Source of the DNA: a virus
Virus record (IMG/VR): IMGVR_UViG_3300037067_018253
Strand: one strand, 5' to 3'
DNA length: 64,000 bases
Part shown: piece after piece, positions 1 to 64,000 of the stretch
Numbering within the stretch: position 1 is the first letter of the stretch
Layout: the number at the start of each line of letters is the position of its first letter
The notes under the pieces: model-generated
What the model saw: the letters and a program-made list of their open reading frames with translations, nothing else
What the model was told of the DNA's origin: nothing
The model's database searches: none
Translations under genes and position numbers: made by a program

Positions 1-145
1 ACCCTCAGACCAGTCGCCGGAAGAATTAGACCAGCTTCCTAGCTATAGTTGTCCGGAATGTGGTGATACTGTAGCATGTAACCGTGATGATGCGGTTAGA
101 CTATTTGGCTTCATCCCAGTAAATACAAATTAAAAAGGGGGTAAC

Positions 146-427
146 ATGCCTAAAACAATTCAGGAATGGACATGGGAAGAGGCTTTCCAGAAGTTCGGAT
201 TCGGGGACGGAAACGAGACAATCCACACGGATGATATTGTTAGTTTATTGGCAAGCATGGGGTGGGGATATAATTACGCAGATAGCTCACATAACCAGTA
301 CATTTTTATGCTGGAAAAGGGTGGTGCCGTTATCGAGTTTGACGGTTATGATGATGAGGCTGCTATCCGCGCAAAGCTACCCATGAAATTAGTCGAGGCA
401 CTGGATAAAGAGTTCCCGGCAGAATAA
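146..427 (+). CDS. hypothetical small protein
   Basis: Complete 93-aa ORF preceded by strong RBS aaaagggggtaacATG; no recognisable motif. Confidence 0.45.
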   Translation: MPKTIQEWTWEEAFQKFGFGDGNETIHTDDIVSLLASMGWGYNYADSSHNQYIFMLEKGGAVIEFDGYDDEAAIRAKLPMKLVEALDKEFPAE

Positions 428-466
428 TAAGGGTAAATAATATATAAGGGGGCAAGGACAGGACTA

Positions 467-1150
467 ATGCAGAACTTCTATAATTCCTTCAGGCCACATC
501 AATTCGGACAAGTCATGGGACAAGATCAATCACTGACAATATTGAAGCGCCAGGCAATCAATCGCAACTTCTCACATAGCTATTTATTCCATGGGCCTAG
601 TGGTACCGGGAAAACGACTACAGCGAGAATACTGGCAATGGCACTATGTTGCGAACACATGGAGGCCGGGGAGCCTTGCGGTAAGTGCATAAACTGCGAG
701 CAAATTATCAAGGGAAGCTACTGGGATGTGGCTGAAATAAATGTGGCTAACTTCCGTGGGGTCGATGACGTGCGGAGCTTATGTTATAAAGCCTACTTAT
801 CGCCATTCGGACCGTATAAAGTGTTCATACTTGATGAAGTGCATATGCTCACCAAAGAGGCCGCTAATTGCCTTCTCAAGTTACTGGAGGAACCACCGGA
901 ACGGTGCGTGTTCATTCTCTGCACAACCGATATCTCAACATTACCAGAGACGCTTTTAAGCCGATGCGCACAGTTCAAATTCAATAAACTGGAGTCCGTG
1001 GATATCCGGCGCAAACTGGACTACGTATGTTCTCAAATCAAAATAGATGCTGATAAAAAGTACCTGGATTTCATAGCGGAAAGCGCACAGGGAAACTGTC
1101 GATCAGCCGAGGGATTACTAGAACAAGTTGTGTGTCTGCAAACAGTATAA
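467..1150 (+). CDS. DNA polymerase III gamma/tau-like clamp-loader AAA+ ATPase (short form)
   Basis: Walker A GPSGTGKTTTARILA, Zn module CGKCINCEQI, Walker B FILDEVHML, sensor/SRC-like LLSRCAQF; collinear with DnaX domains I-II. Confidence 0.8.
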   Translation: MQNFYNSFRPHQFGQVMGQDQSLTILKRQAINRNFSHSYLFHGPSGTGKTTTARILAMALCCEHMEAGEPCGKCINCEQIIKGSYWDVAEINVANFRGVDDVRSLCYKAYLSPFGPYKVFILDEVHMLTKEAANCLLKLLEEPPERCVFILCTTDISTLPETLLSRCAQFKFNKLESVDIRRKLDYVCSQIKIDADKKYLDFIAESAQGNCRSAEGLLEQVVCLQTV

Positions 1151-1209
1151 TCAATTTACGCTACCCGGTAAGCCACCTTGCCGGGGTGCGTTAGGGGATT
1201 ATTTCCAAT

Positions 1210-2124
1210 ATGGAGGTATTCATGGGTGAATTAGATGACTTTTTAATAAGCCGCGGATATGGGAAGCCTAAACCGTCCGAACAGCCGGCAACTTCAGTAC
1301 AAACCCAATCTACAAAGGATGATACCGTTAAATGGCTAGAGTTAATCCGCCCTACCACGGTCGATCTCATTCTCGGGCATAAGGGACGCGGGAAGTCCGG
1401 GCTAGGGTATTTTCTGCTGGACATGTGCGAGAAGCATTACAACCTCACTCCGCACGTAGTTAATCTACCGGATGATAAGCACCACCTGCTACCATGTAAT
1501 TATACCTTCGGTAATCTTGAGGATGTAAAGAAATTCAGAAATTCTGCGGTCTTAATAGACGAGGGAACGTGCGAACTGCCAACCGGATCAAAACTAGAAG
1601 TATTGCTCAAGGGGTATCAATCGCTTTCCAGGCAGCGTAACCAGATCATAATAATCATCTTTCACGCATCCAGTGATGTCGGCTCCCGAATACTGCGCGG
1701 TGTTGATACGGTGATGATAAAGGAGCCTTCCAAGAGGCAAATTCAGCATGGTAGTAAGGATAAGTGGTGGCATGATATCCTGATGGAGGCCAAGAGTAAG
1801 TTCAAGACTATCGCCGATATGGGGGATGATGTGCGTAAGTACACCTTCATTGACAGTGATGAGCCAGAGTTCCAGGGTATGCTTAGTAATTCAGTACCAT
1901 CGTACTGGAATGAAGAATTGAGCTGCGCCTTCGGGGAAACCGGGGATAGTGGGGATAGTGGGGATAGTGATGATGGTACGTTAATGTCCATCGACGGCCA
2001 GGCTGAGATCACGGCGGAAATGCGCGCCCGGGGTGTAGCCATGGAAACTGTTACCACGCCAAGCGGTAACTACAGGGTTTTCATGGATCCCTTTGATGCT
2101 AAAATAACATGGATGGAGAAATAA
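1210..2124 (+). CDS. P-loop NTPase (RecA/Zot-like fold) with acidic GDS tandem repeat
   Basis: Walker A GHKGRGKSGLG, Walker B AVLIDEG; 3x GGGGATAGT repeat encoding GDSGDSGDSDDG near the C-terminus. Confidence 0.5.
   Translation: MEVFMGELDDFLISRGYGKPKPSEQPATSVQTQSTKDDTVKWLELIRPTTVDLILGHKGRGKSGLGYFLLDMCEKHYNLTPHVVNLPDDKHHLLPCNYTFGNLEDVKKFRNSAVLIDEGTCELPTGSKLEVLLKGYQSLSRQRNQIIIIIFHASSDVGSRILRGVDTVMIKEPSKRQIQHGSKDKWWHDILMEAKSKFKTIADMGDDVRKYTFIDSDEPEFQGMLSNSVPSYWNEELSCAFGETGDSGDSGDSDDGTLMSIDGQAEITAEMRARGVAMETVTTPSGNYRVFMDPFDAKITWMEK
1941..1972 (+). repeat. 9-bp tandem repeat (ggggatagt x3) inside the NTPase CDS
   Basis: Direct reading of the sequence. Confidence 0.7.
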
Positions 2125-2399
2125 TGTCAGTCTGTATTCACTGCAGGAAACATTTACCCGGCCCGGATGGATATACAATTTGCCTGCCATGCGCCAGTGA
2201 ACTGATAGACCATTGCGCTACCAATGCTGAGATATGCGCTCTGGCTAAAGTGGGGATGGATGCACTGGTAGACGAAGCCACGGGGTATCAAAAGATTAGA
2301 CCGCGTTTTGACCTACAGGAACGCCTGCGGAAATATCATCAAAAACGCCTCGCCATATTCAGCGAAATAGAAGCGAGATTAACGGAGGGGAAACAATGA
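2109..2399 (+). CDS. small Zn-ribbon protein
   Basis: CIHCRKH...CLPCASE paired CxxC motifs; start overlaps the previous stop. Confidence 0.45.
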   Translation: MDGEIMSVCIHCRKHLPGPDGYTICLPCASELIDHCATNAEICALAKVGMDALVDEATGYQKIRPRFDLQERLRKYHQKRLAIFSEIEARLTEGKQ

Positions 2400-2677
2400 A
2401 AAGGCTAATTATCTTGGCAATCATGGCGGTAGTAGCCCTAGCCACACCCATCTTGGCTGATACATCGGAGGTGCAACCACCTTCGCCTACTCCAATTATC
2501 ATCCATGGTGATATCAATATGGATGGCAGGGTTGACGCTTGTGACATTACTAAATGTGAGCGTATTATGATTGGAATGGATAAGCCTACACCCGGCGCCG
2601 ATGTTAACCATGACGGACAGGTTAACTCTATAGACCTGACAAAAGTTGAAAGAATAATTTGCAGACTGGACTATTAA
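2396..2677 (+). CDS. secreted dockerin (type I)-domain protein
   Basis: N-terminal signal-like hydrophobic segment; two Ca-binding dockerin repeats DINMDGRVDACDITKCERIMIG and DVNHDGQVNSIDLTKVERIIC. Confidence 0.7.
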   Translation: MKRLIILAIMAVVALATPILADTSEVQPPSPTPIIIHGDINMDGRVDACDITKCERIMIGMDKPTPGADVNHDGQVNSIDLTKVERIICRLDY

Positions 2678-3020
2678 CCATGGTCAATAATCGAAGGACC
2701 AAGTGGAGAATTACTGCCAAAACGTGCCAATACAGAACTACTGATGCTTCCAGAAATGCGACCGGTAACCCTTTATGTTCGGTGTTACATCCACATATAA
2801 TGCGCTGCACGTTCTCAAAATGTCCCTTCGCGATGCGAGATAGAAATGAATAAAGCAATACAGAAGATCAGGGACTATGAAGACGAAGGTTATCGGTATG
2901 AATTGATGGACGTGGAGGAATCTCAATATACAGATATCGAAACCATGGAATCTGGCGACCGCGTTGTCATCCAAGTGGCCATGAAAAGGGTAAATAAAAG
3001 GGGGATTAAAGGGGGTAAAA

Positions 3021-3683
3021 ATGAGCTATCGTGTATTATTTAGTTTTTCGACTGGCATATCTAAGCCAATAGTCGTGCAAAAGGGCACACTGGAAAATAT
3101 AAAAGAGCGCGTTCATCTAACTGAAGAGGCATTAGGTCTTGAGGTCGAACAATACCGTGATAACCCTAAGTACTGGAAATCCACTGAACCCGAAGATGGT
3201 GTATCCGATAAACTGTATTGCCAGGTAGCCGAGGAACATAACAATTTTATCCGGTGGCTTTACCATCATTTTACGGACCATGCTGAAGTGCCATTTCCAG
3301 GTGATAGTGAGACGATAACGCCGGAGCAAATAGCACCTTTTTGGCATGGCTTAGTGGAAATAGATGTCCCCGTTGAGAGGTGGACCCGGGACTACTACGT
3401 TGCGCGCATGGAAGAGTTGTATGAATCAATGCGTGGCCGCGGTGAGGTTATAATATTCGATAGCAAGCCACTTACCGAAAGACAGGCAGCTGATGTAATT
3501 AATATATTTGCCGGCTATCTTGATAAACATGATGTTAGACTGGATTCCCCAGGGACAGATTCCCTAGCTGGTGAGGATGACGGCGGGTATTACTGGTGTG
3601 AAAAATGCGGGGCTGTTACCGAGCAACACGTCGTCGAATGCAAGAAGCGCAAATGCCCTATAAAAGCAGAGTGGGGAGACTAA
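3021..3683 (+). CDS. hypothetical protein with C-terminal Zn-ribbon
   Basis: RBS aaagggggtaaaaATG; C-terminal CEKCG...CKKRKC. Confidence 0.45.
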   Translation: MSYRVLFSFSTGISKPIVVQKGTLENIKERVHLTEEALGLEVEQYRDNPKYWKSTEPEDGVSDKLYCQVAEEHNNFIRWLYHHFTDHAEVPFPGDSETITPEQIAPFWHGLVEIDVPVERWTRDYYVARMEELYESMRGRGEVIIFDSKPLTERQAADVINIFAGYLDKHDVRLDSPGTDSLAGEDDGGYYWCEKCGAVTEQHVVECKKRKCPIKAEWGD

Positions 3684-4037
3684 GTGTTGAATCGAATCAA
3701 TCTCTGTAAATACTGTTTGAGCGACTGCAAGAAAAGCACGGTAGCCGGATGTAACCGGTACAACGAGGTCACAAAGGTAGACTTCTTCAGGGAAATGAAG
3801 CAAAAAGGAGGCAAAAAGAATGAAAATGGATGATATCAAGCGTCTTATCACGCTACAGCAAGCCGCTGATAACCTCATTATTAAAGAGAGGGAACTTATT
3901 ACTGTATTGGCAAAGGAATCAAAATGACAGACGGGCAACACACTGACTCTAAAATGCCACTCCGGTGTGGGGATTGCGGTAATGAATGGATTAAGTACTT
4001 TAAGTTGCCCATGGATATCAATGAATTTACTCATCAG

Positions 4038-4128
4038 CTTAATGTGACTGTTCCCCACGACTAAGGGACGAGACCCAGGCTATCCAGCCCGATGTGCCCG
4101 CACCGGGGTTTTAGACGGCGGGTATTGA
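4038..4128 (-). mobile_element. MITE-like miniature derivative of the IS200/IS605 element (RE end joined to LE end)
   Basis: About 50 nt match the RE of the full IS (ggctggatagcctgggtctcgtccc...gggaacagtca) fused via about 14 nt to 26 nt matching the LE terminus (tatcaatacccgccgtctaaaacccc); inverted orientation. Confidence 0.6.
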
Positions 4129-4412
4129 TAATACGTTGCCCTAAGTGTCGCGGCCAAAAAGCACTAATGCAGCCATCGGGAGATTTTTATGTCGCAGACT
4201 AGGGTTTTCAAGGGGGATAAGTTTACCCACGCTTTCGGTAGCCCGATTCCACATGGTTCCACTGTGTCAGTAGTTAAATTCTACCCACGCCGGCGTGTTA
4301 TCGTTGAGTATAATGGAGAACAATATTTGACGATGCTGTGGTGCCTAACTAAAATACCTCCATCCTAGAACTATTGCCAAAATTCCCCTGAAAGTGCTAC
4401 GCTTCTAATTAA

Positions 4413-6206
4413 ATGGAGGTGGACATCATGGCTAAATTTCCCAACATCAAGTATAGAGTTAATTACAATGCTTTCCCGGATATATCCTACATCCCCAATC
4501 AAGGTCCCTGTGAAGTAGTGTCCCCATTAGACTATTCATGGCTATCATGGTTCGGGGCGCCACTTCCAGACTTCAGCTTCGCTATTGAACCAGCGGTTAC
4601 TGGTGGTGAGCGTAAAATAGACCAGGCTATGGCCATGCTGAAGAACGGCGTTGAGTCTATTCAGAACAGTACCATCTTCAGGCAGTATCTGGAAACACTG
4701 GCCAAGTTCCATGACTATTCGATTGGCAATATCATGCTGATAATGCTACAAAGCAGGAATGCCACCAGGGTAGCCGGATTTAACACGTGGCGTGACCTGG
4801 GTAGGTTTGTTAAGGCTGGCGAAAAGGGCATCATGATACTAGCCCCCTGCTTGCCGCCAAAAGAGGTGTCTTGCCCATTATGTGGCACCAGTGGGCTGGT
4901 TGAGAAGTCTCTCCGTGAGCATGTCGCCGGCCAGCACCCGGGGGAGAATGTAGCGGCCATAGTTCGAACAGCTAAGGAAGGCGGCTTAACTGGTGGTGCT
5001 ATGTATTTCAAGGTTGTATATGTATTCGACATATCACAGACGGGCGGGAAGGACCTGCCTCAAATAGAGGTGCCAGCGTTATCCGGCGCAGCCAATGAAA
5101 CCCTGTTTTCACAGGCACTGGAGTTGGCACAAACACAGAATGTGGCGGTATCTTTTGAGGCAAGGCAGGCACAGGACCCGGAAATTAAGGGCATGTACTC
5201 TGGAATGGATATATGGGTGAAGGGCGATGAACCCCGGGCGCAGCAACTCAAGACATTACTTCATGAACTCTCCCATTATTACACTGAACGTGTGTTTGGC
5301 ATTGCCCGGGTTGATGCGGAAACCATAGCAGAAAGCTCCGCCTACGTAGTGGCTTCACGCTTTGGCTTCGACACTGGCACCAGGTCATTCCCTTATGTTG
5401 CCATATGGTCTCAGGATAAGAAGGTACTGGAAAAGAACCTGGCATCTATTCGCAGCGTGTCCGCACGGATAATCAGCGGATTAGAGGCTATTACAGTGGA
5501 GGTAAGTTTGCTAAAAGAATCGGACACAATTAATTACTATAACTATAAAGGTAAGAAGGTTGCTACCCCTGACGGAAATGGTGAGGTATTCCGAGCGGAA
5601 AAGGATGCCAAGGGATGGGCTTTCCTTGTGCGACTTGATAACCCGACTTCGCTTGAAAAAGCTAAATATTATCGAGTGGACGAGATTAATCTAGTGAGCC
5701 TGTTGAAAGAAACGGTGGTACCCACCGAGTGTTTCCTTTGTGGTAGAAAAATAAGAACACAACAATCACTTTATTACCGCTTCAATGATAAACTCTGGAA
5801 AGTAAGAGTATGTTCTATTTGTTATTCAGGTGCTAAAAACAATACACCTTCTACCGCTATTTCATGGAAATACGCGGACGAGGAAAGAGATAAAGCCAGA
5901 CGATTATTTGAGTCCGAAGGCAAGCCCGTTCCCGCCGAAGTCCTGAAGGATTATCCCGATTTAAAGCCAGTGAGTCTACTGAAAGAAAGCGCCATTAAAA
6001 CTCCATACCAGTACGGCAGAGAGGCTTTCGGCAAGGGACTTAAGGCAACCCCGCTGCACGATCCTGGTTTCATGAAGGCTTACCCGCTTAAGGGGTCCGT
6101 GGGTGAGAATACGGAATACTTTAAAGAGTGGAGCCAGGGATGGCATGAAGCCAATGCTAAATCAACTGAGGGACCGAGCCAATTGAAAGTCAAGGCCACC
6201 TATTGA
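4413..6206 (+). CDS. ArdC-like protein (N-terminal ssDNA-binding antirestriction domain plus zincin-like HExxH metalloprotease domain)
   Basis: N-terminal region (IFRQYLETLAKFHDYSIGNIMLIMLQ...GFNTWRDLGRFVKAGEKGIMILAP) typical of the ArdC-N/DUF1738 family; HELSH motif at LLHELSHYYTE. Confidence 0.65.
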   Translation: MEVDIMAKFPNIKYRVNYNAFPDISYIPNQGPCEVVSPLDYSWLSWFGAPLPDFSFAIEPAVTGGERKIDQAMAMLKNGVESIQNSTIFRQYLETLAKFHDYSIGNIMLIMLQSRNATRVAGFNTWRDLGRFVKAGEKGIMILAPCLPPKEVSCPLCGTSGLVEKSLREHVAGQHPGENVAAIVRTAKEGGLTGGAMYFKVVYVFDISQTGGKDLPQIEVPALSGAANETLFSQALELAQTQNVAVSFEARQAQDPEIKGMYSGMDIWVKGDEPRAQQLKTLLHELSHYYTERVFGIARVDAETIAESSAYVVASRFGFDTGTRSFPYVAIWSQDKKVLEKNLASIRSVSARIISGLEAITVEVSLLKESDTINYYNYKGKKVATPDGNGEVFRAEKDAKGWAFLVRLDNPTSLEKAKYYRVDEINLVSLLKETVVPTECFLCGRKIRTQQSLYYRFNDKLWKVRVCSICYSGAKNNTPSTAISWKYADEERDKARRLFESEGKPVPAEVLKDYPDLKPVSLLKESAIKTPYQYGREAFGKGLKATPLHDPGFMKAYPLKGSVGENTEYFKEWSQGWHEANAKSTEGPSQLKVKATY

Positions 6207-6224
6207 GATTTAAGGAGCAATCAA

Positions 6225-6563
6225 ATGCCTAAATCAATCGAGCCACGCCCAGATACTTTCAGTATTATTCCGCAGTATAGTTCAGTAAATAATCAACTAG
6301 TTGGTTTCACTGTTGAGGATCCTGAAGGCGGATTAATTGGGAAGCGTGATGACATTATCACCAAGATACATAAAAAGTTTCCCGAGGCCACACCTCGTAT
6401 CCTGAATCAAGCTGATTTTAAATACTTCCGCTATAGAGTGGTTATAAACCTAAAGAAAACAACAAAGGCCGGGGCTGATACTTCTGGAAAGCCCCGGCCT
6501 TTGACTGATGCTGAAATACTACGCCATGCCGATGAGATTATTAAGAGAATGAAATCCTCTTAA
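6225..6563 (+). CDS. hypothetical protein
   Basis: RBS aaggagcaatcaaATG; contains a perfect 11-bp inverted repeat (aaggccggggc/gccccggcctt) within the CDS. Confidence 0.45.
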   Translation: MPKSIEPRPDTFSIIPQYSSVNNQLVGFTVEDPEGGLIGKRDDIITKIHKKFPEATPRILNQADFKYFRYRVVINLKKTTKAGADTSGKPRPLTDAEILRHADEIIKRMKSS

Positions 6564-6802
6564 CGACCGGTGCCGGGGCGCTTTTTCGTGATGTTGAAGC
6601 CGCAGGCTTTACCGGCATCATACAGTGCCTGTTGAACCGCGATGTTATTGCGTCCGCCCATACCCTCGGGCGGTTTGGCGTAGGTCTTACCGGTGAGCTG
6701 ACCCTTGACGCAAATCTGTCCAGCTCCAGCCCGCCTGGCTTTAATACCGAGTGCGCGCCTCACTGTAACGGTAGGTACTGCCCCAAAACTTCTCTTGGCC
6801 AT
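6560..6802 (-). CDS. small basic protein, weak bL27-like resemblance
   Basis: 80 aa, Lys/Arg/Gly-rich; loose collinearity with ribosomal protein L27 (R-LG-K...GTK/GKTY...G-GR...A..DGK); solitary convergent gene followed by an AT-rich region. Confidence 0.3.
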   Translation of the reverse strand: MAKRSFGAVPTVTVRRALGIKARRAGAGQICVKGQLTGKTYAKPPEGMGGRNNIAVQQALYDAGKACGFNITKKRPGTGR

Positions 6803-7103
6803 TTTAATAAATCCTCCTATAAAAATTAAGAGCCACGCAAATTAATGCTGGCTCTTTGTTCCTACGTCCTCAAAGGCTCCTGAACTTTTGTCCTTCAGTT
6901 AGATACTATACCACCTTTTTAATAGTCTTGTCAAGAGTTTTTAAAGTTGGGTAGTGTAAAGTATTGTATTAACCGATACCGCTCAAGCATAATAAAGCTA
7001 AATTTCAAAACTTCGTGTTTAGTTTGCTTTTTTGCGCAGGTTGCACTTTGCCGCTTACATTTCCTGCAAAATTAGGGTGTTTATACCTCTATGGGAACAT
7101 CGC

Positions 7104-7727
7104 CTATTCTATTATAGGTTCAATGGTATATTCTTCCTCTTTCTCTTCCTCTTCCGCTTCACCTTGTTCCTCCCCACTACTATCATACACCGCCAATTGT
7201 GCGGCAAACTGCAATTTAACTACTTTGGGCACCTTTTTAACGAGTAGTAGTCGCCCCCCGGCGCCCGGTAAAAATTCATCCACTGTACCGGCAGTACTTA
7301 GCCCCCTCTCCCTTAACATACTCATAATTTTATTATCTGATAACATTAAATAAGTATCCATAAGTTCAAGTAGATCATCTGTGATTTCCTCGGCACCGGC
7401 CATCTTTAAGGCGTACTCCTTTGGGGACAACTGTGAGTAATCCTCTTTGGCCTTTACGTGGTTAGCCGCCTTGGCCTCCTGCCACTGTTTTCCCTTTTTA
7501 GATTGCTGTTGTTCTATGATGACAGAAAGGAGTATCTGTATCCTTTTACCAACACGCTTAGGTGAGTTTGATTCAATTATCTTGACCCACACCACTGGTT
7601 TAGTGCCCGGTTGCATCGGAGGTATGCTTTCTACCTCAACGATCTCGTCTTCGCCACTTCGGAACTTATCGCCTATTTTTATCGGCTTACGTGTTTTACC
7701 GGGTGGAAGCGCTTTATTCGGCTTCAT
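7104..7727 (-). CDS. hypothetical protein with poly-acidic C-terminal tail
   Basis: 207-aa ORF; C-terminus EEQGEAEEEEKEEEYTIEPIIE. Confidence 0.4.
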   Translation of the reverse strand: MKPNKALPPGKTRKPIKIGDKFRSGEDEIVEVESIPPMQPGTKPVVWVKIIESNSPKRVGKRIQILLSVIIEQQQSKKGKQWQEAKAANHVKAKEDYSQLSPKEYALKMAGAEEITDDLLELMDTYLMLSDNKIMSMLRERGLSTAGTVDEFLPGAGGRLLLVKKVPKVVKLQFAAQLAVYDSSGEEQGEAEEEEKEEEYTIEPIIE

Positions 7728-8074
7728 TGAATCTGCCTACCCTCCTGTACCTGTTGTTTGGCGAAGTTCTGCACCTCGCAATCAAACTCACGAAGCCTGG
7801 CTTTTAATTTATCATCGCCGGCCTTTTCTTTTATATCATCCAGTTTGGCGCAAATTGGCTCTATTTCCGTGTCGCCATGCTCATCCACTGTTTTCATCAG
7901 GTCATTAGCGAGGTCAGCCTTGCCGCGCTCTTCCAGTGTTTCCTTATACCACTGGACCACTGGACCAATCAGGCAAGGGTGACATACTTTATCATCCTTC
8001 TTTACCCATTCCGCCATCGGGACTGTGCAGGAACAGACATCTGTGTTTTCTACGGTGACCCCTTCATTGGACAT
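7724..8074 (-). CDS. hypothetical Cys-containing protein
   Basis: ORF in operon with 7104..7727; CSC...CHPC. Confidence 0.35.
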   Translation of the reverse strand: MSNEGVTVENTDVCSCTVPMAEWVKKDDKVCHPCLIGPVVQWYKETLEERGKADLANDLMKTVDEHGDTEIEPICAKLDDIKEKAGDDKLKARLREFDCEVQNFAKQQVQEGRQIQ

Positions 8075-8283
8075 CTTTACCCCCTTCGGCCTCTAATTTA
8101 TCTCCCAATTATTTACTATTTTCAATCACTAGCCGGACAACGCCGTTATGTAATTCGCAATCACGCTCGAACACCTTCTCTATATTATTTAACATCACTG
8201 GTGTAGGATTTTCAATTCCAATCGCACGCGCCAATTCATTCAAGGCTGCATCCTTTTGCCCCGCCTTATACTTTGTTTGGGCT

Positions 8284-8517
8284 TCAACGTAATGGTCGAG
8301 TGGAAGCATTTTTAATCCTCGCCGTCATCATTTCAGTGGTTAAAGTCTGTTCCTGTACCTTGCCAAGCACAGCCACGAATTGCTTGCATGCGTGACAACG
8401 GATATATATTTCAGCATCATTCACAATACCACGCAACCCTGTGAAGCGCCCGCAGTTAGAACACCGGATATTCTGTAAGCCATCAGGGTTAGCATCAGGA
8501 TGTTTAGGTACCATCAC
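8284..8517 (-). CDS. Zn-ribbon protein
   Basis: CSNCGRF...CHACKQF. Confidence 0.35.
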   Translation of the reverse strand: MMVPKHPDANPDGLQNIRCSNCGRFTGLRGIVNDAEIYIRCHACKQFVAVLGKVQEQTLTTEMMTARIKNASTRPLR

Positions 8518-9554
8518 TTATCCATCCTGGGCTTATAACTAATATCTGGAAAAGCCGTACTACCACCTTGTAGCAATACTCCGCTTTTGATATCGTCTAT
8601 GACTTTTATCATAATTTGCGCTGGGTCCACTATCCCGCGTCCCCTCATTTCCTGCATCACCTTACGATAGTAGGCGAAGTATTCCTTATTGCCTACAATT
8701 ACATCAGCAGTTACATCTTCGTGCGGGGTAGATTTCTTTGCCTTAACTGCCTCCGCCTTTTTAACTGTTTCAATCCCAAGTATTTTATCAATCTCATTCC
8801 TTTTGACCTGGAATGTTATGGACATCAAGGCGGCGGCATTCTGCACTGCCCGGGTGTGTTCCATTGTGCCATCAAGAGCATCTTCGCCACCAGCCCAGTG
8901 CCCCATTTCATGGTAGAAGGTGGATAGGGTGGATTCCTCATCTTCAAGAACATCCGGCACAAGATAAATTACGCCATCACTATAAGAGCATAGTCCTGAT
9001 ACCTGTGCCCCTGTACGTGGATCCGGTGGAATTGTCGCTGCCAGTATTTGAGGTTTGTTACCTCCATAAGTACACCGGTTGCACTGTTCGGATAAAAACC
9101 TTATAAGTTTTAAGTTGGTTTGTGCATTTTTAGACAGGTTTTTATCGAGGATAAACTTAGGTTTTTGCAACTCTTTTGCCCGCAGATCAGCGATGCTTTT
9201 ATCGGTAGGTACTATGTAGTATAGAAAACTTTTCACCGGATAAGTGAAGTCCTCGCCAACGGACTTATACCCGAATGCCTCCGCTATCCTGGATAGGTTA
9301 GGATCGCTCCTTAACACGGCACGCTTGCCATACAATGATTCCCACGCAGAAACCCACGCCGGTTTTTGCTCCTGTTCTTCCTGTAAATAGGCATTACCCC
9401 ACTGGGCGGTACTTTCAAAACTACCACGCTTCTCCATGGCCCTTAACGCCTTAACAGCTAAATCTTTGTCTGTTAAATTGGCCCATAATTTAGCTATAGC
9501 AGTGCGCATGGGCAGAGTTATCGATTTCACTGATACGGTCAGGGTTAAGCTCAA
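8514..9554 (-). CDS. HExxH (zincin-like) metallopeptidase-motif protein
   Basis: YHEMGHWAGGE motif; overlaps the upstream GHKL gene by 65 nt (possible single frameshifted gene). Confidence 0.45.
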   Translation of the reverse strand: MSLTLTVSVKSITLPMRTAIAKLWANLTDKDLAVKALRAMEKRGSFESTAQWGNAYLQEEQEQKPAWVSAWESLYGKRAVLRSDPNLSRIAEAFGYKSVGEDFTYPVKSFLYYIVPTDKSIADLRAKELQKPKFILDKNLSKNAQTNLKLIRFLSEQCNRCTYGGNKPQILAATIPPDPRTGAQVSGLCSYSDGVIYLVPDVLEDEESTLSTFYHEMGHWAGGEDALDGTMEHTRAVQNAAALMSITFQVKRNEIDKILGIETVKKAEAVKAKKSTPHEDVTADVIVGNKEYFAYYRKVMQEMRGRGIVDPAQIMIKVIDDIKSGVLLQGGSTAFPDISYKPRMDK

Positions 9555-10230
9555 GATTCCACAGATTATAGCTGTAATCAGATGGGCTCTCTAAGTCCCT
9601 TACATAGATATCGCCAACATATAACCTACCCTTGGGGCTAGTATATATTTGCTCTCTTCTGTCGAAGCGCCCGACTGATTCAGGATTACTATATATCGGC
9701 TTGCCCAGGAATGTAGTGAATCTATCTTTGTAAAGTTCGCCTGTATAACCCTCGATGGTCACTGTGGTGCCGGTACGTGTCTCATTCTGCTCTTTATATA
9801 TAAATGTGAGCAGGTTGGCCTCAATTCTACCCACGGTCATTGGGGATGCGTAAGCGCGGATAATCACACTGCCACTTTCAATTACAGGGATATACCCAAG
9901 CCGTACCGCCGTGATGCAGGCAAATTTAAGTCCCTCACCAAACCTACCACGCAGGTCCTTCTCCCCTTTAGACTCACGCAACAGCAGGCTTTCAGCGCCA
10001 AGCCCGCGCCCTTGGTCCTGAATAACTAAACCTTTTGTGGATAGTTTTATAGTTGGAGGTATGCTGATACCAGCGTCATCATGCTCATCGAGGGAATTCT
10101 GAAAAAATTCTCGTATAAAAAACCAAGGGGTATCCCAGTGACTTTTATAGGAGATGTCGAATCCCGGCTGAAATACCTTCCACCCCTTGCGCTTATAAGC
10201 GGTGAGTTGATCGGGGGAAAGGATATTCAT
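9490..10230 (-). CDS. GHKL (Hsp90/MORC/histidine-kinase-like) ATPase domain protein
   Basis: Bergerat-fold motifs: N-box FFQNSLDE, DxGxG as IQDQGRGLG, G-rich lid GRFGEGLKF. Confidence 0.6.
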   Translation of the reverse strand: MNILSPDQLTAYKRKGWKVFQPGFDISYKSHWDTPWFFIREFFQNSLDEHDDAGISIPPTIKLSTKGLVIQDQGRGLGAESLLLRESKGEKDLRGRFGEGLKFACITAVRLGYIPVIESGSVIIRAYASPMTVGRIEANLLTFIYKEQNETRTGTTVTIEGYTGELYKDRFTTFLGKPIYSNPESVGRFDRREQIYTSPKGRLYVGDIYVRDLESPSDYSYNLWNLELNPDRISEIDNSAHAHCYS

Positions 10231-10357
10231 TTTTTATCAGTGCCCTGCCCATTCTGTTTCCGGCGCCGGATTTCCTCAACCTGCTGCTTAACCAGCTTGT
10301 CTACACCTGATGTTTTCATGCTAGTATCGATTTCCTGTTTGGTATCACCTTTTTCCA

Positions 10358-10678
10358 TCATTCCACCATCCCTTTTACTTTGGCGAAACTATCATCAACA
10401 TTGGCAGCCGGGTTCTCCATGCGCCCAACCTCAACACCCTTTTTGAACACCACTGTTTCGCCGGCTTCTTTTACGCCCAGTTTATCGGCAATACCCTTAC
10501 ACGCATCGCAGTCCACGACATACACGGGTACCCCAGATTGTTCCAGGCTTTGCAGTTTTTCAAGGAAGTCGTTTAGCGGAGCTCCACCTTTTTCGGACCA
10601 GGTAGCGATAACCACCTTTTCCTCTTTATTCTTCAAGTCATCAACCCAACCCGGATTGCAGGTAAATATGTTAGGCAT
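10358..10678 (-). CDS. thioredoxin-fold protein (non-canonical active site)
   Basis: Collinear with thioredoxin, but WCGPC is replaced by WSEKGGAP; CDAC located later. Confidence 0.45.
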   Translation of the reverse strand: MPNIFTCNPGWVDDLKNKEEKVVIATWSEKGGAPLNDFLEKLQSLEQSGVPVYVVDCDACKGIADKLGVKEAGETVVFKKGVEVGRMENPAANVDDSFAKVKGMVE

Positions 10679-10679
10679 T

Positions 10680-11009
10680 TTACGCTTCGCTCCTTACTGG
10701 TACTCCCCCGGGTAGATATCTTATCTCCGGAAATTTCTTTTCTATTTCAGCGGCACCTTTTTCAAGTAATTTCGACTCCCCGGGGTCAAGGTAATCAATA
10801 AGACGGATAATCTCACCGGCGTGAACCTTTTCCTCATCGGCAATATCAAGTAATGCCCCGGCGACTATTTCGTTATCCGTTGCATCTGCGTGTGCCGTGT
10901 AAAGGTGTATCGCCTCTTCTTCCGCAGCCAGGTCAATCCGTAGTGCCCGCACAAGGTCAAGTGTGTTTAATGGTGTAGATAGACCCGGGAATGGATTTTG
11001 AAACGCCAT
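10680..11009 (-). CDS. ferritin-like / rubrerythrin-type di-iron mini-protein (EncFtn-like)
   Basis: Two ExxH motifs (EEEAIH, EEKVH) in a roughly 100-aa helical protein. Confidence 0.5.
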   Translation of the reverse strand: MAFQNPFPGLSTPLNTLDLVRALRIDLAAEEEAIHLYTAHADATDNEIVAGALLDIADEEKVHAGEIIRLIDYLDPGESKLLEKGAAEIEKKFPEIRYLPGGVPVRSEA

Positions 11010-11183
11010 AATTATACCTCCACCTTAATATCAATCATCCTGTCCAACCTATCCCATAACTGATAGGCGGTAGTTTGTCTCCATTTTGTTTTTCCGCCGT
11101 CCTTATGCGCCTGAATGATTGCCCACTTTTTAAATTCCTCGAGGCACTTAGGGCAAACCACTACTGGTTCTACTGTCATAACT

Positions 11184-11675
11184 TTACCCTAAATATCTCC
11201 CCGTAGCTTCATCAAAAGGTGCGAATAATTTAGGGTTTTCGTAGTAATCATTCAGTGCAGATTCTTTGGTCGGGAATGGTTCGGCATAAGTGGTCGCATA
11301 AACCCGTCCCCTTTTATAAATCTTGACTAATTTATGGTTCGTTCCCCAGTCTATAATTTCCACGTCAACACTGGGCAGTTGCTTACTTTGCCTCACCGAG
11401 CCAGTAAAGCTATTTATCTCTGGCCGTGTAGTGCGGACAGTATCGCCGATATACACCCCTTTTGTCTCAGGGTCATAGCCAAGCAGCCATGTGTTATCAT
11501 CGGATATCAATACACCGCGCTCGGCATCAAATTTACCCTTGCCGAAGGCACGTAAACTTTTGTCAGTCAACATACTACATCCTTGCCGTAGACGCGCCTC
11601 AAGTGACTCTTCGTCATCAACGACCTCTATGGGAGGTCCTTTGAAGGGTGCATTAAATTTCAACTTCTTGGTCAT
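11184..11675 (-). CDS. hypothetical protein
   Basis: 163-aa ORF in minus-strand operon. Confidence 0.4.
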   Translation of the reverse strand: MTKKLKFNAPFKGPPIEVVDDEESLEARLRQGCSMLTDKSLRAFGKGKFDAERGVLISDDNTWLLGYDPETKGVYIGDTVRTTRPEINSFTGSVRQSKQLPSVDVEIIDWGTNHKLVKIYKRGRVYATTYAEPFPTKESALNDYYENPKLFAPFDEATGRYLG

Positions 11676-11676
11676 G

Positions 11677-12360
11677 TTATCCCCCCTTTGATTTCATAAA
11701 ATCGGGTAGCCTCTTTGGTCCACCACAGGTAGTACAGGGCTTTCCGGCATCAACAGCCTTACGTAATTTCGAGCAGTTACCGCTTTCCTTCGGGTATCTC
11801 TCAGTGTATTGTCCCGATTCTACAGCCTCTTTACTGCCTATATCCTGAATACTCTTTGCCCAGGCAGCTAGTTGTGTGTAAATTTCCGTATTCTTACCCT
11901 GGCGCGATGCGATTGGAATTGACTCGACTGCCAGTTTCTTTATCAGCCGGGAGTGTTTCGCCAGGCAATCACATGCTTTCCCTGCAATTTTTCCGCCAGC
12001 GGCTAAGTGTGCCTCCAGTACCGTCATTTCGTCTACAATGCTATCTATCTGGTATTGTAATGTCTCTGCATCGCTTACTCCGGACTCGGTAATTATATCC
12101 TCTTGCTTTGCTACTTTCACCGGGGGCATTATGCTATCCAGCGGGGAAACCGTGATTGAATTAACCCGCTGTCTTGTACCCCTCAGACTGATAGCCTCCC
12201 CCAATGAGTGGATATCCTCAGCCATCCCATGTATCAGTTTCGTGGCATCCTCCATGGGACCATGGAGCGGGTTTGCGTCCGCGATTATCTTAGATAACCG
12301 TGGTGGGCGCGGTAACGACGGTGGCCTCGGCAGGCCAAGCCTTTCGAATATTGAGGTCAT
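11677..12360 (-). CDS. hypothetical protein
   Basis: 227-aa ORF; C-terminal CxxC pair (CTTCGG). Confidence 0.4.
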   Translation of the reverse strand: MTSIFERLGLPRPPSLPRPPRLSKIIADANPLHGPMEDATKLIHGMAEDIHSLGEAISLRGTRQRVNSITVSPLDSIMPPVKVAKQEDIITESGVSDAETLQYQIDSIVDEMTVLEAHLAAGGKIAGKACDCLAKHSRLIKKLAVESIPIASRQGKNTEIYTQLAAWAKSIQDIGSKEAVESGQYTERYPKESGNCSKLRKAVDAGKPCTTCGGPKRLPDFMKSKGG

Positions 12361-12533
12361 AATTATTCCCCCTTTATGTTAATGTAGTCCAAAATAATGG
12401 TTTTAGTCAATAGTTTTAGTGGCTTCAGGCCAATCTTTCTTAGCTTGTCTTAGCAATTCTTCCAGTTGATACGTGACCCCAGTGTAAGACTTGTCTCCAT
12501 TGAATAGTTGTTCCGCTAATTTGCACAGTGGGC

Positions 12534-12630
12534 AGAAGAGCACAAACGAAATAGAAAAGAAAGCCCAAAAGGGCTTTGCCGTCTGTATCCCCAGTATTGA
12601 AATACGGGGTTTTAGACGGTGGGTGTTGAT
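12534..12630 (-). mobile_element. solo left end (LE) copy of the IS200/IS605-family element
   Basis: About 95 nt at roughly 90% identity to the reverse complement of 56360-56457 (LE with hairpin ccccagtattgaaatacgggg). Confidence 0.65.
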
Positions 12631-12727
12631 AAATTTCATTTTCTTCAATCACCATACATCCTTCGATTTTATATCCACAGTTAGTACACTCGAATATTTC
12701 CGTCACGGATAATATACCCTGCCATTT

Positions 12728-13189
12728 TCAATCCTTCCTGCAACTCAGGCATTTCCACTCTATCCTATCTTCGCGCCTATTAAAACTAAATGTCCATGCG
12801 GTAGGTCCAGTGCCCAGATTTTCCGTCTTGCCACAAGTAACACAGGTAACTGAAACCGGAGACATTTTGGGAGATACGTAGCCGCGCCAATCAACCTGCT
12901 TACCGGATATTAACTCCAGTTTCTTCCACGCCTGAACGCAGTGCTGGCACAGTTTCTTACCCCTATATTCTATCAGTAAGCTATCAACGTGGTTATCGCC
13001 ACATACCACACCACAAGCCTGACACTCAGGATGTTTTTTAACCGGAGATCCGCAAACATCGCAAACCCTGGTAACCTTGCGATACTCGGTGTAATTAATA
13101 CACCGCGTGGTGCCGCAATCGCCGTTTTTATTCCAGTGACACCCTGATACTATGCATTGATGTGTAGTAGCGTACAAGGTTACCTCCAC
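12728..13189 (-). CDS. Cys-rich multi-Zn-ribbon protein
   Basis: Numerous CxxC pairs across 153 aa. Confidence 0.45.
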   Translation of the reverse strand: MEVTLYATTHQCIVSGCHWNKNGDCGTTRCINYTEYRKVTRVCDVCGSPVKKHPECQACGVVCGDNHVDSLLIEYRGKKLCQHCVQAWKKLELISGKQVDWRGYVSPKMSPVSVTCVTCGKTENLGTGPTAWTFSFNRREDRIEWKCLSCRKD

Positions 13190-13193
13190 GTGC

Positions 13194-13490
13194 CTAGCGG
13201 TACTGGTTAAATTTTATTCCTGGTCTCTTGGTAATTGGGTTATTATCATCGCCGCCCCCATAAATCTGTATACGGGCAGCCGGCGTTACTGTCCCCTTTT
13301 TACCCAACTCCTTCCGGCAAGTGTCGCAGATTTTTATCTTGGCATGGAAGGGGCGGTCACCCCGTGTAATATCGCTGACATTTTCGGAGTAGAAAATCCT
13401 CTGGCAAATATCACACTGGGAAACTACTTTTATATCATCGTCATCCTGGTTGCCTGGTTCTACTACCTGCCTCATGGGGGACTCCTTCAC
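13194..13490 (-). CDS. Zn-ribbon protein
   Basis: CDICQ...CDTC. Confidence 0.4.
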   Translation of the reverse strand: MKESPMRQVVEPGNQDDDDIKVVSQCDICQRIFYSENVSDITRGDRPFHAKIKICDTCRKELGKKGTVTPAARIQIYGGGDDNNPITKRPGIKFNQYR

Positions 13491-13804
13491 CTATTTACTA
13501 TTTTTGGGGAATCGTTTTGCGCATTTGCCGGTTTTAATCCGAATGACCTCCGGGGGTAGCCCATATTTCTTTTCAAATGGCCCCACCTTGACATCACTCC
13601 GGTCTTTTATTACGGGCATATCCACACTCCTTGGTTATTTTAAAACCCACTTTAGCGGAAATATTTCTGCATTTTTCGGTAAGTAGAGTGGGTGCCTGGG
13701 TTGACCTGACTTAGTTAGCCCAAATATGAAGGCATCGGTGAACATTTTCATCACAATGTCGCCACGTCCCATGTACTCCCCATCATTTCCCCAGCATAGT
13801 ATGG

Positions 13805-14074
13805 TTATCTGACCTCATTCTTTTTGTATGCGACGGCTATTCTATCTACCAACTTACCAAACGTGGTCATATTATCGCCCAGCCACTCCATTTTCATTCG
13901 CATGGTAACATCATATCCAACCTCAACACCCTCCGGTATTTCCCGCAGGCTAGTATATTTTTTAACCAACTGTGCCAGGATAAAAGCGCGGCTGAATCCC
14001 CGGTCCAACATCCACTCGATATATTCCCGCACCTCATCCTTGTGTCCGTTGCCAGGTATACCGTTTTCATCCAT
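13805..14074 (-). CDS. hypothetical protein
   Basis: 89-aa ORF. Confidence 0.35.
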   Translation of the reverse strand: MDENGIPGNGHKDEVREYIEWMLDRGFSRAFILAQLVKKYTSLREIPEGVEVGYDVTMRMKMEWLGDNMTTFGKLVDRIAVAYKKNEVR

Positions 14075-14103
14075 GCATTAAACTCCTTGCTTCTATTGAG
14101 GCG

Positions 14104-15063
14104 TTAAGCCCACAGTTTTAAAACCGGATGATGCTCTAATACCAGCTTGTCCACTGTCTCCGGCGACTTCGTGTAATATGTGTCTGCAATTTCACCGCTA
14201 CTGGATATTTTCCACCGCAGAAATATGTGGGCGGCCAGTACCGGCTCCATTTTCAACTGCGGTAGCCCTGCAAAGGTATCCCTGATTGTTTCCGCCAGGT
14301 ACCGGCGGAATGAGTGCCAGTTTTTATGATACTGGTTTTCTACACCAGCTTTTTTGCAAATCCTTTTGAACATGGCGAACATGTAGAGTTTATTATGCGG
14401 AGTGTCAAAGTCACAGGCTTTTAAATGTGGCACTAATTCTTTTGCCAGCACCTGCCCGCGCTTCTCTCCGCCTTTCTCTGTATCGACAAAAATAGACATC
14501 CCGTTGTAATCTATGTCCCCATTCCTAACCCGCCACAGCTCGCCGGCGCGCAGACCATATACAGATGCGAGACACAGGTACGCAGTTTCATCAGTAGTGA
14601 GTTTCCCCGACCGAGCAGCTATAACCATGCTCTTAATTTCCCCTGCCGTAATAGATGGCTTGGTTTTATCCGATTCATCCACCCGCGGCATGTCCCTTTT
14701 ACCCCAATCCCACACCGGGGCACGTGTATTAATAGCCTTCAGAATCTTTGCGGTGGCGCTGGGGTCGTCTGGATTTATCTGCCCTATGACTTCCTCCCTC
14801 TCCACCTCATGTGCCGTCCTGGCCGCGTCGTAGACCCTCTTAACAGCACCCATCGCAAATCTAACCGTGGTCGGCGCATAGCCCTCTTTTTCAATTTTCT
14901 TTTTAAAACTGGTGGCCAGCGCTCCATCCCATTTCGATACGGGTATTTTTTCAGTATATTTCAGAAATTTGTCCATCCAGAAGGTCTGCACATTCACAGT
15001 GTCGTGGCTGGAATTACCGAGGCTCTTCAAACGTTGTGCGCGTATTGCTTTAGTTGTAACCAT
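14104..15063 (-). CDS. tyrosine recombinase / phage integrase
   Basis: N-terminal SAM-like domain; LRAGELWRVR box, HSFRRYLAET (HxxR), C-terminal ...DTYYTKSP tyrosine region. Confidence 0.7.
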   Translation of the reverse strand: MVTTKAIRAQRLKSLGNSSHDTVNVQTFWMDKFLKYTEKIPVSKWDGALATSFKKKIEKEGYAPTTVRFAMGAVKRVYDAARTAHEVEREEVIGQINPDDPSATAKILKAINTRAPVWDWGKRDMPRVDESDKTKPSITAGEIKSMVIAARSGKLTTDETAYLCLASVYGLRAGELWRVRNGDIDYNGMSIFVDTEKGGEKRGQVLAKELVPHLKACDFDTPHNKLYMFAMFKRICKKAGVENQYHKNWHSFRRYLAETIRDTFAGLPQLKMEPVLAAHIFLRWKISSSGEIADTYYTKSPETVDKLVLEHHPVLKLWA

Positions 15064-15072
15064 TAATTACTC

Positions 15073-16035
15073 CTATATACCCGGTAATCTTGCTATATTT
15101 AATTGTTTTTTGGGCTTCTTGGCATCATTCTGAGGGCCGTATGTAACACTCAGGTGGATAATGCGCTTAACCTCTTCAATGGTCGGCGCTTTCATAAGCT
15201 GCCATATACCGCGCGCCTTACGCACATCCCCAAGCCCCATATCGTGTACCTGTATACCGATCATCTCCGCTATTTCAGATGGGCAATCTTCTGCGTGTGC
15301 CAACATACCAACGACCACATCAATAAATTCCTGGCGTGTGTACTCGGGAAAATGGGCGTGGAAAGCGAACCGAGATAGAAATTCCGGTGTCATTTTATCA
15401 GAACGATTACACCCTGCGATAACACTGGTATTCAAGGTTATGCCCCTCGTCCTGCCGCTTTTGGTTTCCAGTATCTCCCCCTTCTCCATCAATCCCAGCA
15501 TCACCGAATAACAGTAGCGGTCAAGTTTATCCGCCTCATCAAGTAAAAGCATGTTGGGTCTGAACTCGAATAATACATCGGATAATCCGGCTGCGCTGGT
15601 ACGGCTCCCGAAGGCCATATATGCGCTGGGCACTACTGAACGGATTGCATCAAGCATCAACGATTTTGCGCACGCCGGCGGGCCCTGCAAGAGTATGCAT
15701 ATTTTTCTCTGCGATGTTATTGCGTCCGCCATCATCTGCTTAAGGTCATCAAAACCAACAATTAAATCCATGGCCTGTAGAATTTCCTCGCGACTAACCC
15801 GTTCCATCTCCCTTTCCATTGCACATGGAAAGGCCAGCCCTTCGCCTTTCTCTGTGAGAAGATACCGGTTTGGTTCACTATAAACCAATTTAACCAGCCC
15901 CTCATTCATTAGCCGATTTATATCAGCTACCGTGGCGCCAACCGCATGATGCTGCCATGGCTTGAAACGTGTCGGTCGCCGCGGGTCATGTTCGCGCTCA
16001 TGCGCTTTCTGGAGTATTTCTGCATCGGAGTTCAT
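15073..16035 (-). CDS. AAA+ ATPase with N-terminal winged-helix domain
   Basis: Walker A GPPACAKS, Walker B LLLDEADKL, sensor-1 AGCN, Arg finger region SRF. Confidence 0.6.
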   Translation of the reverse strand: MNSDAEILQKAHEREHDPRRPTRFKPWQHHAVGATVADINRLMNEGLVKLVYSEPNRYLLTEKGEGLAFPCAMEREMERVSREEILQAMDLIVGFDDLKQMMADAITSQRKICILLQGPPACAKSLMLDAIRSVVPSAYMAFGSRTSAAGLSDVLFEFRPNMLLLDEADKLDRYCYSVMLGLMEKGEILETKSGRTRGITLNTSVIAGCNRSDKMTPEFLSRFAFHAHFPEYTRQEFIDVVVGMLAHAEDCPSEIAEMIGIQVHDMGLGDVRKARGIWQLMKAPTIEEVKRIIHLSVTYGPQNDAKKPKKQLNIARLPGI

Positions 16036-16811
16036 TTTACAGGAAGCTCCTTGCGTTCAACTGGCCATCCCACCTTCTGTAGCCTGCTTTTAATATATAC
16101 GGCTACGTTCACGATAGAAGCCGCTGTGATAATCTCCCTGACCCATTCTATGCGTGGCTGGGTATAGGCGCGCACCGGGGTCATGGTACCAATAACAAGC
16201 CATTTTATATTGGCAACCAGTAGGCCACCAGCCAAGTCGTCTATTTTACCGATATTCCAACTGATTAATGGCTCAAAGGACACCCATTTATGGCTTGCGT
16301 TTACATTGGCTAATGCATGTAGCACCTCGTCGTAATTCGTGCCTGTGCTGGTGCCGCCTACCCATGCGTTTTCCGGCCACTTCCCCCATTTGCGCCAGTT
16401 GCCAGGCGTTTTAGACAGGAATAAAAACTGGTGCTGCGGGCATTGTTCTATAACGCTAAATACCGCATCCCGTAGTTTTAAACCGGGCAATATCGACATA
16501 AAACAATCACTGCCTGGGTCCACCCATGAACCACCGAGATCGCCCATAAAAGCTACGCCAATCCTGGCAGGTATCTTTTGTTTTATCGGATCCATTAAAC
16601 GCTCAGGGTAAAAAGTTGGATTGAAGCCATTGGGATAATTGTCATGGAATCTGGTTATCACTGTGTTTGCCCAGCAACGTTCCCTACCAACAGCGCACAC
16701 CGGTTTTCCGTTAGCCCCCAGTATTGCGTACTGCTTGCAACCGGTGTAAAAGGACCATGTGTAATTCAGATATTCAATATTTGATTTTGTTAACCCATTT
16801 TTACTTGGCAT
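16032..16811 (-). CDS. phage Gp37/Gp68-family (DUF5131)-like protein
   Basis: N-terminal TKSNIEYLNYTWSFYTGC motif typical of that family; assignment by recall only. Confidence 0.35.
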   Translation of the reverse strand: MPSKNGLTKSNIEYLNYTWSFYTGCKQYAILGANGKPVCAVGRERCWANTVITRFHDNYPNGFNPTFYPERLMDPIKQKIPARIGVAFMGDLGGSWVDPGSDCFMSILPGLKLRDAVFSVIEQCPQHQFLFLSKTPGNWRKWGKWPENAWVGGTSTGTNYDEVLHALANVNASHKWVSFEPLISWNIGKIDDLAGGLLVANIKWLVIGTMTPVRAYTQPRIEWVREIITAASIVNVAVYIKSRLQKVGWPVERKELPVK

Positions 16812-17614
16812 TATTTCGCCGCCGTATTAAAAAATTCTATTCTCTTTAGCTCCACCACTGCGTTAAGCCATGCCACCTGTGTTTCGGGTTTCCAGTTATC
16901 ATTGAATGGCGGAAGCAACTGCGTTATTGGATTGTCTGATTCGTGTGGCAGGTATGCGTTTTTCCAACTCGCCAGTCTCCATCCCGGGATACCATACTTT
17001 TTTGTTGTTGCAGGGAAGCCGGAGGAAACAGCCTCCTTGATTATGGCTATGCGCTGCTCGCGGGTGTACTCCTTCACATCTGGTGTTTCTGCCTGCAAAG
17101 ATAGTGTCCGTTTTTCCTTTTTAGCCACAGGCACACCCTTGGATACAGTGTTCCTCTTCCGTGACAAGTCGATAACCATGGGTCTCAGGGAGCGCATCGG
17201 CACGTTATATTTCCCGGCTACTGTAACAACTCCACCCTTGCCAAGAGACAGTGCCTCTAGTGCTATTTCCATACGTCCTTCAATGGACATATCTATCCAA
17301 TTTTCCAGGGGACTCTTTTCCAGAACAGGAGATGAGTTATGTGCAGGTGGTACGGTGATATTCTTTTGCGTGGCTAGAACAGTTACTGGCCTATCGTTCA
17401 TTATTTCATCCACGTATTTAACAACATCGCCGCGCTTACCCAGTGTTTGGTTTAACTCTCTCACCCTGGCGCTTATTTTGGGGTCCATGATGTCTTTCGG
17501 ATGAAACTGCACCTCGCCGCAATAACAGGTGAGTTTATCAACACCAGGTTCATAAATGATATGTTCGAAAAAGTGTTCATGTTTCCTGCTTGTTTTAGTT
17601 GGCTGTGTGGTCAT
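16811..17614 (-). CDS. putative DNA-binding protein (two HTH-like segments)
   Basis: Helix-turn-helix-like stretches ALSLGKGGVVTVAGKYNVPMRSL and AVSSGFPATTKKYGIPGWRL. Confidence 0.35.
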   Translation of the reverse strand: MTTQPTKTSRKHEHFFEHIIYEPGVDKLTCYCGEVQFHPKDIMDPKISARVRELNQTLGKRGDVVKYVDEIMNDRPVTVLATQKNITVPPAHNSSPVLEKSPLENWIDMSIEGRMEIALEALSLGKGGVVTVAGKYNVPMRSLRPMVIDLSRKRNTVSKGVPVAKKEKRTLSLQAETPDVKEYTREQRIAIIKEAVSSGFPATTKKYGIPGWRLASWKNAYLPHESDNPITQLLPPFNDNWKPETQVAWLNAVVELKRIEFFNTAAK

Positions 17615-18506
17615 TTTTACCCCCGTCGTTTAATTTACTCTGCCTGAAACTCTTACCCTCCATCTGGATAAAACGTCCCTGTGTCATTTCCATCAGGCGA
17701 TCAAAAGAGGCTTGGTTCGCGCCGCCAAGATGATCTCTTAATTTGTCTATGCTCAGGTTGGTGGTCATTACTACCGGGCGTGGGCCGGCTTTGTAGCGAC
17801 CGTCAATGATGGTGAAAAGTGTGCGCTGGACAAATTTCAGGTCCGATACCTCGACCTTGCCGATATCATCAAGTACCAGCAATGGCGTGGCTATACACCG
17901 GTTTACTATCGCGAACTCACTCTCCTTGCTTTCCCTGTCACTGAAGCTATAGCTGTAAGTAGCACGTATTCTATCGAACAACTCCGGCTCTGAAATAAAA
18001 TGAGGGACTCCCTGCCACTCCCCATGCCACCTGTCTATAATCGCATTGCAAATTGCGCTGGCCAGGTGTGTTTTTCCGGTTCCCCAGCTCTTCTCTGAAA
18101 ACATAAGGAGTGAGGATGTTTTTTCGGAATGAATAATGTCGTAGTTATCTGCATATGCCTTGCACCGGTTAAATGCAGCCGGTTGCCGTGATTTATCAAA
18201 ATTCCCAAATGAGGCTTTTGTGTACTTGGGCGGTATCCCGCTATTTTGCCTCATTTTTTCTCTCTGGTCTTTAATTATCGCTTCATCCGCCGCTACTGCT
18301 TTGGCATATGCCTCCGCATTACACCTGGTGCATCTGCCACCGCCTTGGATATATTTAGTGCCAAAAAGCGGGCTAACTGTGGTTAGTTTTTTCCCGCGCT
18401 CTGTTAAATTAAGGTTGCCTTTTATTTCAATACCCTGTGCTTCGTATTCATTCCCGCATGTAATACATCTACGTTTTTCACTGATAGCCTTGATTTCTTT
18501 ACTCAA
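17595..18506 (-). CDS. DnaC/IstB-like helicase loader ATPase with N-terminal Zn finger
   Basis: CITCGNEY...CTRC; Walker A GTGKTHLASAICNAI; Walker B LLVLDDIGK. Confidence 0.75.
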   Translation of the reverse strand: MSKEIKAISEKRRCITCGNEYEAQGIEIKGNLNLTERGKKLTTVSPLFGTKYIQGGGRCTRCNAEAYAKAVAADEAIIKDQREKMRQNSGIPPKYTKASFGNFDKSRQPAAFNRCKAYADNYDIIHSEKTSSLLMFSEKSWGTGKTHLASAICNAIIDRWHGEWQGVPHFISEPELFDRIRATYSYSFSDRESKESEFAIVNRCIATPLLVLDDIGKVEVSDLKFVQRTLFTIIDGRYKAGPRPVVMTTNLSIDKLRDHLGGANQASFDRLMEMTQGRFIQMEGKSFRQSKLNDGGKNDHTAN

Positions 18507-19401
18507 TTATAACCCCCTCTAAAGGTTCCAGGTGTGTATTTGTTGTACCGCCGTTCTTGGATTTCATTTTCATGTATAGCCTATCGAACTTCTCACGGAG
18601 GCTGGATGCGCTGAGTATATTAGACATCCAGAAGCTGTCCGATTGGCAAAAATCTATCACATCATGTATTTCCTGCGGTGTCCTTTTATCAAGCCTTAAC
18701 ATCAACCCGATTTCCTTGGACCATTTGGCTAAATTGTCCGGTACTTTAGCCCCGGGGTTGTTAATTAGCACCCTCTCTTTTAAATAATTTGCCAGTAAAA
18801 CTGCCCTGTCCGGACAGGGTTCGGACGTAGATGTTTCTTTAAGAGATTTATTTAATATTTCTTTATATAATGTAGGATGTGAACTTTTGTTCACGTCCAC
18901 CCCTGAACTTTTGTTCACGTCCACCCCTGAACTTTTGTTCATGTCCGTAACTTCAGGGGGTGAACTTTCGTTCAGGGGTAGAACTATTTGTTCACCCCCA
19001 TCATTTTGTTCCAGACCTGAAAATTTCTTCAATAACCGCTGATTTATGGTACCACTATTCCAGTTAGAAATCCGGGTGTTCATCTGGTAAATGTACCCTT
19101 TCCCTTGACCTAAGTCTTTACGTAATATTATTTTTGCTTCAGCCAGGTGTTTTATGCACTTAAATATGGCACGTTCACTAACGCGCAGATATTCTGCTAT
19201 CTCAGGTCTATGCAGGCACGTTTCTTTTTGGCGCTCTCCGTTGACTACCCATCCATAGGTTTTACGCCACAGTAGCAACACTATGCTTTTTTCGGTCCCA
19301 CTCAGGTTAGACAGCGCCAGTGCCTCCAGTAATAAGTTTGATACCGGAGTGGTCCCGTCTTCTGGATCTGCTTTAAGTTTGAATTTATCGCCCTTTGGCA
19401 T
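18499..19401 (-). CDS. phage replisome organizer / replication initiator (DnaD-like, Phage_rep_org_N-type)
   Basis: N-terminal LSGTEKSIVLLLWRKTYGW motif; contains iteron array encoding KSSGVDVNKSSGVDVNKSS. Confidence 0.6.
   Translation of the reverse strand: MPKGDKFKLKADPEDGTTPVSNLLLEALALSNLSGTEKSIVLLLWRKTYGWVVNGERQKETCLHRPEIAEYLRVSERAIFKCIKHLAEAKIILRKDLGQGKGYIYQMNTRISNWNSGTINQRLLKKFSGLEQNDGGEQIVLPLNESSPPEVTDMNKSSGVDVNKSSGVDVNKSSHPTLYKEILNKSLKETSTSEPCPDRAVLLANYLKERVLINNPGAKVPDNLAKWSKEIGLMLRLDKRTPQEIHDVIDFCQSDSFWMSNILSASSLREKFDRLYMKMKSKNGGTTNTHLEPLEGVIIE
18880..19000. repeat. iteron-like array: three 24-bp direct repeats (tgaacttttgttcacgtccacccc) plus inverted partial copies
   Basis: Direct reading; located inside the initiator gene as in lambda O-type origins. 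Confidence 0.55.
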
Positions 19402-19610
19402 TAATTTACCCTCTGTGTGAACCTGTTATATTCAGACACAGGTATACGCCAGGTGTTTCCCACTCGAATGCCTTTCAATGTTCCCTTGTTAAGCCAGCGA
19501 TAAACTGTTTCTGTATCAACTCTCAGTTTAGCGGCTATTTCACTGACAGTGTAGTATTCTACTGTTTCCATAATTACCCATAACTTACCACTTTTAACCC
19601 ATATTGTCAA
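19401..19610 (-). CDS. HTH_17/excisionase-family DNA-binding protein
   Basis: YTVSEIAAKLRVDTETVYRWLNKGTLKGIRVGNTWRI. Confidence 0.55.
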   Translation of the reverse strand: MTIWVKSGKLWVIMETVEYYTVSEIAAKLRVDTETVYRWLNKGTLKGIRVGNTWRIPVSEYNRFTQRVN

Positions 19611-19615
19611 TGGCC

Positions 19616-20794
19616 CTATTTCAGCTTGTAGGTATCATTAACCTTACTGGCAAGTTGCTTGAATTGTTCGGGGGTAACTCTTTTTATTACCTCACCAAGG
19701 GTACCGTCAGTATTTACCACCTTCAGGCTTTTTAGGTACGATCTCCATGAAGCGCCATTATTACGGTCCCAATGGATGTCTGCAATCATGGTATTTAGGT
19801 CTGTTAGATTAACCCCAAGGTAGACTTCATCCGACTTTGATACCGGTGTACTTACGGATGTCGCCGGTGTTTTCTGGTCATCACGTTTTAAATCGTCCCA
19901 CATCGCAGCGGTTTTGTTTTCTGTATCCGGTGGTTGCATCGGCTTGCTTGTAGTGGTATCGGGAACAGGTGACTGCTCTTTGGCCAACGCATTATCTACC
20001 AGCTTCACACATTCAGCCGGGGTACGTCCATCCTTGATTAATTCAGTTAAAGAGGTTACCCCGAGCAGTGCATGTACTCTATCCCCGGATAGCCCGCGCT
20101 GTTTCATTTGCGCATAGAAAGAGCCCCACGGGTTATCTTTCTTTTGTTTTTGCCCCTTATCCATCCCCTCATTGAATTTTTCGGCGAGGGCACTGGATAC
20201 GCCTGGTAATGTTTTCGCAGCTGCTATCCTGGCCCTCTTGGCCGCCATCTTCCAAACCACGTTAAGGAGTTCCGCCCGGTTCGGGTTTATTATCTGGTAC
20301 TCAGTATCATTCCATTTTTTCCGGGTCTTTAGTGCCTTAATAGCCGCTTCGTCATGGTATCCCCAGTCAGCCAATTCATATTTCCTTAACCATCGGTACT
20401 TATGTTTGGTTTCCATGGTAGAGGCGGCCCCAATCCCGCATCCAACCTCTTGTCCGGTCTGGAAACTTATTAATGGCATTTCAAGGATGACTGAAATCGT
20501 GTCCTCGGTATTTGTCTCTTTAATAACCCGAACTGGCCCAGGCCGGCAGTTAAAAGAAGCTATAATCTGGTTGGCACCGGCATCCCAGAGAAATTCATCG
20601 GATATACCTGGCACAGTACCGTAATCAATCCCCTTGACCAGTGAACTATCAACCAGTTTTCGCAACAATGTCAGTGATTCCATGGTACGGTCTATATATT
20701 CCTGTGTCACCATTAACGCGGAACTGAATTGTTCCTGCTTTTGTTCTACTATCGCAGTCGTATTTTGTGTTACCAGCGCATTTTCATTTTCCAT
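19616..20794 (-). CDS. putative recombination (ssDNA-annealing-like) protein
   Basis: Position between the exonuclease and excisionase genes in the recombination module; no firm motif. Confidence 0.25.
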   Translation of the reverse strand: MENENALVTQNTTAIVEQKQEQFSSALMVTQEYIDRTMESLTLLRKLVDSSLVKGIDYGTVPGISDEFLWDAGANQIIASFNCRPGPVRVIKETNTEDTISVILEMPLISFQTGQEVGCGIGAASTMETKHKYRWLRKYELADWGYHDEAAIKALKTRKKWNDTEYQIINPNRAELLNVVWKMAAKRARIAAAKTLPGVSSALAEKFNEGMDKGQKQKKDNPWGSFYAQMKQRGLSGDRVHALLGVTSLTELIKDGRTPAECVKLVDNALAKEQSPVPDTTTSKPMQPPDTENKTAAMWDDLKRDDQKTPATSVSTPVSKSDEVYLGVNLTDLNTMIADIHWDRNNGASWRSYLKSLKVVNTDGTLGEVIKRVTPEQFKQLASKVNDTYKLK

Positions 20795-20796
20795 AA

Positions 20797-21306
20797 TTAT
20801 ACCCCCTTTTTAATTTGCTCCCATAGCTTCCGGTGCAACTCACGCAAATTAAAGACATCCTCCATATTGTAACGCAGAAGCATAGCCATGGAATCATTGT
20901 CCCCCTGTTGGTACTTTTGCCAGAGTTCGACAGCAACCTTCCCGTCTACATCCGGCAGGAGGCGTTTAATGCCAAACTGCTCCTGAATCTTCTTGAATCC
21001 GCCGTAAATGCCTTGGTTATGGCAGTAATCACACAGGTCTATATGCTTTACGTCCTCACCGGGAATGCTAAGATTGTATTTGGCATTTACAAATGGGATA
21101 TCGAAAGATGCGCCGTAATAGGTGTATATACGGGTTACCCCTTGAAGCCAATAGGTAATATTTTCCGTGGTTAAGGTCTTATCGTATAGTTGCACCAGGT
21201 TCTTGCCTTTATTACTGGATATCAACATCCCCAAAACTGTGATCAGGTTGTTTTCAGGATCAAGCCCGCTTGTTTCGATGTCTAAGTAGCAATCTACGTT
21301 CCACAT
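20797..21306 (-). CDS. DEDD-family 3'-5' exonuclease (DnaQ/epsilon-like)
   Basis: Exo I DIETSGLD, Exo III YNMEDVFNL. Confidence 0.65.
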   Translation of the reverse strand: MWNVDCYLDIETSGLDPENNLITVLGMLISSNKGKNLVQLYDKTLTTENITYWLQGVTRIYTYYGASFDIPFVNAKYNLSIPGEDVKHIDLCDYCHNQGIYGGFKKIQEQFGIKRLLPDVDGKVAVELWQKYQQGDNDSMAMLLRYNMEDVFNLRELHRKLWEQIKKGV

Positions 21307-21309
21307 GGT

Positions 21310-21540
21310 CTACCCCTTAACCTTTTCATTTAATTTATCCCCGGACCATACCGCCAGGCACTCTATGGAACAAAAATCCCGCTCCACCAGCTCTTCATTT
21401 TCAATATAGGTGGTACGGATCCATCCATCATCAGCGTACGGATACTTTTTAGGGTTCTCCAGATTGGGATATTGTGTTAATGCACGCGTCTCGCTCTTAC
21501 ATCCTTCGCGATCACATTTGTATACTTCTGAGTACGCCAT
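21310..21540 (-). CDS. small Cys-containing protein
   Basis: RBS aagggggtaacaaataATG; CDREGC...CSIEC. Confidence 0.4.
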   Translation of the reverse strand: MAYSEVYKCDREGCKSETRALTQYPNLENPKKYPYADDGWIRTTYIENEELVERDFCSIECLAVWSGDKLNEKVKG

Positions 21541-21566
21541 TATTTGTTACCCCCTTAAAAAAACTA

Positions 21567-21596
21567 TTGACAATTACAAACATTATCTGATAATAT
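21567..21596 (+). promoter_or_regulatory. sigma-70/sigma-A-type promoter (TTGACA-18 nt-TAATAT)
   Basis: Near-consensus hexamers read directly; divergent and partly overlapping the upstream region of 21310..21540. Confidence 0.4.
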
Positions 21597-21676
21597 AAAA
21601 GAGTCATCAGTTACCCTCGTCGGTTTTCCCTCTTATTAGACCTGAGCCGCTCGGACTTGTCCCCGGGCGGCTCAAA

Positions 21677-21865
21677 CTATTTCAATTCTTTTAAGCGGTT
21701 TATTTCAGATACGGGCACATACATAACGCCAGCAATACGTACCGGGATAAAAATACCATCCTTAGCCCATTGATATATTGTTTGGCGCGATACACTCATC
21801 TCCCCCGCGGCCTGCTGCACAGACATCAAATCATCAGTATTTACCTTGAACAATATTTCTACCAT
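21677..21865 (-). CDS. HTH_17 (excisionase/MerR-like) DNA-binding protein
   Basis: MSVSRQTIYQWAKDGIFIPVRIAG. Confidence 0.55.
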   Translation of the reverse strand: MVEILFKVNTDDLMSVQQAAGEMSVSRQTIYQWAKDGIFIPVRIAGVMYVPVSEINRLKELK

Positions 21866-22217
21866 CTAATACCCCTTGTTCCATTATCTTAATGCCTGCT
21901 TAACAGGCTGTCAAGTGGTTTTTATTGTCATTCGCAAACCTCATGATTTTAATTGGAGAACCTAGGAGAATTCGAAGCTAGAATAGCTCTTTGAACCAAG
22001 TCTACTTGTCACAAAGAATCTTGAGGAAAGTCGTAGTATCTTTACTTTCTTCTACCTGTTCTTATAATGTGGAAATACATCCAAGAGCGCGCAGGAAGGC
22101 ACACAGCGCAACCATAGGGATAAAACATAGAAAGATACTAGCCAGTGGTATATAGACCTGCTGGCGATGTTCTGTGGGGCTTAAGGTCTATTCCTTGCCA
22201 TGTTGGTGCCCAGTAGT

Positions 22218-22511
22218 TCAGGCTTTACCGTTTCCCTTGTCTTTGCCAAAGCAATTATCCATCCGGCGGTCCAGCCGGGCGATTCCCTCATTGACCTCTT
22301 GCTTTGTTTCCTTGATACCGTCATGGAACTCTCTTTTGGCGTTCGCCATCTCAGTCTGTAATACCAAGGTAGTGCCGGCCACTTCTTTTTCACAAGATGA
22401 AATGCGCCCTTCGAGTTTGCCCATACAGCCTGATATTTTCCAGACAGATCCAATAACGGTAAATATAATTCCGCTTCCAGTTCCGATAATGGCTATAGTT
22501 GCTGCGTCCAT
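22218..22511 (-). CDS. holin-like small membrane protein
   Basis: N-terminal TM segment TIAIIGTGSGIIFTVIGSVW followed by coiled-coil; immediately upstream of the peptidase. Confidence 0.35.
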   Translation of the reverse strand: MDAATIAIIGTGSGIIFTVIGSVWKISGCMGKLEGRISSCEKEVAGTTLVLQTEMANAKREFHDGIKETKQEVNEGIARLDRRMDNCFGKDKGNGKA

Positions 22512-22523
22512 GACTTTTCCTTT

Positions 22524-23222
22524 CTACTTGTCTACCATTTTCCAGATATCGCCGTTAGGTAGCACGTTCTTAGTGAACATCTTGTATGGCATGGTTGATA
22601 TTCCGTTCACACCCCACAGCAACCTACCCCATGAGTTAGCTACAAGCCACCCTATCTCATCCCACCCAATAATTCTGAAGGCATGACCGCCGGCATTATT
22701 ACCATGTGGTTCAGGGAACATAGCCTTGGCATTATTCCAACTTTCAAACCACAGGCAAGCCGCGACAATACTGCCGTACTGGTACAGCACCTGTTTTATC
22801 GCTTCATCAGTACTCTCCGGCCCCATCCGGTAGTAAGCCTGGATCGCCCAGTATGAATCAGGCTTTTTCTGGAAACACAGTGATCCCTTCTGCCGGCACC
22901 CTTGTTCCTGAAGTATTTTCATCACTACACGCGGATATGTGCCCGGGGTATCAGGTATGCCGTCTATCTTCTTGCATTCGTTGTATAGCCACAACCCGTC
23001 GAAATTAACACGTTGCTTCGATTGCAAGAACTCCTGGTCAGTCTTACATCCGGTTGCGGCAAAAGCGCTGCACGCCGGATCCCCATTCTGGTCGTATATA
23101 ACCGTGTCCGGCCAGACAGTGTACTTTTTGGGAAGAGGCAGCGCCTGGTAGATTAGCCGCCTTGCCTCAAAATCACGGCTATCGGGGATATCCTTGATCC
23201 ATCCAAATAATCTTTCAACCAT
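22524..23222 (-). CDS. papain-like (C1-type) cysteine peptidase, candidate lysin
   Basis: Q...C block YDQNGDPACSAFAATGC; His block GGHAFRIIGWD; Asn block ANSWG. Confidence 0.5.
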   Translation of the reverse strand: MVERLFGWIKDIPDSRDFEARRLIYQALPLPKKYTVWPDTVIYDQNGDPACSAFAATGCKTDQEFLQSKQRVNFDGLWLYNECKKIDGIPDTPGTYPRVVMKILQEQGCRQKGSLCFQKKPDSYWAIQAYYRMGPESTDEAIKQVLYQYGSIVAACLWFESWNNAKAMFPEPHGNNAGGHAFRIIGWDEIGWLVANSWGRLLWGVNGISTMPYKMFTKNVLPNGDIWKMVDK

Positions 23223-23902
23223 TATATTGCAAAATACTTTCTTTCTGATTGAAACACTTTATATAGTTGATTTACTGTGGTGGTTACTGACATGCGAAGC
23301 ATAACGATGTAACCATCAAAGGTTCTATTGAGTGTTGCAGTTCCAACTCTTGCCAATGCTCCAACATTTGGAGGCGAAGTGACTGCACCTACTACTGAGG
23401 TTACATCAGTAAAACCATTCTTATTACCAATGTAAAGCTTCCTGGCGACTGTATTTATATGTGCTACCACAAATTGCCAGGAATTCATAACAACAGAGTT
23501 GCCAGACGACTCTGTTGCTGAGTCGTGGTCAACCAAAACTCTTAGAATATTACCAGTAGAAACATAGAATGCATAACCATCATACGCAGTTGTTGCAGTG
23601 CTTTTTTCTATAATGCGACCTGATGAAGCTGCTCCTAATGTTCTCGGATAAATCCACCCATAGATAAAGCCACCTCGTGTGAATCTCATTGATGGTGAAT
23701 CAGGAATTTCACAGTAAGAAGTAGCACCATTGAAATCTCGTACAAATAATCCCGATGGCAGCCTCACCCATGTAACATTGCTGTGTGTGCCATTATTGTG
23801 CCACCGAGAATTATCTTCATAGGCTGAGGCTGGTGTCGCTATACCAGTGTAGACTCGCTCGTTTAAGACCAAATTTGTTACACTCATATAATTCCAAACC
23901 AC
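23222..23902 (-). CDS. LamG/ConA-like lectin-domain protein (paralog 4)
   Basis: DNSRWHNNGTHSNVTWVRLPSG...FDGYI; conserved C-terminus SERKYFAI. Confidence 0.55.
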   Translation of the reverse strand: MVWNYMSVTNLVLNERVYTGIATPASAYEDNSRWHNNGTHSNVTWVRLPSGLFVRDFNGATSYCEIPDSPSMRFTRGGFIYGWIYPRTLGAASSGRIIEKSTATTAYDGYAFYVSTGNILRVLVDHDSATESSGNSVVMNSWQFVVAHINTVARKLYIGNKNGFTDVTSVVGAVTSPPNVGALARVGTATLNRTFDGYIVMLRMSVTTTVNQLYKVFQSERKYFAI

Positions 23903-24708
23903 CGCTTTTCAGATTCAAAGTTATTGCGAATTTCTCCAACAGATAATACTCTTTTAGATACCTTTAATGGATGTAAAAATCCATCAAAACTAGCTGCACT
24001 AGCAGTATTATCACCGATGCGTAAATTTTCACTTGCATCAGATATAATAGCCCCTACTGGAGCTAAGGTCTCAGTGACTGTAATAGAATTTCCATTCAAT
24101 GTAAAAATAGGATTATTCGCAACATTAGAGCCATTATATGTAATCCCAATATGAGAATATTTATTTAATGGAATAACTCTATCGGATTCCCAAGTTGCCC
24201 ATCCACCTGTCCATAATACTGCAAGACCTAGTTTTACATATCCAGCAACTTCATCATAAACATAAGAATAAAATCCCAATGTTGCTAAATCACTTTTATC
24301 TATGATTCTACCAACGTCATTTTCTCCATCACTTAATGGATTTATCCATATAAGAATTGTTCCTCCAGTGATAAAAATATTCTGAATTGATGGTGAATCA
24401 GTTATTGTTATTCGACTCGAAGCTCCATTAAATGAATATAACCATTTTCCACTAGGTAGTCTTACTTGTGTTACATTAGTAAAGACGCCATTATTATGAT
24501 AACGACTTCTATCCACTAGACTCGCTGGTGGAGTAGAGTTACTATTATACCTAGCTGGATTTAGAACAATATTATCAGACATTGAACCACCTACGCTCAG
24601 ACTCATAACTTTTACCAGCATCATCAGAATTAAATAGATAATTATGTATCTCAGGTAATGCCATATACCCAGGAAGTCTCCTTGGGGTAGCTCCACCTCT
24701 AGCTCCAA
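23884..24708 (-). CDS. LamG/ConA-like lectin-domain protein (paralog 3)
   Basis: DRSRYHNNGVFTNVTQVRLPSG...FDGFL...SEKRWFGII; true start probably internal, around 24582-24606. Confidence 0.55.
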   Translation of the reverse strand: MELEVELPQGDFLGIWHYLRYIIIYLILMMLVKVMSLSVGGSMSDNIVLNPARYNSNSTPPASLVDRSRYHNNGVFTNVTQVRLPSGKWLYSFNGASSRITITDSPSIQNIFITGGTILIWINPLSDGENDVGRIIDKSDLATLGFYSYVYDEVAGYVKLGLAVLWTGGWATWESDRVIPLNKYSHIGITYNGSNVANNPIFTLNGNSITVTETLAPVGAIISDASENLRIGDNTASAASFDGFLHPLKVSKRVLSVGEIRNNFESEKRWFGII

Positions 24709-25276
24709 GCATGACTGTATTACCGACTGGATTCAGAATGTCCACAATGTTTACCAGAGTCATAACTACACCATTTAGATAAAATTCAATAGTTGAAGTC
24801 GCTATGTTCCAGACATGAATCCACTGGTTCCAACGAGTAGATAGTAATGCTGACCCTCCCAATATACCGACCGTATTGGCACCAATGCCGAGGTAAACTG
24901 CATCAAGAGTTTGACCATATCCTATAGTTATGTCTGCTGTGGTAGGAGTATTAAGGTCTTTATTAAATACCACATAATTATTTGCAAAGTTATTGAACTT
25001 TACCCAGGCTTTAAATGTCTGTTGGGTATTTAAGTATAAACTTGCTCCTGTTCCTAAAGTTATTTGGCTGGTTACACCGTCAAACGATATAGCGAAAAGA
25101 TCGGATGGTAATTGGCTCCATGTAGTACCTGCTGTAAATACTCCGTTGTTGTTATAACGAGAAGAATCAGACAATTCCAACGCAGGTGAAGTACTACCTG
25201 GAGGACTCCAGAATTTCTCACCTTGGAATACTATATTTGAGGCTTTAGACATTATAGAGCCTCCTCTCGGATTCAA
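24575..25276 (-). CDS. LamG/ConA-like lectin-domain protein (paralog 2)
   Basis: SDSSRYNNNGVFTAGTTWSQLPS...SERRWFNV. Confidence 0.55.
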   Translation of the reverse strand: MNPRGGSIMSKASNIVFQGEKFWSPPGSTSPALELSDSSRYNNNGVFTAGTTWSQLPSDLFAISFDGVTSQITLGTGASLYLNTQQTFKAWVKFNNFANNYVVFNKDLNTPTTADITIGYGQTLDAVYLGIGANTVGILGGSALLSTRWNQWIHVWNIATSTIEFYLNGVVMTLVNIVDILNPVGNTVMLGARGGATPRRLPGYMALPEIHNYLFNSDDAGKSYESERRWFNV

Positions 25277-25964
25277 AAATATGGAGTAACTGCGCTAAAT
25301 CTAATGCGTAGGTAAATATGCGTAATTTAGAGATGTAACCATCAAAGCCTCGGTCTACTGCAGCAGTTTGATTTCCAATTCTCGTTATCGAAGATACATT
25401 AGGGGGTAAAGATAATCCACCTGCGATGTTAGTAACATCACTAAAACCTTTAGCATTACCAGAATATATTTTACGGGCGGTACTATTAATATATACTACA
25501 CAAAACTGCCAAGAGTTAAGTATGATTGAATTTGCATTACTGATTGTTACCGCATCGTTATTTACTGATACTATCAAACTCCTTACATTGGTTACATTAT
25601 TAACTTGAAATCTATATCCATTTGTACCAAGTACATCACTGCCTTTATGGATAATGCGACCACCATTAGACCCTCCAAGAGTTCGTGGATAAATCCACCC
25701 TAGTATCATTCCACCACGTGTAAATCGCATACTTGGTGAATCAGGTATTTCTGCATACGCATCTAATGCACCGCCATTGCCATAGTCAGGAATCCATAAG
25801 TCGTTATTCGGAAATCCATTTAACTTATTTTGCTGGCTCCATGTGACATTAGTAAGCGCACCATTGTTACCCATCCTCGATGCGTCATATAAAGTAACAG
25901 CAGATGGGGATGCCCCACCTGCTCTACTGGCGACATCTAATATTTCACTTGAACTTAGCTTCAT
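25245..25964 (-). CDS. LamG/ConA-like lectin-domain protein (paralog 1)
   Basis: DASRMGNNGALTNVTWSQ...FDGYI...SERRLYNV. Confidence 0.55.
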   Translation of the reverse strand: MKLSSSEILDVASRAGGASPSAVTLYDASRMGNNGALTNVTWSQQNKLNGFPNNDLWIPDYGNGGALDAYAEIPDSPSMRFTRGGMILGWIYPRTLGGSNGGRIIHKGSDVLGTNGYRFQVNNVTNVRSLIVSVNNDAVTISNANSIILNSWQFCVVYINSTARKIYSGNAKGFSDVTNIAGGLSLPPNVSSITRIGNQTAAVDRGFDGYISKLRIFTYALDLAQLLHIFESERRLYNV

Positions 25965-26164
25965 TTTGTCTCGCTTGAAATATCTTTTAACTCCGGTACA
26001 TCGATATCAATGGTATCTTTGGTATTAGTCAGATAATTAAGAGCCCCGTTAACACGCTGTAATTCTGATTCAAGAGATGCCTTTTCCCTCGAGAGTTGTT
26101 TTATCTGAGATTCAATGCCTTCTCGATATTTTGAAATCGCATTTTTAGTTACATCCGATAACAT
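25961..26164 (-). CDS. small coiled-coil protein
   Basis: 67-aa heptad-rich ORF. Confidence 0.35.
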   Translation of the reverse strand: MLSDVTKNAISKYREGIESQIKQLSREKASLESELQRVNGALNYLTNTKDTIDIDVPELKDISSETK

Positions 26165-26175
26165 CTCAATACTCC

Positions 26176-26604
26176 TTAATATGTAATGGCATCATATGTA
26201 TGATACAAAACTTTGACTATTGCAGCAGAACCACCTACTGAATCCATGATTTTTGCTCTCAGCCTGCTATTGCGTGGAATTATTATTGTCTGCATCGGCA
26301 TTGAGTGTGAGCCTAATAATAAATTTGTTCTAGCAAAAGTAAGGCGACCGCACTCAGTATCAGCAGCTCCATAGTACAACACAAGTTCATAATCAGCATT
26401 TACACTCTCTCCTGATACCACTATCCAGTGAATATCGAATGGCAATGCCACTGCATTGGCTGCAATTATATCGTTGCTAAAGTTACCGAGTGTCCACGCT
26501 GCGACATTTGATGTGACTGTAATACCAGCTGCCCCACTGGGCGCAACCATTTGTGGAGAATGAATATGGTCACATAGTTCATGCAAATTACCTATCGGTG
26601 ACAT
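26176..26604 (-). CDS. structural-module hypothetical protein
   Basis: Operon context. Confidence 0.4.
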   Translation of the reverse strand: MSPIGNLHELCDHIHSPQMVAPSGAAGITVTSNVAAWTLGNFSNDIIAANAVALPFDIHWIVVSGESVNADYELVLYYGAADTECGRLTFARTNLLLGSHSMPMQTIIIPRNSRLRAKIMDSVGGSAAIVKVLYHTYDAITY

Positions 26605-26607
26605 ATT

Positions 26608-27096
26608 TTACCTCTTTGCGTCAAAGATTTCATAAGTTAAAGTATTCCAACCGCCACCAATGGCAGCTTGTTGGGTAGTAACCCGTACCCCGTAGACGCT
26701 AAATAATCTACCTGGCGTCACATCTGTATTCGTATTGCGCGGGAATGGGACGAGTATTGGTACTGGCAATGCTGCAGCTAAGAATGTTTCAGTATATAGT
26801 AATCTCAATGTGCCCGCTGGTACTATTGAGCCATAGACTCGTATCGTAGTGTCCTCACCAGCGCCAAAGTTAAGTCCTGTCCAATCGATGTAGCCACCAT
26901 AAAACTCAAATGGAGTGGTGCTAGTCTCAAGATAGAGTTGCTGTTCTGCACCAGTCATTAGCAATGTGCCTGATTGCGGCGAGCGAGCTAAATCAAGCTG
27001 TTGGTCGAGCCTGTCTGCTATAGATTGGAGAGTTTCAGCCCCGCCTTGTATTAGCAACTCAAGCCAGTAAATACGCTGCAAGTTAGTTTCTGACAT
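26608..27096 (-). CDS. structural-module hypothetical protein
   Basis: Operon context. Confidence 0.4.
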   Translation of the reverse strand: MSETNLQRIYWLELLIQGGAETLQSIADRLDQQLDLARSPQSGTLLMTGAEQQLYLETSTTPFEFYGGYIDWTGLNFGAGEDTTIRVYGSIVPAGTLRLLYTETFLAAALPVPILVPFPRNTNTDVTPGRLFSVYGVRVTTQQAAIGGGWNTLTYEIFDAKR

Positions 27097-27106
27097 ATCC
27101 CTCTCC

Positions 27107-27793
27107 CTAATTTCTCACTATGAACTCGGGGTATATTTTCACCACGCCGATCGCCGGTGTAGACGCACCCCCGGCGCCATTTAAAATATAAAAGTTCGGG
27201 AACATCGCCTGGTCCGGTAGGTTTGCAACATGGTCCGCTATCTGTGTTCCGTTCAGGAAGAATACCACGTGCCCACGGTATATCTCCATCCTGAAATTAT
27301 TTCTATTTGTAAGAGTTTCACCAAACCCGGTATTAACGGTTTCCACACCACCAAGGTCCGTGACAGTTTGAAGCGCATTTCCAGCGCCGATGAGGGCAAC
27401 CCCGATTATATCATTAGTCGTTCTCGTGCTTACCACTGTCGGCGTGAAACCGAAGAATGTTGACACATTACTCATGTTGGCAACATTAGTAAGCTGCATA
27501 ACCCATTCAAATATAATCTTCTTGATTATCGTGCTGGTGTTGTATATTGTCGGCGCGACACTCCACGCATTATTACCAACGAGCCGGCAATTTTCACTGG
27601 CCGCTGGAACTGCCGTAGCCCGCTGCATGCCACTGCTTGCGCTAATAGCCCATGCGGCCCCAGTGAGTGGTTGTGTAAGCGTCCAGCGTAATTCAGAAAT
27701 ACCCACCGGGCTTTGCCATGTTTCGATAAGCTGCTCGGTGGGGGACTGAATGGTATTAAGAATATCCTTTAATGCCCCAATTTCATCTATCAT
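27107..27793 (-). CDS. structural-module hypothetical protein
   Basis: Operon context. Confidence 0.4.
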   Translation of the reverse strand: MIDEIGALKDILNTIQSPTEQLIETWQSPVGISELRWTLTQPLTGAAWAISASSGMQRATAVPAASENCRLVGNNAWSVAPTIYNTSTIIKKIIFEWVMQLTNVANMSNVSTFFGFTPTVVSTRTTNDIIGVALIGAGNALQTVTDLGGVETVNTGFGETLTNRNNFRMEIYRGHVVFFLNGTQIADHVANLPDQAMFPNFYILNGAGGASTPAIGVVKIYPEFIVRN

Positions 27794-27795
27794 TA

Positions 27796-28482
27796 CTAAA
27801 CCCCAAACAAATCACGTTCGAGTTGGAATAGCTGATATGCTTCTGCCGCACTCAACTGCCGTCCCCATATCCGAGGACGGTACATATAACCGGAGTACTG
27901 AGGCGCGCCACCGGCATTATTACATCCGAAGTACATATTTCTTACCGCGGCGGCTGGATTCACATGTACGCCTACGCTTGAATACGCTGGCTCCGCCCCG
28001 TTTATATAGATGTGACAACTTGCCCCGGAACGAGTCGCCATAATTAAATACCACTGGTTAATCAATATTACGTTTACAGTGAATGTGCTTTGCCCTGTTC
28101 CACCTTGGCGCGTGAGAAGAGATACCTTGCCTTCGACGCTAACATTCATTGACCAACCATCGGTAATCGTTGCGCCCCGGTTCATTAACGGGTATCCCAA
28201 CAGGGCGCCGGTATTTATCCACACCATGAGGCTGAAATCCCCAGCCGTAAAATTCAGGTCAGCCGTTGCAGCCGCCGGGCACTGCAAGTAATCCGGGTGA
28301 GCTGGATTGAAAGACAAATATGGCGTGCCGTTAGCCAGGGATGCCCATGACGGCGTGCCGGTTAGCGTATGCTGGTGATGCGGCTTGGCGTTATCGTTCG
28401 TCAATACCCCGGTTTCTTCCATGAAAGGAAGGTCCAGCAGTATTTGCGAGTATAGTGATTGTTTATCATATCCAATTGTCAT
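27796..28482 (-). CDS. LamG/ConA-like lectin-domain protein (paralog 5)
   Basis: HHQHTLTGTPSWASLANGTPYLSF...FSLMVWI...LERDLFGV. Confidence 0.5.
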   Translation of the reverse strand: MTIGYDKQSLYSQILLDLPFMEETGVLTNDNAKPHHQHTLTGTPSWASLANGTPYLSFNPAHPDYLQCPAAATADLNFTAGDFSLMVWINTGALLGYPLMNRGATITDGWSMNVSVEGKVSLLTRQGGTGQSTFTVNVILINQWYLIMATRSGASCHIYINGAEPAYSSVGVHVNPAAAVRNMYFGCNNAGGAPQYSGYMYRPRIWGRQLSAAEAYQLFQLERDLFGV

Positions 28483-28488
28483 GTAAAT

Positions 28489-29199
28489 TTAAACCCCGTA
28501 ATGCGAATGTTCTAATTGAAAGATGGTTTTCATTTCCATCGCATTTAGTTCCCGTCCCCATATCCTCAATTGCCCCATGTATCCATCCCACCCGTTAGTA
28601 ATCTCATTATTTTGTATGCCCACCAGCAGTTTGTTGCCACCGGCGCAGGATACAGGGTCAATCAATGTTCCGATGGTATCCGCCACATCACCATTGATGT
28701 AAAATTGCCCCGAAGCGCCATGGCGCGTTACGCCAGCAAGGTGCCACTGAGATGGAATAAATGCGCCTACCGCGCTAATTCCGGTATGGGACCCCAACTG
28801 GCTGGTCCGGAGTGCCAGTGTATTTACACCCGGGAACATATAGAACTCAAATCCATCGACATCAACAGCCCCCTGGCACACGATTTCCTGTGCCCCTCCG
28901 AGTGCATTATTGTATACCCATGCCAGGAAGGTAAAATCTCCATTAGTGAAATTAACATCAGCACTCTCAGCGCCAGGGCACTGTAAATACTTGGAACCAC
29001 CACTGAGGTCCAGATATGGCGCACCGCCTGGTAGTGAAGCCCACGCTGCGCCACCTGTAAGGGTTAATTCATGATGAGCCTTGGCGCGGTCATAAGTAAC
29101 CAGCCCGCTCATTTCCGTGAAGGGTAAGTCTACCAGCATCTGGTAGCCTATGCCGGTCTTGTCGTAGGCTATCTTCACGATCTCAATAGTACCTCCCAA
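28489..29199 (-). CDS. LamG/ConA-like lectin-domain protein (paralog 6)
   Basis: HHELTLTGGAAWASLPGGAPYLDL...FTFLAWV...LEHSHYGV. Confidence 0.5.
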   Translation of the reverse strand: MGGTIEIVKIAYDKTGIGYQMLVDLPFTEMSGLVTYDRAKAHHELTLTGGAAWASLPGGAPYLDLSGGSKYLQCPGAESADVNFTNGDFTFLAWVYNNALGGAQEIVCQGAVDVDGFEFYMFPGVNTLALRTSQLGSHTGISAVGAFIPSQWHLAGVTRHGASGQFYINGDVADTIGTLIDPVSCAGGNKLLVGIQNNEITNGWDGYMGQLRIWGRELNAMEMKTIFQLEHSHYGV

Positions 29200-29873
29200 T
29201 CGTAATCAAGCGCATTTCCAACCAGCCTGGTGAGAGTCACCTTGACACCAAAGCGGTTTGGCTCCAGCTCTACATTTTTAAGCGGCATAGATTGCGCGCC
29301 GATTAACGTAATCGTGTCTTTGAGTATGAAATTGCCGCCGGCTTTAATCCGGTAATATACTTTCAGCGCAATCGTTTCTGCCGCCGTATTATTAGTGAAA
29401 TCAATAAGAACCCTTAACGGCTCAAATACCCCAGCTGGGGCATTGTTGATATAAATATTTTGTTCTGTACCGTCTGTGGTTAAAGTGCCCCCGGTTTCAT
29501 TTAACACAAGGATAGAGGCAATCAAGTTGATCAGGTTGTTATATATATCAGTTAGCATGCCAGAGCTATTAGGGGAAGGTACGTTGACCTTGTATCTTAC
29601 GCCGGCTGGTACCTGTCCGCCCTTAAAGGCAGCGTCAACTGTTATTTCACCAGTGAGGTTATTAAATGCAGTAGCCGAATGAACATCGATTCTAGTCGGG
29701 TCATCGTAATATATTTCTATTGAGAAACCAACGAATGTATTAGCGCCATATCCAATTAAATTGGCATCAATAATACTCATTCCGCCAATGGCGCCAGCCA
29801 CAGTGGTTAAACCCTGGTATGCAACCGTGGAATGAAAAACGCTAACTAACTCATCTATAGGTGGTCTTTGCAT
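29175..29873 (-). CDS. structural-module hypothetical protein
   Basis: Operon context. Confidence 0.4.
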   Translation of the reverse strand: MQRPPIDELVSVFHSTVAYQGLTTVAGAIGGMSIIDANLIGYGANTFVGFSIEIYYDDPTRIDVHSATAFNNLTGEITVDAAFKGGQVPAGVRYKVNVPSPNSSGMLTDIYNNLINLIASILVLNETGGTLTTDGTEQNIYINNAPAGVFEPLRVLIDFTNNTAAETIALKVYYRIKAGGNFILKDTITLIGAQSMPLKNVELEPNRFGVKVTLTRLVGNALDYDWEVLLRS

Positions 29874-29878
29874 ATTTT

Positions 29879-30526
29879 CTAATTCCCCAGCGCACTTATA
29901 ACTTCAAGGTCAGTTATAGCCTGTGCAGCATCAAGATTTTCAATTCTTACCTTGGCATACATTGGCGCCGTGTCATAATGCCGTGTTTCCCTTAAAACAC
30001 CCCCAGCCGCAAATCCACAATCAAATGAATCCCAGTCATAATTATCATAGTCAGCGCCAGGTATCGAGTATACATCACCAAGATTCCACCTGTTGGTAGT
30101 ACCACCTAGCAGTGCCGCTACAGTCACGGTAGTCTCAGTATTCCCAGTGATAACGCCAGAACTGCCATCGGTAACATTCTGGATTGTCAAGCCGATTAAT
30201 TCATTGGCGACAAAATGTGCAGCTGCATCCGTCATAACGGTAAGGTTCATAGCGGCCGTATGTGTTCCGGCACTGGCGTTGGTGGTAGACGTTACCACGT
30301 GTACCCTTGCGCCCCGGGTGGCCGCAGCATTATATCTGCCCTTTATGGTCAATGTTAACGTGCGCTTACCTGCCTGCATGTTAATAGCAGTACAGTTAGC
30401 TAAAGTAGTAATGGCAGTAGCCGCAAGTGGGGTTAAATCAATTACCGTTGTTGCGGTTTTTACCCCGGGTATGCCACCGCCACCAAATACAGCCAGTAGT
30501 ACTCTGGTTAATACAGATTCCAACAT
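29879..30526 (-). CDS. Thr/Ala-rich beta-type structural protein
   Basis: Composition; operon context. Confidence 0.4.
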   Translation of the reverse strand: MLESVLTRVLLAVFGGGGIPGVKTATTVIDLTPLAATAITTLANCTAINMQAGKRTLTLTIKGRYNAAATRGARVHVVTSTTNASAGTHTAAMNLTVMTDAAAHFVANELIGLTIQNVTDGSSGVITGNTETTVTVAALLGGTTNRWNLGDVYSIPGADYDNYDWDSFDCGFAAGGVLRETRHYDTAPMYAKVRIENLDAAQAITDLEVISALGN

Positions 30527-30530
30527 AGCT

Positions 30531-30701
30531 TATTTATCCTTATCTTTTATCCACGGCCAAAAAATACCGAGTCCGCATGGCAGTGGAGGGCCACTCCACG
30601 GCGGCATGGGTATTAGCTTCTGTATACCCACGGGTTTTTCCGACTTGAATATATTAGCCACGACTTTTTCGGTGTCAACCACACCATATGGGGTTACTAT
30701 T
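30531..30701 (-). CDS. 56-aa protein ending in PPWSGPPLP...WPWIK motif (absent from the ORF track)
   Basis: Manual translation MSIIVTPYGVVDTEKVVANIFKSEKPVGIQKLIPMPPWSGPPLPCGLGIFWPWIKDK; C-terminus is paralogous to that of 40456..41250. Confidence 0.4.
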
Positions 30702-30722
30702 ATACTCATGGATGCACCAACC

Positions 30723-31409
30723 TTAATTGTATTTCTTTTTACCCCGACCTAATCGAGTGGTATCGTAAACATAATACTTTCTTCCGCAGGAATGGCACGT
30801 CACTATAGTAGTGATAACCGGCTCGATCTGCTTGTTATTACAGAACGGGCATATAGTCTCTTTATTATCTGGAAATGGCGGAGTGCCTATTGCTTCGAGT
30901 ATTGCTGCGTATGCGAAAGCACCCTCTAAGGCGCCGCCACCCCTATTTAACACCACTATATCTATGGTATGAGGTAAGGCTGCTGTGGGGTCCAGTGTCA
31001 AGGTGCTGTAAGTATAGACTGGATTGGAATATACATCACTGCCACTCTCAGTAATTCCAGGTATAGCGACAAGCAGGCCATCGAAATATAAAAATTGCTC
31101 ACAATCTTCCGATGAGTTCCAGTCTTTTTGCACCATAGTAAGTGCATATCCAGCTGGTATGTTATATGGCATTACAATACCAGTATCTTGTGCGTAAAGA
31201 TGCGCGTTTGCTCCTATGGCTAGTTGTGGTCGTACCCATGTAATCGGATATGGGAATGGAACAGAGTTTGTGAATAATATTCCAAACAGCACTAACTGCT
31301 GGTTGAATTTAAGACTAATACCAGACCTCATTTGGCCTAAACTTATTTCGCGCGTGTAGTCTGGCTTGCCAATTCCCCTGGTAGTTACAGTAATCGGTTG
31401 TTCAGCCAT
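30723..31409 (-). CDS. structural-module protein with C-terminal Zn-ribbon
   Basis: CPFCNNK...CHSCGRKYY. Confidence 0.4.
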   Translation of the reverse strand: MAEQPITVTTRGIGKPDYTREISLGQMRSGISLKFNQQLVLFGILFTNSVPFPYPITWVRPQLAIGANAHLYAQDTGIVMPYNIPAGYALTMVQKDWNSSEDCEQFLYFDGLLVAIPGITESGSDVYSNPVYTYSTLTLDPTAALPHTIDIVVLNRGGGALEGAFAYAAILEAIGTPPFPDNKETICPFCNNKQIEPVITTIVTCHSCGRKYYVYDTTRLGRGKKKYN

Positions 31410-31875
31410 TTATCTTACCTTCCAAGACGAAAGTTACTGCCAGGTAGTGGTTATTTACCGCATCCGCATTTCTGAATATGACCCAGAGCTCACCCCCAAG
31501 GCTTATTTCCTCTTCTACATTAACAACCGGCGTGGCATCATTAAGAGACACGTAAATATCTACCTCACTGGGTAACAGCCAGATATCCTGAGATAGAGTT
31601 TTGTGCCCGACGGCAATATCGGCCAGCCCATTTGTTCCATCCGGCCAATGGCGTATTATTTGCTTTATATGTCCCGCCAAAGGCGATGGTTTGGATAAAC
31701 GCATACCGGTTCCAGGTAGCATCACCCTTTGGAATATGACCTCTCTGCTTACAGTCATAAATACCCCCAATTCCTTTTTACCCCATATCCGGAGGGTCAT
31801 CCTCAAAGTGGTATATGAAACTAACAACGCAGTTAGCGTCAATCCCACCGCCGCGTACCACCTGAACAAGACCAA
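31402..31875 (-). CDS. structural-module hypothetical protein
   Basis: Operon context. Confidence 0.35.
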   Translation of the reverse strand: MVLFRWYAAVGLTLTALLVSYTTLRMTLRIWGKKELGVFMTVSREVIFQRVMLPGTGMRLSKPSPLAGHIKQIIRHWPDGTNGLADIAVGHKTLSQDIWLLPSEVDIYVSLNDATPVVNVEEEISLGGELWVIFRNADAVNNHYLAVTFVLEGKING

Positions 31876-32191
31876 CGAAGCTGATGTTTTTCATCCAGTC
31901 CATTGTGGACGGTGCCGTCCCCATGCCGATATTAAGCTGAAGGCGCGGGACAGTTTGCAGGACTGGCACCGCCACGCCGTTACTTACGGATGGGGTGAAC
32001 ACATCATTGAACACCAGCACTGCATCAGCAGCCCCATTCACGTTGTCAACGAAGATACTATCCGGGCGTATTTTGGCATTGCGCCTCTCGGTTACAAGTG
32101 TGCGAGTGGCAACCGCCATGGTTACTACAGAACTAGGCATTTTTAACAGCCTCCTGATATATTTATTGCTAAATTAATATTTTATTTAAAA

Positions 32192-32854
32192 TTACCAGCG
32201 CTCGTCGAGATAGTACTCGATTTTAAGAGAACGGGACCTCATTTCATCGGTTACCTTATCCGGGTCTATTACATTCATGTAGCATTTATTTATTGTCAGT
32301 CCCATGACCACCTTTTCAAAGTCCACGCCGTTGTCCACGAACAAGCGAAGAATAAAAGGCTCCATGTTATACACGGAGTAGAAGTAGAACCTTTTGTCAT
32401 AGTAGGGACTGTCCTGCCACTTTATTGCACCCAGGTATCGTAGCGTGGCGCTGGTTACATTAGGTACCATGTTTGCCTGCTCAAGACGGCTCACGTACTC
32501 ACCAGCCGGTATGTAGCGTATCGCAAGGAAATTACCGCGCTTGAAGCCGATCTGCGTCTGATAGAGGGTAATAGGATTCTGCGGATAAAGGTTTTCGTTA
32601 AAAGTGGATAAAAGATTACTGAAATCCACATCACGGAAGTCCCCGGACGGTATGATATAGGACAAATCATACGGGACCTGGTTTGTACGGCTAATCTGCG
32701 CGAATATTCCGCGAGTAGCGCCTTTTTTGTCTTGGTATGTGACGGATAGGTTACCCGGCCAGCTATCTGAAAACTGGACGTAATATCCTGGTTGTAACAG
32801 CGCGGGTACGCCCGGTGTTACAGTCGCCTGCGGCATGGCTTTTATTTGGAACAT
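32192..32854 (-). CDS. structural-module hypothetical protein
   Basis: Operon context. Confidence 0.4.
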   Translation of the reverse strand: MFQIKAMPQATVTPGVPALLQPGYYVQFSDSWPGNLSVTYQDKKGATRGIFAQISRTNQVPYDLSYIIPSGDFRDVDFSNLLSTFNENLYPQNPITLYQTQIGFKRGNFLAIRYIPAGEYVSRLEQANMVPNVTSATLRYLGAIKWQDSPYYDKRFYFYSVYNMEPFILRLFVDNGVDFEKVVMGLTINKCYMNVIDPDKVTDEMRSRSLKIEYYLDERW

Positions 32855-32938
32855 TGCTTAGAACCTCCTCAAGTTCTCTCTTCTCTCCTTAGAGAAAGTA
32901 TCTTTAAATGTCTTATGTATAAACTTATTCAGTTTTAA

Positions 32939-33724
32939 TTAACAAATTTTAATCGCATCTTCCAGTCCAGTGTTTTTAACATAGCTATCGACTTCCTCTT
33001 TGGTTAATATCCAGAGTAATTCAACGCCTTCATATTGCGCTATTTTAATTTCCTGCACCATGTTTTCTATCGCGAGCCACTCTACGGGACAAAGTATCCT
33101 GTATAATAGTGTAGGTAACCATCCCTTGCGTAATTGCTGCGGAAGATACTCACGTAGCAATCCTTTCAATGCCGCCGTCTGGTAGCCTATCTCTTTTACT
33201 ATTGGGTCACCGGATCCAATGTAATTACGCAATTGTTCCGTTTCACTTGGGTATGCCGGCCTAGGGCACTTACCCCCAGGTGGTCTGGTTATGCCCCAGG
33301 CACGACAAGTCACATCCCTCCATGGGTAAATCAGGCACTTGCCGGTTTCATCCACCAAGGGGCACCATAGCTTTCCTGTAATCTCGTACTCATTTTGGCG
33401 TAGTCGTGTTTCTATATCATTAGTATCATTGGAGAAATTCAGGCGAACCCCCGGTACATTAAACAGCAACCATTTCCTGAGCCGGTCCGTAATGAATCCT
33501 TGTCTTTCCGCCGGCAACACGGATTTTATATTAGCCGCCATGTACTGTGCCGAAATCTCCGTTATAACCAAGCTCTGGTGGCAACACTGCCCGCCACACT
33601 GCTCTACACAGACCGGACCGCCGAGTAAGTAGGATAGGGTGGTCTCGGCATAGTCCAGGTCTTTGTGTATAGAGTTAAGCAGGCTAAAGGCGCGCCCGAC
33701 TACTACGGCGCTATCCTCTGCCAC
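32939..33724 (-). CDS. Cys-rich UPF0153/YkgJ-like (FliB-type zinc/iron-chelating) protein
   Basis: CVEQCGGQCCHQ matches the CxxxCGxxCC signature of that family. Confidence 0.35.
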   Translation of the reverse strand: MAEDSAVVVGRAFSLLNSIHKDLDYAETTLSYLLGGPVCVEQCGGQCCHQSLVITEISAQYMAANIKSVLPAERQGFITDRLRKWLLFNVPGVRLNFSNDTNDIETRLRQNEYEITGKLWCPLVDETGKCLIYPWRDVTCRAWGITRPPGGKCPRPAYPSETEQLRNYIGSGDPIVKEIGYQTAALKGLLREYLPQQLRKGWLPTLLYRILCPVEWLAIENMVQEIKIAQYEGVELLWILTKEEVDSYVKNTGLEDAIKIC

Positions 33725-34163
33725 GGCTGATTATTACCGAAACGCTTATTTTCTTGCCGCCAGCGGCGACATCATAACAAGCTGCGCGTATGCCGGTCCC
33801 AGACGGGAAGTAAACCGGCGGCTCCAGTTTAACTGTCTCATGGAAATCGGCTGCAACCGTTGTATTGACGCACTGTGTGACTTGAGCCTCGATTGCAGCA
33901 GGCGCACCGCCGGCCACCTCGCGAGACAAGCAAACCCCGTAAGTAGCCGCAGCCGTATCCGGGCTGTTCATTACTATATGGGTTACCCATGCGTCGCTGG
34001 CATTCCCCACATCAGACAGAAGCTCAACCAGGTTGCCATAGGTAGCAGCGGCTCCACCCGTAAGCTGTTTACTGACAGCTCCAGCAGGAGCGAATGAAAT
34101 GGGCAACCCCTGTGCGGCTGGTTTGGGAACCAGGGTATTTACAATACTATTCCACCATGCCAT
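33711..34163 (-). CDS. Ala/Gly/Thr-rich beta-type structural protein
   Basis: Composition similar to 34245..34712. Confidence 0.35.
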   Translation of the reverse strand: MAWWNSIVNTLVPKPAAQGLPISFAPAGAVSKQLTGGAAATYGNLVELLSDVGNASDAWVTHIVMNSPDTAAATYGVCLSREVAGGAPAAIEAQVTQCVNTTVAADFHETVKLEPPVYFPSGTGIRAACYDVAAGGKKISVSVIISRGRG

Positions 34164-34244
34164 ATTAAAATTCCTCCTTGATTATTAAAAATATAAATAT
34201 GAAATCAATGGGCGGGAATTTCACCCGCCCCGGTTTATTCACTT

Positions 34245-34712
34245 TTAGGCAGGAGCAACTGAGGCAGCCGCGTCAAACGGGAACCACTTGAGGGTCCAGC
34301 GGACACGACCTGTTACCTGGCCCGCAACAGCGATAGCCATATCAATGGTACCAGCCTGCACTATCCAGAATACTGTTTGCGCCGGAATACCGCCGCCGGT
34401 TGCAGCCGGCAATAGTGCATCGGTCGGGATACCGGTAATGCCGAGTACATCACCAATCGCATAACTGGCGATATTAGTGCCCAGGCACATTGCCACAGTC
34501 GTACCCACGGTGGGATTAGCGTTCAGGCTGGTTACAGTGGCGTTGACATCACAAGCTGCCGTAAGTGTGCCGACTATGCTGGTCACACAAATCTTGCCAC
34601 CGGATACAGTGAAAAGACTCCCGGTAGCAGGTAACGCGGTAACCCTCTCGGTTGTCTGCCCATATATTCTCTTCCCGAGATAGAGGGATTGAAGCCATCT
34701 GAAATCAAGCAT
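34245..34712 (-). CDS. Ala/Gly/Thr-rich beta-type structural protein
   Basis: Composition. Confidence 0.35.
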   Translation of the reverse strand: MLDFRWLQSLYLGKRIYGQTTERVTALPATGSLFTVSGGKICVTSIVGTLTAACDVNATVTSLNANPTVGTTVAMCLGTNIASYAIGDVLGITGIPTDALLPAATGGGIPAQTVFWIVQAGTIDMAIAVAGQVTGRVRWTLKWFPFDAAASVAPA

Positions 34713-34846
34713 TTTCTCTAATACCTCCTTAATGTATTAGGTTAATCGACAGCACTATACAAGTATTTAAGTGCTGTTTACTCGGGCACCTATATTTCAT
34801 AAGTGCCCGGTGACATACATAGTTATATTATTTTTTCCGGATGCCG

Positions 34847-35680
34847 TTAGCTGGTTGCCAGAGCTCTCAGGTTGCCGCTGGTCTTAACCCACAGACCGAT
34901 AGGCTGGAGTTCGTCGGAACCATTGGTGTAATACCTTACACTGATAGAGGTATTCTCGCCGGGATAGACGAACAACGGCTGTTTTAGTTCCATGACCGGA
35001 TCTCCGAAAATATTGGTGGCCTTCTGGAAGTCCAGGTTCTGGATGTTGTAGGTTACGCCCAGATAGGTGACCTGAACGGCACTGGTAACAGGGGCGCCAG
35101 CCGGGTTGCTGAATCCCAGGATTGCGATTGCTTCGTTCAGGGAGCCAGCGGGCACACCGTTCATGGTAAGCGCGCCATGCAGGTTGGCACCAAGGGCATC
35201 CTGAGCGATGATAAACTGTAGGGTACTGGCGGCGGCTACTGCTCTAACCCACGAAGTCCTCAGTGTGGCTGAGTTAGCCTGGTCGGGGTCGCCGAACTGC
35301 TCTGAGCGGAACATAATAGCATCAAGCTGGTTGCCGGAACCAATCGAACCCTTGAAGCCGGAACGCGTCTGGTAATTGACCACCCTGATCAACTGTGAGA
35401 GACTCAGGATATTTTTGGCGAACAGGTTTTGAATCAAAGGATTCTCAAGCCGCAACGCCACGTCCAGTTCGTCGCAAAACGCCTTGAGGTCGCGGAAGCT
35501 GATCTGTCCCATGATATGGGTAGCTTCCTGCTGGTCCGGTCTCTTGGTAATAAGGTCCTGTTGCTCAATTATCTGGTCGGAATCCTGATACAGGGGCACC
35601 ATAGTCCCGCCGACCTGTATTCTGGTCATCTTGGCTGCCTCTACGCAGCTAATGGGGAGGATTAGATTATCGTAAGCCAT
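34847..35680 (-). CDS. putative major structural (capsid-like) protein
   Basis: 277 aa, first large gene after the intergenic terminator region near 36450-36700; no motif-level support. Confidence 0.3.
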   Translation of the reverse strand: MAYDNLILPISCVEAAKMTRIQVGGTMVPLYQDSDQIIEQQDLITKRPDQQEATHIMGQISFRDLKAFCDELDVALRLENPLIQNLFAKNILSLSQLIRVVNYQTRSGFKGSIGSGNQLDAIMFRSEQFGDPDQANSATLRTSWVRAVAAASTLQFIIAQDALGANLHGALTMNGVPAGSLNEAIAILGFSNPAGAPVTSAVQVTYLGVTYNIQNLDFQKATNIFGDPVMELKQPLFVYPGENTSISVRYYTNGSDELQPIGLWVKTSGNLRALATS

Positions 35681-35725
35681 GTCTTTTTATAGACCTCCTT
35701 AAAATATTTGCACCTTTAAAAACTT

Positions 35726-36046
35726 TTAGAATCCCCGGTGGGTAACGATCTGCTGTGTGACATTTCCAGCCGCCGGATTCGGCGCCGGGAAGTAAGTATT
35801 GCTATCCAGTCTGGCGCTGGTTTGCGCCGGGGTAGTTACCTGAAAGAAACTTGACAGAGGCTGCCCTGCGTCGGTGGGGGCGGGAGGTTCCAGTACTTTT
35901 GTCAGCCATTCAGGGTAATTCGGGCCAGCGGGAAGCATTCCAGCGAATTTAGCCATGCCCTCGGATAGCTTGGGAAGTTTGAACTTGTTTTCTATGGCAG
36001 CCGGTATACGGGTATTAGTAGTGAGTATCTGTGGAAGTGTAGCCAT
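35726..36046 (-). CDS. hypothetical protein
   Basis: ORF. Confidence 0.35.
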   Translation of the reverse strand: MATLPQILTTNTRIPAAIENKFKLPKLSEGMAKFAGMLPAGPNYPEWLTKVLEPPAPTDAGQPLSSFFQVTTPAQTSARLDSNTYFPAPNPAAGNVTQQIVTHRGF

Positions 36047-36089
36047 GTTTTTTATTTCCTCCTCCTTAATAATAAGAAGCCTTCTCTAT

Positions 36090-36422
36090 TTATTTCTTGC
36101 CGAAGGGCATTTTAATGCCGCCGGCTATCTGGTCAATGGGGTGTTGCAGCGCGTTATTGATGCCATGTCCTACGTCCTGGAGGCTGCCGATGATGCCGTT
36201 ATCGATGAAATTTTCAGTACCATTTTTTACTCCATCCGCGGCGCGGTCTACAATATGGAGCGGTCCCTGCTTTTTAGTGATGGCGTAGAAGGGTTTATCA
36301 AGACCATTCACTACCGTTTTGCCCACTCCCTGAAAGGCTCCGAGTACACCATTGACGGCACCCTTTACACCGTTAGCCAGTCCATCGAGAACACCATTGA
36401 CAACATTGTTAGGGGATTCCAT
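36090..36422 (-). CDS. repetitive Gly/Asn/Val-rich small protein
   Basis: Degenerate repeats VNGVLDGLANGVKGAVNGVLGAFQGVGKTVVNGL. Confidence 0.4.
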   Translation of the reverse strand: MESPNNVVNGVLDGLANGVKGAVNGVLGAFQGVGKTVVNGLDKPFYAITKKQGPLHIVDRAADGVKNGTENFIDNGIIGSLQDVGHGINNALQHPIDQIAGGIKMPFGKK

Positions 36423-36444
36423 ATACTGACGACCTCCTTAATTT

Positions 36445-36600
36445 AGTTGGGTAACGGCCCTAATAAAAAGGAAAGGGGGTAACCTGACCTTCTTAAGGCC
36501 GTTACCCCCTTTCAGTTCTGACTGTCCAGAACCCCGGTTTATAAGCAAAAAGGCTGGTAAGCCCGGATTTGCCTATTCCGGAGTTCTTACCAGCCTTGTA
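36445..36600. terminator. compound GC-rich stem-loops in the intergenic region (terminator-like)
   Basis: gggtaacggcc...ggccgttaccc (11 bp) and aaggctggtaag...cttaccagcctt (12 bp) with nested ccgg hairpin. Confidence 0.35.
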
Positions 36601-36696
36601 AGGTCTCTACCCGTCGGCTTCAACCTACTGTTATAATAGTCTAATATTATTTTCAACTTTTTGTCAATAGTTTTTGGGATATTATTCTAATTTAAT

Positions 36697-37335
36697 TCAA
36701 AATATTAATGGAGGTGGAGGTGGAAGTACCACCCTTGGCCTTGCCCTGATAGTAGCGTTGCCATCACCAAGCAGGACTATGTGCGCCGCATCAAATTCAA
36801 GGCAAGCCCGAGATAACTCAAAATCACTGTTCGCCGCATTTTTAAGTAATCCGTTCTTTTGAATTAAATAGCTTTCATAAATAGTTCTGCCGTCAAGCAG
36901 GTTATTTAATCCGTCCACTATTGGCTGTAGCGCTTCTCTGGTATATTTATCGTTCCACGGGTCTGGCCAGTTATCGCTGCAAACGATCCAATTTAAATCG
37001 TCATCGAATCCAATGACTGCCTTAGCACCTTGCTTTACTAATTCAGGGCCAAGTTCTTTGCCACAGTTACAGCTTATTAATTCGATAACCTTATCATTCA
37101 CCTGGTTGCGGTCTATGCCGCCAACTTTCCAAATTCCCTTTAATTCATCCGGGTCGCCATGGCCAGTTGCAACTATCAAGTCTGATTGTGGTGCGGTAAA
37201 ACCAAACATGAATTTTCTTGCCATAGGACCATAAAGCTGAAATGGCTCTACACGCGCACCTATCCCGCGTAAGACCATTCCAGAGCTAAAGTGGCTCGGT
37301 ATATCCGTTGAGGGGAGCAGGAGAGTACAGGTCAC
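36697..37335 (-). CDS. possible caspase-like (His-Gly / Cys dyad) peptidase
   Basis: ATGHGDPDELKG and ISCNCGKEL resemble caspase/CHAT HG and xSCxG blocks. Confidence 0.3.
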   Translation of the reverse strand: MTCTLLLPSTDIPSHFSSGMVLRGIGARVEPFQLYGPMARKFMFGFTAPQSDLIVATGHGDPDELKGIWKVGGIDRNQVNDKVIELISCNCGKELGPELVKQGAKAVIGFDDDLNWIVCSDNWPDPWNDKYTREALQPIVDGLNNLLDGRTIYESYLIQKNGLLKNAANSDFELSRACLEFDAAHIVLLGDGNATIRARPRVVLPPPPPLIF

Positions 37336-37571
37336 TACTTTCCGCTTACCATCTTTTTGATGCGGTCAAACACACTGGGGTTCTTAACCATCTCGTTGCC
37401 GAGGTTGCCCAGGTTTACTGCGGTAACGCCATTGGCCTGCATAGTCACCAGATGGTTATTGTTAGCTCTATTACTATTAATATACTCCTGTACGGCCCTC
37501 GATGCCTCCGCTTTTTCAGCAGACGTATTCGCTGTTGTAACCATTCTCCTTACTTCATCCCATGTATACAT
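37335..37571 (-). CDS. hypothetical small protein
   Basis: ORF. Confidence 0.35.
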   Translation of the reverse strand: MYTWDEVRRMVTTANTSAEKAEASRAVQEYINSNRANNNHLVTMQANGVTAVNLGNLGNEMVKNPSVFDRIKKMVSGK

Positions 37572-37583
37572 ATCGGCCTCCTT

Positions 37584-39389
37584 CTATTCCACTCTCACTA
37601 GGTGGTCGGTCCAGAATTGGTAACTACACCCGGGTTGCAATAATGCCCCTGGTGCCGTAAACTGGCCAAGGTATTCTTCGCCATTAGCGCCACCATAGAA
37701 GTTTATAGCGAATATATCCCCGAAATACCCATTGGCATTAAGTTTACTGGCTGGCCCCTGATATACCCATGGGTTGGGGACTTTAATTGTATATGCTGGT
37801 GCAATAGCACTAGGGATAAAATAAGGGTACCAGTAAGTCACTCCAGGTGGTACTGAACCAATGAAAACGCCCAGGCTAACACCAGCAGTTTTGGTTTGGA
37901 ATGAAACCGTTACGCCACTAGATATAATCTCATTCATCAGCTTCTCAGTGGTCGAGTGAATGGCTTTATTGGCCGAGGCCACAGCGCGGAACTGGCATGA
38001 TTTATCAGGAGATAGTCCGGTTATAATAACCTGAAATTGCTGCGGTTCATATAGTAACTGCGATGCCGTTTTATTCCACATCTGTGAATCCGCCTGCTTC
38101 CACTCAAAGTAACAGGATGGATATGAATACACGCCGCCCGCCGCCCATCCCATAGCATCTAGTTTTCCCCTTAACTCAGCGCTTACACCGGTTATATTAC
38201 CGGCTGGCAATGTTATCACGGTCGGTAAAACCACATCCTCCGGTTCAAATATAGGTATCCCTCCGCCTCCGCCACCAGCCCCGCTGATGGTAATTACATT
38301 GGCTACTACCGGACTAACCACATTAACCCCATCTACTATCTTGGCATAGACAGAGTAAGTCCCGGGGTCAACCGCAGATGTAATTGGTATAGTTATAGTG
38401 GACGTTCTTTGTGTCCATGTGCTGGATGCTTCGTTATTCATCCCCACCTTTCTACTTAGAACCTCGTCGAAGCCAAAAATACCACTGTTACCGATAGCAG
38501 CGTACAGGCTTTGCCCGGTTGAAGTAGGTCCCATGTATTCATATCTAACCGTGATATTCAGATTCCCGCCAACGGCCACATTGCCAGTTTGCCCAATCAC
38601 GGATAGATTCCTATACTGCGGATTACCAGATGGCGTTCCTCCGCCTCCGCCACCAGCCCCGCTGATGGTAAAAATATCATCATCCTGCCTGCTGGCAACC
38701 TTCTCGCTGTTTACCCATGCCTCCACCCCGACATCATACCTATCCTTAATAGCCCCGGTCGTATCATGTTCAACCACGGCATTTATAGTCTGGTCCGTGT
38801 TGACCCTGATTGTCTTTGAGTAGCTTTTTATAAGGTCACCGGCCCCAGGTAATATCGAGCCTTCATACACGCCCACCTTAACAGTAACATCAACCGGTGA
38901 TCCTGTATTTGTAATCGGGGTAGTGATAGTTGTTTTCTGTCCAGCTGTAACTGAACTTGGACTTGCGTATGGAGCTGCCAGTTTAATGCCACCCCCGCCA
39001 GATGGTAATGATGCGCCTGCAACCGTCATGGTTTTTATCTCGCTTGCAACCGGTGGAAATGGAGGTAGCACCACTGACCCAACTGGAATAGATGGACCGA
39101 TATATACCCTCGGTATCACCTTATAATCCCCGGTACGGCTAAACCCCTGGTCATAGGTCACATTGAATTTACCCCCGATTACAGTAGACAGTTCGCGTAC
39201 CTCGGGACTACCGAGCAATGGTATTATTTCCTCCCATAACGACTGGGGATATTCCACGGTCACGATTAGCCATACTGGAAGCAAGAAGGACAATCCGAAC
39301 AAGTCTATCTCACCGGATATGGCTACTGGTTGGTCCGGACGCGGTGTTTCCGGTGTTATCTTTAGGTTCTTAATTTCAAATAAAGCCAT
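37584..39389 (-). CDS. large beta-rich (Ig-like) structural protein with duplicated GAGGGGGG module
   Basis: Internal repeat ISGAGGGGGG occurs twice; roughly 40-nt nucleotide repeats at about 38263 and 38638. Confidence 0.45.
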   Translation of the reverse strand: MALFEIKNLKITPETPRPDQPVAISGEIDLFGLSFLLPVWLIVTVEYPQSLWEEIIPLLGSPEVRELSTVIGGKFNVTYDQGFSRTGDYKVIPRVYIGPSIPVGSVVLPPFPPVASEIKTMTVAGASLPSGGGGIKLAAPYASPSSVTAGQKTTITTPITNTGSPVDVTVKVGVYEGSILPGAGDLIKSYSKTIRVNTDQTINAVVEHDTTGAIKDRYDVGVEAWVNSEKVASRQDDDIFTISGAGGGGGGTPSGNPQYRNLSVIGQTGNVAVGGNLNITVRYEYMGPTSTGQSLYAAIGNSGIFGFDEVLSRKVGMNNEASSTWTQRTSTITIPITSAVDPGTYSVYAKIVDGVNVVSPVVANVITISGAGGGGGGIPIFEPEDVVLPTVITLPAGNITGVSAELRGKLDAMGWAAGGVYSYPSCYFEWKQADSQMWNKTASQLLYEPQQFQVIITGLSPDKSCQFRAVASANKAIHSTTEKLMNEIISSGVTVSFQTKTAGVSLGVFIGSVPPGVTYWYPYFIPSAIAPAYTIKVPNPWVYQGPASKLNANGYFGDIFAINFYGGANGEEYLGQFTAPGALLQPGCSYQFWTDHLVRVE

Positions 39390-39402
39390 TATTCATCCCT
39401 CC

Positions 39403-40446
39403 CTATAATTGGTAGGTGGTATATGTCTGCGATTCCCCGCTCATATATTGTATTTCAACCTGCGCATTTCCAGGCTGTAGTGTTCCATAGGTACCTACAT
39501 CTATGGTGTTTTGCCCAACTCCGCCCGGTCCAGTCGCAGAACCCAGTGTAAATCCATCAGATCTGCGAGATATAATCACGGCTACCGTCTCCGCGGCCTT
39601 TCCACTGATGGTATAATTAACCCTTACCTTTCCATTGTCAGCCAGTGCCGGTACTACGATTGATGCAGACGTGATATTTACCTGTGTGGGGGCGCCTTCA
39701 CCCCTGGCTGGTATATATACCTCAGACTCCACCCAATTAGAATATACAGGGCTGCCATAGGCATTAGGTACGCCCGCTATGGGTTTATATACAACCACTC
39801 TGAATTTGATTGCATGCATACCTTCAGGCACATCGCTTGAAACCGCCTGATACCCGTTGATAGAAAATTTTTGTTCCGGTTCTGGCACGGGCCAACCATA
39901 ATCAAGCTCCTGAACCTGTGGGCTGTAATCAGGGATGTTCATTTGCAATCTTGCTACACCAGGCTTCTCGCCGGTATAATACCACGTTCCCTGTATCAAT
40001 AATCCGGGCGGTACCGTTGTAAATGTCATCCATCCGGCCCCGCATCGCTCAAGGTATACAATGGTAGATGGTGAAGTCGGCGGCGGTTCAGTTTCTGGTG
40101 GTGCCTCCGGTGGAGTAAATGCATTGGTATAATTCTGTGCCAGTAACGACAGGTCGAGTGAATCTATGACACCATCATTATTAAAATCAGCCTGCGGATT
40201 CCATATACCGAGTGTCGGCGTAGCCATGTAGGACTCCAGTAATATATTCGTGTCCTCGTCATCCACTACACCATCATGGTCAAGGTCAAAATCTGGCTTA
40301 CCCGGTATTATCTCCGGGGGTAACTCCACGGATTCTTTATACCACGGCCACCGACCTTTCCATGGAAGATAATCCTCCAGTATTTTTGGCAGTGGCGGCC
40401 CCTCTTTAATGCCGACAGGCAACCAATCTATTATTTTAAAAGACAT
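39403..40446 (-). CDS. structural protein carrying a type I dockerin module and Pro/Thr linker
   Basis: DLDHDGVVDDEDTNILLESYM and DFNNDGVIDSLDLSLLAQNY repeats; PPEAPPETEPPPTSPS linker; N-terminal GPPLP...WPW motif. Confidence 0.6.
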   Translation of the reverse strand: MSFKIIDWLPVGIKEGPPLPKILEDYLPWKGRWPWYKESVELPPEIIPGKPDFDLDHDGVVDDEDTNILLESYMATPTLGIWNPQADFNNDGVIDSLDLSLLAQNYTNAFTPPEAPPETEPPPTSPSTIVYLERCGAGWMTFTTVPPGLLIQGTWYYTGEKPGVARLQMNIPDYSPQVQELDYGWPVPEPEQKFSINGYQAVSSDVPEGMHAIKFRVVVYKPIAGVPNAYGSPVYSNWVESEVYIPARGEGAPTQVNITSASIVVPALADNGKVRVNYTISGKAAETVAVIISRRSDGFTLGSATGPGGVGQNTIDVGTYGTLQPGNAQVEIQYMSGESQTYTTYQL

Positions 40447-40455
40447 TTAAACCTC

Positions 40456-41250
40456 CTATTTTATCCACGGCCATTTTATATGAAGGAAATTTGGCAGTGG
40501 GGGTCCATTCCATGGCAGCATGGGCAACCACATGGAAAGAAGCGATGAGCCGCTTTCCAGAACAGGTGGTGTCGCCGCCTTTTCTCTAATTGTATTACTG
40601 TTCCAGTCATATACATAGATCTTATCGGTTTCAAGTTCCAGGAATGGAACCTGCCTGATTTCTTTTTGAATACTCCCATCTTCATCCATGCGGAAATTAA
40701 GGTACTGGTAGGTCTTTAGATTCCATATGGAAACAGGCTGGTCTACTGCCGCATCACCACTAGTATAATTACCGGTCACGAATCCATTTACCCACCAGTG
40801 GACAGTTCCAGCCGGCGGATTTTCCAAGTAGATAGTAGTGCGCGGCACCTCAACCGGAGGTGGTGGTGTAACTATCACTGCTGATGGTGTAACGGTTACA
40901 ATAGTACCATCACCACTAAGCGCAACGTCGAATGTATCATCAACAGTATTGATTATAAATGGTTGCGAATAGTAGTAATCATCCACCGGCAGGGGCTTTA
41001 TACCGGTGAAATCCAGCCATCTTATTCCTAATACCACCGGTCTATTCAAAAAGTCATTTATGTTAATCCAGTCTGGTGGGCTCGTATTCCACGTATATCC
41101 CTCTGCGGGGTAGCTAACTACGGATGGCCCAAATGCACTAGGCGATGATGCTGGATTAACTATCTGCAACGTGATACCCATAGCACTTGGTGTTCTGTTT
41201 AGAATCGGGCTTATGGGATTACCTGTCAGTAAGAATGTAGGCATTATCAT
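40456..41250 (-). CDS. structural protein with C-terminal PPW-GPPLP-WPWIK motif
   Basis: C-terminus LPMLPWNGPPLPNFLHIKWPWIK. Confidence 0.45.
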   Translation of the reverse strand: MIMPTFLLTGNPISPILNRTPSAMGITLQIVNPASSPSAFGPSVVSYPAEGYTWNTSPPDWININDFLNRPVVLGIRWLDFTGIKPLPVDDYYYSQPFIINTVDDTFDVALSGDGTIVTVTPSAVIVTPPPPVEVPRTTIYLENPPAGTVHWWVNGFVTGNYTSGDAAVDQPVSIWNLKTYQYLNFRMDEDGSIQKEIRQVPFLELETDKIYVYDWNSNTIREKAATPPVLESGSSLLSMWLPMLPWNGPPLPNFLHIKWPWIK

Positions 41251-41258
41251 GGCCTCCC

Positions 41259-41498
41259 CTAGATTATTTTTCTTCCGGTAAGTACCTCAAACTCACGGCG
41301 AAGTTCCTCGGTAAACCCGCGCTTCCTGATTGTCACCCATGGGGGCTCTTCCTGAATACGTCTGACTGCGCGGGTAAAGAAACCAGGCCATGAAATATCC
41401 CACGAATCCGGCAACGGGGGTCCTTTGGATGGTGAGGTCGGTTTTAGAAGTATCTCTGCAATTTGCAGTACAGTCGCCTGTTTATTTGTTACTGGCAT
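41259..41498 (-). CDS. small protein with GPPLP...W.WPG motif
   Basis: SKGPPLPDSWDISWPGFF. Confidence 0.35.
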   Translation of the reverse strand: MPVTNKQATVLQIAEILLKPTSPSKGPPLPDSWDISWPGFFTRAVRRIQEEPPWVTIRKRGFTEELRREFEVLTGRKII

Positions 41499-41826
41499 TA
41501 CTTTCCCCCTTGACCGCTTTTGCCACTACATTTGGTACCGGGGGCAACCACTTATTTACCAGTGCAGGGGCAAGAATGTCGTTCACCTTATCTCTTAATT
41601 GAGGAAGTCCGTCTATATTGGGAACAGGGGGAGCCATAACCTTAATGACCCCCGCAAACTTACTCTCGAAAGTACCGGGGCCATGTATAATAGCGGCACT
41701 TCTCTTTATGGCCTCTATTCCCTGACTAATGGGGTTGTCTGTTAGAATATTAAACATAACAACTACACCTCCCCTTATAGAGAAGTGTAGTTGAAAAATG
41801 GCAAAAATGTCAATAGTTTGATGCAT
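41482..41826 (-). CDS. hypothetical protein
   Basis: ORF. Confidence 0.3.
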   Translation of the reverse strand: MHQTIDIFAIFQLHFSIRGGVVVMFNILTDNPISQGIEAIKRSAAIIHGPGTFESKFAGVIKVMAPPVPNIDGLPQLRDKVNDILAPALVNKWLPPVPNVVAKAVKGESNASNK

Positions 41827-41838
41827 GAGGGTGCAAGA

Positions 41839-42063
41839 TTAGATTACAGGGGGCTCAAACATTCCAGCGAAGGGCATTTTAACGCGACCATGGCTAGGGC
41901 ACATTGCGTTAGGTTGATTAATAAGGCCAGATACGTTATCAAGTTCAATAGCCTCATCCGGTTCAACGGCTTCTCTGCAAATAGGACAAATAGCACGGAA
42001 CGTGTACTCCCCGTATCTCATTAATCTCAGCCGCAGTAATTTATTACCGAAATCTTTGGTCAC
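41839..42063 (-). CDS. Zn-ribbon protein
   Basis: CPICRE...CPSHG. Confidence 0.35.
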   Translation of the reverse strand: MTKDFGNKLLRLRLMRYGEYTFRAICPICREAVEPDEAIELDNVSGLINQPNAMCPSHGRVKMPFAGMFEPPVI

Positions 42064-42069
42064 TTTTTA

Positions 42070-42984
42070 TTATCCTTTTGGGTTAATTCCCAGTATTTCC
42101 CTGATTCTTTCCCTGATGTCATAGTCGTAAATACATCCATCAGTAAGATTACTGGGGAAATCTTGGCCTTGCAGATATGGCAAAAATGCACTAGCCAGCC
42201 GATTGAAGGCATATTCAGGTGGAGAAGGTGAATACTTGTCCTGCGTGCATTTAATGTTGAGCATGACCACTTGTCCAACCCACTCAGCGATCTGGTTCAT
42301 AGTTGGCGGAGATGGATTTGTAAGCCAGTACGTGCCTGGCTCTTTTATCCGCGCCATTGCATCCGTAACAGCCTCAACCTTGACGATATTAAGATGCCCG
42401 CATGGATTACCGTAAAGCCTGAAAGTAATCTCTAATGGTGGTAAATGTACCGCACCCTCGAATGCCCTGCGGATTAACTCTGCGCGCCGGTGTACCTTTA
42501 TTATTAAAGATATAAAGGTGGAAAAATGTTCTTCATTTGGACCAAACACAATCCCCGGCTTAAAAACGGTCACATTCGGAATGTCACTGTGGCTTACCAG
42601 CAGTTCGCAGACTGATTTTGATATTTCGTAGGTATTCATAGACTGGCAAAAGGCAGTGCTGCAATAATACAGGTGGGGTACTTTATGCTTTGCGCAGAAA
42701 TCTATGACGTTTTTAGTGCCTTCTACATTGGTACGCCATATTTCCCCGGATTTATCTTCTCCAAGGCGTAGAACTGCGGCCAGGTGGTATACTGCATCGA
42801 AATGTTTATCGTTCCATACCCTGCCGAAATCAGGCAATAGTATATCGCCGGAAACCTCTCCATTATCTGGATAAGCTGCACCATGATGTATGAGTTTTAC
42901 TACTTCGTTACCTTGTTTTACCAGCTTGGGTATCAGCGAACGTCCGATTGCCCCAGTACCACCGGTGACTAATATAGTTCCCAA
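42070..42984 (-). CDS. NAD-dependent epimerase/dehydratase (extended SDR)
   Basis: VTGGTGAIGRSL Rossmann motif; YxxxK at YEISK; probable TTG start. Confidence 0.7.
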   Translation of the reverse strand: MGTILVTGGTGAIGRSLIPKLVKQGNEVVKLIHHGAAYPDNGEVSGDILLPDFGRVWNDKHFDAVYHLAAVLRLGEDKSGEIWRTNVEGTKNVIDFCAKHKVPHLYYCSTAFCQSMNTYEISKSVCELLVSHSDIPNVTVFKPGIVFGPNEEHFSTFISLIIKVHRRAELIRRAFEGAVHLPPLEITFRLYGNPCGHLNIVKVEAVTDAMARIKEPGTYWLTNPSPPTMNQIAEWVGQVVMLNIKCTQDKYSPSPPEYAFNRLASAFLPYLQGQDFPSNLTDGCIYDYDIRERIREILGINPKG

Positions 42985-42999
42985 GATTTTACCTCTTAT

Positions 43000-43092
43000 C
43001 TACCGAGAATGACTGTTCCCCACGACTAAAGTCGGGGGCTTCTAGGGACGAGACCCAGGCTATCCAGCCCGATAGCCAGAATATTAAGTGAG
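43000..43092 (-). mobile_element. solo right-end (RE / tnpB 3' end) copy of the IS200/IS605 element
   Basis: Reverse complement matches 57520-57597 (cctcacttaatattctggctatcgggctggatagcctgggtct...gggaacagtca) with one indel; lies 25 nt upstream of the SDR gene start. Confidence 0.65.
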
Positions 43093-43134
43093 GCATGCGC
43101 TTACGGGAATATTTCTCTGCCATTTCAGTGTCCA

Positions 43135-43443
43135 TTAAAAAGGTATTTCCCCCTCATCTTCCGCACTCGCTCTCCCCGGTGGTAGTTGCAGGTCAAATAC
43201 ACTGATAGGCGCCGGTTCATGTGTAAAGGCAAAGCGCCGCGCAATATCCTCGGTACATGGAGTTAGGCTAAAGATATTCATTGGGTTATATAGCTGTGTA
43301 ACCATGGTATTATCCCGCTTGGGGATGTCCAGCCGGATGAACTGCGCGCCGGCTACCTTTGCCTCCGTTACTTTTGCCCCCAGTTTCCTGTAGCCCACGA
43401 TTTCCACGATGCACCACTGCTCAAACTTTTCTTCGGTTTCCAT
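43135..43443 (-). CDS. hypothetical protein
   Basis: ORF. Confidence 0.35.
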   Translation of the reverse strand: METEEKFEQWCIVEIVGYRKLGAKVTEAKVAGAQFIRLDIPKRDNTMVTQLYNPMNIFSLTPCTEDIARRFAFTHEPAPISVFDLQLPPGRASAEDEGEIPF

Positions 43444-43646
43444 TAGTTACCCTCCTTAAATTCAAGGATAGTATTACCATCAGGTCCAACCTGTATCACT
43501 TCTAGTGAAGCGTTATCAGGTACATTGGACATTGCTTCCTTAACAGCGAGGCCAGAATATCCGGCAGAAACGGTTACTATGTGCCTAGCTGGAATAATTT
43601 GCTGTTCTACTTTACGGTAGCTCACCTTATTCCCCCTTGATCCCAT
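43443..43646 (-). CDS. hypothetical small protein
   Basis: ORF. Confidence 0.3.
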   Translation of the reverse strand: MGSRGNKVSYRKVEQQIIPARHIVTVSAGYSGLAVKEAMSNVPDNASLEVIQVGPDGNTILEFKEGN

Positions 43647-43935
43647 TTTCCTTGTTACCTACATACCCTTCTTTAATAGTAGAGCCGGTCGAATACAGCC
43701 CGCTGGCCGCCATACCAGCGATAATACCATTAAATAGCGCGCCTACCCATTCTGAGGCTGTGCTTGCGCCAAGCGCCCATCCAGATATAAGGTTGATTGC
43801 CAGTCCGAAAGCCACGGCCAGCAGCGGGTAAAACCGGGTATCGGAGATGAAAGGCTTAAAAAGCTGGACTATACCCAGTATTAATGGGACGCCGCCAATA
43901 GCTACCAGGGATTTAGTTAAATCACTACTAATCAA
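43627..43935 (-). CDS. small membrane protein (3 TM)
   Basis: Hydrophobic segments. Confidence 0.35.
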   Translation of the reverse strand: MISSDLTKSLVAIGGVPLILGIVQLFKPFISDTRFYPLLAVAFGLAINLISGWALGASTASEWVGALFNGIIAGMAASGLYSTGSTIKEGYVGNKENGIKGE

Positions 43936-43972
43936 TTTACATGTTCCTCCTTGAATTTAGTATCACTAATCC

Positions 43973-44245
43973 TTACACCCCCACCTTTAACCTACCGGCC
44001 ATCTCCATTATATATTTTCCAGGCAATGCTATATAGTAATGGCGATTTCCATCTAAATTTGATTTCTTACTCAGGTAATTGGTGAAGCATGTAACAGAAC
44101 CAAAGTCTAATTCTTCAAATGGAGATGGTTCACCGGGATAATCAACTGTTATATGTATATGTTCTCCCTCGATTATCCTTTCACATTGGTCACAGGTTAA
44201 TATGGATTCCTCCGCCGTAATTATCTCTTTCATTATTTCCCCCAT
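43973..44245 (-). CDS. hypothetical protein (CDQCE Zn-like)
   Basis: ORF. Confidence 0.3.
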   Translation of the reverse strand: MGEIMKEIITAEESILTCDQCERIIEGEHIHITVDYPGEPSPFEELDFGSVTCFTNYLSKKSNLDGNRHYYIALPGKYIMEMAGRLKVGV

Positions 44246-45666
44246 ATCTTCGCCGCCTGCTGTTCGGCGGCGGTATCTTTATCCAGCGCAGTATTCAGGG
44301 CACCGTCAAGAAGTTTTTTCCTGTCATCGGTCATAGCCGGGGGCTTTTTCCCTGCGAAGGTTTTAACGGTATCCATAATATCTCCACCAGCTCGGTCTAT
44401 GGTACCCTTAAGTCCGCTTAGTCCCTCTTTAAGCACATCCATTTCGCTTGTGGATCCAGCCGCCGGTTGTTCCTTGAGTTTCTTTATCTCTTCGTAAAGG
44501 CCACCGATCATGCCATCCTGTTTAGCCAGCTTTTCCATTAGAGCCGCTTTTTCCTGGTCATCTAGTCGCCTCATCAACTCGGCGTTCTGCGCCTTCAGCA
44601 TGGCCATTTCAGGTGATTCGGCAGGCGCATTCAATTTAGTCTTGATAATTTCAAGCGTTTCCTTCAAGGCTGGGTCCGTACCACCGAAAACACCGAGCTC
44701 TTTCCACATCCTTATCCTGTCAAGCTCGCTCATTTCATTACCACTGGCCCCGGGTTGCTTTCCGGTAAGTTGGGCTATGGCTTGCTGTTTCCGTACCTCT
44801 TCTTCAAGGATATCGGTAACGCCACGATTATCACCCTGGTTACGGCGTGATTTTATGGCTTCCAGTATCATAAAGTCTTGCGCTGAATACCTCTCGCCCT
44901 CAACTGGTTCCGGTGTTCCGTCCTCACCCCTTACGAATTTACCGGATGGTGGGGTTGCAGACGAAATGGCCTGTTTTGCCGCCGCCTCCTTCTTTTCTAT
45001 GTTTGTTATATTCCTTGCCGATGCCCTTTCAGCCTCTGCGTATGTCATGCCTTTTTCACCCTCCGAGGCGTTCCTGATCGTTCCATCCAGGTCAACCGCG
45101 AAACGATAGCTGGCCTCGCTTTCTACTGCCTTTTGTTTGTCAATTTGAGACGGCATTAACGCCGCATTTTTAAGCAGTGCAGATTGAACAGGGATACCGC
45201 GGCTCTTAAACCACTGCTCGATAATCTGTGGCCGTTTGTATGCGGATATATTTTCATGCCAGGTACGTAATCTTTCCGCCAGTTGTTCCGGCTCCTCGAA
45301 AACAAATTCAGTGCCAGTCTCAGCGATATTAAGAGCAATAGCTTCAGCTGTTATTTTGGGCGTTCCAATACCATGCATTTTTAATAGATTAGCGAAGTCC
45401 TTTTGCACATCGGGCATTTCCCGCCTGAACTCCGGCTTTTGAGACACCGGCGCAGATGTCTGTGTTGGCGTAGATAGCATTACATCTTCAGGGCCTGTTT
45501 CTTCATCCCCGTCACCCTCGATTGATTCTATTACCGGTATTTGTTCCTCCACTGCCTGTCCCTTCCTTTTCTTTACTTCTTTGGGCATCTTTCCACTCCT
45601 CGTAATTGTGTAATCTGTACCATGTTTTATCGCCAAAGGGTGATAAAGAGACTTTCCCTTGCTCAA
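44233..45666 (-). CDS. acidic, coiled-coil-rich protein (scaffold-like?)
   Basis: Low-complexity E/K/A-rich sequence; no NTPase motif; true start may be internal (MPKEVKK). Confidence 0.4.
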   Translation of the reverse strand: MSKGKSLYHPLAIKHGTDYTITRSGKMPKEVKKRKGQAVEEQIPVIESIEGDGDEETGPEDVMLSTPTQTSAPVSQKPEFRREMPDVQKDFANLLKMHGIGTPKITAEAIALNIAETGTEFVFEEPEQLAERLRTWHENISAYKRPQIIEQWFKSRGIPVQSALLKNAALMPSQIDKQKAVESEASYRFAVDLDGTIRNASEGEKGMTYAEAERASARNITNIEKKEAAAKQAISSATPPSGKFVRGEDGTPEPVEGERYSAQDFMILEAIKSRRNQGDNRGVTDILEEEVRKQQAIAQLTGKQPGASGNEMSELDRIRMWKELGVFGGTDPALKETLEIIKTKLNAPAESPEMAMLKAQNAELMRRLDDQEKAALMEKLAKQDGMIGGLYEEIKKLKEQPAAGSTSEMDVLKEGLSGLKGTIDRAGGDIMDTVKTFAGKKPPAMTDDRKKLLDGALNTALDKDTAAEQQAAKIWGK

Positions 45667-45850
45667 CCCACTCCAATAGATTTATTTTAAGATAACGAAA
45701 TATACGGCGACGCGCAGCTACATATGTCATACCAAGGTAGTCGGCTACCATGATGCTATTAACAGCACCCATGTTTTTAATCGCGTCCAAATATTTATAT
45801 TTACTTACTCTCTGCATCTTCTCAGTTACAAGTGACAATAACAACGTCAC
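45512..45850 (-). CDS. small HTH-like DNA-binding protein
   Basis: Basic helical protein at the head of the operon; overlaps the next ORF. Confidence 0.3.
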   Translation of the reverse strand: MTLLLSLVTEKMQRVSKYKYLDAIKNMGAVNSIMVADYLGMTYVAARRRIFRYLKINLLEWVEQGKVSLSPFGDKTWYRLHNYEEWKDAQRSKEKEGTGSGGTNTGNRINRG

Positions 45851-45893
45851 CCACCTATCCGGTTTTAGGAAATTCTATCCGCCTGTATCCCCT

Positions 45894-46253
45894 TTATTTA
45901 ATCCTGACAGTAACATTGGCATTTTGGGTTTTACTGTATATATGCAAAGTGGTATCTGCCAGGTTAAGTACATAATTAATATATGACTGGAAAGTGGGTT
46001 CCGGGATAACATGAATCAGGTGGGCATACTGTATTAATTTTTCCAGGTGGTCGTTTTCTGCCGGGGTAAGACGGAACAACTTCTGTATCCTGGGTGGGGG
46101 GGGTGGTTTAATGGCGCCAGCATCACCCTGCGACCTGGATTGTTCCATGCCAGTATTCCCGCTATTTTCCTGTGCGGTATCATTTTGCGTGCTACTTTCC
46201 GGTAACTGGATATTTTCTGCTTGTCCCTGAAATTCTACCATTGTATCCATCAT
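45894..46253 (-). CDS. hypothetical protein (first gene of the minus-strand module)
   Basis: ORF; PPPPR stretch. Confidence 0.35.
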   Translation of the reverse strand: MMDTMVEFQGQAENIQLPESSTQNDTAQENSGNTGMEQSRSQGDAGAIKPPPPPRIQKLFRLTPAENDHLEKLIQYAHLIHVIPEPTFQSYINYVLNLADTTLHIYSKTQNANVTVRIK

Positions 46254-46575
46254 GGAATTATCCTCCTACTTCTGTTATATGCTATCATAAATAGAAAAAA
46301 GAGTCAATATGTGTTATCAATCCAATTATAAAAGGGCTTGTATTACTAAAATAGATATGCTATCATAGGGATAAAATAGAGTGACAAAGGCGGGCAAACA
46401 TGACACAGGACAATAATTCACAAAAGACAGAATTAACCGAAGAGCGTATCCGTGAAATAGTGCGGGAAGAAATAACCTTAGCCGCAGTAAGAAATATGGT
46501 AGAGCTCCTAGATGTGGATGTTCGGTTTGCCCATATCAAAGATAACCTTTTGCGTCATAAAAAGGTGGCGGATTA

Positions 46576-47436
46576 ATGACAACACGTAAGATATGCTCAT
46601 GGGCGCTCAAGGGGGGAGCTGGAAAAACATTTGTCGCCGCTAACCTCGGATATGCGCTTCAGCGAGTCGGACACAAAATTGGATTCACTGATGCAGATGT
46701 AACCGGACCAAAACTCCCCGGGTTTCTCGGTATGACAAGACCGTATCCATATCCAAAAGTGGATGTGGAGAAAGTCGAGAAGTACCCTGCGCTATGGAAT
46801 GGATTTGAAGTCTATAGTCTTGCGTTTGAGTTCGATGGCGCCGTGATGCTCAAGGGCGGCGAAGAAAAAATACGTGCGTTCGGTCATGAGTATGAAATCC
46901 ATGGTACAGGCATATATAATCTGGTAAAAAATACCCTTGAACACCTCAAGTATTCCGATGACCTGGATTATCTTATATACGACCTGCCTCCCTCGACCTC
47001 AGACAGTGTTCTGTCTCTCTTTGAAAATATCAAGGACCTTTACGGCGTTATATTGGTCTGCCAGCCGACCGGACAGGCCATTGATGATATGGAACGCGCC
47101 GTGGACCTGCTAATAAAAAGAAGGTTGCCTGTTATCGGCATGGTCGGCAATATGACACACGTATCCTGTCCGGCATGTAGCCATGAGTTCTACCCATTCG
47201 CTGAAAACTCTATCAACCTTATGCAGTTCTGTAAGGACAACGGAATACCGTATTTAATGGGTGTACCACTCACCCGCGATAAGTATGCTATCGATGTTCA
47301 ATTTGATCTGCTGGCTAAAATAGTGGATGTATCCAATCCAATTAAACTTAGTGATGTCCCCTTGCCAAAAAGACTGGGGCAAATGGTACTCAGGAAAGCC
47401 GTTGAATCAATGGTGAATAATACTGCGAATGAGTAA
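46576..47436 (+). CDS. Mrp/NBP35/ApbC-family Fe-S cluster carrier ATPase homolog
   Basis: KGGAGKT P-loop, LDYLIYDLPPSTSD, VILVCQPTGQAIDDM, CPACSHEF CxxC block; all collinear with Mrp/ApbC. Confidence 0.7.
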   Translation: MTTRKICSWALKGGAGKTFVAANLGYALQRVGHKIGFTDADVTGPKLPGFLGMTRPYPYPKVDVEKVEKYPALWNGFEVYSLAFEFDGAVMLKGGEEKIRAFGHEYEIHGTGIYNLVKNTLEHLKYSDDLDYLIYDLPPSTSDSVLSLFENIKDLYGVILVCQPTGQAIDDMERAVDLLIKRRLPVIGMVGNMTHVSCPACSHEFYPFAENSINLMQFCKDNGIPYLMGVPLTRDKYAIDVQFDLLAKIVDVSNPIKLSDVPLPKRLGQMVLRKAVESMVNNTANE

Positions 47437-48988
47437 CGAACCATTCTATCAAGATTCACAGTTCACGCAGTACGTGGGCGATGCCACGGAAGTGATAGAT
47501 AGCCTACCGGAACATTCCGTTGACAGTATTATGACGAGTCCGCCTTATTTCGGGCTGAGAGTTTACGATGCACCGGTAAGGATATTCGACAACCATAATA
47601 ATTGCGAACACGAGTGGGGAGAGAATATAATTACGGGCGATAATAGATTTAGGGGGGAACATTCTATTGACGGAAGGAACAAAAATCCCGAGGTTACCCT
47701 TCATGGGAAGTTTCGTTCTAAATTCTGTTCTAAATGTGGTGCTTGGCAAGGGGTGCTTGGCTCCGAAAGCCGTCCAGGTGATTATATCCATCACCTAGTA
47801 CAGATATTCGATTCATGTAAGCGTATACTAAAGCCTTCGGGAAGCCTTTGGGTAAACATTGCAGATACACGGTGGAATGCGAAGGGAAGTTGCTTTAACC
47901 CGGGTGGTGGTAATACATCCCTGCAAAACAACAAAAAGGAGGCCGGGGTCTTTCCTGTTCAGCGCGGAAATAAGTCCGATAATCCCAATATACCAGTAAA
48001 ATCCATGGTGGGGATACCGGAGAGATTCGCCATAGCGATGATAGACCGTGGTTGGATTTTACGTAATAAAATCATATGGCACAAGAATAACTGCCTACCA
48101 TCAAGTGCCCGGGACCGGTTCACCGATGATTACGAGTTGTTGTTTTTCTTTACCCTTAACGGCAAACCTCTTTATTGGATTAATGAAAAGACGATGCAGT
48201 GCGTAAATAAAAAGCCAGCCGGTATACACGGACAAGAAAATATCGACTGGAAATATATACCGTGCCCGAAATGCACTTCGTTTGAATCCCAGGTTAAAAC
48301 GGCTGATTGTAAGCGTTGTAATAGTACTGGTGTGGTAAGGGATAGTTTATGGGATAGCTATGATTATTACTTCGAGCAACAATTCGAGCCAATGAAGTAT
48401 CCTGAACGCCTCTTTAATCCAGATACCAGTGAACATAAAACTACTACATTAAAAGATGAGGGCAACCGAGTCACTGGCGGTTTGCATGATGGGCGAACAC
48501 AATACGGAAATCCGGCGCTGGGAAGAAATATGCGTACAGTTTGGACCATTAACACACGTGGTCTTGGCAAGGAATATAAACACTACGCAGCCTTTCCAGC
48601 AGAATTATGCACCACGCCAATTTTATCCACGATACCCGAGTTCATTTGCTCAAAGTGCGGGCTGCCCAAGACGAAGGTATACCAAAAGACCGGTGAGTTG
48701 ATCGGGGAAGATGGATATGGCTCTCGCACTGCGGAAGTACAAGGAGTGTCGGTAACAAGTTCATTATTAACAAAAAAGGTCATGGAGAAGGAGTTTTCCG
48801 GCTTATCCACTTGCTCATGCTCAGCATCGTTTGTACCCGGTGTAATCCTTGATCCGTTTGGTGGTACCGGGACAACTGCGCTGGAAGCCCGTAGATTGGG
48901 CAGAAGGGCTATATGTATAGACATTTCTGAGTCGTATGCTAAAATGGCGGTTAAGAGGGTTACTGGAATTCCTAACCCATTTGATTAA
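47429..48988 (+). CDS. beta-class DNA amino-methyltransferase (N6A/N4C) with Cys-rich Zn-ribbon insertions
   Basis: Motif IV SPPY (DSIMTSPPY) N-terminal, motif I DPFGGTGTT C-terminal; inserts CSKCGAWQG and CPKCTS...CKRCNSTG. Confidence 0.7.
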   Translation: MSNEPFYQDSQFTQYVGDATEVIDSLPEHSVDSIMTSPPYFGLRVYDAPVRIFDNHNNCEHEWGENIITGDNRFRGEHSIDGRNKNPEVTLHGKFRSKFCSKCGAWQGVLGSESRPGDYIHHLVQIFDSCKRILKPSGSLWVNIADTRWNAKGSCFNPGGGNTSLQNNKKEAGVFPVQRGNKSDNPNIPVKSMVGIPERFAIAMIDRGWILRNKIIWHKNNCLPSSARDRFTDDYELLFFFTLNGKPLYWINEKTMQCVNKKPAGIHGQENIDWKYIPCPKCTSFESQVKTADCKRCNSTGVVRDSLWDSYDYYFEQQFEPMKYPERLFNPDTSEHKTTTLKDEGNRVTGGLHDGRTQYGNPALGRNMRTVWTINTRGLGKEYKHYAAFPAELCTTPILSTIPEFICSKCGLPKTKVYQKTGELIGEDGYGSRTAEVQGVSVTSSLLTKKVMEKEFSGLSTCSCSASFVPGVILDPFGGTGTTALEARRLGRRAICIDISESYAKMAVKRVTGIPNPFD

Positions 48989-49604
48989 TCAACTATATAC
49001 AAAGGAAGGTAAGATGTCTCCTGATAATGACAATAAAGACAATTGGGCTGTAGTCGGCAAGGGCAGCACTGTTTATAAACTGCTTAACAAGTGCTTTGAT
49101 AGGCAGAAGGTGGTGGTAGACAGGTTGCCGGAAAAAGAACGCAAGAAGCTATATGGTTTCGCCTGCCAGTTCATTGTAAAAGGCAAGGAATCCGAAGGCG
49201 GAATATTTAACTTGTGGTTCTGTTCGGAGGGGATACAACCAAAGCCGCCGGACGCGCCACTGCGTAACTACGTTATCTTGTCCTATGATACCTTTCTAAA
49301 TCTATTTACGCCTGATTATGATAGTCTCAAGGCCATTACTCCTAATGGTGAAAGGCTGGCCGGCTTTGATGCGCTGTCATATTATATTGAGAACGGCATG
49401 TTTAAAGACATACTGCCTACTCTCAAGCCGGTACAAAGCTTCAATAATGCCATGGCCAATGGATCCATTGAGTTCGGGGGCGTTATGCCGGATATAGACA
49501 GTGCCAAATGGGGTGAAATGGTCAACGAGGTACTTTACGAGATAGCCTTCCCCATGGTTGTCGAGGGATTAATGGAAACAACGAAGTCAAAAAAGAAAAG
49601 GTAA
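48936..49604 (+). CDS. hypothetical protein
   Basis: ORF in tight operon. Confidence 0.45.
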   Translation: MLKWRLRGLLEFLTHLINQLYTKEGKMSPDNDNKDNWAVVGKGSTVYKLLNKCFDRQKVVVDRLPEKERKKLYGFACQFIVKGKESEGGIFNLWFCSEGIQPKPPDAPLRNYVILSYDTFLNLFTPDYDSLKAITPNGERLAGFDALSYYIENGMFKDILPTLKPVQSFNNAMANGSIEFGGVMPDIDSAKWGEMVNEVLYEIAFPMVVEGLMETTKSKKKR

Positions 49605-49606
49605 TA

Positions 49607-50032
49607 ATGGGCGACGGCGGGTGGAAGATTGTATCTAGTAAGGATTTTACGCCTGAATTTCTTGAGCGTAATCCTGAACTGGCTGGTGTAGTTGGTAAGA
49701 TTACCCACCGGAAGTATCGTAATGAGCCGGCTATTTCATTTGACCGTGTATTTGAATCTACCCTGGAAGCTGAACGGGCGGGAGAGTTGATGATACTCCT
49801 GAAAGAAGGTAAGATATTTAACCTGTACTTTCAAGTGCCGTTTGTACTGCAAGGCGGGGTGAAATACGTGGCTGATTTCGTGTATCTCGATGATAAACTT
49901 GATTGTGTGGTTGAGGATACCAAGGGAGTATGGACCCGGTCATCTAAAGATAAGGTAAAGCAATTCGAGGCTGCGTATAGGAAAAAGGTAAATGTAATCA
50001 AGAGAGAAAAATTTAATGCAATTAACACTTGA
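49607..50032 (+). CDS. PD-(D/E)xK-type nuclease-like protein (DUF1064/VRR-NUC-like)
   Basis: ADFVYLDD...VVEDTKG (D...E-x-K). Confidence 0.4.
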   Translation: MGDGGWKIVSSKDFTPEFLERNPELAGVVGKITHRKYRNEPAISFDRVFESTLEAERAGELMILLKEGKIFNLYFQVPFVLQGGVKYVADFVYLDDKLDCVVEDTKGVWTRSSKDKVKQFEAAYRKKVNVIKREKFNAINT

Positions 50033-50765
50033 TAATAAAACAATAGACCAACTTGCAATTGAATTAATACAATCTGTGGTTGGCAACAAAACAGCTTATG
50101 TGACCTTATCCGGTGGGAAGGATAGCATCGTCGAGGTTGATTTAGTTAGACGTTCTGGAGTACCCCATGAGTTGCATTATCACCGAACTGGCCTGGACGC
50201 TCCCGAAACAATAAGATTCATCAAGTTGGTTTACCCGGATTGTATTTGGGACATTCCTGACCGAACATTCTGGGAAGGTATGCTTTCCAACGGATTACCT
50301 CGGCGGTTGCAACGATGGTGTTGCGGGGAATTGAAAGAATGTTTTGGCCGAGGCCAAAACAATATTATCATTGACGGCATTAGAGCGGGAGAATCTAATA
50401 GCCGTGAGGCTCGTAATTGCTTCGAGGCGTGTGATGAGGATGAGGGAACTACTTTTCTTCATCCTATTTTCAGGTGGTCTGTAGATGATGTTTGGCAGTA
50501 CATTGACGAACGCAAACTGCCACATAACCCTCTTTACTATTCAGGGGGAAAACGGGTTAAGAAACGTAGAATTGGCTGTATCTTATGCCCGATGGTGTCT
50601 AAGTTTGAAGCGGAAAGACAAATGGGAATGTTCCCTGGCTTCGTCAAATTGTATTTAGACTATTCTGAGCGATATGTACAAATTCGCCGAGACCGAGGTA
50701 CTCCGCTTACTCAACAAACGGGGCGTGAATATTTTGATTGGTGGATTAATGACCATGACAGCTAA
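50016..50765 (+). CDS. PAPS reductase-family PP-loop ATP pyrophosphatase (DndC/SspD/CysH-like)
   Basis: PP-loop SGGKDS, CCGELKE, GIRAGES, CILCP; all hallmarks of PF01507. Confidence 0.7.
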   Translation: MQLTLDNKTIDQLAIELIQSVVGNKTAYVTLSGGKDSIVEVDLVRRSGVPHELHYHRTGLDAPETIRFIKLVYPDCIWDIPDRTFWEGMLSNGLPRRLQRWCCGELKECFGRGQNNIIIDGIRAGESNSREARNCFEACDEDEGTTFLHPIFRWSVDDVWQYIDERKLPHNPLYYSGGKRVKKRRIGCILCPMVSKFEAERQMGMFPGFVKLYLDYSERYVQIRRDRGTPLTQQTGREYFDWWINDHDS

Positions 50766-50800
50766 ATTTATAATCAAGAGAGATAGGAGGTAAAAATAAC

Positions 50801-51166
50801 ATGGTAATGCACAGGATCGAAAAACTCGCGGGACTGCCTAGTTTTGACGAGGTAAGGCAGACTACGCAAGCAGTGAACAGCCTAATGACTGCGCTCAATG
50901 ACAAGAGGCTTAACTCGCTACGCCAGCTCACCGATAACCTGCTTAAACTACAGGAACAGGGCGGACCACAAGGTATGCAGAGCTTCATACAGATTCTCAA
51001 TGTCCTGGCAAATGTGCCGGAGACCAAATTCGACAAGATAGACAGTACACTGAGAGACGTGATGGGGATTATTAATTCCCTGCAACGCCTGGTCAAGTCC
51101 CTGCCGGAAGGCATGCTGAGTGGGCTATCTCTTAGTAATCTGATGGACGAAATTAAAAAGCAATAG
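50801..51166 (+). CDS. hypothetical protein
   Basis: ORF. Confidence 0.4.
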   Translation: MVMHRIEKLAGLPSFDEVRQTTQAVNSLMTALNDKRLNSLRQLTDNLLKLQEQGGPQGMQSFIQILNVLANVPETKFDKIDSTLRDVMGIINSLQRLVKSLPEGMLSGLSLSNLMDEIKKQ

Positions 51167-51176
51167 GAGGATTTAC

Positions 51177-51539
51177 ATGTCAGAAAAACCTGCCAACCAG
51201 AATAAAAACCAGATTCAGGATATCTCCGATGTGAAAGAGTGCCCGATATGCCACAGTACGGATACCGTGTATAGAAAAGCTAATGAGTTTGCTATCAAGG
51301 CCGGCAAGGCGCCTTTATACATCGAGGCGGCCCTGATACCACTGGACCAGCCCGGCATGGCGGTGTTAGTCAATCACACCTTGATAAAATACTTCGATGA
51401 CTGTGCCCAGTGCGGTATACGCTATTGCGTTCATTCCCAGGTAATTACCACTGCAATCGGCGGAAGCGCACAGCAGGCTATGGCGCAGATGCTCGGTAAA
51501 TCCAATGGGCCCATGGGTCCGCAGCAGTTGAAGGGGTAG
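51177..51539 (+). CDS. Zn-ribbon protein
   Basis: CPICHS...CAQCG. Confidence 0.4.
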   Translation: MSEKPANQNKNQIQDISDVKECPICHSTDTVYRKANEFAIKAGKAPLYIEAALIPLDQPGMAVLVNHTLIKYFDDCAQCGIRYCVHSQVITTAIGGSAQQAMAQMLGKSNGPMGPQQLKG

Positions 51540-51540
51540 A

Positions 51541-51753
51541 GTGCCCAATAAACCTGATTACCACGTCGTAGCGGCTATATCCGCTGAGATAATTGGCCAG
51601 CCCATGCGTGAGGATGCGCAACGGGCGCTGGCTGCATCAATATGCCGCGGACAGTGCGGTCAGGAACCATGCAGCCCTCTTTGTAATGTGATGGTGCATG
51701 ATATAAACGAGGTATTGAGGGTAAAATGGGCACAGTACGCAATGTTGAATTAA
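51541..51753 (+). CDS. small Cys-containing protein
   Basis: CRGQCGQEPCSPLC. Confidence 0.35.
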   Translation: MPNKPDYHVVAAISAEIIGQPMREDAQRALAASICRGQCGQEPCSPLCNVMVHDINEVLRVKWAQYAMLN

Positions 51754-51821
51754 GGTGTTCGCCGCCGAAGTCCAGAAGCGACTTGAAATAAGCAGGAAGT
51801 AATTAAGGAAAGGAGAAGATA

Positions 51822-52634
51822 GTGAACAGCATGAAATGGATTGGATTAGGAATTGGAATTATACTACTTATCATCACGCTTGTTGGTGGAACTGTAATAA
51901 CTCCAGCAGGACACGTTAATGTAGTATTGAGGTTCGGTAGGGCAATAGGGGTAAAAACCGATGGGCTGTCCTTCAGAATGCCTCTCATCGACAATCTACA
52001 GTTAATGAGTATTCAGACGCAATTATTCGAGGTAGAAAATGCAGAGGCGGCATCAAGGGATATGCAGGACGTTGCTGCCTCTATAGCTATCAACTATAAG
52101 ATAGAGCCTCAATACGCAAGCGATATTTACCGAACCTTGGGAACAGACTACATCAAAAAGATTGCATACCCAGTAGTTCAAGAGGTAGTAAAATCTGTAA
52201 CCGCCAACTACGATGCGCAAGATTTAATACTCAGACGTGAGGACGTAAAAAATGTAATATCGACAGAATTGGGTAGGCGACTGGGAGAACGGCACATAAT
52301 AACGGAAACAATCAATATAACCAATTTTAACTTTAGCGAAGAATTTACTAAATCTATTGAGGCAAAAATGGTAGCGGCACAGAAAGTTATAGAAGCAGAA
52401 AATACACTGCGCCGTATAGAAGTCGAGGCACGACAGGCAGAGCAAAAAGCTAAAGGTGAAGCAGCCGCCGCAATAGCCAGAGCCGAAGGACAATCAGAGG
52501 CTAATAGAATATTGGCTGATAGCCTTACTCCTGAATTGCTACAATATACTTTCATCGATAAGGTTGCCGATCAAGATGTTGACAAGATACTAGTAATACC
52601 TTACGGTTCGCCCATTACATTACCGGCAAACTAA
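51822..52634 (+). CDS. SPFH/Band-7 (HflK/C, prohibitin-like) membrane protein
   Basis: N-terminal TM; SPFH core followed by coiled-coil RIEVEARQAEQKAKGEAAAAIARAEGQSEA. Confidence 0.6.
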   Translation: MNSMKWIGLGIGIILLIITLVGGTVITPAGHVNVVLRFGRAIGVKTDGLSFRMPLIDNLQLMSIQTQLFEVENAEAASRDMQDVAASIAINYKIEPQYASDIYRTLGTDYIKKIAYPVVQEVVKSVTANYDAQDLILRREDVKNVISTELGRRLGERHIITETINITNFNFSEEFTKSIEAKMVAAQKVIEAENTLRRIEVEARQAEQKAKGEAAAAIARAEGQSEANRILADSLTPELLQYTFIDKVADQDVDKILVIPYGSPITLPAN

Positions 52635-52690
52635 AGGAAAGGAGGCAGCAGAAACAGTCCTGAGTAGAGTGGAAATAATGCTTAGTCCAA

Positions 52691-52860
52691 GGCAGAGGGA
52701 TTTTACCCTCCGCCTGATTCGGGGAAGCAAGATGTAGCCTTACCAAGTGTCACACCGACAAAAGAAACGGTCACAGCTTGGAACGCAGAGGAATGAAGGG
52801 TTAGCCCACCCAATGGAGTTTCCCTGAGTCAGATAGAGGGCAAAAGAATGAGAGAGAAAG
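52691..52860 (+). promoter_or_regulatory. structured 5' leader of cassette A (paralog of 60757..60982)
   Basis: Conserved 5' hairpin ggcagagggattttaccctccgcc, conserved 3' end cagatagaggg...agagagaaaATG; the long-range helix differs from copy B but pairing is retained. Confidence 0.4.
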
Positions 52861-53151
52861 ATGAACCATAAGATTGCCAGAGCAGAAGCACTACGCCTAT
52901 CTAAAGAAACAATGGTTAAGGCAGAGCAGGAACGCAAACAACCCGCAATCTCTCACTGGCAAGACAAGCCTGATAAAGTTGGATACTGGTGGCTATTCAA
53001 TGAACGTAAAAATGTTGTATTAGTTATTCATAATATTAATAATCATGGTTTCGAAGTTTTGAATAACATGGGTCTTTTTCCTGTAGAAAATTATGGTGCC
53101 AAGTGGCTTTACATCGAGCAACCAGAAGCTCCAGAAGTAGGAGGGAAATAA
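52861..53151 (+). CDS. cassette A gene 1: hypothetical protein with conserved C-terminal domain
   Basis: Shares HWQDKPDK.GYWW...KWLYIEQPEAPE.GG with 60983..61498. Confidence 0.5.
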   Translation: MNHKIARAEALRLSKETMVKAEQERKQPAISHWQDKPDKVGYWWLFNERKNVVLVIHNINNHGFEVLNNMGLFPVENYGAKWLYIEQPEAPEVGGK

Positions 53152-53417
53152 TGCCTAAAGTATGGAACAAAAGAGATAAAAATACTCCTGTTGATGTTGT
53201 CTATGTAGGCAGACCTAGTAAATGGGGAAATCCTTTTAAGATAGGCAAAGACGGAAACAGAACTGAGGTTATTAACAAATACAGAATGAGAGTTATTAAT
53301 ATTCTCCAATTTACAGATAGTCATTGGCTTGATGAACTTAAAAATAAAGATTTAGTTTGTTGGTGCGTTCCTGCACCTTGCCATGCTGATGTACTGTTAG
53401 AACTTGCTAACAGATAA
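53151..53417 (+). CDS. cassette A gene 2: DUF4326-like protein
   Basis: VVYVGRPSKWGNPF...CWCVPAPCHADVL; the track ORF (53103) is extended by the conserved upstream sequence; probable start is ATG 53151 after ggagggaaata. Confidence 0.5.
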   Translation: MPKVWNKRDKNTPVDVVYVGRPSKWGNPFKIGKDGNRTEVINKYRMRVINILQFTDSHWLDELKNKDLVCWCVPAPCHADVLLELANR

Positions 53418-53645
53418 CCTTGCCATGTGGAAGTGGCAAGCCTGTACCAGCCACCCGAAAGAGCTAGGCTAACCAGTTGGTGTCACCGAGGATTGAGTAG
53501 GGTAGTCCAAGCTGAGTAGTATGACTTGCGACGGCTACTGGCTGGTACAGGAATCAAGACTCAAGGTGCTGGTGTCATAAAGGTAGACCTGAGATAGACG
53601 CAAGCGTGGTTTGAAAAGTGAACCAGCCAGCACCTGGGTGAATAA
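53418..53645 (+). ncRNA. conserved structured element A (paralog of 62017..62235); unclassified
   Basis: Conserved hairpin cttgcca-tgtggaag-tggcaag; 12-bp helix cctgtaccagcc/ggctggtacagg with compensatory change in copy B; conserved aatcaagRctcaaggtgctggt and ccagccagcacc. Confidence 0.4.
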
Positions 53646-53658
53646 ACAAGGAGACAAA

Positions 53659-54087
53659 ATGGATACTACAGAATTATATATAACAATGTGTGAAAAGTCC
53701 CCAGAGATTCAGGGACTTCGCCCAAGGGATGACAACGAATTTATACCTGACTGTTATTTTGGATTGTTTATCTTTGAACGAACCAAGAAACGAGAGAACT
53801 TTCATCTATTTTGTGTTTCAGATGATAGAGTAGTACAGGAACAGTCTATTTGGCTCCCCAGGCAAGACGAGCTTCAGAAGATGATGAAATATTTAAAGTT
53901 AAATCTTCATCTTGAGTATGCTGTTGATTCTGTATGGCTGCTTTATAATGAAACTAGGCAGAATTTTAGGAATGAATACTATGAAAGTTTTCGATCAATG
54001 GAGCAACTCTGGCTTGCCTTTGTTATGAGAAAAAAGTATCACCAAGTATGGGATAATGATAAAAAAGACTGGTTTGAAGAAAAATGA
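53659..54087 (+). CDS. hypothetical protein
   Basis: RBS aaggagacaaaATG; the track ORF begins earlier at 53611. Confidence 0.45.
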   Translation: MDTTELYITMCEKSPEIQGLRPRDDNEFIPDCYFGLFIFERTKKRENFHLFCVSDDRVVQEQSIWLPRQDELQKMMKYLKLNLHLEYAVDSVWLLYNETRQNFRNEYYESFRSMEQLWLAFVMRKKYHQVWDNDKKDWFEEK

Positions 54088-54398
54088 AACTTATAGACAA
54101 AGTAGCAAATTTAGTATGCTGTGATTGCCCTGAAGGGAAAAAGCTCATCAAAAACTGGAGATGTATTCTTGGTTTTAATCCAGTTTTATCAGAGAAGCAT
54201 TGTACTCAGTGTGAAGCTGAAATGAAGAAATATCGCGAGAAAATAAAATGTAGATATTTTAATAGGATATTATCTCAGAAAGAAATTAAAGAGATGTATA
54301 ATGTTGAAAAATACATAATGAGAGAAGAAGATTGCCTGATAATGAAAAGGGGATCGCCGTCAATCATTATCCGGGGCGGTAATATGGAGGTTAAATGA
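54084..54398 (+). CDS. Cys-rich small protein
   Basis: CCDCPEG...CTQCE. Confidence 0.4.
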   Translation: MKLIDKVANLVCCDCPEGKKLIKNWRCILGFNPVLSEKHCTQCEAEMKKYREKIKCRYFNRILSQKEIKEMYNVEKYIMREEDCLIMKRGSPSIIIRGGNMEVK

Positions 54399-55078
54399 GC
54401 GAGTTAATGAGAGAAATACCGTACCTGTTATTAGTGGCCGGTGGCAGCCTGATTGGACTCTGGTGGGCAAACTACTTCTTCGACCACGGTATCAGCCATT
54501 GGAGAAGTCGTAAGGTTGCCCATGCTTTTGGCGGCGGGGCTAGTCTGTTAGCGGCTTTACTATTTGAGTCGTGGGTATTACCAGTGGCGCTTGCCACTAT
54601 GTTCGCACTGATATTGGGCATAGCAAACAGGCTTGCTCCAAAAACCTTCCGTGGTACCGGTGGCTCTGGGCGTAATACCCGGGCGATGTCTGAATTTTGG
54701 TTTGGTTTCTCTACTGCCTTAATCTGGGGTATCGGCTGGGGAGTATTTAATCGCCCCATTGAATCTACCGCCTGCATCCTTATGATGTCGTGGGGAGATG
54801 CTGTAGGGGGATGGGTTCGCGCTTTCCGCTATAATACAGCCACGAAGGGGTGGGAAGGCAGCATGGTTAATCTCTGTGTTTGCATGGTATTGGCGTGGGC
54901 ATTTCTATCACCTTTATGGCTGGGCGTTCTCGCCGCGGTTGGCGCTGCGGCCGCTGAATATGCGTGTGGAGATGTTAGCAAGATAAGGTTCCTGAGGTGG
55001 GCGGATGATAACTTGTTTATACCGGTAGTGGCAGCTTTAATTTACTTCGGTGGACTTTATGCGATAGGGGCACTGTAA
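54395..55078 (+). CDS. CTP-dependent polyprenol (dolichol/phytol) kinase / CdsA-like integral membrane protein
   Basis: Multi-TM; WGDAVGGWVRAFRYNTATKGWEGS matches the G-D-x-x-G...K-G-x-EGS signature of the DolK/DUF92 family. Confidence 0.45.
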   Translation: MSELMREIPYLLLVAGGSLIGLWWANYFFDHGISHWRSRKVAHAFGGGASLLAALLFESWVLPVALATMFALILGIANRLAPKTFRGTGGSGRNTRAMSEFWFGFSTALIWGIGWGVFNRPIESTACILMMSWGDAVGGWVRAFRYNTATKGWEGSMVNLCVCMVLAWAFLSPLWLGVLAAVGAAAAEYACGDVSKIRFLRWADDNLFIPVVAALIYFGGLYAIGAL

Positions 55079-56382
55079 TGCTCAATCCCTGTTATAGTGA
55101 TAATACCTCTGCCTTCTATGAAATGGACTGCCTAGATGGCCTAAAAGATATCCCTGATAATTCTATAGACCTTCTTTGTACGGACCCGCCATATGGACTC
55201 GCATTCATGGGATTAAAATGGGACAAGGCTGTTCCACCAGTAGATACATGGAAACAGTGCCTGCGTGTCCTTAAGCCCGGGGCATTTGGGTTTATAATGT
55301 GCATACCGCGCCAAGATTGTTTATCCCGGATGATTGTTAATCTGCAAGACGCTGGATTTGAAACGGGCTTTACGTCAATGTACCACACCTTTGCCCAAGG
55401 CTTTCCGAAGGCAGAGAATATATCGAAATCCATAGACCGTAAACTCGGGGTACAACGCACTGTGGTAGGCAAGAAAATGGTTGATATTGGTATCCAAAAG
55501 GGTTCTATGCACGCTGGACAGGATACTAATGTGGTTGAGGTTGATGATACCATAGCCACGTCTCCGCAGGCTAAGGCTTTAGACGGGAGCTATACTTATA
55601 ACCCTAAGCCAGCTATTGAAGTCATTTTGGTGGTGATGAAACCGCTTGAAAGGAAAACCTACGTAGAGCAAGCCATGGATAACCAGAAGGGTGTTGTTTG
55701 GTTTGATGATTGCAGGATACCGGTGGACCCGGACGTAGACGATCATCGGCTAGGCGGTAAAGGCACGTGGTCAACTGGAAAGATGTGCAAGAACACCTAT
55801 GAGGGCGGGTATGCAGGGGAAAGAGTTGGCTCATCGCCAGCAGGCAGGTTTACGGCTAATCTACTCGTTTCTAACGATATTCTTAATAATGGCATAGAGT
55901 GGAAATCTGGTAGTAATGTGACCGGGATAGAACCGTCAGTACCAACCAAGAATGTTTACGGTGAATACGAAAGACGTAGTTTCGTTTCCTATGGTGACAC
56001 CGGTTCATTTAGCCGCTTCTTCAGTCTGGATGCATGGTGGAGTAATAAGATAAAAAACTTACCGGAATCAGTACAAAAAACCTTTCCATTCTTTCTGGTG
56101 GCCAAGGCATCTGCAGGCGAGAGGAATAATGGTATTGAGCCAGGCTGTGAAAATCATCATCCATCAGTTAAACCCTTAACTCTTATGAGCTATCTTGTAA
56201 CATTAGGCAGCCGCCCCGGTGACACCATCCTTGAGCCATTCCTTGGTTCCGGTACTACTGCAATCGCATGTAAAATATTAAACCGGAAGTGCATTGCGTT
56301 TGAAATCAGCCACGAATATATTCAAATCGCTATATCCCGTCAGAATCTGATACAGACAAAATTATCAATACCCGCCGTCTAA
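55078..56382 (+). CDS. beta-class DNA amino-methyltransferase (N6A/N4C)
   Basis: Motif IV DPPY (LLCTDPPYGLAF); motif I EPFLGSGTTAIAC; last 7 codons and stop lie inside the IS left end. Confidence 0.7.
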   Translation: MLNPCYSDNTSAFYEMDCLDGLKDIPDNSIDLLCTDPPYGLAFMGLKWDKAVPPVDTWKQCLRVLKPGAFGFIMCIPRQDCLSRMIVNLQDAGFETGFTSMYHTFAQGFPKAENISKSIDRKLGVQRTVVGKKMVDIGIQKGSMHAGQDTNVVEVDDTIATSPQAKALDGSYTYNPKPAIEVILVVMKPLERKTYVEQAMDNQKGVVWFDDCRIPVDPDVDDHRLGGKGTWSTGKMCKNTYEGGYAGERVGSSPAGRFTANLLVSNDILNNGIEWKSGSNVTGIEPSVPTKNVYGEYERRSFVSYGDTGSFSRFFSLDAWWSNKIKNLPESVQKTFPFFLVAKASAGERNNGIEPGCENHHPSVKPLTLMSYLVTLGSRPGDTILEPFLGSGTTAIACKILNRKCIAFEISHEYIQIAISRQNLIQTKLSIPAV

Positions 56383-57597
56383 AACCCCGTATTTCAATAC
56401 TGGGGATACAGACGGCAAAACCCTTTTGGGATTTCTTTTCTATTTCGTTTGTGCTATAATGTAAATAATGCATAAAACTACTTTCCAGTATCGCATATAC
56501 CCGACCAAAAAGCAATTGGCGTTACTGCAAGGCACTCTTAACGAGTGTCGCTGGCTTTACAATCACTTTCTTGAAGAGCGCAAGAATTCCTGGGAACAGA
56601 AACAGGAATCCATTACAATGTACGACCAGATTAAAACATTGCCATCCCTTAAAAAGGATAATGCTTCTTTGGGTATGGTTCATAGCCAGGTACTGCAAGA
56701 TGTGGCAGTACGTATTGATCTGGCGTTTAAGGCTTTCTTCAGGCGTGTCAAGGCCGGAGATAAGCCCGGTTACCCGAGGTTTCGCGGTACCGGCTGGTAT
56801 GATAGTTTCACGTATCCACAAAGTGGCTATTCTATTAGCATGGATACGATCACACTGTCTAAGATTGGAGTAATTAAAGCCGTTATCCACCGACCCATCG
56901 AGGGTAAGATGAAAACCTGTATTGTAAGGCGCACGTCTACCGGTAAATGGTTCGTATCTTTCTCTTGTGAAGTGGAAGATAAACCGCTTCCAGAATCCAA
57001 CGAGGCTGTTGGCATCGATGTTGGATTGGAGTCTTTCGCTACTCTTTCCACCGGGGAATCTATCGCCAATCCACGCTTCTTTAGAACTGATGAAAAGGCG
57101 CTGGCCAAAGCACAAAAGAAAATGTCTAAATACGACAAAGGCACACCTGAGAGACGGAAAGCTCGTAAGGTAGTATCGCATATACATGAGCGAGTTGCCA
57201 ATAGACGTTCTAACTTTGCTCACCAGCTTAGTCGTAGAATCGTAAATAGCTATGGAGTTATCTGTGTAGAAGATATCCAAACCAACCGGATGCTTCATAA
57301 TCATTGTTTGGCTAAATCCATTTCGGATGCAGCTTGGGGTATGTTCTTCGCCTGCCTCGCGTACAAAGCTGAAAATGCTGGTCGCAGGTATAACGCTGGC
57401 AACCCCGCCTACACTACTCAGGATTGCTCCGGGTGCGGACACAGACAGAAGATGGAACTCTCTGAAAGAGTCTATCATTGTCCTTGTTGTCAGCTTACAT
57501 TGCCTCGCGACCATAATGCCTCACTTAATATTCTGGCTATCGGGCTGGATAGCCTGGGTCTTGTCCCTAGAAGCCCTAGTCATAGGGAACAGTCACT
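56360..57597 (+). mobile_element. IS200/IS605-family TnpB-only element (IS1341-like), about 1.24 kb
   Basis: LE with hairpin ccccgtatttcaatactgggg; tnpB; RE with terminal hairpin ccctagtcataggg; LE and RE homologs elsewhere in the window define the ends. Confidence 0.7.
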
Positions 57598-57601
57598 ATG
57601 A
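56468..57601 (+). CDS. tnpB: TnpB (IS605 OrfB) RuvC-like RNA-guided nuclease-family transposase accessory protein
   Basis: N-terminal YRIYPTKKQLALLQ; RuvC-like core; C-terminal Zn-ribbon CSGCGHRQK...CPCCQ. Confidence 0.8.
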   Translation: MHKTTFQYRIYPTKKQLALLQGTLNECRWLYNHFLEERKNSWEQKQESITMYDQIKTLPSLKKDNASLGMVHSQVLQDVAVRIDLAFKAFFRRVKAGDKPGYPRFRGTGWYDSFTYPQSGYSISMDTITLSKIGVIKAVIHRPIEGKMKTCIVRRTSTGKWFVSFSCEVEDKPLPESNEAVGIDVGLESFATLSTGESIANPRFFRTDEKALAKAQKKMSKYDKGTPERRKARKVVSHIHERVANRRSNFAHQLSRRIVNSYGVICVEDIQTNRMLHNHCLAKSISDAAWGMFFACLAYKAENAGRRYNAGNPAYTTQDCSGCGHRQKMELSERVYHCPCCQLTLPRDHNASLNILAIGLDSLGLVPRSPSHREQSL

Positions 57602-58488
57602 ACATCGGCTTGCTTAACCTGGAACCGAAATACAAAAACTTCGCCCTTGAAAAATTGCGCATCTATCATCAGTCTAAGGGTGATTACGCAGAAGATTACT
57701 TCGCCTTGAATCATTACGACAAGGTGTATGTTTCCAGTATATTTACATTCACCGGCAAGTCAATAGTGCCACAGGGGGCTGTGTGTGGTGGATCCGGCTT
57801 CGATTTGACCACTGTTTTGCCACCGGAAGTAGAAGATATACAGCCACATCTTAATTTTGGATTTACCACGCGCGGATGTCCCAATAATTGCCCATTTTGC
57901 ATCGTGAGGCGTAAAGAAGGGGATATTAAGATTGTATCTCGCCTGAAGGATTTATGGAACGGTGTGAAGGGTGCACTGATTACTCTTTATGATAACAATG
58001 TACTGGCGGTAATGGAGCACTTTCAAGAGGTTTGCCGTGATTCGGTAGAGTACCATGTCAAGCTGGATTTTAACCAGGGACTGGACCACCGGAAACTTAC
58101 ACCGGAGATAGTCGGGGTGATGAAGTCCATTAGCCACGTCGAGTATCGTTTCGCATTCGATAGCCCTGCCTATTACAATTCGGTAGAACGTGCCCTTAAA
58201 TTACTTCAAGATGGAGGTATTAACCGCAGCCTTTGGTATGTTTTGGTCGGATTTAACACCACATTTCAAGAGGATTTAGACCGGGTTAATTTCCTCCGGA
58301 GCCGCGGACAACAAGCCTATATCCAAAGATATCAACACCATGCCAACGATTACAAATACATTGCCCTGGCGCAATGGGTTAACCAGCACAATATCTTCTA
58401 TGGCATGACGTGGGAACAATTCCTTGCCACAGACCACAGTAGGAGAAGGGGATATGCTAAATTAGTCCTTGACAATACAGTGCAATAG
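57598..58488 (+). CDS. radical SAM-like protein
   Basis: CxxxCxxC at GCPNNCPFC; start codon abuts the IS right end. Confidence 0.45.
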   Translation: MNIGLLNLEPKYKNFALEKLRIYHQSKGDYAEDYFALNHYDKVYVSSIFTFTGKSIVPQGAVCGGSGFDLTTVLPPEVEDIQPHLNFGFTTRGCPNNCPFCIVRRKEGDIKIVSRLKDLWNGVKGALITLYDNNVLAVMEHFQEVCRDSVEYHVKLDFNQGLDHRKLTPEIVGVMKSISHVEYRFAFDSPAYYNSVERALKLLQDGGINRSLWYVLVGFNTTFQEDLDRVNFLRSRGQQAYIQRYQHHANDYKYIALAQWVNQHNIFYGMTWEQFLATDHSRRRGYAKLVLDNTVQ

Positions 58489-58524
58489 TTGTATGATTAG
58501 TACAAATCCACTCAGGAGTACACT

Positions 58525-58821
58525 TTGATTACGTTCGGGCAAAAACTTCGGCAAATCCGCAAGGAAAAACATCTAAACCAAACCGAAATGGCTAAAATAC
58601 TGGAATGGGATTTCACGTATTTATCCAGACTAGAGAATAATGTGAATCCTCCGTCGATGGAGACAGTTAATAACGTAGTTAATAAACTGAATATAGAACT
58701 ACCACTCTCCGATGAACTCTATGCCTTGGCGCATAAGCTCCCCCCGGACATATCTGAGAAGATTACCATAGAGGTTATCAACATCGTGAGGGAGTTCACA
58801 GAGGGGTCGGATGCAAACTAA
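58525..58821 (+). CDS. XRE-family HTH transcriptional regulator
   Basis: FGQKLRQIRKEKHLNQTEMAKILEWDFTYLSRLENN. Confidence 0.55.
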   Translation: MITFGQKLRQIRKEKHLNQTEMAKILEWDFTYLSRLENNVNPPSMETVNNVVNKLNIELPLSDELYALAHKLPPDISEKITIEVINIVREFTEGSDAN

Positions 58822-59209
58822 AATAATAATCATAGCCTTAATCACATGCGCCGCAATTATAGGAATGATAGTCGGTATAGTATATGGTTCAATTCCAATT
58901 CCAAATAAATATACCACGCAACAATATTTCGATGACCGCGAACAGATGTTCCAATACATTGCCACTCTTCCTATAGAGAATAGCAACATCACGATAACAA
59001 ACATAAATGATAAACTGCCAGCGGAAATCAGGGGTAAATACATCGCTGTACAAATCGATATATCTATTTTATATAACTCTGAAATTAAATTGGATTTACC
59101 GCGTATCAGAGGTGGGGTAAGTACCGGTGTTCCTATTGGAATCGGCACATTCCTATTGGCATTTGTCTTGTTTATGCTTGGTGCAGGGGCCTTTATGCGA
59201 TGGAAATGA
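58811..59209 (+). CDS. small membrane protein (2 TM)
   Basis: Hydrophobic N- and C-terminal segments. Confidence 0.4.
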   Translation: MQTKIIIIALITCAAIIGMIVGIVYGSIPIPNKYTTQQYFDDREQMFQYIATLPIENSNITITNINDKLPAEIRGKYIAVQIDISILYNSEIKLDLPRIRGGVSTGVPIGIGTFLLAFVLFMLGAGAFMRWK

Positions 59210-59421
59210 AAACCATGAAATTGCATACCTGCGCTAATTGCAAGGGGCATAGATTCTATATAGTGATGCTTGAAACACGCATCGCTGAGTTCAGGGAGAA
59301 GAATGATAAACCTGATATAGAAACCAACAAGCAATTTAGGAGTATTCACTGCACTAATTGCGGTGAGTCCGTAATGGGTAGACATCTTAGAATAATGATG
59401 GAGGAGTTGAAAATAAAGTGA
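59200..59421 (+). CDS. Zn-ribbon protein
   Basis: CANCKGH...CTNCGE. Confidence 0.4.
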   Translation: MEMKTMKLHTCANCKGHRFYIVMLETRIAEFREKNDKPDIETNKQFRSIHCTNCGESVMGRHLRIMMEELKIK

Positions 59422-60398
59422 AGATTGGCACAGTACCATTGGGGGTAAAATTAAAGGCGTGGTTTTGGACCCTTGAGAGATTCTTCGCGACACCATTCTT
59501 TGGAGCCGCCCTGTTTATCGGCGTGGCGCTTTCCGGTGGTTCCATGACAAGTCTGACAACGTGGTTGGCTTTTATCGCCGGCATATCCTTGATGTGCGCC
59601 GGACATTGCCACAACAGTTTCTTGGATTATTCATGGACTGGCCTGGACAAGGGTGAAGTCGAGGACCGGAGTGCCGAGAAATCTTACTGCGGCGGGCAGA
59701 ATCTTATTGAGGCCGGGGTAGTAAGTTCGCGGGAATGCGCTTTTGTGGGATTAGTATGGGATGCGATCGGGATAGGGATATTGGTGTGGATGACGATACA
59801 CTTCCATCTCTCTGTGATGATGATTTACCTGGCCATCATGAGCGCAATTATCCCAATTGCCTACTCCGCAGGGAAATTTACTACCTGGGGACACGAACTG
59901 TCATTAGGAATATCCTGTGGACCATTACCAGTCCTGATTGGAGCTTTTGCCGTTAATCCAAGTCCACCCGTGATTAATCTGTTGCTGGTTTCAATAATAC
60001 CGGCTGCTATACTAAGTTTCGCCGGACTGGCCATAGATGAGTTCCCGGACGCATTAGCGAATCTTAAAAAAGGTGTCAAGAGTTTGCCTTATAAAGTCTG
60101 GCAATATTCGACTATAGAGATAGGGATAATACCGGGGGGCATCGAGGGTTCAAAGTCAATGGAAACACTGCGCTGGTATGTGACCGGCTGGCTGTTGATG
60201 GTATTTATCTACCATGTATTCCTGATTAACATTGGAGTTCTGGCGCCGATGACTGGAATAGCTTTTATAACACTACCAATGTTGCTGGCTTCGCAGGTGT
60301 TCCTTAAGGCCAATTTCGACAAAGCCGCAGTGTGGATAGTGGCGCTAGGGGCAGCATATCTAATACTTCTGCTCGCCGGGCAAATAATCGGAGGATAA
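59418..60398 (+). CDS. UbiA-superfamily-like polytopic prenyltransferase
   Basis: 8-9 TM; Asp-rich segments NSFLDYSWTGLD and IDEFPDA in loop positions expected for UbiA motifs. Confidence 0.4.
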   Translation: MKIGTVPLGVKLKAWFWTLERFFATPFFGAALFIGVALSGGSMTSLTTWLAFIAGISLMCAGHCHNSFLDYSWTGLDKGEVEDRSAEKSYCGGQNLIEAGVVSSRECAFVGLVWDAIGIGILVWMTIHFHLSVMMIYLAIMSAIIPIAYSAGKFTTWGHELSLGISCGPLPVLIGAFAVNPSPPVINLLLVSIIPAAILSFAGLAIDEFPDALANLKKGVKSLPYKVWQYSTIEIGIIPGGIEGSKSMETLRWYVTGWLLMVFIYHVFLINIGVLAPMTGIAFITLPMLLASQVFLKANFDKAAVWIVALGAAYLILLLAGQIIGG

Positions 60399-60399
60399 G

Positions 60400-60747
60400 A
60401 TGAAACTATCTAAAGCTGCAATTGAGTTGATTGAAAAAGCGCTGGATACTGGACATGCTTGTCGGGTGCATAATGGGCGACCGGTTATAGGGGGCAATGG
60501 GGGAGTTGTAGAAATACAGGTACTGCCTAAAAATATGATAACGGCAAAAACTCCGTTTCCTTTATTTATGGCTGATGAGAACGAGCCAAGTATAATAAGA
60601 GTGCAAGTAGATAAAAGGGATTTTGAATTTATTACAGTAGCGGAGTTTCCTGCTCGATATAGTCATAAAATATGGCTTGATGGTCTGTTACTCCATAGCG
60701 AGGATAACAGTGAGATGAGTGGAATGACGGGCTATTTTCCAGGATAA
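60400..60747 (+). CDS. hypothetical protein
   Basis: ORF. Confidence 0.4.
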   Translation: MKLSKAAIELIEKALDTGHACRVHNGRPVIGGNGGVVEIQVLPKNMITAKTPFPLFMADENEPSIIRVQVDKRDFEFITVAEFPARYSHKIWLDGLLLHSEDNSEMSGMTGYFPG

Positions 60748-60756
60748 ATAATCGGT

Positions 60757-60982
60757 GGCAGAGGGATTTTACCCTCCGCCTGGTGGGTTGGAACTCGGGA
60801 GAGACTTTATATAAAGGGCTATCATCGTGGGAAACAAAGCGATTAACTATCGTGGCGTAGAACCACATAAGCACCGATAAAACTGGCGGTGACGCAGTTC
60901 GGGCGGAGGTACAGGTCATCCCCAATATATAGCCTGTACAGGGAGTCCAGCCTACCAGATAGAGGGTAAGAAGGAGAGAGAA
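60757..60982 (+). promoter_or_regulatory. structured 5' leader of cassette B
   Basis: Same conserved 5' hairpin and 3' end as leader A; 12-bp long-range helix ctggtgggttgg/ccagcctaccag (two G-U pairs). Confidence 0.4.
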
Positions 60983-61498
60983 ATGAAAGATTATCGAGTA
61001 AGTTGTTGGACAATCATAGGGGCGGAATCAGAAAAAGAGGCAAGAGAATCATTTTGTCGAGATATAGACGAAAGAAATGTTGATGTCGAACTTGAAGGAC
61101 AAACACTACATGATAATACATGGAACTGCAAAAATGACTGTATTTATATAACGCCTGATGGATGTTATATAGATGATAAGATGCCGAATCCCAGGGGTAC
61201 TTTGTCTTGTGAGTGTGAGAACGGTAGCTACCCCCTTTGCCCACGTTACGTACAGGCTGAAAAAGCCAATCAAAACAATCACTGGCAAGACAAGCCGGAC
61301 AAAGCTGGATACTGGTGGAGATACCATCCAGCGTATCGTATTCCTCAGCTAACAGAGATATTTGGGGAAAAGGAACTACTTGTTAATTACGCAGGCATTC
61401 TTATAGTTTCAGTAGACACAGATTTAAAAGAATATTATCCCGACTCCAAGTGGCTTTACATCGAGCAACCAGAAGCACCAGAAGCAGGAGGGGAATAG
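60983..61498 (+). CDS. cassette B gene 1 (paralog of 52861..53151)
   Basis: Shared C-terminal domain; distinct Cys-rich N-terminal half. Confidence 0.5.
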   Translation: MKDYRVSCWTIIGAESEKEARESFCRDIDERNVDVELEGQTLHDNTWNCKNDCIYITPDGCYIDDKMPNPRGTLSCECENGSYPLCPRYVQAEKANQNNHWQDKPDKAGYWWRYHPAYRIPQLTEIFGEKELLVNYAGILIVSVDTDLKEYYPDSKWLYIEQPEAPEAGGE

Positions 61499-61503
61499 TA
61501 AAT

Positions 61504-62007
61504 ATGAGAGCTGATATGCCAACTATTGTCTGTCTTTGTGGTTCTACACGCTTCGGTGAGGCGTTTAGGGAAGCACAGTTTCAGGAAACTATGAACGGTA
61601 AAATAGTGCTGACCATAGGTTGCAATATGAAATCTGATGCTGACTTATTTGGGCACATGGCAGAACCAGCCATACAGGTTATCAAGAAGCAACTGGATGA
61701 ACTTCATAAACGCAAGATAGACCTAGCCGATGAAATCTTAATCTTGAATGTGAATAGCTACATTGGAGAATCAACACTGAGTGAACTCGAATATGCAAAA
61801 GCACACGGTAAACGAATTAGATTTATTGAGGAAATAGGCGCACCTGGAATCCGTGACCCTGAAAGTATCTGTGATGATTTTAAACCCATTGGTGGAGTTT
61901 ACGGAAACTCTAACGTTGGGGAGTGCGAATCTGATGGTCATTACAAGTGTCTTGATTGTGTGTGTCGTGAGCCATTAACTAAGTATGATTTTCCAGAGGA
62001 AAGCTAA
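61504..62007 (+). CDS. cassette B gene 2: hypothetical protein
   Basis: MRADMPTIVCLCGSTRFGEAF...; the track ORF (61450) is extended by the conserved upstream sequence. Confidence 0.45.
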   Translation: MRADMPTIVCLCGSTRFGEAFREAQFQETMNGKIVLTIGCNMKSDADLFGHMAEPAIQVIKKQLDELHKRKIDLADEILILNVNSYIGESTLSELEYAKAHGKRIRFIEEIGAPGIRDPESICDDFKPIGGVYGNSNVGECESDGHYKCLDCVCREPLTKYDFPEES

Positions 62008-62016
62008 TTAACAATT

Positions 62017-62235
62017 AAATAACCTTGCCATGTGGAAGTGGCAAGCCTGTATCAGCCACCCTACGGGGCTTGTAGTAGCGATGGTTTTGACCTGACGTAA
62101 GACGAGGCTACTGGCTGATGCAGGAATCAAGGCTCAAGGTGCTGGTAACGTATACGCTTGTCTCGTGTAGTGTTTCAAGTGTCTACGGAAGTGGTTAAAA
62201 GCCAGCCAGCACCAAAGCCTAAAAGCATCGGGCGA
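62017..62235 (+). ncRNA. conserved structured element B
   Basis: See element A; cctgtatcagcc/ggctgatgcagg (C-G to U-A compensatory change plus G-U). Confidence 0.4.
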
Positions 62236-62370
62236 ATAGATGAAAAGTAAAGTCAGTGGTAGGTGAGGAGTACCACGCAGGAGAAATGGCGGGAACACCC
62301 TAACGTCACCTGCAATGCTAGTGCAAGACTAGCCACCCGACCAAAGCCTAAAGAGAGAGGGAAAAGCTAA

Positions 62371-62630
62371 ATGACTTCAACGGAATTATTCATGGCAGCA
62401 ATCGATAAGTGGGGGAGGGCGTTACAACTTGTGATGGTTTGCGAGGAAACAGCCGAACTTCAAAAAGAAGTCTGCAAAATCATACGGGGTGACTGGTCAA
62501 ACAACCGGATGTTAAAATTGCAGACGTTGAATTGACTCTCTCCCAACTCAAACTCATGACCGGAACCAGCGAAGAAGTAGAGCGTCAAAAGAAGGTTAAA
62601 CTTGAACGCCTGGGAGCAGAAGCTAAATGA
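62371..62630 (+). pseudogene. MazG-like NTP pyrophosphohydrolase, frameshifted
   Basis: Frame 1 gives AAIDKWGRALQL...EETAELQKEV and stops at 62535; the frame continuing IADVELTLSQLKLMTG...KLERLGAEAK completes the MazG pattern. Confidence 0.4.
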
Positions 62631-62791
62631 ACGCACGTAAGCGCATCATCAAGATTACTCGCAAGATGAAACGGGAAACTGAGGGGCTGAATGTAGCATA
62701 CCGCAAGCTGTGCCGGTTGCAGAAGAAATCAGAACTTGAAGCTCGGAGGATGATTTAGGAAGTTAAAACAGATTCAGCGATGGAGGGATAG

Positions 62792-63223
62792 ATGGAATTA
62801 ACACCAACTAAGGCACTATCTGGCTATGCCGAATATTTCTATTGCCTGGCGATGAACTGGAAGCCCGTGGAAAACAGGAACTGGCCACTTACCCGGTTCT
62901 TTAGGCGGTCACAGTTGCCAATCAGAATATACTTGCACGCCAGTAAGACGAAGGGAACACGCGAGGATAAGCTATTTATACAGTCCTGTTTACTCCCTAA
63001 CCAGTGGCAAGAGTTCATGGAGGTAGACTGGGACAGGATACGCGGGTGTATCATCGGGGAAATTACTCTTACGGATGAGGTAACGGATGATGATATCGGT
63101 CTACCGGCCGTTCAATCTCCGTGGTTCTTTGGACCCTATGGGTTTGTGTGCGAGGACGGTATATTGTATGATAAACCAATACCATGCCGCGGCAGAACGT
63201 TTTTCTTTAAGCCGGAGGTATAA
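62792..63223 (+). CDS. ASCH-domain (PUA-like) protein
   Basis: WKPVENRNW...IRIYLHASK matches the ASCH core. Confidence 0.5.
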   Translation: MELTPTKALSGYAEYFYCLAMNWKPVENRNWPLTRFFRRSQLPIRIYLHASKTKGTREDKLFIQSCLLPNQWQEFMEVDWDRIRGCIIGEITLTDEVTDDDIGLPAVQSPWFFGPYGFVCEDGILYDKPIPCRGRTFFFKPEV

Positions 63224-63224
63224 A

Positions 63225-63482
63225 GTGCCAGCTATTGAGCAGGAAATACGCAATACAATGCTAATTGGCTCCTGTTGTTGGTGGGATGATGAGAATGGCT
63301 GGCAATTCCACTATATTGAGCATGAGGATGTATTTGAGAGAATATTTTCCTCCAAACACCATGCATGCCTCGTGAAATTATTTGAAAGAACCCTGGATAC
63401 AACTGAGGTTAATAGGATTAGGGATAATGAGTCAAAGTGGTTAGAATATAGAATAGAAAGGGATAACGATGGTCACAAATAA
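63225..63482 (+). CDS. hypothetical protein
   Basis: The track ORF 63087..63482 overlaps the ASCH gene; probable start at GTG 63225 or ATG 63258. Confidence 0.3.
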   Translation: MPAIEQEIRNTMLIGSCCWWDDENGWQFHYIEHEDVFERIFSSKHHACLVKLFERTLDTTEVNRIRDNESKWLEYRIERDNDGHK

Positions 63483-64000
63483 ACCCAAGTTAATTAGCAT
63501 CGGTTTTCAGCCGGCCCCATATGAATATACGCAGGAAGAGATATTCAAGGTCATGGGATATCCGAGGCCATGGTTTCGTATATTCCGTGAAGCGCAGATA
63601 GACAGGAGGTATTTTTCGATACCACTAGAAAAAGTCAAGGCGTTGTCTTTCCAAGAACAGCAAGAGCAATACCTGAAAAGCGCCGTGGAAATATCGAAAC
63701 GGGCTGCGTTGAATTGTCTGGATGGAAGGGATCCCCATGAAATAGGGTGCCTTGTATATGCAAGTTGCACTGGAATAGCCCCTGGGCCCACTGTGGGGCA
63801 CTACCTGATGAGCGAGCTCGGCCTGAAGGATGATGTTTTTATCACAAATATAGGCGGCATGGGATGTGAGGGTGGGGGTACACCCGGGTTAAAGCGGGCT
63901 GTTGATTTTACCATGGCCAATCACAAACAGAGCCTGGTAATCGCCACTGAACTATCCAGCTTGTCTTATTTCCCCGAGATAGGTGGTTTGGATAGTAGCG
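63469..64000 (+). CDS. type III polyketide synthase (chalcone/stilbene synthase-like), 5' partial (runs off window)
   Basis: Manual translation with no stop to the window end; [27 protein letters not shown] aligns with the CHS active-site Cys region [35 protein letters not shown] aligns with GCFAGGTVL. Confidence 0.55.
   Translation, partial: [177 protein letters not shown]

Follow-up and report, generated by a model that had tools for sequence, protein, structure and literature searches.

The type I dockerins of clostridia, compared here through C. thermocellum CelS (PDB codes: 2MTE and 1DAQ), CelD (1CLC) and Xyn10B (1OHZ), and B. cellulosolvens Cel48 (2Y3N), are modules of approximately 55-60 residues with two segments, each formed by a 12-residue Ca loop and a following helix, and with Asp or Asn at loop positions 1, 3, 5, 9, and 12. 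Dockerins are widespread beyond cellulosomes, according to the passages of PMC9012536 and PMC10066038 that cite Peer et al. 2009. Those of ANME archaea (PMC9012536) and of the giant adhesins of Omnitrophota (PMC10066038) belong to anoxic-sediment organisms and are joined to domains of Ig-like, adhesin, or solute-binding type; their proposed roles are attachment to surfaces or adhesion between cells, with no involvement of cellulose. In catalogued phages dockerins are very rare: a search of 50,697 records gave only 2 matches, and the PHROG families gave none. Accessory adhesion domains of other folds are known on phage particles, such as the Ig-like domains of T4 Hoc and the BACON domains of crAss-like phages.

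The window analysed here, 64,000 nucleotides of the IMG/VR record IMGVR_UViG_3300037067_018253, covers about 64 of 69 kb of an element that overlapping contigs show to be circular (~68.9 kb). It carries dockerins in two genes, g005 and g067, whose parts are as follows.

2396..2677, plus strand: g005, 93 residues; aa 1-21 resemble a signal peptide and are followed by a short spacer rich in Pro and a single dockerin
2504..2668, plus strand: dockerin module of g005 (aa 37-91), from Pfam, PDB alignments, and loop residues
2510-2545 and 2600-2635, plus strand: Ca loops of g005 (aa 39-50 and aa 69-80)
39403..40446, minus strand: g067, a modular protein of 347 residues
40123..40293, minus strand: dockerin module of g067 (aa 52-108), from Pfam, 2y3n_B, and loop residues; its Ca loops, placed by their residues, have aa 54 and aa 87 as their first positions
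40066..40122, minus strand: Pro/Thr/Glu-rich linker of g067 (aa 109-127), read from the translation
39406..40065, minus strand: C-terminal region of g067 (aa 128-347), predicted to be all-beta by single-sequence AF2

The first-pass annotation had proposed type I dockerins at 2396-2677 and in the 39403-40446 protein, and the Pfam Dockerin_1 (PF00404) search that it suggested places both above the gathering score of 22.9. The g005 module scores 42.7 bits (E 6.6e-11; aa 37-87, profile positions 1-55 of 57) and has the C. thermocellum CelS dockerin, 2mte/1daq, as its best PDB match (E 5e-7). The g067 module scores 25.6 bits (E 1.4e-5; aa 54-104, profile positions 3-54 of 57), a margin of just 2.7 bits, and independent support comes from the B. 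cellulosolvens Cel48 dockerin 2y3n_B, which aligns to it over its full length (E 4e-5). Both align end to end with solved clostridial structures, at low identity, and share their length and two-segment plan. The duplicated Ca-binding segments that had been described are also present, with two canonical 12-residue loops in each module; the residues at positions 1, 3, 5, 9, and 12 are D-N-D-D-D and D-N-D-N-D in g005, and D-D-D-D-D and D-N-D-D-D in g067. Matches to EF-hand and FG-GAP in the Pfam scan were weaker, every one falling below its threshold. The dockerin modules of both genes are therefore genuine and type-I-like, and their Ca-binding loops are intact; a small dockerin HMM run on six-frame stop-to-stop segments found these two as the sole matches in the window.

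The two modules barely resemble each other (phmmer E 0.04 and 0.008, depending on the direction of the query), and their recognition positions 10-11 read AC/SI versus DE/SL, neither being the Ser-Thr of the clostridial modules. Unlike the clostridial type I dockerins, they have no attached glycoside hydrolase or carbohydrate-binding module, the one in g067 lies near the N-terminus instead of the C-terminus, and both are encoded by a mobile element without cohesin or scaffoldin. The non-cellulosomal dockerins described above are chromosomal genes of cells, whereas those of g005 and g067 lie on a phage-like element; they also differ in that g067 lacks a signal peptide and carries a particle-type tag, while g005 is a stand-alone protein of secreted type.

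The description of g005 as a small secreted protein agrees with its layout, the dockerin being situated behind an N-terminus, MKRLIILAIMAVVALATPILA/DTSE, that resembles a Sec signal peptide (maximum Kyte-Doolittle 15-mer 2.72) and has no lipobox. Its start overlaps by 4 nt the stop of an upstream ORF (2109-2399), and no homologue other than itself was found in a database of 5.8 billion proteins. The second protein, g067, has no signal peptide or N-terminal hydrophobic segment (KD 0.53). It is arranged as an N-terminal GPPLP-WPW tag, the dockerin, the linker (FTPPEAPPETEPPPTSPS), and the all-beta C-terminal region, and an AGGAGG ribosome-binding site precedes it. In single-sequence AF2, only aa ~270-347 reached a pLDDT of 70-86, with low confidence elsewhere, and the model shows a beta-sandwich for the final ~90 residues; the C-terminal region had no match in Pfam, PHROG, or the PDB. 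The gene is an ORFan save for its occurrence in identical form on 6 contigs, which belong to 6 sample/assembly accessions; this indicates that it is stable and intact. In line with the structural character that the first-pass annotation had given the linker-bearing protein, it lies in a co-directional block of structural-looking genes, of which the following are needed here.

40336..40428, minus strand: N-terminal tag of g067 (aa 7-37), DWLPVGIKEGPPLPKILEDYLPWKGRWPWYK
40456..41250, minus strand: g068, 264 residues, upstream neighbour of g067
40459-40533, minus strand: C-terminal tag of g068 (aa 240-264), WLPMLPWNGPPLPNFLHIKWPWIK
41259..41498, minus strand: g069, 79 residues, with an internal degenerate copy of the tag, KGPPLPDSWDISWPGFF
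30530..30709, minus strand: protein of 59 residues with the tag at its end, LIPMPPWSGPPLPCGLGIFWPWIKDKDK
37584..39389, minus strand: g066, 601 residues, downstream neighbour of g067
34847..35680, minus strand: g062, a jelly-roll protein of 277 residues

The tag has the conserved consensus LPMxPxxGPPLPRxLxIxWPWYK and is common to the N-terminus of g067, the neighbouring proteins, and those of related loci. The motif GPP[LIVM]P was observed 5 times against 0.2 expected, so it is not random, and four of the five lie in real genes of the block. In related loci there are 30 copies of the tag, spread over 17 loci; 24 of them form the very C-terminal end and 5 lie close to the N-terminus. Tagged homologues of g068 occur at 15 loci and homologues of the 59-residue protein at 12, and one relative encodes an N-terminally tagged CARDB protein (L017:16160-16975). 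No family in NCBIfam, Pfam, or PHROG matched the tag. Short terminal targeting peptides are known from encapsulin cargo loading, the T4 capsid-targeting sequence, and microcompartment encapsulation. The GPPLP-WPW tag would be analogous to these, being short, conserved, at either terminus of unrelated proteins, and next to a shell-type protein; however, it has no sequence similarity to them. Since the tag is common to neighbours and relatives, it suggests that g067 is physically tied to a common particle, and it is the sole evidence for such a link. In relatives, enzyme-like proteins (a nucleotidyltransferase and a DUF5661 protein) are also tagged, and the role of the tag could therefore lie in internal packaging and not in surface anchoring.

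The block itself is a long co-directional run of beta-rich proteins. Its most conserved gene, g062, is a candidate for the capsid or particle shell protein. The layout of g066 is fibre- or adhesin-like, with a conserved N-terminal domain of ~130 aa, beta repeats of ~115 aa spaced by GAGGGGGG linkers, and a unique C-terminal domain; it had no match in Pfam or the PDB. Proteins of the related loci L011, L012, and L013 share its N-terminal domain and repeats, with 4 copies of the repeat in L011. The element also encodes five Laminin_G_3 lectin-fold paralogues. No dockerin was found in any of ~76 related loci, nor by the dockerin HMM among 810 ORFs in 461 kb of related loci, and sister elements with the clamp loader, ATPase, and ArdC have none at the position of g005. 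Both dockerins are therefore element-specific, the relatives keeping the same gene neighbourhoods without them.

From these sequences we tentatively prefer, as one possible account, that a lineage-specific dockerin addition would attach an adhesin bound to the particle to a cohesin-type partner whose gene lies elsewhere; binding of the modules to a host cohesin is a reasonable hypothesis. It is somewhat unlikely that they are dockerin-fold Ca-binding units with no cohesin pairing at all, acting as Ca-stabilised spacers or binders of another ligand, as many lone non-cellulosomal dockerins may also do. This would fit the departure from the Ser-Thr pair found at the type I interface in C. thermocellum and the zero matches to Pfam Cohesin among the element products scanned and the precomputed matches, as well as the occurrence, given in PMC9012536 from the reviews it cites, of dockerin and cohesin domains in numerous organisms that are not regarded as cellulose degraders, with unclear implications. 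However, the duplicated-segment architecture is complete in both modules, and the post-loop helices of g005, DITKCERIM and DLTKVERII, are near-identical. Such symmetry within a module marks the dual-mode cohesin-binding surface of type I dockerins. Two independent acquisitions in one element, with none in its relatives, also argue for a specific partner. The viral nature of the element and the place of g067 in a virion are both unproven, and an unlikely alternative is a plasmid-like element whose dockerin proteins are surface or secreted factors that remodel the adhesion or the dockerin-cohesin network of the carrier cell. The element encodes ParA, ArdC-N, an integrase, two DNA methylases, and TnpB; no terminase, portal, HK97, or other known capsid family, and no tailed-phage hallmark, was recognised in it; its family is missing from IMG/VR and the phage collection; and g005, with its signal-peptide-like N-terminus, lies amid replication and anti-restriction genes. 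Yet g067, lacking a signal peptide, would reach a surface only via lysis or a non-classical route, the replication module is of bacterial phage type (clamp loader, DnaC-like loader, DnaD/O-like initiator, and exonuclease), a holin-like membrane protein adjoining a papain-family peptidase resembles a lysis cassette, and the beta-rich block with its jelly roll resembles a morphogenesis module, while conjugation genes were not found in the element and a set of 72,556 plasmids contained no relatives of its ATPase.

The partner may instead be a divergent beta-sandwich of the element itself, such as g066, g068, or another ORFan, so that the dockerin would be an internal connector holding particle parts together. 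The block is rich in unannotated beta-rich proteins, cohesins are divergent jelly-roll sandwiches that can escape sequence models, and g066 and g068 flank g067, 13 nt after and 9 nt before it, probably in one operon. Nevertheless, this is quite unlikely: Pfam Cohesin gave no match for g066, g067, or g068 even at permissive E-values or, at tighter limits, for the other scanned products, a PDB sequence search of g066 and g068 had no match, and the secreted-type g005 would be left unexplained. Moreover, relatives build the same module without a dockerin, which places the dockerin outside core assembly. Least probable is that the element is a phage infecting a cellulosome-producing clostridium, its virion binding to the cohesins of scaffoldins. 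The top PDB matches are clostridial cellulosomal dockerins, which dominate the solved structures, and replication genes of DnaD/DnaC type are frequent among phages that infect Gram-positive hosts; but 50,697 phage genomes, Clostridium phages included, had no match to the element, and the recognition residues are unlike those of C. thermocellum. The cellulosomal connection drawn at first pass is not supported, since no glycoside hydrolase or other CAZyme, carbohydrate-binding module, or cohesin was found in the element. Nor is the clostridial host supported: relatives of the structural module come from anoxic-sediment, groundwater, and soda-lake metagenomes, and four of five loci in genome collections are in Dehalococcoidales, Dehalococcoidia, or Chloroflexota MAGs. 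ATPase homologues are also binned to Deltaproteobacteria and Patescibacteria. The binning of episomal contigs into MAGs is error-prone. An uncultured sediment bacterium, for example a member of the Dehalococcoidia, is a more likely host than a clostridium.

If docking to a cohesin-type partner encoded elsewhere is the correct reading, g067 would be synthesised in the cytoplasm, as the missing signal peptide suggests, and would join the particle of the conserved block via its N-terminal tag, since other proteins of the block and of relatives carry this tag at one terminus. It would represent the layout of the relative, i.e. tag, linker, and CARDB Ig-like domain, with a dockerin added between the tag and the beta-sandwich part. 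After release into Ca-containing surroundings, the dockerin may fold and plug into a cohesin-type module, which is not encoded by the element and would thus presumably sit on the host's surface or that of a neighbouring cell, and so tether the particle. By analogy with Hoc and BACON, it would be a non-essential, lineage-specific binding module on a particle protein that gives more contact with the host surface. However, those folds bind glycans weakly, whereas a dockerin plugs into a protein partner with high affinity and in a Ca-dependent manner, and the virion location is established for Hoc while that of g067 is a proposal.

Phages can also encode proteins that mask a receptor, as T5 does with the lipoprotein Llp, which blocks FhuA. 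Although it lacks the lipobox of a lipoprotein, g005 could by analogy be a small exported-type protein that occupies a receptor and prevents superinfection or the trapping of progeny. A shared receptor is not indicated, since g005 and g067 have different recognition residues; the target of g005 may be a different cohesin. The difference in these residues, together with the low similarity of the two modules, weakens the case for competition at the same site. The infected or carrier cell would export g005 as a free dockerin that fills a cohesin on its own surface, and a receptor might thereby be masked, or resident dockerin proteins displaced.

The dockerins lie in two genes of the window, one of which sits in a block of minus-strand, structural-looking genes:

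2396-2677 (+): g005, 93 aa, a dockerin and nothing else
34847-35680 (-): g062, a 277-aa jelly-roll protein and candidate shell protein of the block
37584-39389 (-): g066, a neighbour of g067
39403-40446 (-): g067, 347 aa, a dockerin and an unannotated beta region
40456-41250 (-): g068, the other neighbour of g067

The claim of the first-pass annotation that there are two dockerin modules agrees with the Pfam Dockerin_1 (PF00404) search that it had proposed as a check. Against a gathering score of 22.9, g005 reaches 42.7 bits over profile positions 1-55 of 57 and g067 25.6 bits over positions 3-54 of 57; all EF-hand and FG-GAP matches fall under their own thresholds. Dockerins are also the sole matches of both proteins among solved structures in the PDB. 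The top matches of g005 are CelS, CelD, and Xyn10B of C. thermocellum (best E 5e-7), and g067 aligns over the full length with the Cel48 dockerin of B. cellulosolvens (2y3n_B, E 4e-5), which gives independent backing to its marginal Pfam score. The single NCBIfam match of g005 is the dockerin end of a cellobiosidase model. Both modules consist of two tandem segments of ~22 residues, each with a 12-residue EF-hand-like loop followed by a helix. The calcium-binding positions 1, 3, 5, 9, and 12 read D-N-D-D-D and D-N-D-N-D in g005, and D-D-D-D-D and D-N-D-D-D in g067. The post-loop helices of g005 are near-identical (DITKCERIM and DLTKVERII), and type I dockerins typically show such symmetry. A six-frame dockerin HMM scan of the window returned these two modules and no third. 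Judged by sequence, both are ordinary PF00404 members as domains. Type I dockerins of C. thermocellum carry a Ser-Thr recognition pair at positions 10-11; this pair is absent here, where g005 has AC and SI, and g067 has DE and SL. Its absence touches the binding specificity, not the membership in the fold.

The smaller protein was claimed to be secreted, and its N-terminus is consistent with this, as it reads as a typical Sec-type signal sequence (MKRLIILAIMAVVALATPILA/D) by inspection. By the same kind of inspection, g067 has no N-terminal signal sequence. A single-sequence AF2 model of g067 has a mean pLDDT of 48 and ~30 in the dockerin region, and its last ~80 residues form a beta-sandwich with fair confidence. 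The g067 protein is identical on six contigs from six sample/assembly accessions, and its gene has 0-1 nucleotide differences; the assemblies vary too little for selection to be inferred.

The dockerins appear only in this element and not in its relatives. None of 810 ORFs (461 kb) from related loci matched the dockerin HMM, and sister elements keep the order of clamp loader, ATPase, and ArdC without a dockerin gene at the position of g005. In a word-index search of 5.8 billion proteins, g005 and g067 found only themselves. The two modules are barely similar in sequence and differ at positions 10-11; therefore, a recent duplication is excluded, and the two may have different partners. The presence of two independent dockerin genes here, with none in the relatives, suggests that an interaction specific to the host has been selected for. 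Phage-like elements rarely carry dockerins: two of 50,697 phage records, each an unannotated faecal fragment, matched the g005 module, the g067 module matched none of them, and no PHROG family matched either dockerin. Incidental mentions are all that the literature search returned on virion- or phage-borne dockerins (gene 40 of VvAW1, a brine-pool jumbo phage, and a structural-model match in an E. coli phage), and it returned nothing on dockerins of Dehalococcoidia.

The first-pass annotation had taken the dockerins as a sign of a cellulosome-producing clostridial host. Pfam Cohesin matched none of the element products scanned, nor did it occur in the precomputed matches, which cover most of the element; PDB sequence searches with g066 and g068 gave no match; and the window has no glycoside hydrolase or carbohydrate-binding module. 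Since no cohesin, scaffoldin, carbohydrate-active enzyme, or carbohydrate-binding module was detected in the element, the g005/g067 system does not count as cellulosomal. It resembles instead the non-cellulosomal dockerins of ANME archaea and Omnitrophota, for which adhesion roles have been proposed (PMC9012536, PMC10066038).

What best ties g067 to a common structure is a peptide tag in which a Trp-rich stretch comes after GPP[LIVM]P (the GPPLP-WPW tag). It occurs in four genes of the block:

30530-30709 (-): 59-aa ORF, tag at the C-terminus (30551-30592)
39403-40446 (-): g067, tag at the N-terminus (40336-40428)
40456-41250 (-): g068, tag at the C-terminus (40459-40533)
41259-41498 (-): g069, tag in the middle (41409-41423)

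In a six-frame translation the motif was observed 5 times and expected 0.2 times. The tag is the sole part of g067 that aligns with anything else; g067 and g068 were accordingly rejected as paralogues, because the tag alone aligns between them. Related loci carry 30 occurrences at 17 loci, 24 at the extreme C-terminus and 5 near the N-terminus, with a consensus of ~25 residues, [LI]PMxPxxGPPLPRxLxIxWPW[YK]K. Examples among the related loci L011-L063 are L011:4123-4416, L013:4923-5435, L017:16160-16975, and L027:980-3844. The tagged proteins are otherwise unrelated to one another: L017:16160-16975 is a CARDB Ig-like protein with an N-terminal tag and then a short linker, and others are a nucleotidyltransferase, a DUF5661 protein, and several ORFans. 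The segment behind GPPLP, only ~12 residues long, cannot span a membrane. A sortase-type signal was considered and rejected, as no transmembrane segment follows the tag and as the NCBIfam and Pfam models, sorting signals such as PEP-CTERM and LPXTG included, gave no match to the tag-bearing proteins. The tag may be a portable attachment or targeting peptide, perhaps for attachment to a particle or for targeting of cargo.

Three proteins of relatives with a C-terminal tag (L027:980-3844, L031:1299-2288, and L013:2034-3020) look like chains of small, mutually unrelated domains between which G-N-P motifs recur (e.g. GGNP, SGNP, EGNP), and they may be polyproteins with protease sites.

Since contigs of other assemblies overlap both ends of the window and each other, the element is a circle of ~68.9 kb, with which a 69,004-bp contig on record agrees. 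The metagenomes in which the element occurs are GCA_043956695.1, GCA_043956575.1, ERZ27247363, SRR18595300, SRR8542065, and SRR22315506. The ~4.9-5 kb outside the window encode a type III polyketide synthase (chalcone-synthase-like) and small ORFs. Recognised genes of the element are those for a DNA polymerase III clamp-loader subunit, a DnaC-like helicase loader, a DnaD/lambda-O-like initiator, an exonuclease, an MCM/AAA-like ATPase, a tyrosine integrase, an ArdC-N protein, two N6/N4 DNA methylases, TnpB, ParA, PAPS reductase, DUF1064, DUF5131, an SPFH protein, and a radical-SAM-like protein; a tRNA scan found none. A co-directional run of minus-strand genes extends from ~45.7 kb down to 22.2 kb and contains a nucleotide-sugar epimerase, many ORFans, the five Laminin_G_3 paralogues, and the papain-family peptidase with its small membrane-protein neighbour. 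These and other features are as follows:

18499-19401 (-): DnaD/lambda-O-like initiator, with a 24-bp unit x2.8 and a 19-bp unit x2.2 at 18880-18994
22218-22511 (-): small protein with an N-terminal membrane helix
22524-23222 (-): papain-family Peptidase_C1
23222-29199 (-): five Laminin_G_3 (concanavalin-like lectin) paralogues in a row, ~230 aa each
41824-42085: ~260-bp segment including a 74-aa ORF (41839-42063)
42070-42984: epimerase
56468-57601 (+): TnpB (IS605 OrfB)
57598-58488: radical-SAM-like protein
59418-60398: UbiA-like membrane protein

The polyketide synthase, UbiA-like protein, radical-SAM-like protein, and epimerase make up a lipid or secondary-metabolite gene set, which mobile elements do not usually carry. 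The ~260-bp segment, which lies just upstream of the epimerase gene, is an indel polymorphism, absent from two variants (L001, L002) that are 99.1-99.6% identical. The Laminin_G_3 paralogues, with 23-44% pairwise identity, could be a diversified carbohydrate-binding set. The small membrane protein, directly upstream of the peptidase, could form a lysis pair with it; no glycosidase or amidase lysin was found, and, speculatively, lysis by a protease would fit a host whose wall is proteinaceous, e.g. Dehalococcoides-like bacteria. The repeats in the initiator gene, which read as VDVNKSSG in the protein, resemble origin iterons that lie within an initiator gene, an arrangement also seen in lambda. 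The 98 bp just upstream of TnpB (56358-56455) recur inverted at 12539-12636 (95% identity), and the 3' end of TnpB (57516-57596) recurs inverted at 43010-43096 (88.5%) and 4044-4093 (81%); each of these could be a solo IS end or an omega-RNA-like copy.

Pfam and PHROG gave no match in the window to any terminase, portal, HK97 capsid, or tail family, and thus none to the hallmarks of tailed phages (Caudoviricetes), namely the terminase large subunit, portal, HK97-fold capsid, and adjacent tail genes. The sole 'tail' match is a weak one to a tape-measure PHROG (E 7e-4) across several concatenated proteins. Collections of known elements gave nothing, whether 12 kb of the window were compared with phages by megablast, g062 and the P-loop ATPase with the phage collection (50,697 genomes) by tblastn, that ATPase with the plasmid collection (72,556) by tblastn, or IMG/VR was scanned with g067, g062, and the g062 alignment. 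Within the block, conservation is highest for g062, which has ~60 representative homologues; a PDB profile search with its family and a PDB sequence search with the block protein g064 gave no significant match. The P-loop ATPase (1210-2124, +) has >135 homologues on contigs up to ~100 kb and lies just downstream of the clamp-loader gene in the window and in the two sister contigs examined. It matches only generic AAA or STAND-like models, plus a single weak Zot and a single weak HerA, and is not assignable to a family, the FtsK/HerA packaging ATPases included; PDB searches with its family profile and its sequence gave no significant match, and a SAP domain is present in some family members. 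The ATPase is a marker for a broad group of large, uncultured elements that are absent from phage and plasmid collections. In a 212-aa protein at 36697-37335 (-), conserved in ~35 related loci, an HG...C pattern (ATGHGD, SCNCG) may, by eye, recall clan CD (caspase/gingipain-like) cysteine proteases. Its 607-aa homologue (L013:7361-9184) has a LAGLIDADG_3 match, which suggests that an intein or a homing endonuclease has inserted there.

Replication genes and strong AGGAGG ribosome-binding sites alike indicate a bacterial host. An archaeal host was considered on account of the MCM-like AAA match and the dockerin-rich ANME archaea, and was rejected since the clamp loader, DnaC-like and DnaD/O-like proteins, and AGGAGG sites point to bacteria. 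When the g062 alignment was scanned against a genome collection with one genome per species, five loci were found, four of them in Dehalococcoidales, Dehalococcoidia, or Chloroflexota MAGs and the fifth on a short "Deltaproteobacteria" contig. Nothing points to clostridia. A further 71 loci, with contig names of JGI (Ga...) and GenBank, came from a metagenome scan. Synteny with the window covers the epimerase, the tagged proteins, a g066-like gene, and the genes g070, g064, g062, g061, g058, and g055; related loci also have the UbiA-like membrane protein and the membrane protein of 54395-55078. The NCBI names of ATPase homologues are those of Dehalococcoidales, Deltaproteobacteria, and Patescibacteria bins. 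The best guess is therefore a Dehalococcoidia-type host, held with moderate confidence; episomal contigs are easily mis-binned. Of the first-pass annotation, then, the observation of dockerins stands and its interpretation holds in part, while the reading of a cellulosome and a clostridium should be dropped.

The annotation also suggested that the particle, if the larger protein is part of it, could dock on cohesin-bearing scaffoldins; g067 is, from its sequence and surroundings, a candidate virion protein only. By domain logic and gene context, the likeliest reading, though a tentative one and somewhat short of probable, is that g067 is a particle-tethered adhesin that docks on an externally encoded cohesin, and that g005 is a secreted free dockerin. 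The layout of g067 would be that of tag, linker, and beta-sandwich with a dockerin inserted; the tag would tether the adhesin to the particle, and the dockerin would plug into a cohesin encoded outside the element. A place on the outside of the particle would be favoured by the Ca2+ need of the dockerin and by the Ig-like partner domains. A broader reading, which we regard as unlikely, is that the element belongs to an unrecognised particle-forming lineage, probably of non-tailed jelly-roll-capsid viruses of uncultured sediment bacteria such as Dehalococcoidia, that loads proteins by the tag and has captured two dockerins for adsorption and cohesin-masking. Interchangeable proteins would be loaded onto or into the particle via the conserved terminal tag, the tagged adhesin would display the dockerin, with which the particle would plug into a cohesin on the host surface and thus adsorb, and the secreted dockerin would mask the cohesins of the infected cell or rewire them.

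Among known protein-protein plugs, dockerin-cohesin pairs rank with the tightest and most specific, and to our knowledge they have so far been studied as cellular assembly devices. If the dockerins are lone calcium-binding modules on a plasmid, the result is a modest annotation note. If the broader lineage reading is true, this would be the first natural use of a cohesin-dockerin pair in virus-host recognition. With a dockerin displayed on the particle, one cohesin-dockerin match could determine the host range, which would be engineerable, and a secreted free dockerin would be a simple means of interfering with host surface complexes. These are genuine dockerins in an unusual setting; of greater novelty may be the element family and its tag. 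This family of 50-100 kb elements, with its conserved jelly-roll protein and portable terminal tag, has no relatives in phage, plasmid, and IMG/VR collections, and it may infect Dehalococcoidia-type sediment bacteria, for which we know of few viruses.

Follow-up and report, generated by a model that had tools for sequence, protein, structure and literature searches.

IS200/IS605 elements are mobilised as single strands by the Y1 (HUH) transposase TnpA, which is present in the autonomous members of the family and missing from IS1341-type members. Studied relatives of the IS1341 group are ISDra2 and IS608. A homing model for TnpB is established (PMC10055086, PMC8612924). Palindrome-associated transposable elements (PATEs) are MITE-like derivatives of IS200/IS605 (PMC3119063; PMC10055086). 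In cyanophage A-1(L) a tnpB element is absent from close relatives of the phage and identical to host copies (bioRxiv 10.64898/2026.02.14.705889).

Here we analysed a window of 64,000 nucleotides, a phage-like metagenomic genome. Next to a full-length tnpB element it contains three fragments, a solo left end (LE), a solo right end (RE) and a mini-element composed of parts of both (Table 1). The first-pass annotation had traced these remnants to one IS200/IS605-type tnpB element. This was borne out by blastn (E from 2e-39 to 6e-9, far beyond chance), and the coordinates given there were right within a few bases; the table has the refined limits. We read the locus as ordinary IS decay, i.e. one intact non-autonomous element accompanied by three decayed members of its family, and assign this reading a probability of roughly 0.85. 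The three fragments are most probably relics that no longer move.

The limits of the full copy were taken from a strain (strain N) with 99.6-99.7% identity to the window in which the site is empty. Positions 1-2797 of its locus L103 correspond to window positions 53569-56365, and L103 from 2798 corresponds to the window from 57597. The empty site is ...GACAAAATTAT/TATGAACATC..., or, in short, ...AAATTAT/TATGAAC... (slashes mark element boundaries); when occupied, it reads TTAT/CAATACCC...CAGTCAC/TATGAAC. The empty site thus defines the exact limits of the element and TTAT as its target, and comparison with the occupied site excludes a target duplication. Such a strain pair with insertion 3' of a fixed tetranucleotide and no duplication is what is seen in IS200/IS605. 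In the relatives TTAT, TTTAT or TTTAC is located immediately 5' of LE, and the terminal TCAC is present in 42/42 related elements. Since this strain has the full copy and a near-identical one does not, the copy was recently gained or lost. The cyanophage A-1(L) element is similar in that it resides in one phage and not in close relatives, and in both cases a long open frame runs on the reverse strand of tnpB. Unlike there, a host copy was not found here; a one-genome-per-species scan gave no match.

Terminal inverted repeats are absent. LE and RE have similar subterminal hairpins, each of 8 bp and with a T bulge, again as in IS200/IS605. The LE hairpin is nested, with an outer stem GCCGTCT paired to AGACGGC and an inner stem CCCCGTAT-TTCA-ATAC(T)GGGG; folded as DNA, LE was matched by 0/200 shuffles. 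Between this hairpin and tnpB are another small hairpin and a TGcTATAAT motif. The RE hairpin of the full copy is 7 nt shorter than the family norm. Therefore, we deduce its competence as a TnpA substrate from the occupied/empty polymorphism alone.

Like other members of the IS1341 group, the TnpB protein has three domains, and its RuvC site is intact. Pfam reported PF12323 (HTH_OrfB_IS605, 1.5e-12), PF01385 (OrfB_IS605, 8.4e-27) and PF07282 (Cas12f1-like_TNB, 1.3e-19), the three RuvC residues were invariant in the alignment, and comparison with ISDra2 TnpB yielded an E of 2e-59. The tnpB stop codon TGA overlaps the ATG of a downstream radical-SAM gene. No tnpA is located between LE and RE of the full copy, which fits the non-autonomous, tnpB-only IS1341 group of IS200/IS605 to which the element belongs. 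Unlike in autonomous members, tnpA is absent from the window as well: none of its 44 ORFs of 100-200 aa matched the Y1 transposase families (about 5 kb of the source contig lie beyond the window). TnpA would thus have to act in trans. The replicon is phage-like, unlike those of the studied IS200/IS605 relatives, and the TnpB clade is mostly found on phage-like contigs, where it is common (80 IMG/VR loci, 38/80 at 44-70% identity).

Table 1. Features of the tnpB element and its remnants in the window.
Feature	Position	Strand	Remarks
Full-length IS1341-type (tnpB-only) IS200/IS605 element	56366..57596	+	1231 bp; 3' of TTAT (56362-56365); terminal TCAC
LE, full copy	56366..56455	+	nested DNA hairpin, z = -4.0
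tnpB	56468..57601	+	377 aa; RuvC D184, E268, D348
omega-RNA core, full copy	57535..57596	+	74.7 bits with RNA model
helix Ha, full copy	57535-41/57548-54	+	covariation model
pseudoknot, full copy	57543-47 pairs 57590-94	+	covariation model
helix Hb, full copy	57555-58/57565-69	+	covariation model
predicted guide, full copy	57597..57612	+	TATGAACATCGGCTTG; position after TCAC
mini-element	4044..4127	-	84 nt; TTAT at 4128-4131 (minus)
solo LE	12538..12628	-	91 nt; LE 1-90 + one C; TTAT at 12629-12632 (minus)
solo RE	43009..43096	-	88 nt; final 28 tnpB codons + RE
omega-RNA core, solo RE	43009-43077	-	Ha, Hb, pseudoknot, canonical Hc
spacer, solo RE to TTG start	42985..43008	-	24 nt; would-be guide TCTCGGTAGATAAGAG...; AAGAGG ribosome-binding motif
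SDR epimerase gene, TTG start	42070-42984		same orientation as solo RE

A covariation model of the omega-RNA was built on 35 relatives from phage-like contigs; the solo RE was left out. The core consists of three helices (Ha, Hb, Hc) and a pseudoknot within approximately the last 70 nt of the element; farther upstream no conserved structure was present within 190 nt. Across the relatives the structure was 97.2% paired, with compensatory changes in 21/24 pairs, including 8/8 in Hc, the RE hairpin. None of 500 shuffles matched this, and sliding the 3' partners by 1-3 columns reduced pairing to 37-48%. As in other IS200/IS605 elements, omega-RNA and tnpB overlap at the 3' end of the gene, and the bases directly before the guide take part in the pseudoknot. 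Unlike in ISDra2 with its 116-nt scaffold (PMC10097598), the covariation-supported core comprises about 62-76 nt. Hc of the full copy has a shortened 5-bp form, CCCTA-GTCA-TAGGG. The guide role of the bases after TCAC is predicted from the TnpB homing model. Consistent with this model, the empty site of strain N corresponds exactly to TTAT plus the guide predicted for the full copy. Unlike in the model, the two alleles, known from sequence alone, are in competing phage strains and not on sister chromosomes.

In blastn the solo LE matched at 12539-12636 (minus, 94.9% over 98 nt, E 2.4e-39). The C that follows LE base 90 may be the last base of RE. The DNA fold of the solo LE has z = -4.4, and a terminator-like hairpin lies within it at 12577-12560. 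The first-pass annotation had it at the 3' end of a zinc-ribbon ORF; the actual site is between the two CxxC pairs of that ORF. The ORF is thus split, and removal of the solo LE restores a four-cysteine ORF of 70 aa (CTNC...CPLC).

The solo RE aligned to the full element at 43010-43096 (minus, 88.5% over 87 nt, E 2.1e-27); the alignment has a single gap of 7 nt. Its terminal base is T, not C. With the RNA model it scored 78.9 bits (E 2e-14), above the RE of the full copy itself and within the 56-98-bit range of most full-element REs in the family. Hc is canonical (8 bp, T bulge, TTTA loop), the minimum-energy fold gave the family helices Ha, Hb and Hc, and both pseudoknot partners, GGCUG and CAGUC, are preserved. 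The solo RE is collinear with both flanking genes and is probably transcribed with its operon; as first annotated, it ends 24-25 nt upstream of the epimerase TTG start in the same orientation. Strain N has a solo RE with the identical 5' truncation junction. The sequence variants of the two near-identical strains differ at this same truncated site; therefore decay in place is insufficient, and RE copies must also have exchanged sequence. Both alleles retain Ha, Hb, the pseudoknot and a closed Hc.

These properties raise the question whether the solo RE is a working orphan omega-RNA gene, transcribed with its operon, processed and loaded in trans by TnpB of the full copy. The whole omega-RNA core was kept although nearly all else was deleted, in collinearity with both neighbouring genes and with an intact tnpB in the same genome. 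Elements which encode only an omega-RNA and depend on TnpB in trans have been described (PMC10055086), and in ISDra2 the RNA 5' of the pseudoknot-bearing scaffold is dispensable (PMC10097598). By its modelled structure the solo RE could be loaded by the full copy's TnpB. However, it is a single case. A target for its guide was absent from the window and from the one related strain examined, and strain N, in which one site was examined for the full element and proved empty, retains the solo RE. A covariance-model scan of related loci (1.5-kb flanks of the 80 IMG/VR loci, 3-6 kb for five others) detected no further solo RE. Moreover, retention over such a short divergence requires no selection. 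Taken together, we consider a working gene unlikely. What remains, going by the model, is one structurally competent orphan omega-RNA gene with a putative function. The earlier proposal that RE remnants yield guide-bearing RNAs thus holds in principle for the solo RE, in which all helices and the pseudoknot are present, and fails for the mini-element, which was not matched by the RNA model up to E = 10 with filters off.

The mini-element is an internally deleted relic in place. In element orientation, i.e. on the minus strand of the window, it reads TTAT/LE(1-24)-11 nt-RE...TCAC. LE bases 1-24 are followed by 11 nt left over from the tnpB zinc-finger codons (GTGCGGGCACA) and then by about 49 nt of RE, from which the 5' strand of Ha, the CTAGAAGCC motif and the 5' strand of Hc are missing. 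In blastn, 4104-4132 was 100% identical over 29 nt to TTAT and the initial LE bases (E 6e-9); RE was matched by 4044-4093 with 81% over 58 nt (E 1.4e-10). The identity of more than 85% over 80-95 nt initially reported for the copies thus applies to the solo LE and the solo RE and not to the RE part of the mini-element. The tnpB relic matches in 11/12 bases, which 1/300 shuffles reached, and points to stepwise deletion. The mini-element splits another small zinc-ribbon ORF; upon removal 3924-4043 and 4128-4202 are joined in frame and yield CGDC...CPKC. Uninterrupted homologs of either zinc-ribbon ORF were not found, the sole database match being the split ORF of this phage itself; thus both ORF reconstructions follow from internal logic alone.

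The layout of the mini-element is that of a PATE: it is non-coding, has the LE tip after TTAT and the RE tip with TCAC at its end, and is not flanked by a duplication. It could then be an active miniature IS200/IS605 element moved as a unit by TnpA. This we hold to be quite improbable. Both subterminal palindromes are truncated, unlike in PATEs, since the LE hairpin has lost its 3' arm and the RE hairpin its 5' arm, and the DNA fold was no better than that of shuffles (z = +0.1). The tnpB relic and the missing match to the omega-RNA model also set it apart from PATEs. Furthermore, it is single-copy. It occurs once in the window, its RE 20-23-mer was matched by nothing related in IMG/VR, GTDB (one genome per species) or JGI metagenomes, and its LE 31-mer was absent from IMG/VR, the sole collection scanned for it. 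One match from these k-mer scans was a chance match within an unrelated ORF. Of the original suggestion of a PATE-like MITE, the layout stands; the truncated hairpins and the lack of a second copy anywhere speak against the remainder.

A regulatory role, in which RE remnants are kept as promoters or other 5' signals for the downstream gene, had been derived from a seemingly consistent position of REs at gene 5' ends. In the window 2/3 RE ends, those of the full copy and the solo RE, lie 1-25 nt upstream of a same-strand gene start; the RE of the mini-element faces the antisense strand of the split ORF. The pattern does not extend to the family. A same-strand start within 60 nt was present in 6/36 relatives versus a convergent gene in 18/36, and in a tightly packed genome nearly any intergenic insertion adjoins a gene start. 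A scan for sigma-70-type sites, the only promoter class covered, detected no such site in or beside the REs. Thus, co-option of this kind has very little in its favour.

The notion that 4038-4128 is an RE-LE junction of an excised circle or a tandem dimer is virtually dismissed: RE- and LE-derived sequences are indeed within 10 nt of each other, but in element orientation LE comes first and RE second, opposite to the order initially given, TTAT precedes the LE part, TCAC of the RE part adjoins host ORF sequence between the halves of one ORF, the ends that meet come from inside the element and its tips face outward, and no tip-to-tip junction CAGTCAC/CAATACCC was present above chance in the window; the notion is refuted by how the parts are ordered and flanked.

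Ordinary IS decay would then have proceeded as follows. TnpA, supplied in trans, would act on the tnpB-only element, which inserts 3' of TTAT (in relatives, TTAY) and leaves no target duplication. Its right end, overlapping the tnpB 3' end, encodes the compact omega-RNA, with the sequence after the terminal TCAC as predicted guide. A full copy in a small zinc-ribbon gene would have been reduced to the mini-element by at least three internal deletions. Another copy, in the second zinc-ribbon gene, would have lost everything past LE base 90, and a copy upstream of the epimerase gene would have lost LE and most of tnpB. The data show the homologies, where the element begins and ends, its target site, the structure of the RNA, how the parts are arranged and that two ORFs are disrupted; we infer that TnpA acts in trans, that the remnants are transcribed, that TnpB loads the RNA and in which order the deletions occurred.

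If the solo RE works, it would provide the phage with a second guide. Related genomes carrying TTAT directly before TCTCGGTAGATAAGAG would then be cut, and this would result in inter-phage competition or homing. Alternatively, TnpB bound at this place would occlude the epimerase ribosome-binding site.

The window was compared with itself, which yielded one full element on the plus strand and three partial copies on the minus strand. The three had been listed in the first-pass annotation as a solo LE, a solo RE and a mini-element. In a blastn search with the full element against the window their matches were significant (E 2.4e-39 to 6e-9). Therefore, these repeats are real, and they had been placed correctly to within a few bases. 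No other significant blastn match to the full element was present in the window, and neither the upstream flank of the solo RE nor the downstream flank of the solo LE contained IS-derived bases beyond chance. Exact words of the RE core had no related match in IMG/VR, in a set of one genome per species or in JGI metagenomes; an exact 31-mer of LE, scanned in IMG/VR only, had none either. The locus L015, a single exact-word match, was rejected as a further copy because it was a chance match within an unrelated ORF.

Coordinates of the full element and its remnants (LE, left end; RE, right end)
Feature	Position	Strand	Basis or content
Full element	56366-57596	+	1231 bp; limits from empty/occupied strain comparison
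tnpB ORF, 377 aa	56468-57601	+	self-comparison of window
Solo LE	12539-12636	-	blastn 94.9% over 98 nt, E 2.4e-39
Solo LE, refined limits	12538-12628	-	LE bases 1-90, plus one C
Solo RE	43010-43096	-	blastn 88.5% over 87 nt, E 2.1e-27
Solo RE, refined limits	43009-43096	-	last 28 tnpB codons and whole omega-RNA core
Mini-element, LE part	4104-4132	-	blastn 100% over 29 nt, E 6e-9
Mini-element, RE part	4044-4093	-	blastn 81% over 58 nt, E 1.4e-10
Mini-element, refined limits	4044-4127	-	element orientation: TTAT / LE 1-24 / GTGCGGGCACA / RE...TCAC

The window is a metagenomic, phage-like genome encoding ArdC-like, HNH, methylase, ParA-like, integrase-like and radical-SAM proteins; no close relative was found among deposited phage genomes. 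Searches for identical proteins led mostly to assemblies of this phage from further samples, in which the same remnants were present (L001, L016, L017, L101), and three gave no match; protein-anchored IMG/VR searches with the epimerase, radical-SAM and ArdC-like proteins disclosed no related loci. Strain N (GCA_043956695.1 and GCA_043956575.1) is about 99.3-99.7% identical to the window. There, the methylase gene continues directly into the radical-SAM gene, reading ...GACAAAATTAT/TATGAACATC..., and the occupied site in the window reads ...AAATTAT/CAATACCC...CAGTCAC/TATGAAC... (slashes mark the boundaries). The full element is polymorphic between the strains, present in the window and absent at this site in strain N. 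The comparison therefore fixes its limits exactly and identifies TTAT as the target, with insertion 3' of this motif and without target duplication. At the empty-site locus of strain N (L103, 2790-2805, equivalent to window 56365/57597) the TGA of the methylase gene (430 aa) overlaps the ATG of the radical-SAM gene. In the window the last methylase residues are altered by the insertion (434 aa), and the ATGA overlap is now made by the tnpB stop. A Logan contig, L105, has 57597 as its exact start, a hint of mixed alleles in its sample.

All three Pfam TnpB domains were present in the TnpB of the window, the RuvC residues D184, E268 and D348 were invariant across the TnpB alignment, and ISDra2 TnpB matched at E 2e-59. 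The closest TnpB relatives (63-77% identity) reside on phage-like or IMG/VR contigs, as do a further 38 loci with 44-70% identity. The terminal TCAC was found in all 42 related elements collected, and their LE was preceded by TTAT, TTTAT or TTTAC. There was no tnpA inside the element, and none of the 44 window ORFs of 100-200 aa matched a Y1 transposase family. The element is of the IS1341 type, a non-autonomous member of IS200/IS605.

A 330-aa ORF runs antisense to tnpB in a codon-aligned frame (56522-57514, minus strand). Codons 20-351 of tnpB are devoid of TTA, CTA and TCA, i.e. of stops on the other strand; usage of these codons in the other window genes is 3.95%, and the probability of their absence in tnpB is about 1.5e-6. 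In 21 of 37 tnpB relatives (L002-L058) the antisense strand is open over at least 320 codons in the same relative frame, and counts across the relatives were bimodal (0-1 versus 5-21). Because the antisense-open relatives include AT-rich genes (GC 0.36-0.37) with heavy use of CTT and TCT, GC bias does not explain the open frame. The ORF had no Pfam match; a similar 'TnpB_rev' ORF is described in cyanophage A-1(L) and Anabaena (2026 preprint, bioRxiv 10.64898/2026.02.14.705889). In one subclade it may constitute a genuine overlapping gene.

The RNA structure of the right end was derived from an alignment of the last 92-190 nt of 35-37 relatives. RNAalifold returned two helices rich in compensatory changes. 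When all column pairs were scanned, a third helix emerged, together with a pseudoknot in which the loop of the first helix pairs with bases -7 to -3 before the element end. The combined structure was 97.2% paired, with changes on both sides in 21 of the 24 pairs; the pseudoknot paired in 100% of cells. Not one of 500 shuffles was as good, and sliding the 3' partners by 1-3 columns reduced pairing to 37-48%. Neither RNAalifold nor the column-pair scan indicated conserved structure farther upstream within 190 nt, and in ISDra2 the RNA 5' of the 116-nt omega-RNA scaffold is dispensable (PMC10097598). Thus, the functional omega-RNA core probably consists of only the last 62-76 nt. A pseudoknot employing guide-adjacent bases is the hallmark of the ISDra2 omega-RNA (PMC10097598) and is likewise present here, whereas the core is shorter than the ISDra2 scaffold. 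At gathering thresholds Rfam had no match within the window.

Could the remnants still produce guide RNAs, as the first-pass annotation proposed? For the solo RE this holds structurally, its core being complete. The solo RE reached 78.9 bits (E 2e-14) with a covariance model built without it, more than the RE of the full copy (74.7 bits). Its minimum-energy fold reproduced the family helices, and its terminal hairpin has the canonical form (8 bp, T bulge, TTTA loop), 7 nt longer than that of the full copy. For the mini-element the proposal is not supported; it had no match with the omega-RNA covariance model and lacks the 5' strand of helix Ha, the invariant CTAGAAGCC motif and the 5' strand of helix Hc. 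The solo RE is flanked by genes of its own direction, with 24 nt between its end and the TTG of the epimerase gene, the ribosome-binding motif of which lies inside the would-be guide. A consistent position of RE at gene 5' ends, as had been claimed, was not borne out. A same-strand start at most 60 nt from RE was found in 6 of 36 relatives, a convergent gene in 18 of 36, and no sigma-70-like promoter was seen in or beside the REs. Most likely the solo RE is a relic which, as judged from the modeled structure, could still serve as an omega-RNA if TnpB were supplied in trans.

The mini-element is a full copy after at least three internal deletions. Its 11-nt linker agrees with the zinc-finger codons of tnpB in 11 of 12 positions, a level reached by 1 of 300 shuffles, and its DNA fold was not better than that of shuffles. 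The tips point outward and the window is free of any RE-LE junction, which contradicts the view that it represents the junction of an excised circle. Upon its removal 3924-4043 and 4128-4202 join in frame, resulting in a 64-aa ORF with CGDC...CPKC. Similarly, removal of the solo LE regained a 70-aa ORF with CTNC...CPLC. Therefore, this insertion is located between the two cysteine pairs of the zinc-ribbon ORF and not at its 3' end as previously assigned. Both hairpins of the solo LE are intact (DNA fold z = -4.4); its final C may be the last RE base. Uninterrupted homologs of the two ORFs were not found, the only match of the 70-aa ORF being this phage's own split ORF, and Pfam and PHROG gave zinc-ribbon matches for both at sub-threshold level only. 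Most likely, mini-element and solo LE are dead relics, each of which inactivated a small gene.

Two further signals were seen in these remnants. Within the solo LE, at 12560-12577 (minus strand), there is a terminator-like hairpin with a T-rich run behind it, AAAGCCC-TTTT-GGGCTTT (CTTTTCTATT), oriented like the surrounding operon. Relative to the full LE (56417-56434), changes of A to G and A to C put a G-C pair in place of a mismatch. At 4128-4157 (minus strand) a weak promoter-like match (TTGGCC, 18 nt, TATTAT; 9/12) has its last bases on the TTAT target. It is directed into the mini-element and runs antisense to the split zinc-ribbon ORF; in this region 4 such matches were counted versus 1.1 expected.

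Strain N also has a solo RE at the same site and with the same 5' junction, yet in the short-hairpin variant; it differs from the full-copy RE of the window in 1 of 82 bases. The other variant (GTCTCG, GTCGTGGGG) is common to the solo RE and the mini-element of the window. This distribution argues that at least two element variants have lived in this lineage and that RE sequence moved between loci. Since the differences fall inside a patch of raised divergence, the solo-RE difference is explained equally well if recombination between phages brought in a diverged allele. In the comparison of the two strains (L018 with window 42990-43318), 11 substitutions and a single indel of 7 nt were counted over the 330 nt that include the solo RE; overall strain divergence is about 0.5%. 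Such patches also occur elsewhere and suggest mosaic recombination between phage strains. Conversion between copies may also account for the difference; conversion by a full copy of strain N itself was rejected because strain N is empty at that site.

Other repeats were observed in the window. A 24-nt unit (TGAACTTTTGTTCACGTCCACCCC) occurs three times in tandem, two identical, in an intergenic-looking stretch (18880-18951) and might represent an array of iterons or operators. Between 52691-53573 and 60757-62146, about 8.1-8.6 kb apart, several patches of 86-100% identity are collinear and indicate a putative duplicated gene block. The 601-aa ORF 37584-39389, without PHROG match, contains an exact 34-nt direct repeat (38260-38293 and 38638-38671, 378 nt apart). 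Adjoining minus-strand ORFs of 226-274 aa in 23222-25964 have common patches 71-90% identical and look like tandem paralogs.

The predicted guide of the full copy, preceded by TTAT, is an exact match to the empty site of strain N; at the sequence level this is what the homing model for a TnpB guide and an empty site predicts (PMC10055086). No second target for any guide was found within the window. Omega-RNA-only elements dependent on TnpB in trans (PMC10055086) and tnpB elements in phages (bioRxiv 10.64898/2026.02.14.705889) are already described, therefore this case fits a known kind. We consider it rather unlikely that the solo RE functions on its own as a guide-RNA gene, by which one TnpB would be served by at least two guides from separate loci against co-infecting relatives without the insertions.

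The repeat family itself is routine and illustrates how IS200/IS605 elements break down to solo ends and miniature relics, in this case in a phage-like genome. The natural pair of occupied and empty strains fixes the limits, the TTAT motif and the predicted guide of a compact 377-aa TnpB, and covariation in the relatives points to an omega-RNA core that includes a pseudoknot and, at about 62-76 nt, is unusually short. Limits, motif, guide and core are the information required for testing this TnpB system as a small genome editor. A nuclease with its predicted guide in one phage strain and a matching target in a close relative provide a setting for RNA-guided homing between viruses, and the solo RE offers a natural case for testing the use of orphan omega-RNAs in trans. 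If it were indeed a working guide gene, the phage would have a naturally occurring TnpB arrangement with several guides acting in trans, a possible step from one transposon with one guide towards arrays; RE variants passing between the solo locus and full elements would then maintain the function of the orphan guide scaffold.

What the first reader, a model, noticed from the sequence alone, without database searches (positions are those of the whole stretch)
22218..46253. A 24-kb minus-strand block that looks structural but has no recognisable terminase, portal or tape-measure gene
About 45 co-directional genes start with a holin-like protein and a papain-like peptidase and continue through the lectin array, Ig-like and Gly-run proteins and a dockerin protein. 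I find no Walker-A terminase ATPase, no portal-sized protein and no long helical tape-measure protein. Either the block encodes an atypical virion or adhesion apparatus, or the packaging genes lie outside the window or are too divergent to see by eye.
Basis: inference. Interest (0 to 1): 0.6.

Follow-up and report, generated by a model that had tools for sequence, protein, structure and literature searches.

The report
Virion-like module without tailed-phage hallmarks
This 24-kb gene block looks like the particle-building, host-recognition and lysis module of an undescribed ~69-kb circular element, probably a virus of Dehalococcoidia bacteria, whose two best-conserved proteins are jelly-roll folds and whose complete genome has no recognisable terminase, portal or HK97 capsid gene.

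Summary
Window 22218-46253 carries 42 minus-strand ORFs at 96% coding density. Pfam supports a papain-like peptidase, six LamG lectin paralogs, a dockerin protein and an epimerase. No Walker-A ATPase, terminase, portal or tape-measure protein was found.

"Packaging genes lie outside the window" is rejected. Overlapping contigs close the sequence into a 68,865-bp circle, and the missing 4.9 kb holds only small genes plus the end of a type III polyketide synthase.

Virus-type signals:
- a PHROG holin at 43627-43935 and a phage-family peptidase;
- no Sec signal peptides on the lectin or adhesin-like proteins;
- a swappable lectin / beta-helix region in relatives.

Seven of nine genome hits are Dehalococcoidia/Chloroflexota MAGs, and only one IMG/VR contig carries the family.

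Best reading: the virion and lysis module of a new non-tailed, jelly-roll-based virus lineage (confidence 0.55). The capsid role is inferred, not shown. A non-viral assembly or an extremely divergent tailed phage remains possible.

The parts
43627..43935 (-). Holin (102 aa, 2-3 TM segments)
   Evidence: phrog_1299 holin, E 3.1e-16. TM segments found.
44233..45666 (-). 477-aa acidic, Glu/Lys-rich protein in the non-conserved upstream part of the block; not a portal or terminase by any test run
   Evidence: No Pfam, PHROG or phage tblastn match. No Walker A. No homolog in the distant relatives.
42070..42984 (-). NAD-dependent epimerase/reductase; marks the start of the conserved module in relatives
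   Evidence: Pfam Epimerase 1e-17 and NAD_binding_4 1e-16. phrog_540. Conserved in L007, L009, L011, L014 and L019.
41259..41498 (-). 79-aa protein with an N-terminal variant of the shared GPPLP...WP peptide
   Evidence: Motif scan. 61-66% identical homologs in L007 and L011.
40456..41250 (-). 264-aa protein ending in the shared peptide LPMLPWNGPPLPNFLHIKWPWIK
39403..40446 (-). 347-aa protein with the N-terminal shared GPPLP...WPW peptide plus a dockerin type I domain
   Evidence: Pfam Dockerin_1 1.4e-5. Motif.
37584..39389 (-). 601-aa multidomain beta-rich protein with Gly-run linkers; candidate spike/adhesin (inferred)
   Evidence: Sequence. Homologs of 755-974 aa carry faint or weak ASH, CBM_6 and InlB-repeat domains. 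No portal or PHROG hit.
36697..37335 (-). 212-aa conserved core protein with invariant GHG and (hydrophobic strand)-S-C motifs and a C-terminal LPPPPP tail; possible Cys protease (inferred from the motif only)
   Evidence: Alignments. Present in 10 relative loci. No PDB, Pfam or PHROG match.
35726..36422 (-). Two small proteins (110 and 106 aa) directly upstream of the jelly-roll gene, both with strong Shine-Dalgarno sites; the first is Gly/Asn/Val-repeat-rich
   Evidence: Only weak hits to Gly-rich stretches of tape-measure proteins (E 0.002). A pair of 103-114-aa genes sits in the same position in L007 and L009.
34847..35680 (-). Jelly-roll protein 1 (277 aa), found in all 13 relative loci searched; candidate major capsid protein (inferred)
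33711..34712 (-). Two Ala/Gly/Thr/Val-rich proteins (155 and 150 aa) with strong Shine-Dalgarno sites; candidate minor structural proteins (inferred)
   Evidence: The 155-aa protein is conserved in L007, L009 and L011.
32939..33724 (-). 261-aa Cys-rich protein with a weak CxxCxxCC metal-binding domain
   Evidence: Pfam PF03692, 6.5e-4, below the cut-off. Homolog in L009.
32192..32854 (-). Jelly-roll protein 2 (220 aa), 46-63% identical across relatives; candidate second capsid or vertex protein (inferred)
29175..32140 (-). Conserved core genes of unknown fold: 120, 157, 228 (C-terminal zinc ribbon), 59 (shared peptide at the C-terminus), 215 and 232 aa
   Evidence: Conserved in L007, L009, L011, L014, L016 and L019. 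No Pfam or PHROG hit. Motif.
27796..29199 (-). Two LamG / concanavalin-like lectin paralogs
   Evidence: Pfam Laminin_G_3 4.8e-18. 40% identical to each other. Hits to LamG-like parts of PHROG 'virion structural protein' families.
26176..27793 (-). Three proteins of unknown function (142, 162 and 228 aa), poorly conserved
23222..25964 (-). Four LamG lectin paralogs; GC dips to 0.377 across 24001-26000
22524..23222 (-). Papain-family cysteine peptidase at the end of the module; candidate envelope-degrading lysis enzyme (inferred)
   Evidence: Pfam Peptidase_C1 3.7e-7. phrog_16701 peptidase 1.1e-12 over the full length. A Peptidase_C1 gene also ends the module in L007.
22218..22511 (-). 97-aa protein with one N-terminal TM segment and a charged tail; not a recognised holin
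1210..2124 (+). Outside the block: 304-aa P-loop NTPase of an uncharacterised conserved family. It is the only unassigned Walker A/B protein in the genome, a possible packaging ATPase by elimination only, but it sits in a replication context.
   Evidence: Walker A GHKGRGKS and Walker B VLIDEG. 135 clusters, some with a SAP domain. No PDB, PHROG or phage match. Encoded downstream of the clamp-loader gene in both relatives examined, with ArdC-N downstream in one.
59418..60398 (+). Outside the block: about 9-TM UbiA-like membrane protein. Together with 54395-55078 and the type III PKS gene starting near 63470, it lies directly upstream of the module in relatives.

Best explanation
The block is the late module (particle building, host recognition and lysis) of a complete, circular, roughly 68.9-kb double-stranded DNA element. 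That element belongs to an undescribed, widespread lineage associated mainly with Dehalococcoidia (Chloroflexota).

Shown:
- The whole genome lacks any detectable terminase, portal or HK97-type capsid gene.
- The block contains a phage-family holin, a phage-family papain-like peptidase and six lectin paralogs.
- A conserved core of about 12 genes is shared with relatives, and its two best-conserved members are jelly-roll beta-sandwich proteins.

Inferred:
- The jelly-roll proteins 34847-35680 and 32192-32854 form the shell, as single-jelly-roll proteins do in Portogloboviridae and Helvetiavirae.
- The highly expressed small proteins around them are minor, scaffold or core components.
- The His/Cys protein 36697-37335 may process them.
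- The Ig-like, dockerin, LamG and (in relatives) beta-helix proteins are interchangeable host-glycan or S-layer binders.
- Several of these proteins are attached through a shared peptide of about 22 aa (LPMxPxxGPPLPRxLxIxWPWxK).
- Release uses the holin plus a protease rather than a muramidase. This would fit hosts with a proteinaceous, peptidoglycan-free envelope, as known for Dehalococcoides (from my own knowledge).
- DNA would be enclosed without a terminase-portal motor. Either no dedicated ATPase is used, as in SPV1, or the distant 304-aa P-loop protein does the job.
For: - Complete genome: overlaps at 100% / 99.98% identity close the circle at 68,865 bp. An identical jelly-roll gene sits on a 69,004-bp contig. 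A relative with the same backbone is 68,872 bp.
- No terminase, portal or HK97: Pfam and PHROG scans of the block and of every window ORF of 300 aa or more found none. Precomputed Pfam shows '-' for every block gene except the dockerin, LamG and epimerase genes, and for all gap genes except the PKS. No real Walker-A ORF lies within +-10 kb of the jelly-roll gene in five distant relatives.
- Conservation: the two jelly-roll proteins and the 212-aa protein are present in the most relative loci and are 37-63% identical, while neighbouring genes vary. The families are large: 168, 118 and 91 clusters.
- Expression signal: the strongest Shine-Dalgarno sites cluster on 36422-31778.
- Virus signals: holin phrog_1299 at 3e-16 and peptidase phrog_16701 at 1e-12. 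One homolog is a UniRef 'viral metagenome' protein. Lectins in the window are replaced by beta-helix proteins in relatives. By my reading of the N-termini and a hydropathy scan, no block protein has a Sec-type signal peptide.
- Host: 7 of 9 GTDB genome hits are Dehalococcoidales, Dehalococcoidia or Chloroflexota MAGs.
- Precedent: SPV1 builds its shell from two single-jelly-roll proteins, and it lacks a packaging ATPase (PMC8459092, PMC8812541).
Against: - No particle, oligomer or proteomic evidence exists.
- No prokaryotic jelly-roll-capsid virus known to me has a genome near 69-135 kb.
- The block has few small membrane proteins, unlike known membrane-containing icosahedral viruses.
- Only 1 of 2.9 million IMG/VR contigs carries the family.
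- The backbone (ParA, Rep O-like, DnaC-like, integrase, ArdC-N, methylases) would also suit a plasmid.
- About ten block proteins of 200-350 aa were never modelled, so a hidden HK97 fold is not excluded.
Confidence: 0.55

Rival explanations
1. The element is a plasmid or integrative element, not a virus. The block encodes a non-virion assembly: a cell-surface adhesion or glycan-binding apparatus, or an intracellular protein compartment whose components are recruited by the shared GPPLP...WPW peptide.
For: - The backbone is plasmid-like: ParA/NUBPL-type ATPase, Rep O-like, DnaC-like, tyrosine integrase, ArdC-N, DNA methylases.
- LamG, dockerin, Ig-like and beta-helix domains are typical of surface proteins.
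- There is no packaging ATPase in the module.
- IMG/VR almost lacks the family.
- A short terminal peptide shared by unrelated proteins resembles cargo-targeting peptides of protein compartments (the comparison is from my own knowledge).
Against: - None of the lectin, dockerin, Ig-like or beta-helix proteins has a Sec-type signal peptide, by my reading of the N-termini, so export to the surface is unexplained.
- A phage holin family and a phage peptidase family bracket the module.
- The family is absent from 72,556 PLSDB plasmids.
- One homolog comes from a record labelled viral metagenome.
- No conjugation genes were seen.
Confidence: 0.22
2. It is a tailed phage (Caudoviricetes) whose HK97 capsid, portal, terminase and tail genes have diverged beyond HMM detection. 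The block would then be mostly tail, baseplate and fibre genes.
For: - The layout is a long co-directional late block ending in lysis genes.
- Arrays of receptor-binding-like lectins hit LamG parts of large PHROG 'virion structural protein' and 'baseplate wedge' families.
- A Gly-rich 110-aa protein weakly resembles stretches of tape-measure proteins (E 0.002).
- Ten or so proteins were not modelled.
Against: - The genome is complete.
- Every ORF of 400 aa or more was scanned. Each is either assigned to something else or, for the 601-aa and 477-aa proteins, lacks both a Walker A motif and any terminase or portal match.
- The terminase large subunit is normally the most detectable phage gene (my own knowledge), and it is absent from Pfam and PHROG results here and from precomputed Pfam in relatives.
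- The two most conserved proteins are jelly rolls, not HK97.
- No tube, sheath or baseplate-hub family was hit.
Confidence: 0.13
3. The element is a large satellite or helper-dependent element. It supplies adhesins and lysis functions but borrows its capsid and packaging machinery from a co-resident helper virus.
For: No capsid or packaging hallmarks were found anywhere in the complete genome. An integrase is present.
Against: - At 69-135 kb with its own replication set (clamp loader; sliding clamp in a relative; Rep O-like; DnaC-like), it is far larger than known satellites (my own knowledge).
- The conserved, apparently highly expressed jelly-roll core would then have no role.
Confidence: 0.05

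Closest known systems
Portogloboviridae (Sulfolobus polyhedral virus 1)
   Same: - The top structural match of the main conserved protein is SPV1 capsid protein VP4.
- SPV1 also uses two different single-jelly-roll shell proteins, has a circular dsDNA genome and lacks a packaging ATPase (PMC8459092, PMC8812541).
   Different: - SPV1 is 20 kb, infects hyperthermophilic archaea and is presumably non-lytic.
- This element is 69 kb (relatives reach 135 kb), has bacterial-type replication genes, is associated with Chloroflexota, and carries a holin and a peptidase.
Helvetiavirae (Sphaerolipoviridae, Simuloviridae, Matshushitaviridae; e.g. HHIV-2)
   Different: - As I recall, those viruses carry an FtsK/HerA-type packaging ATPase next to adjacent capsid genes, many small membrane proteins, and genomes of about 16-31 kb.
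- Here no P-loop gene lies within 10 kb of the jelly-roll genes.
- The two jelly-roll genes are separated by three genes and are not homologous to each other.
Late (morphogenesis plus lysis) operon of tailed phages
   Same: A co-directional, densely packed block; a holin; a lytic enzyme at the end; arrays of variable receptor-binding-type proteins.
   Different: No terminase, portal, HK97 capsid, tail tube or tape-measure protein was detected in the complete genome. The conserved core proteins have jelly-roll folds.
Dehalococcoides IME1 elements (proposed non-tailed, budding or filamentous dsDNA viruses; bioRxiv 10.64898/2026.09.15.751708)
   Same: The same host phylum. Both lack tailed-phage hallmarks and encode a tyrosine recombinase.
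   Different: - IME1s are 21-28 kb and have a pI/Zot-like ATPase.
- They encode hydrophobic SSV1-VP1-like structural proteins and many TM or signal-peptide proteins, and are proposed to be non-lytic.
- The present block has few TM proteins, no pI-like ATPase hit, soluble jelly-roll proteins and lysis genes.

Membership tests
Caudoviricetes (tailed phages) | Terminase large subunit (ATPase plus nuclease) | tested here: not met
   No Pfam or PHROG terminase hit in any ORF scanned, which includes every window ORF of 300 aa or more. The missing 4.9 kb has none on record. The Walker-A scan finds only the clamp loader and a 304-aa P-loop protein.
Caudoviricetes (tailed phages) | HK97-fold major capsid protein | tested here: inconclusive
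   [not shown]
Caudoviricetes (tailed phages) | Portal protein | tested here: not met
   The only portal-sized unassigned proteins (601 and 477 aa) have no Pfam, PHROG or phage tblastn match. Homologs of the 601-aa protein are repeat/adhesin-like. This was tested by sequence only, not by fold.
Helvetiavirae-type viruses (two vertical single-jelly-roll capsid proteins) | Two single-jelly-roll major capsid proteins forming the shell | tested here: inconclusive
   [not shown]
Helvetiavirae / Bamfordvirae (Varidnaviria) | FtsK/HerA-type packaging ATPase encoded with the capsid genes | tested here: not met
   No real Walker-A ORF in the block or within +-10 kb of the jelly-roll gene in L007, L009, L011, L014 and L019. 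The distant 304-aa P-loop protein shows only generic P-loop similarity, with DUF87/HerA in 2 of 43 members at E 0.066.
Bamfordvirae | [quoted passage not shown] | tested here: not met
   Both models contain a single beta-sandwich. No DJR family was hit by Pfam or PHROGs. Other proteins were not modelled.
Portogloboviridae | Homology to SPV1 VP4/VP10, a circular genome of about 20 kb, an archaeal host | tested here: not met
   [not shown]
Inovirus-like / IME1-like elements | pI/Zot-like assembly ATPase and small hydrophobic major coat proteins | tested here: not met
   No Zot family among the 25 Pfam families listed for the 43 members of the P-loop family. Only about 4 of 42 block proteins have a genuine hydrophobic N-terminal or TM segment.
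Encapsulin nanocompartments | HK97-fold shell protein plus cargo with terminal targeting peptides | tested here: not met
   A shared terminal peptide exists, but the conserved candidate shell proteins are not HK97-fold.

The most novel reading that the evidence does not exclude
These 63-135-kb circular elements are a new high-rank lineage of lytic bacterial dsDNA viruses of Dehalococcoidia and other subsurface bacteria.
- Their shell is built from jelly-roll proteins unrelated in sequence to any known capsid protein.
- The genome is several times larger than that of any known prokaryotic jelly-roll virus.
- DNA is enclosed without a terminase-portal or FtsK/HerA motor.
- Interchangeable lectin and beta-helix spikes are plugged in through a common GPPLP...WPW docking peptide.
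- A virus-encoded lipid pathway (type III polyketide synthase, UbiA-like prenyltransferase, reductase) is linked to the structural module.
Probability: 0.3. Interest if true: 0.9.

Novelty: new variant of a known kind. Interest (0 to 1): 0.78.

Why it matters
- If the reading is right, a widespread group of large mobile genomes in groundwater, sediments and the subsurface is a virus lineage that current virus-detection pipelines miss almost completely. Only one contig among 2.9 million in IMG/VR carries it.
- It would extend jelly-roll-capsid viruses of prokaryotes to genomes of 69-135 kb.
- It would add a second non-tailed virus type for Dehalococcoidia, a group important for organohalide bioremediation.
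- It would give candidate marker genes (the 277-aa and 220-aa families) for finding such viruses.
- The shared terminal peptide and the lipid-synthesis genes linked to the module are testable leads on how such particles are built.
- Even if the block is not a virion, a conserved multi-protein assembly that appears to be made in the cytoplasm, with lectins and a common targeting peptide, would be new biology.

Tried and rejected
**DNA and protein searches against public records**
- Megablast of the block against 50,697 phage records: no match.
- tblastn of the 277-aa protein against phages and plasmids, and of the 601-, 477-, 304- and 232-aa proteins against phages: no match.
- The clamp loader gave only generic hits in unannotated records and was uninformative.

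**Profile and structure searches**
- Profile searches against PDB sequences with A1, A2, A3 and A4, and with the single 304-aa protein: nothing significant.
- PHROG scan of ten distant members of the 277-aa family: none matched.
- Foldseek against BFVD: only low-TM C1q-like matches, not used as evidence for function.

**Internal paralogy**
- hhalign of A1 against A2, and all-against-all among 14 block proteins: no relationship except a weak link between 29879-30526 and 30723-31409. A first all-pairs run timed out.

**RNA and regulatory signals**
- Rfam and tRNA scans: nothing.
- Promoter/terminator scan: not discriminating.

**Ideas dropped or left open**
- 'The 304-aa P-loop protein is the packaging ATPase' is not supported. 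In both relatives examined it lies downstream of the clamp-loader gene in a replication-type context, with ArdC-N downstream in one. It is kept only as a possibility.
- Literature searches found no description of this family. The Dehalococcoides IME1 preprint describes a different element.

Full report
**1. What is in the sequence**

Window 22218-46253 holds 42 ORFs of at least 48 aa on the minus strand, and they cover 96% of the bases.

Family matches:

| Coordinates | Match |
|---|---|
| 22524-23222 | Papain-family peptidase, 3.7e-7, above the Pfam cut-off |
| 28489-29199 | Laminin_G_3, 4.8e-18 |
| 39403-40446 | Dockerin type I domain, 1.4e-5, above the cut-off |
| 42070-42984 | NAD-dependent epimerase/reductase, 1e-17 |

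- BLAST links six LamG paralogs, four at 23222-25964 and two at 27796-29199. Precomputed Pfam on identical contigs agrees.
- All other proteins of the block scanned with PHROGs (29 in all) returned nothing, apart from the holin, peptidase, LamG-part, epimerase and two unknown-function hits and weak similarity of a Gly-rich 110-aa protein to Gly-rich stretches of tape-measure proteins.
- A Walker-A scan of all six frames finds no ATPase in the block.

- The block is transcribed from 46253 and ends with the peptidase.
- The 97-aa 'holin-like' protein has no holin match, while 43627-43935 is a clear member of a phage holin family (phrog_1299, 3e-16).
- The minus-strand run continues down to about 6560 through replication genes.
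- Two proteins (601 and 477 aa) are portal-sized but do not resemble portals.

**2. The surroundings and the completeness of the genome**

The flanks encode:
- a Rep O-like protein, a DnaC/IstB-like ATPase and an MCM-like AAA protein;
- a tyrosine integrase and an RNase H-fold nuclease;
- a clamp loader and a ParA/NUBPL-type ATPase;
- two DNA methylases and a PAPS reductase;
- TnpB, a radical SAM protein and an ArdC-N protein.

Exact look-ups of the first and last window genes returned contigs from other assemblies that overlap both ends.
- L022 equals window 62620-64000 and runs on.
- L022 positions 3054-4809 equal L024 1-1756.
- L024 3194-14343 equals window 1-11151. All overlaps are 99.98-100% identical.

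The sequence therefore closes into a circle of 68,865 bp, and the window misses only 4,865 bp. That gap encodes the rest of a type III polyketide synthase plus ORFs of 146, 260, 151, 143, 151, 66, 58, 52, 81 and 79 aa. None of these ten ORFs has a Pfam hit on record.

An identical copy of the main conserved gene lies on a 69,004-bp JGI contig. That is 139 bp longer than the circle, as an assembler's terminal overlap would be. A roughly 46%-identical relative with the same backbone order lies on a 68,872-bp contig.

'Packaging genes lie outside the window' can therefore be set aside.
- Every window ORF of 300 aa or more was scanned.
- Each is assigned to something else, carries only an unknown-function PHROG hit (the 392-aa protein and the 346+246-aa split gene), or lacks both a Walker A motif and any terminase or portal match (the 601-aa and 477-aa proteins).
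- Two unassigned exceptions of just over 300 aa remain: the 304-aa P-loop protein treated in section 6 and the 326-aa UbiA-like membrane protein.

**3. The conserved core**

- The 277-aa protein 34847-35680 belongs to a large, tightly conserved, entirely unannotated family.
  - There are 168 clusters at E below 1e-3, mostly about 50% identical, from subsurface, sediment and groundwater metagenomes, on contigs up to 135 kb.
  - A full HMMER search of 1.84 billion representatives found 91 representatives.
- Ten distant members of the family have no PHROG match.
- tblastn finds nothing in GenBank phages or PLSDB plasmids.
- Only one IMG/VR contig carries it.

Comparison with 13 relative loci shows a shared core:
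- the epimerase;
- small proteins carrying a proline/tryptophan peptide;
- a large repeat protein (601 aa here, 755-974 aa in relatives);
- a 212-aa protein and two proteins of about 105 aa;
- the 277-aa protein and a 155-aa protein;
- a 220-aa protein (46-63% identity, the best conserved of all);
- proteins of 120, 157, 228 and 215 aa.

After the core comes a variable region, and in L007 a Peptidase_C1 gene ends the module. Where the window has LamG lectins, relatives have right-handed beta-helix and InlB-repeat proteins. The part from 42989 to 46253, which includes the 477-aa protein, has no homolog in the distant relatives.

**4. Folds**

- With a 55-sequence alignment, AlphaFold2 gave a confident model of the 277-aa protein (pLDDT 90.1, pTM 0.88). 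It has N-terminal hairpins, three helices (residues 62-105) and an eight-stranded sandwich (residues 119-267).
  - Next came generic jelly rolls: nucleoplasmin, discoidin domains, the PBCV-1 and STIV capsid proteins, the STIV turret and a satellite virus coat.
- Foldseek against predicted viral structures gave only low-TM C1q/TNF-like matches.
- The two families are not detectably homologous to each other, and neither matches any PDB sequence.

What was recovered is a pair of jelly-roll proteins without close structural relatives.

**5. Virion or something else?**

For a virion:
- a phage holin family and a phage peptidase family (phrog_16701, 1e-12) lie in the block;
- the LamG proteins match LamG-like parts of large phage 'virion structural protein' families;
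- by my reading of the N-termini and a hydropathy scan, the lectin, dockerin, repeat and beta-helix proteins have no Sec-type signal peptides, so they are made in the cytoplasm;
- a conserved core next to a swappable glycan-binding region is the usual pattern of virus structural modules (inference from general knowledge);
- the strongest ribosome-binding sites (AAGGAGGT) sit on the genes from 36422 to 31778, including both jelly-roll genes;
- one homolog is a UniRef 'viral metagenome' entry.

Against a virion:
- the fold evidence is generic;
- there is no packaging ATPase in the module in the window or in five relatives;
- the backbone would also suit a plasmid;
- there are few small membrane proteins;
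- no particle evidence exists.

**6. The 304-aa P-loop protein (1210-2124)**

- It has Walker A (GHKGRGKS) and Walker B (VLIDEG) motifs.
- It belongs to another conserved unannotated family of 135 clusters, some with a SAP DNA-binding domain.
- It has no PDB, PHROG or phage match.
- It is the only unassigned candidate for a packaging ATPase.
- However, in both relatives examined it is encoded downstream of the clamp-loader gene, with an ArdC-N gene downstream in one of them.

I treat a packaging role as possible but unsupported.

**7. Host**

- Of nine loci found in one genome per GTDB species, seven are in Dehalococcoidales, Dehalococcoidia or Chloroflexota MAGs. NCBI names for other members include Dehalococcoidales bacteria.
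- Binning of a mobile element is weak evidence, so the host call is moderate.
- A protease rather than a muramidase as the lytic enzyme would fit hosts with a proteinaceous, peptidoglycan-free envelope, as described for Dehalococcoides (my own knowledge). This step is inference.
- A 2026 preprint describes another non-tailed virus lineage in Dehalococcoides, IME1: 21-28 kb, with a pI-like ATPase and hydrophobic coat proteins. It is clearly a different element, but it shows that this host group carries unconventional viruses.

**8. Comparison with known systems**

- In working principle the closest systems are dsDNA viruses whose shell is made of two single-jelly-roll proteins.
  - Portogloboviridae: SPV1 VP4 hexamers and VP10 pentamers, a 20-kb circular genome, no packaging ATPase (PMC8459092, PMC8812541).
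  - Helvetiavirae.
- Membership in either group is not supported. There is no sequence homology, the structural scores are weak, the host domain and genome size differ, and there is no adjacent FtsK/HerA ATPase.
- Membership in Caudoviricetes fails on terminase and portal (by HMM). It also fails on HK97 for the two proteins tested.

**9. Verdict**

The most likely reading (0.55) is a virion-plus-lysis module of a new lineage of non-tailed, jelly-roll-based viruses with a complete 68.9-kb circular genome.

| Rival | Confidence |
|---|---|
| Non-viral assembly carried on a plasmid | 0.22 |
| Extremely divergent tailed phage | 0.13 |
| Helper-dependent element | 0.05 |

I rate the novelty as a new variant of a known kind (jelly-roll dsDNA viruses). 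If particles are confirmed, there is a substantial chance that it is a new high-rank lineage.

Noticed in passing
window 30530-30709, 40456-41250, 39403-40446, 41259-41498; also L007, L009, L011, L013, L014, L019: A conserved peptide of about 22 aa, [LW]LPMxPxxGPPLPRxLxIxWPW[YK]K, sits at the extreme C-terminus or near the N-terminus of two to four otherwise unrelated proteins per genome, including the dockerin protein and, in L019, a 655-aa protein. It looks like a common docking or targeting tag. Its partner is unknown.
   Followed up: partly
window 54395-55078, 59418-60398, about 63470 to beyond the window end; L007 1-2167, L009 48-2004, L011 238-2802: A membrane protein with at least four predicted TM segments, a roughly 9-TM UbiA-like protein and a type III polyketide synthase (chalcone-synthase-like, 351 aa) are conserved across the lineage. 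In relatives they lie directly upstream of the epimerase/reductase that opens the structural module. This may be a phenolic-lipid pathway carried by the element.
   Followed up: partly
window 56468-57601 and short copies at 12539-12636 and 43036-43096: The TnpB (OrfB_IS605) gene is flanked by sequences that recur elsewhere in the genome: 98 nt at 95% identity and 61 nt at 98% identity, both inverted. One copy lies inside the block, between the epimerase gene and the 102-aa gene. They may be transposon ends or guide-RNA-related remnants.
   Followed up: no
L014 7358-9181, homolog of window 36697-37335: In this Chloroflexota MAG contig, the conserved 212-aa His/Cys protein is interrupted right after its invariant GHG motif by an insertion of about 380 aa. 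The insertion could be an intein or an inserted domain.
   Followed up: no
window 8514-10230: Two overlapping ORFs (346 and 246 aa) correspond to a single 571-aa gene in the 99.98%-identical contig L024, so one of the assemblies carries a frameshift. The protein has a weak GHKL-ATPase (HATPase_c_3) signal and matches phrog_6077.
   Followed up: no
window 24001-26000: GC falls to 0.377, against about 0.45-0.48 elsewhere, over two of the LamG lectin genes. This suggests recent acquisition or fast turnover of these genes.
   Followed up: no
window 2396-2677: A 93-aa protein next to the P-loop gene also carries a Dockerin_1 hit in the precomputed Pfam of the identical contig (L024 5589-5870). It is a second dockerin, outside the block.
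   Followed up: no
whole window: No tRNA gene was found and no Rfam family reached its gathering score.
   Followed up: yes
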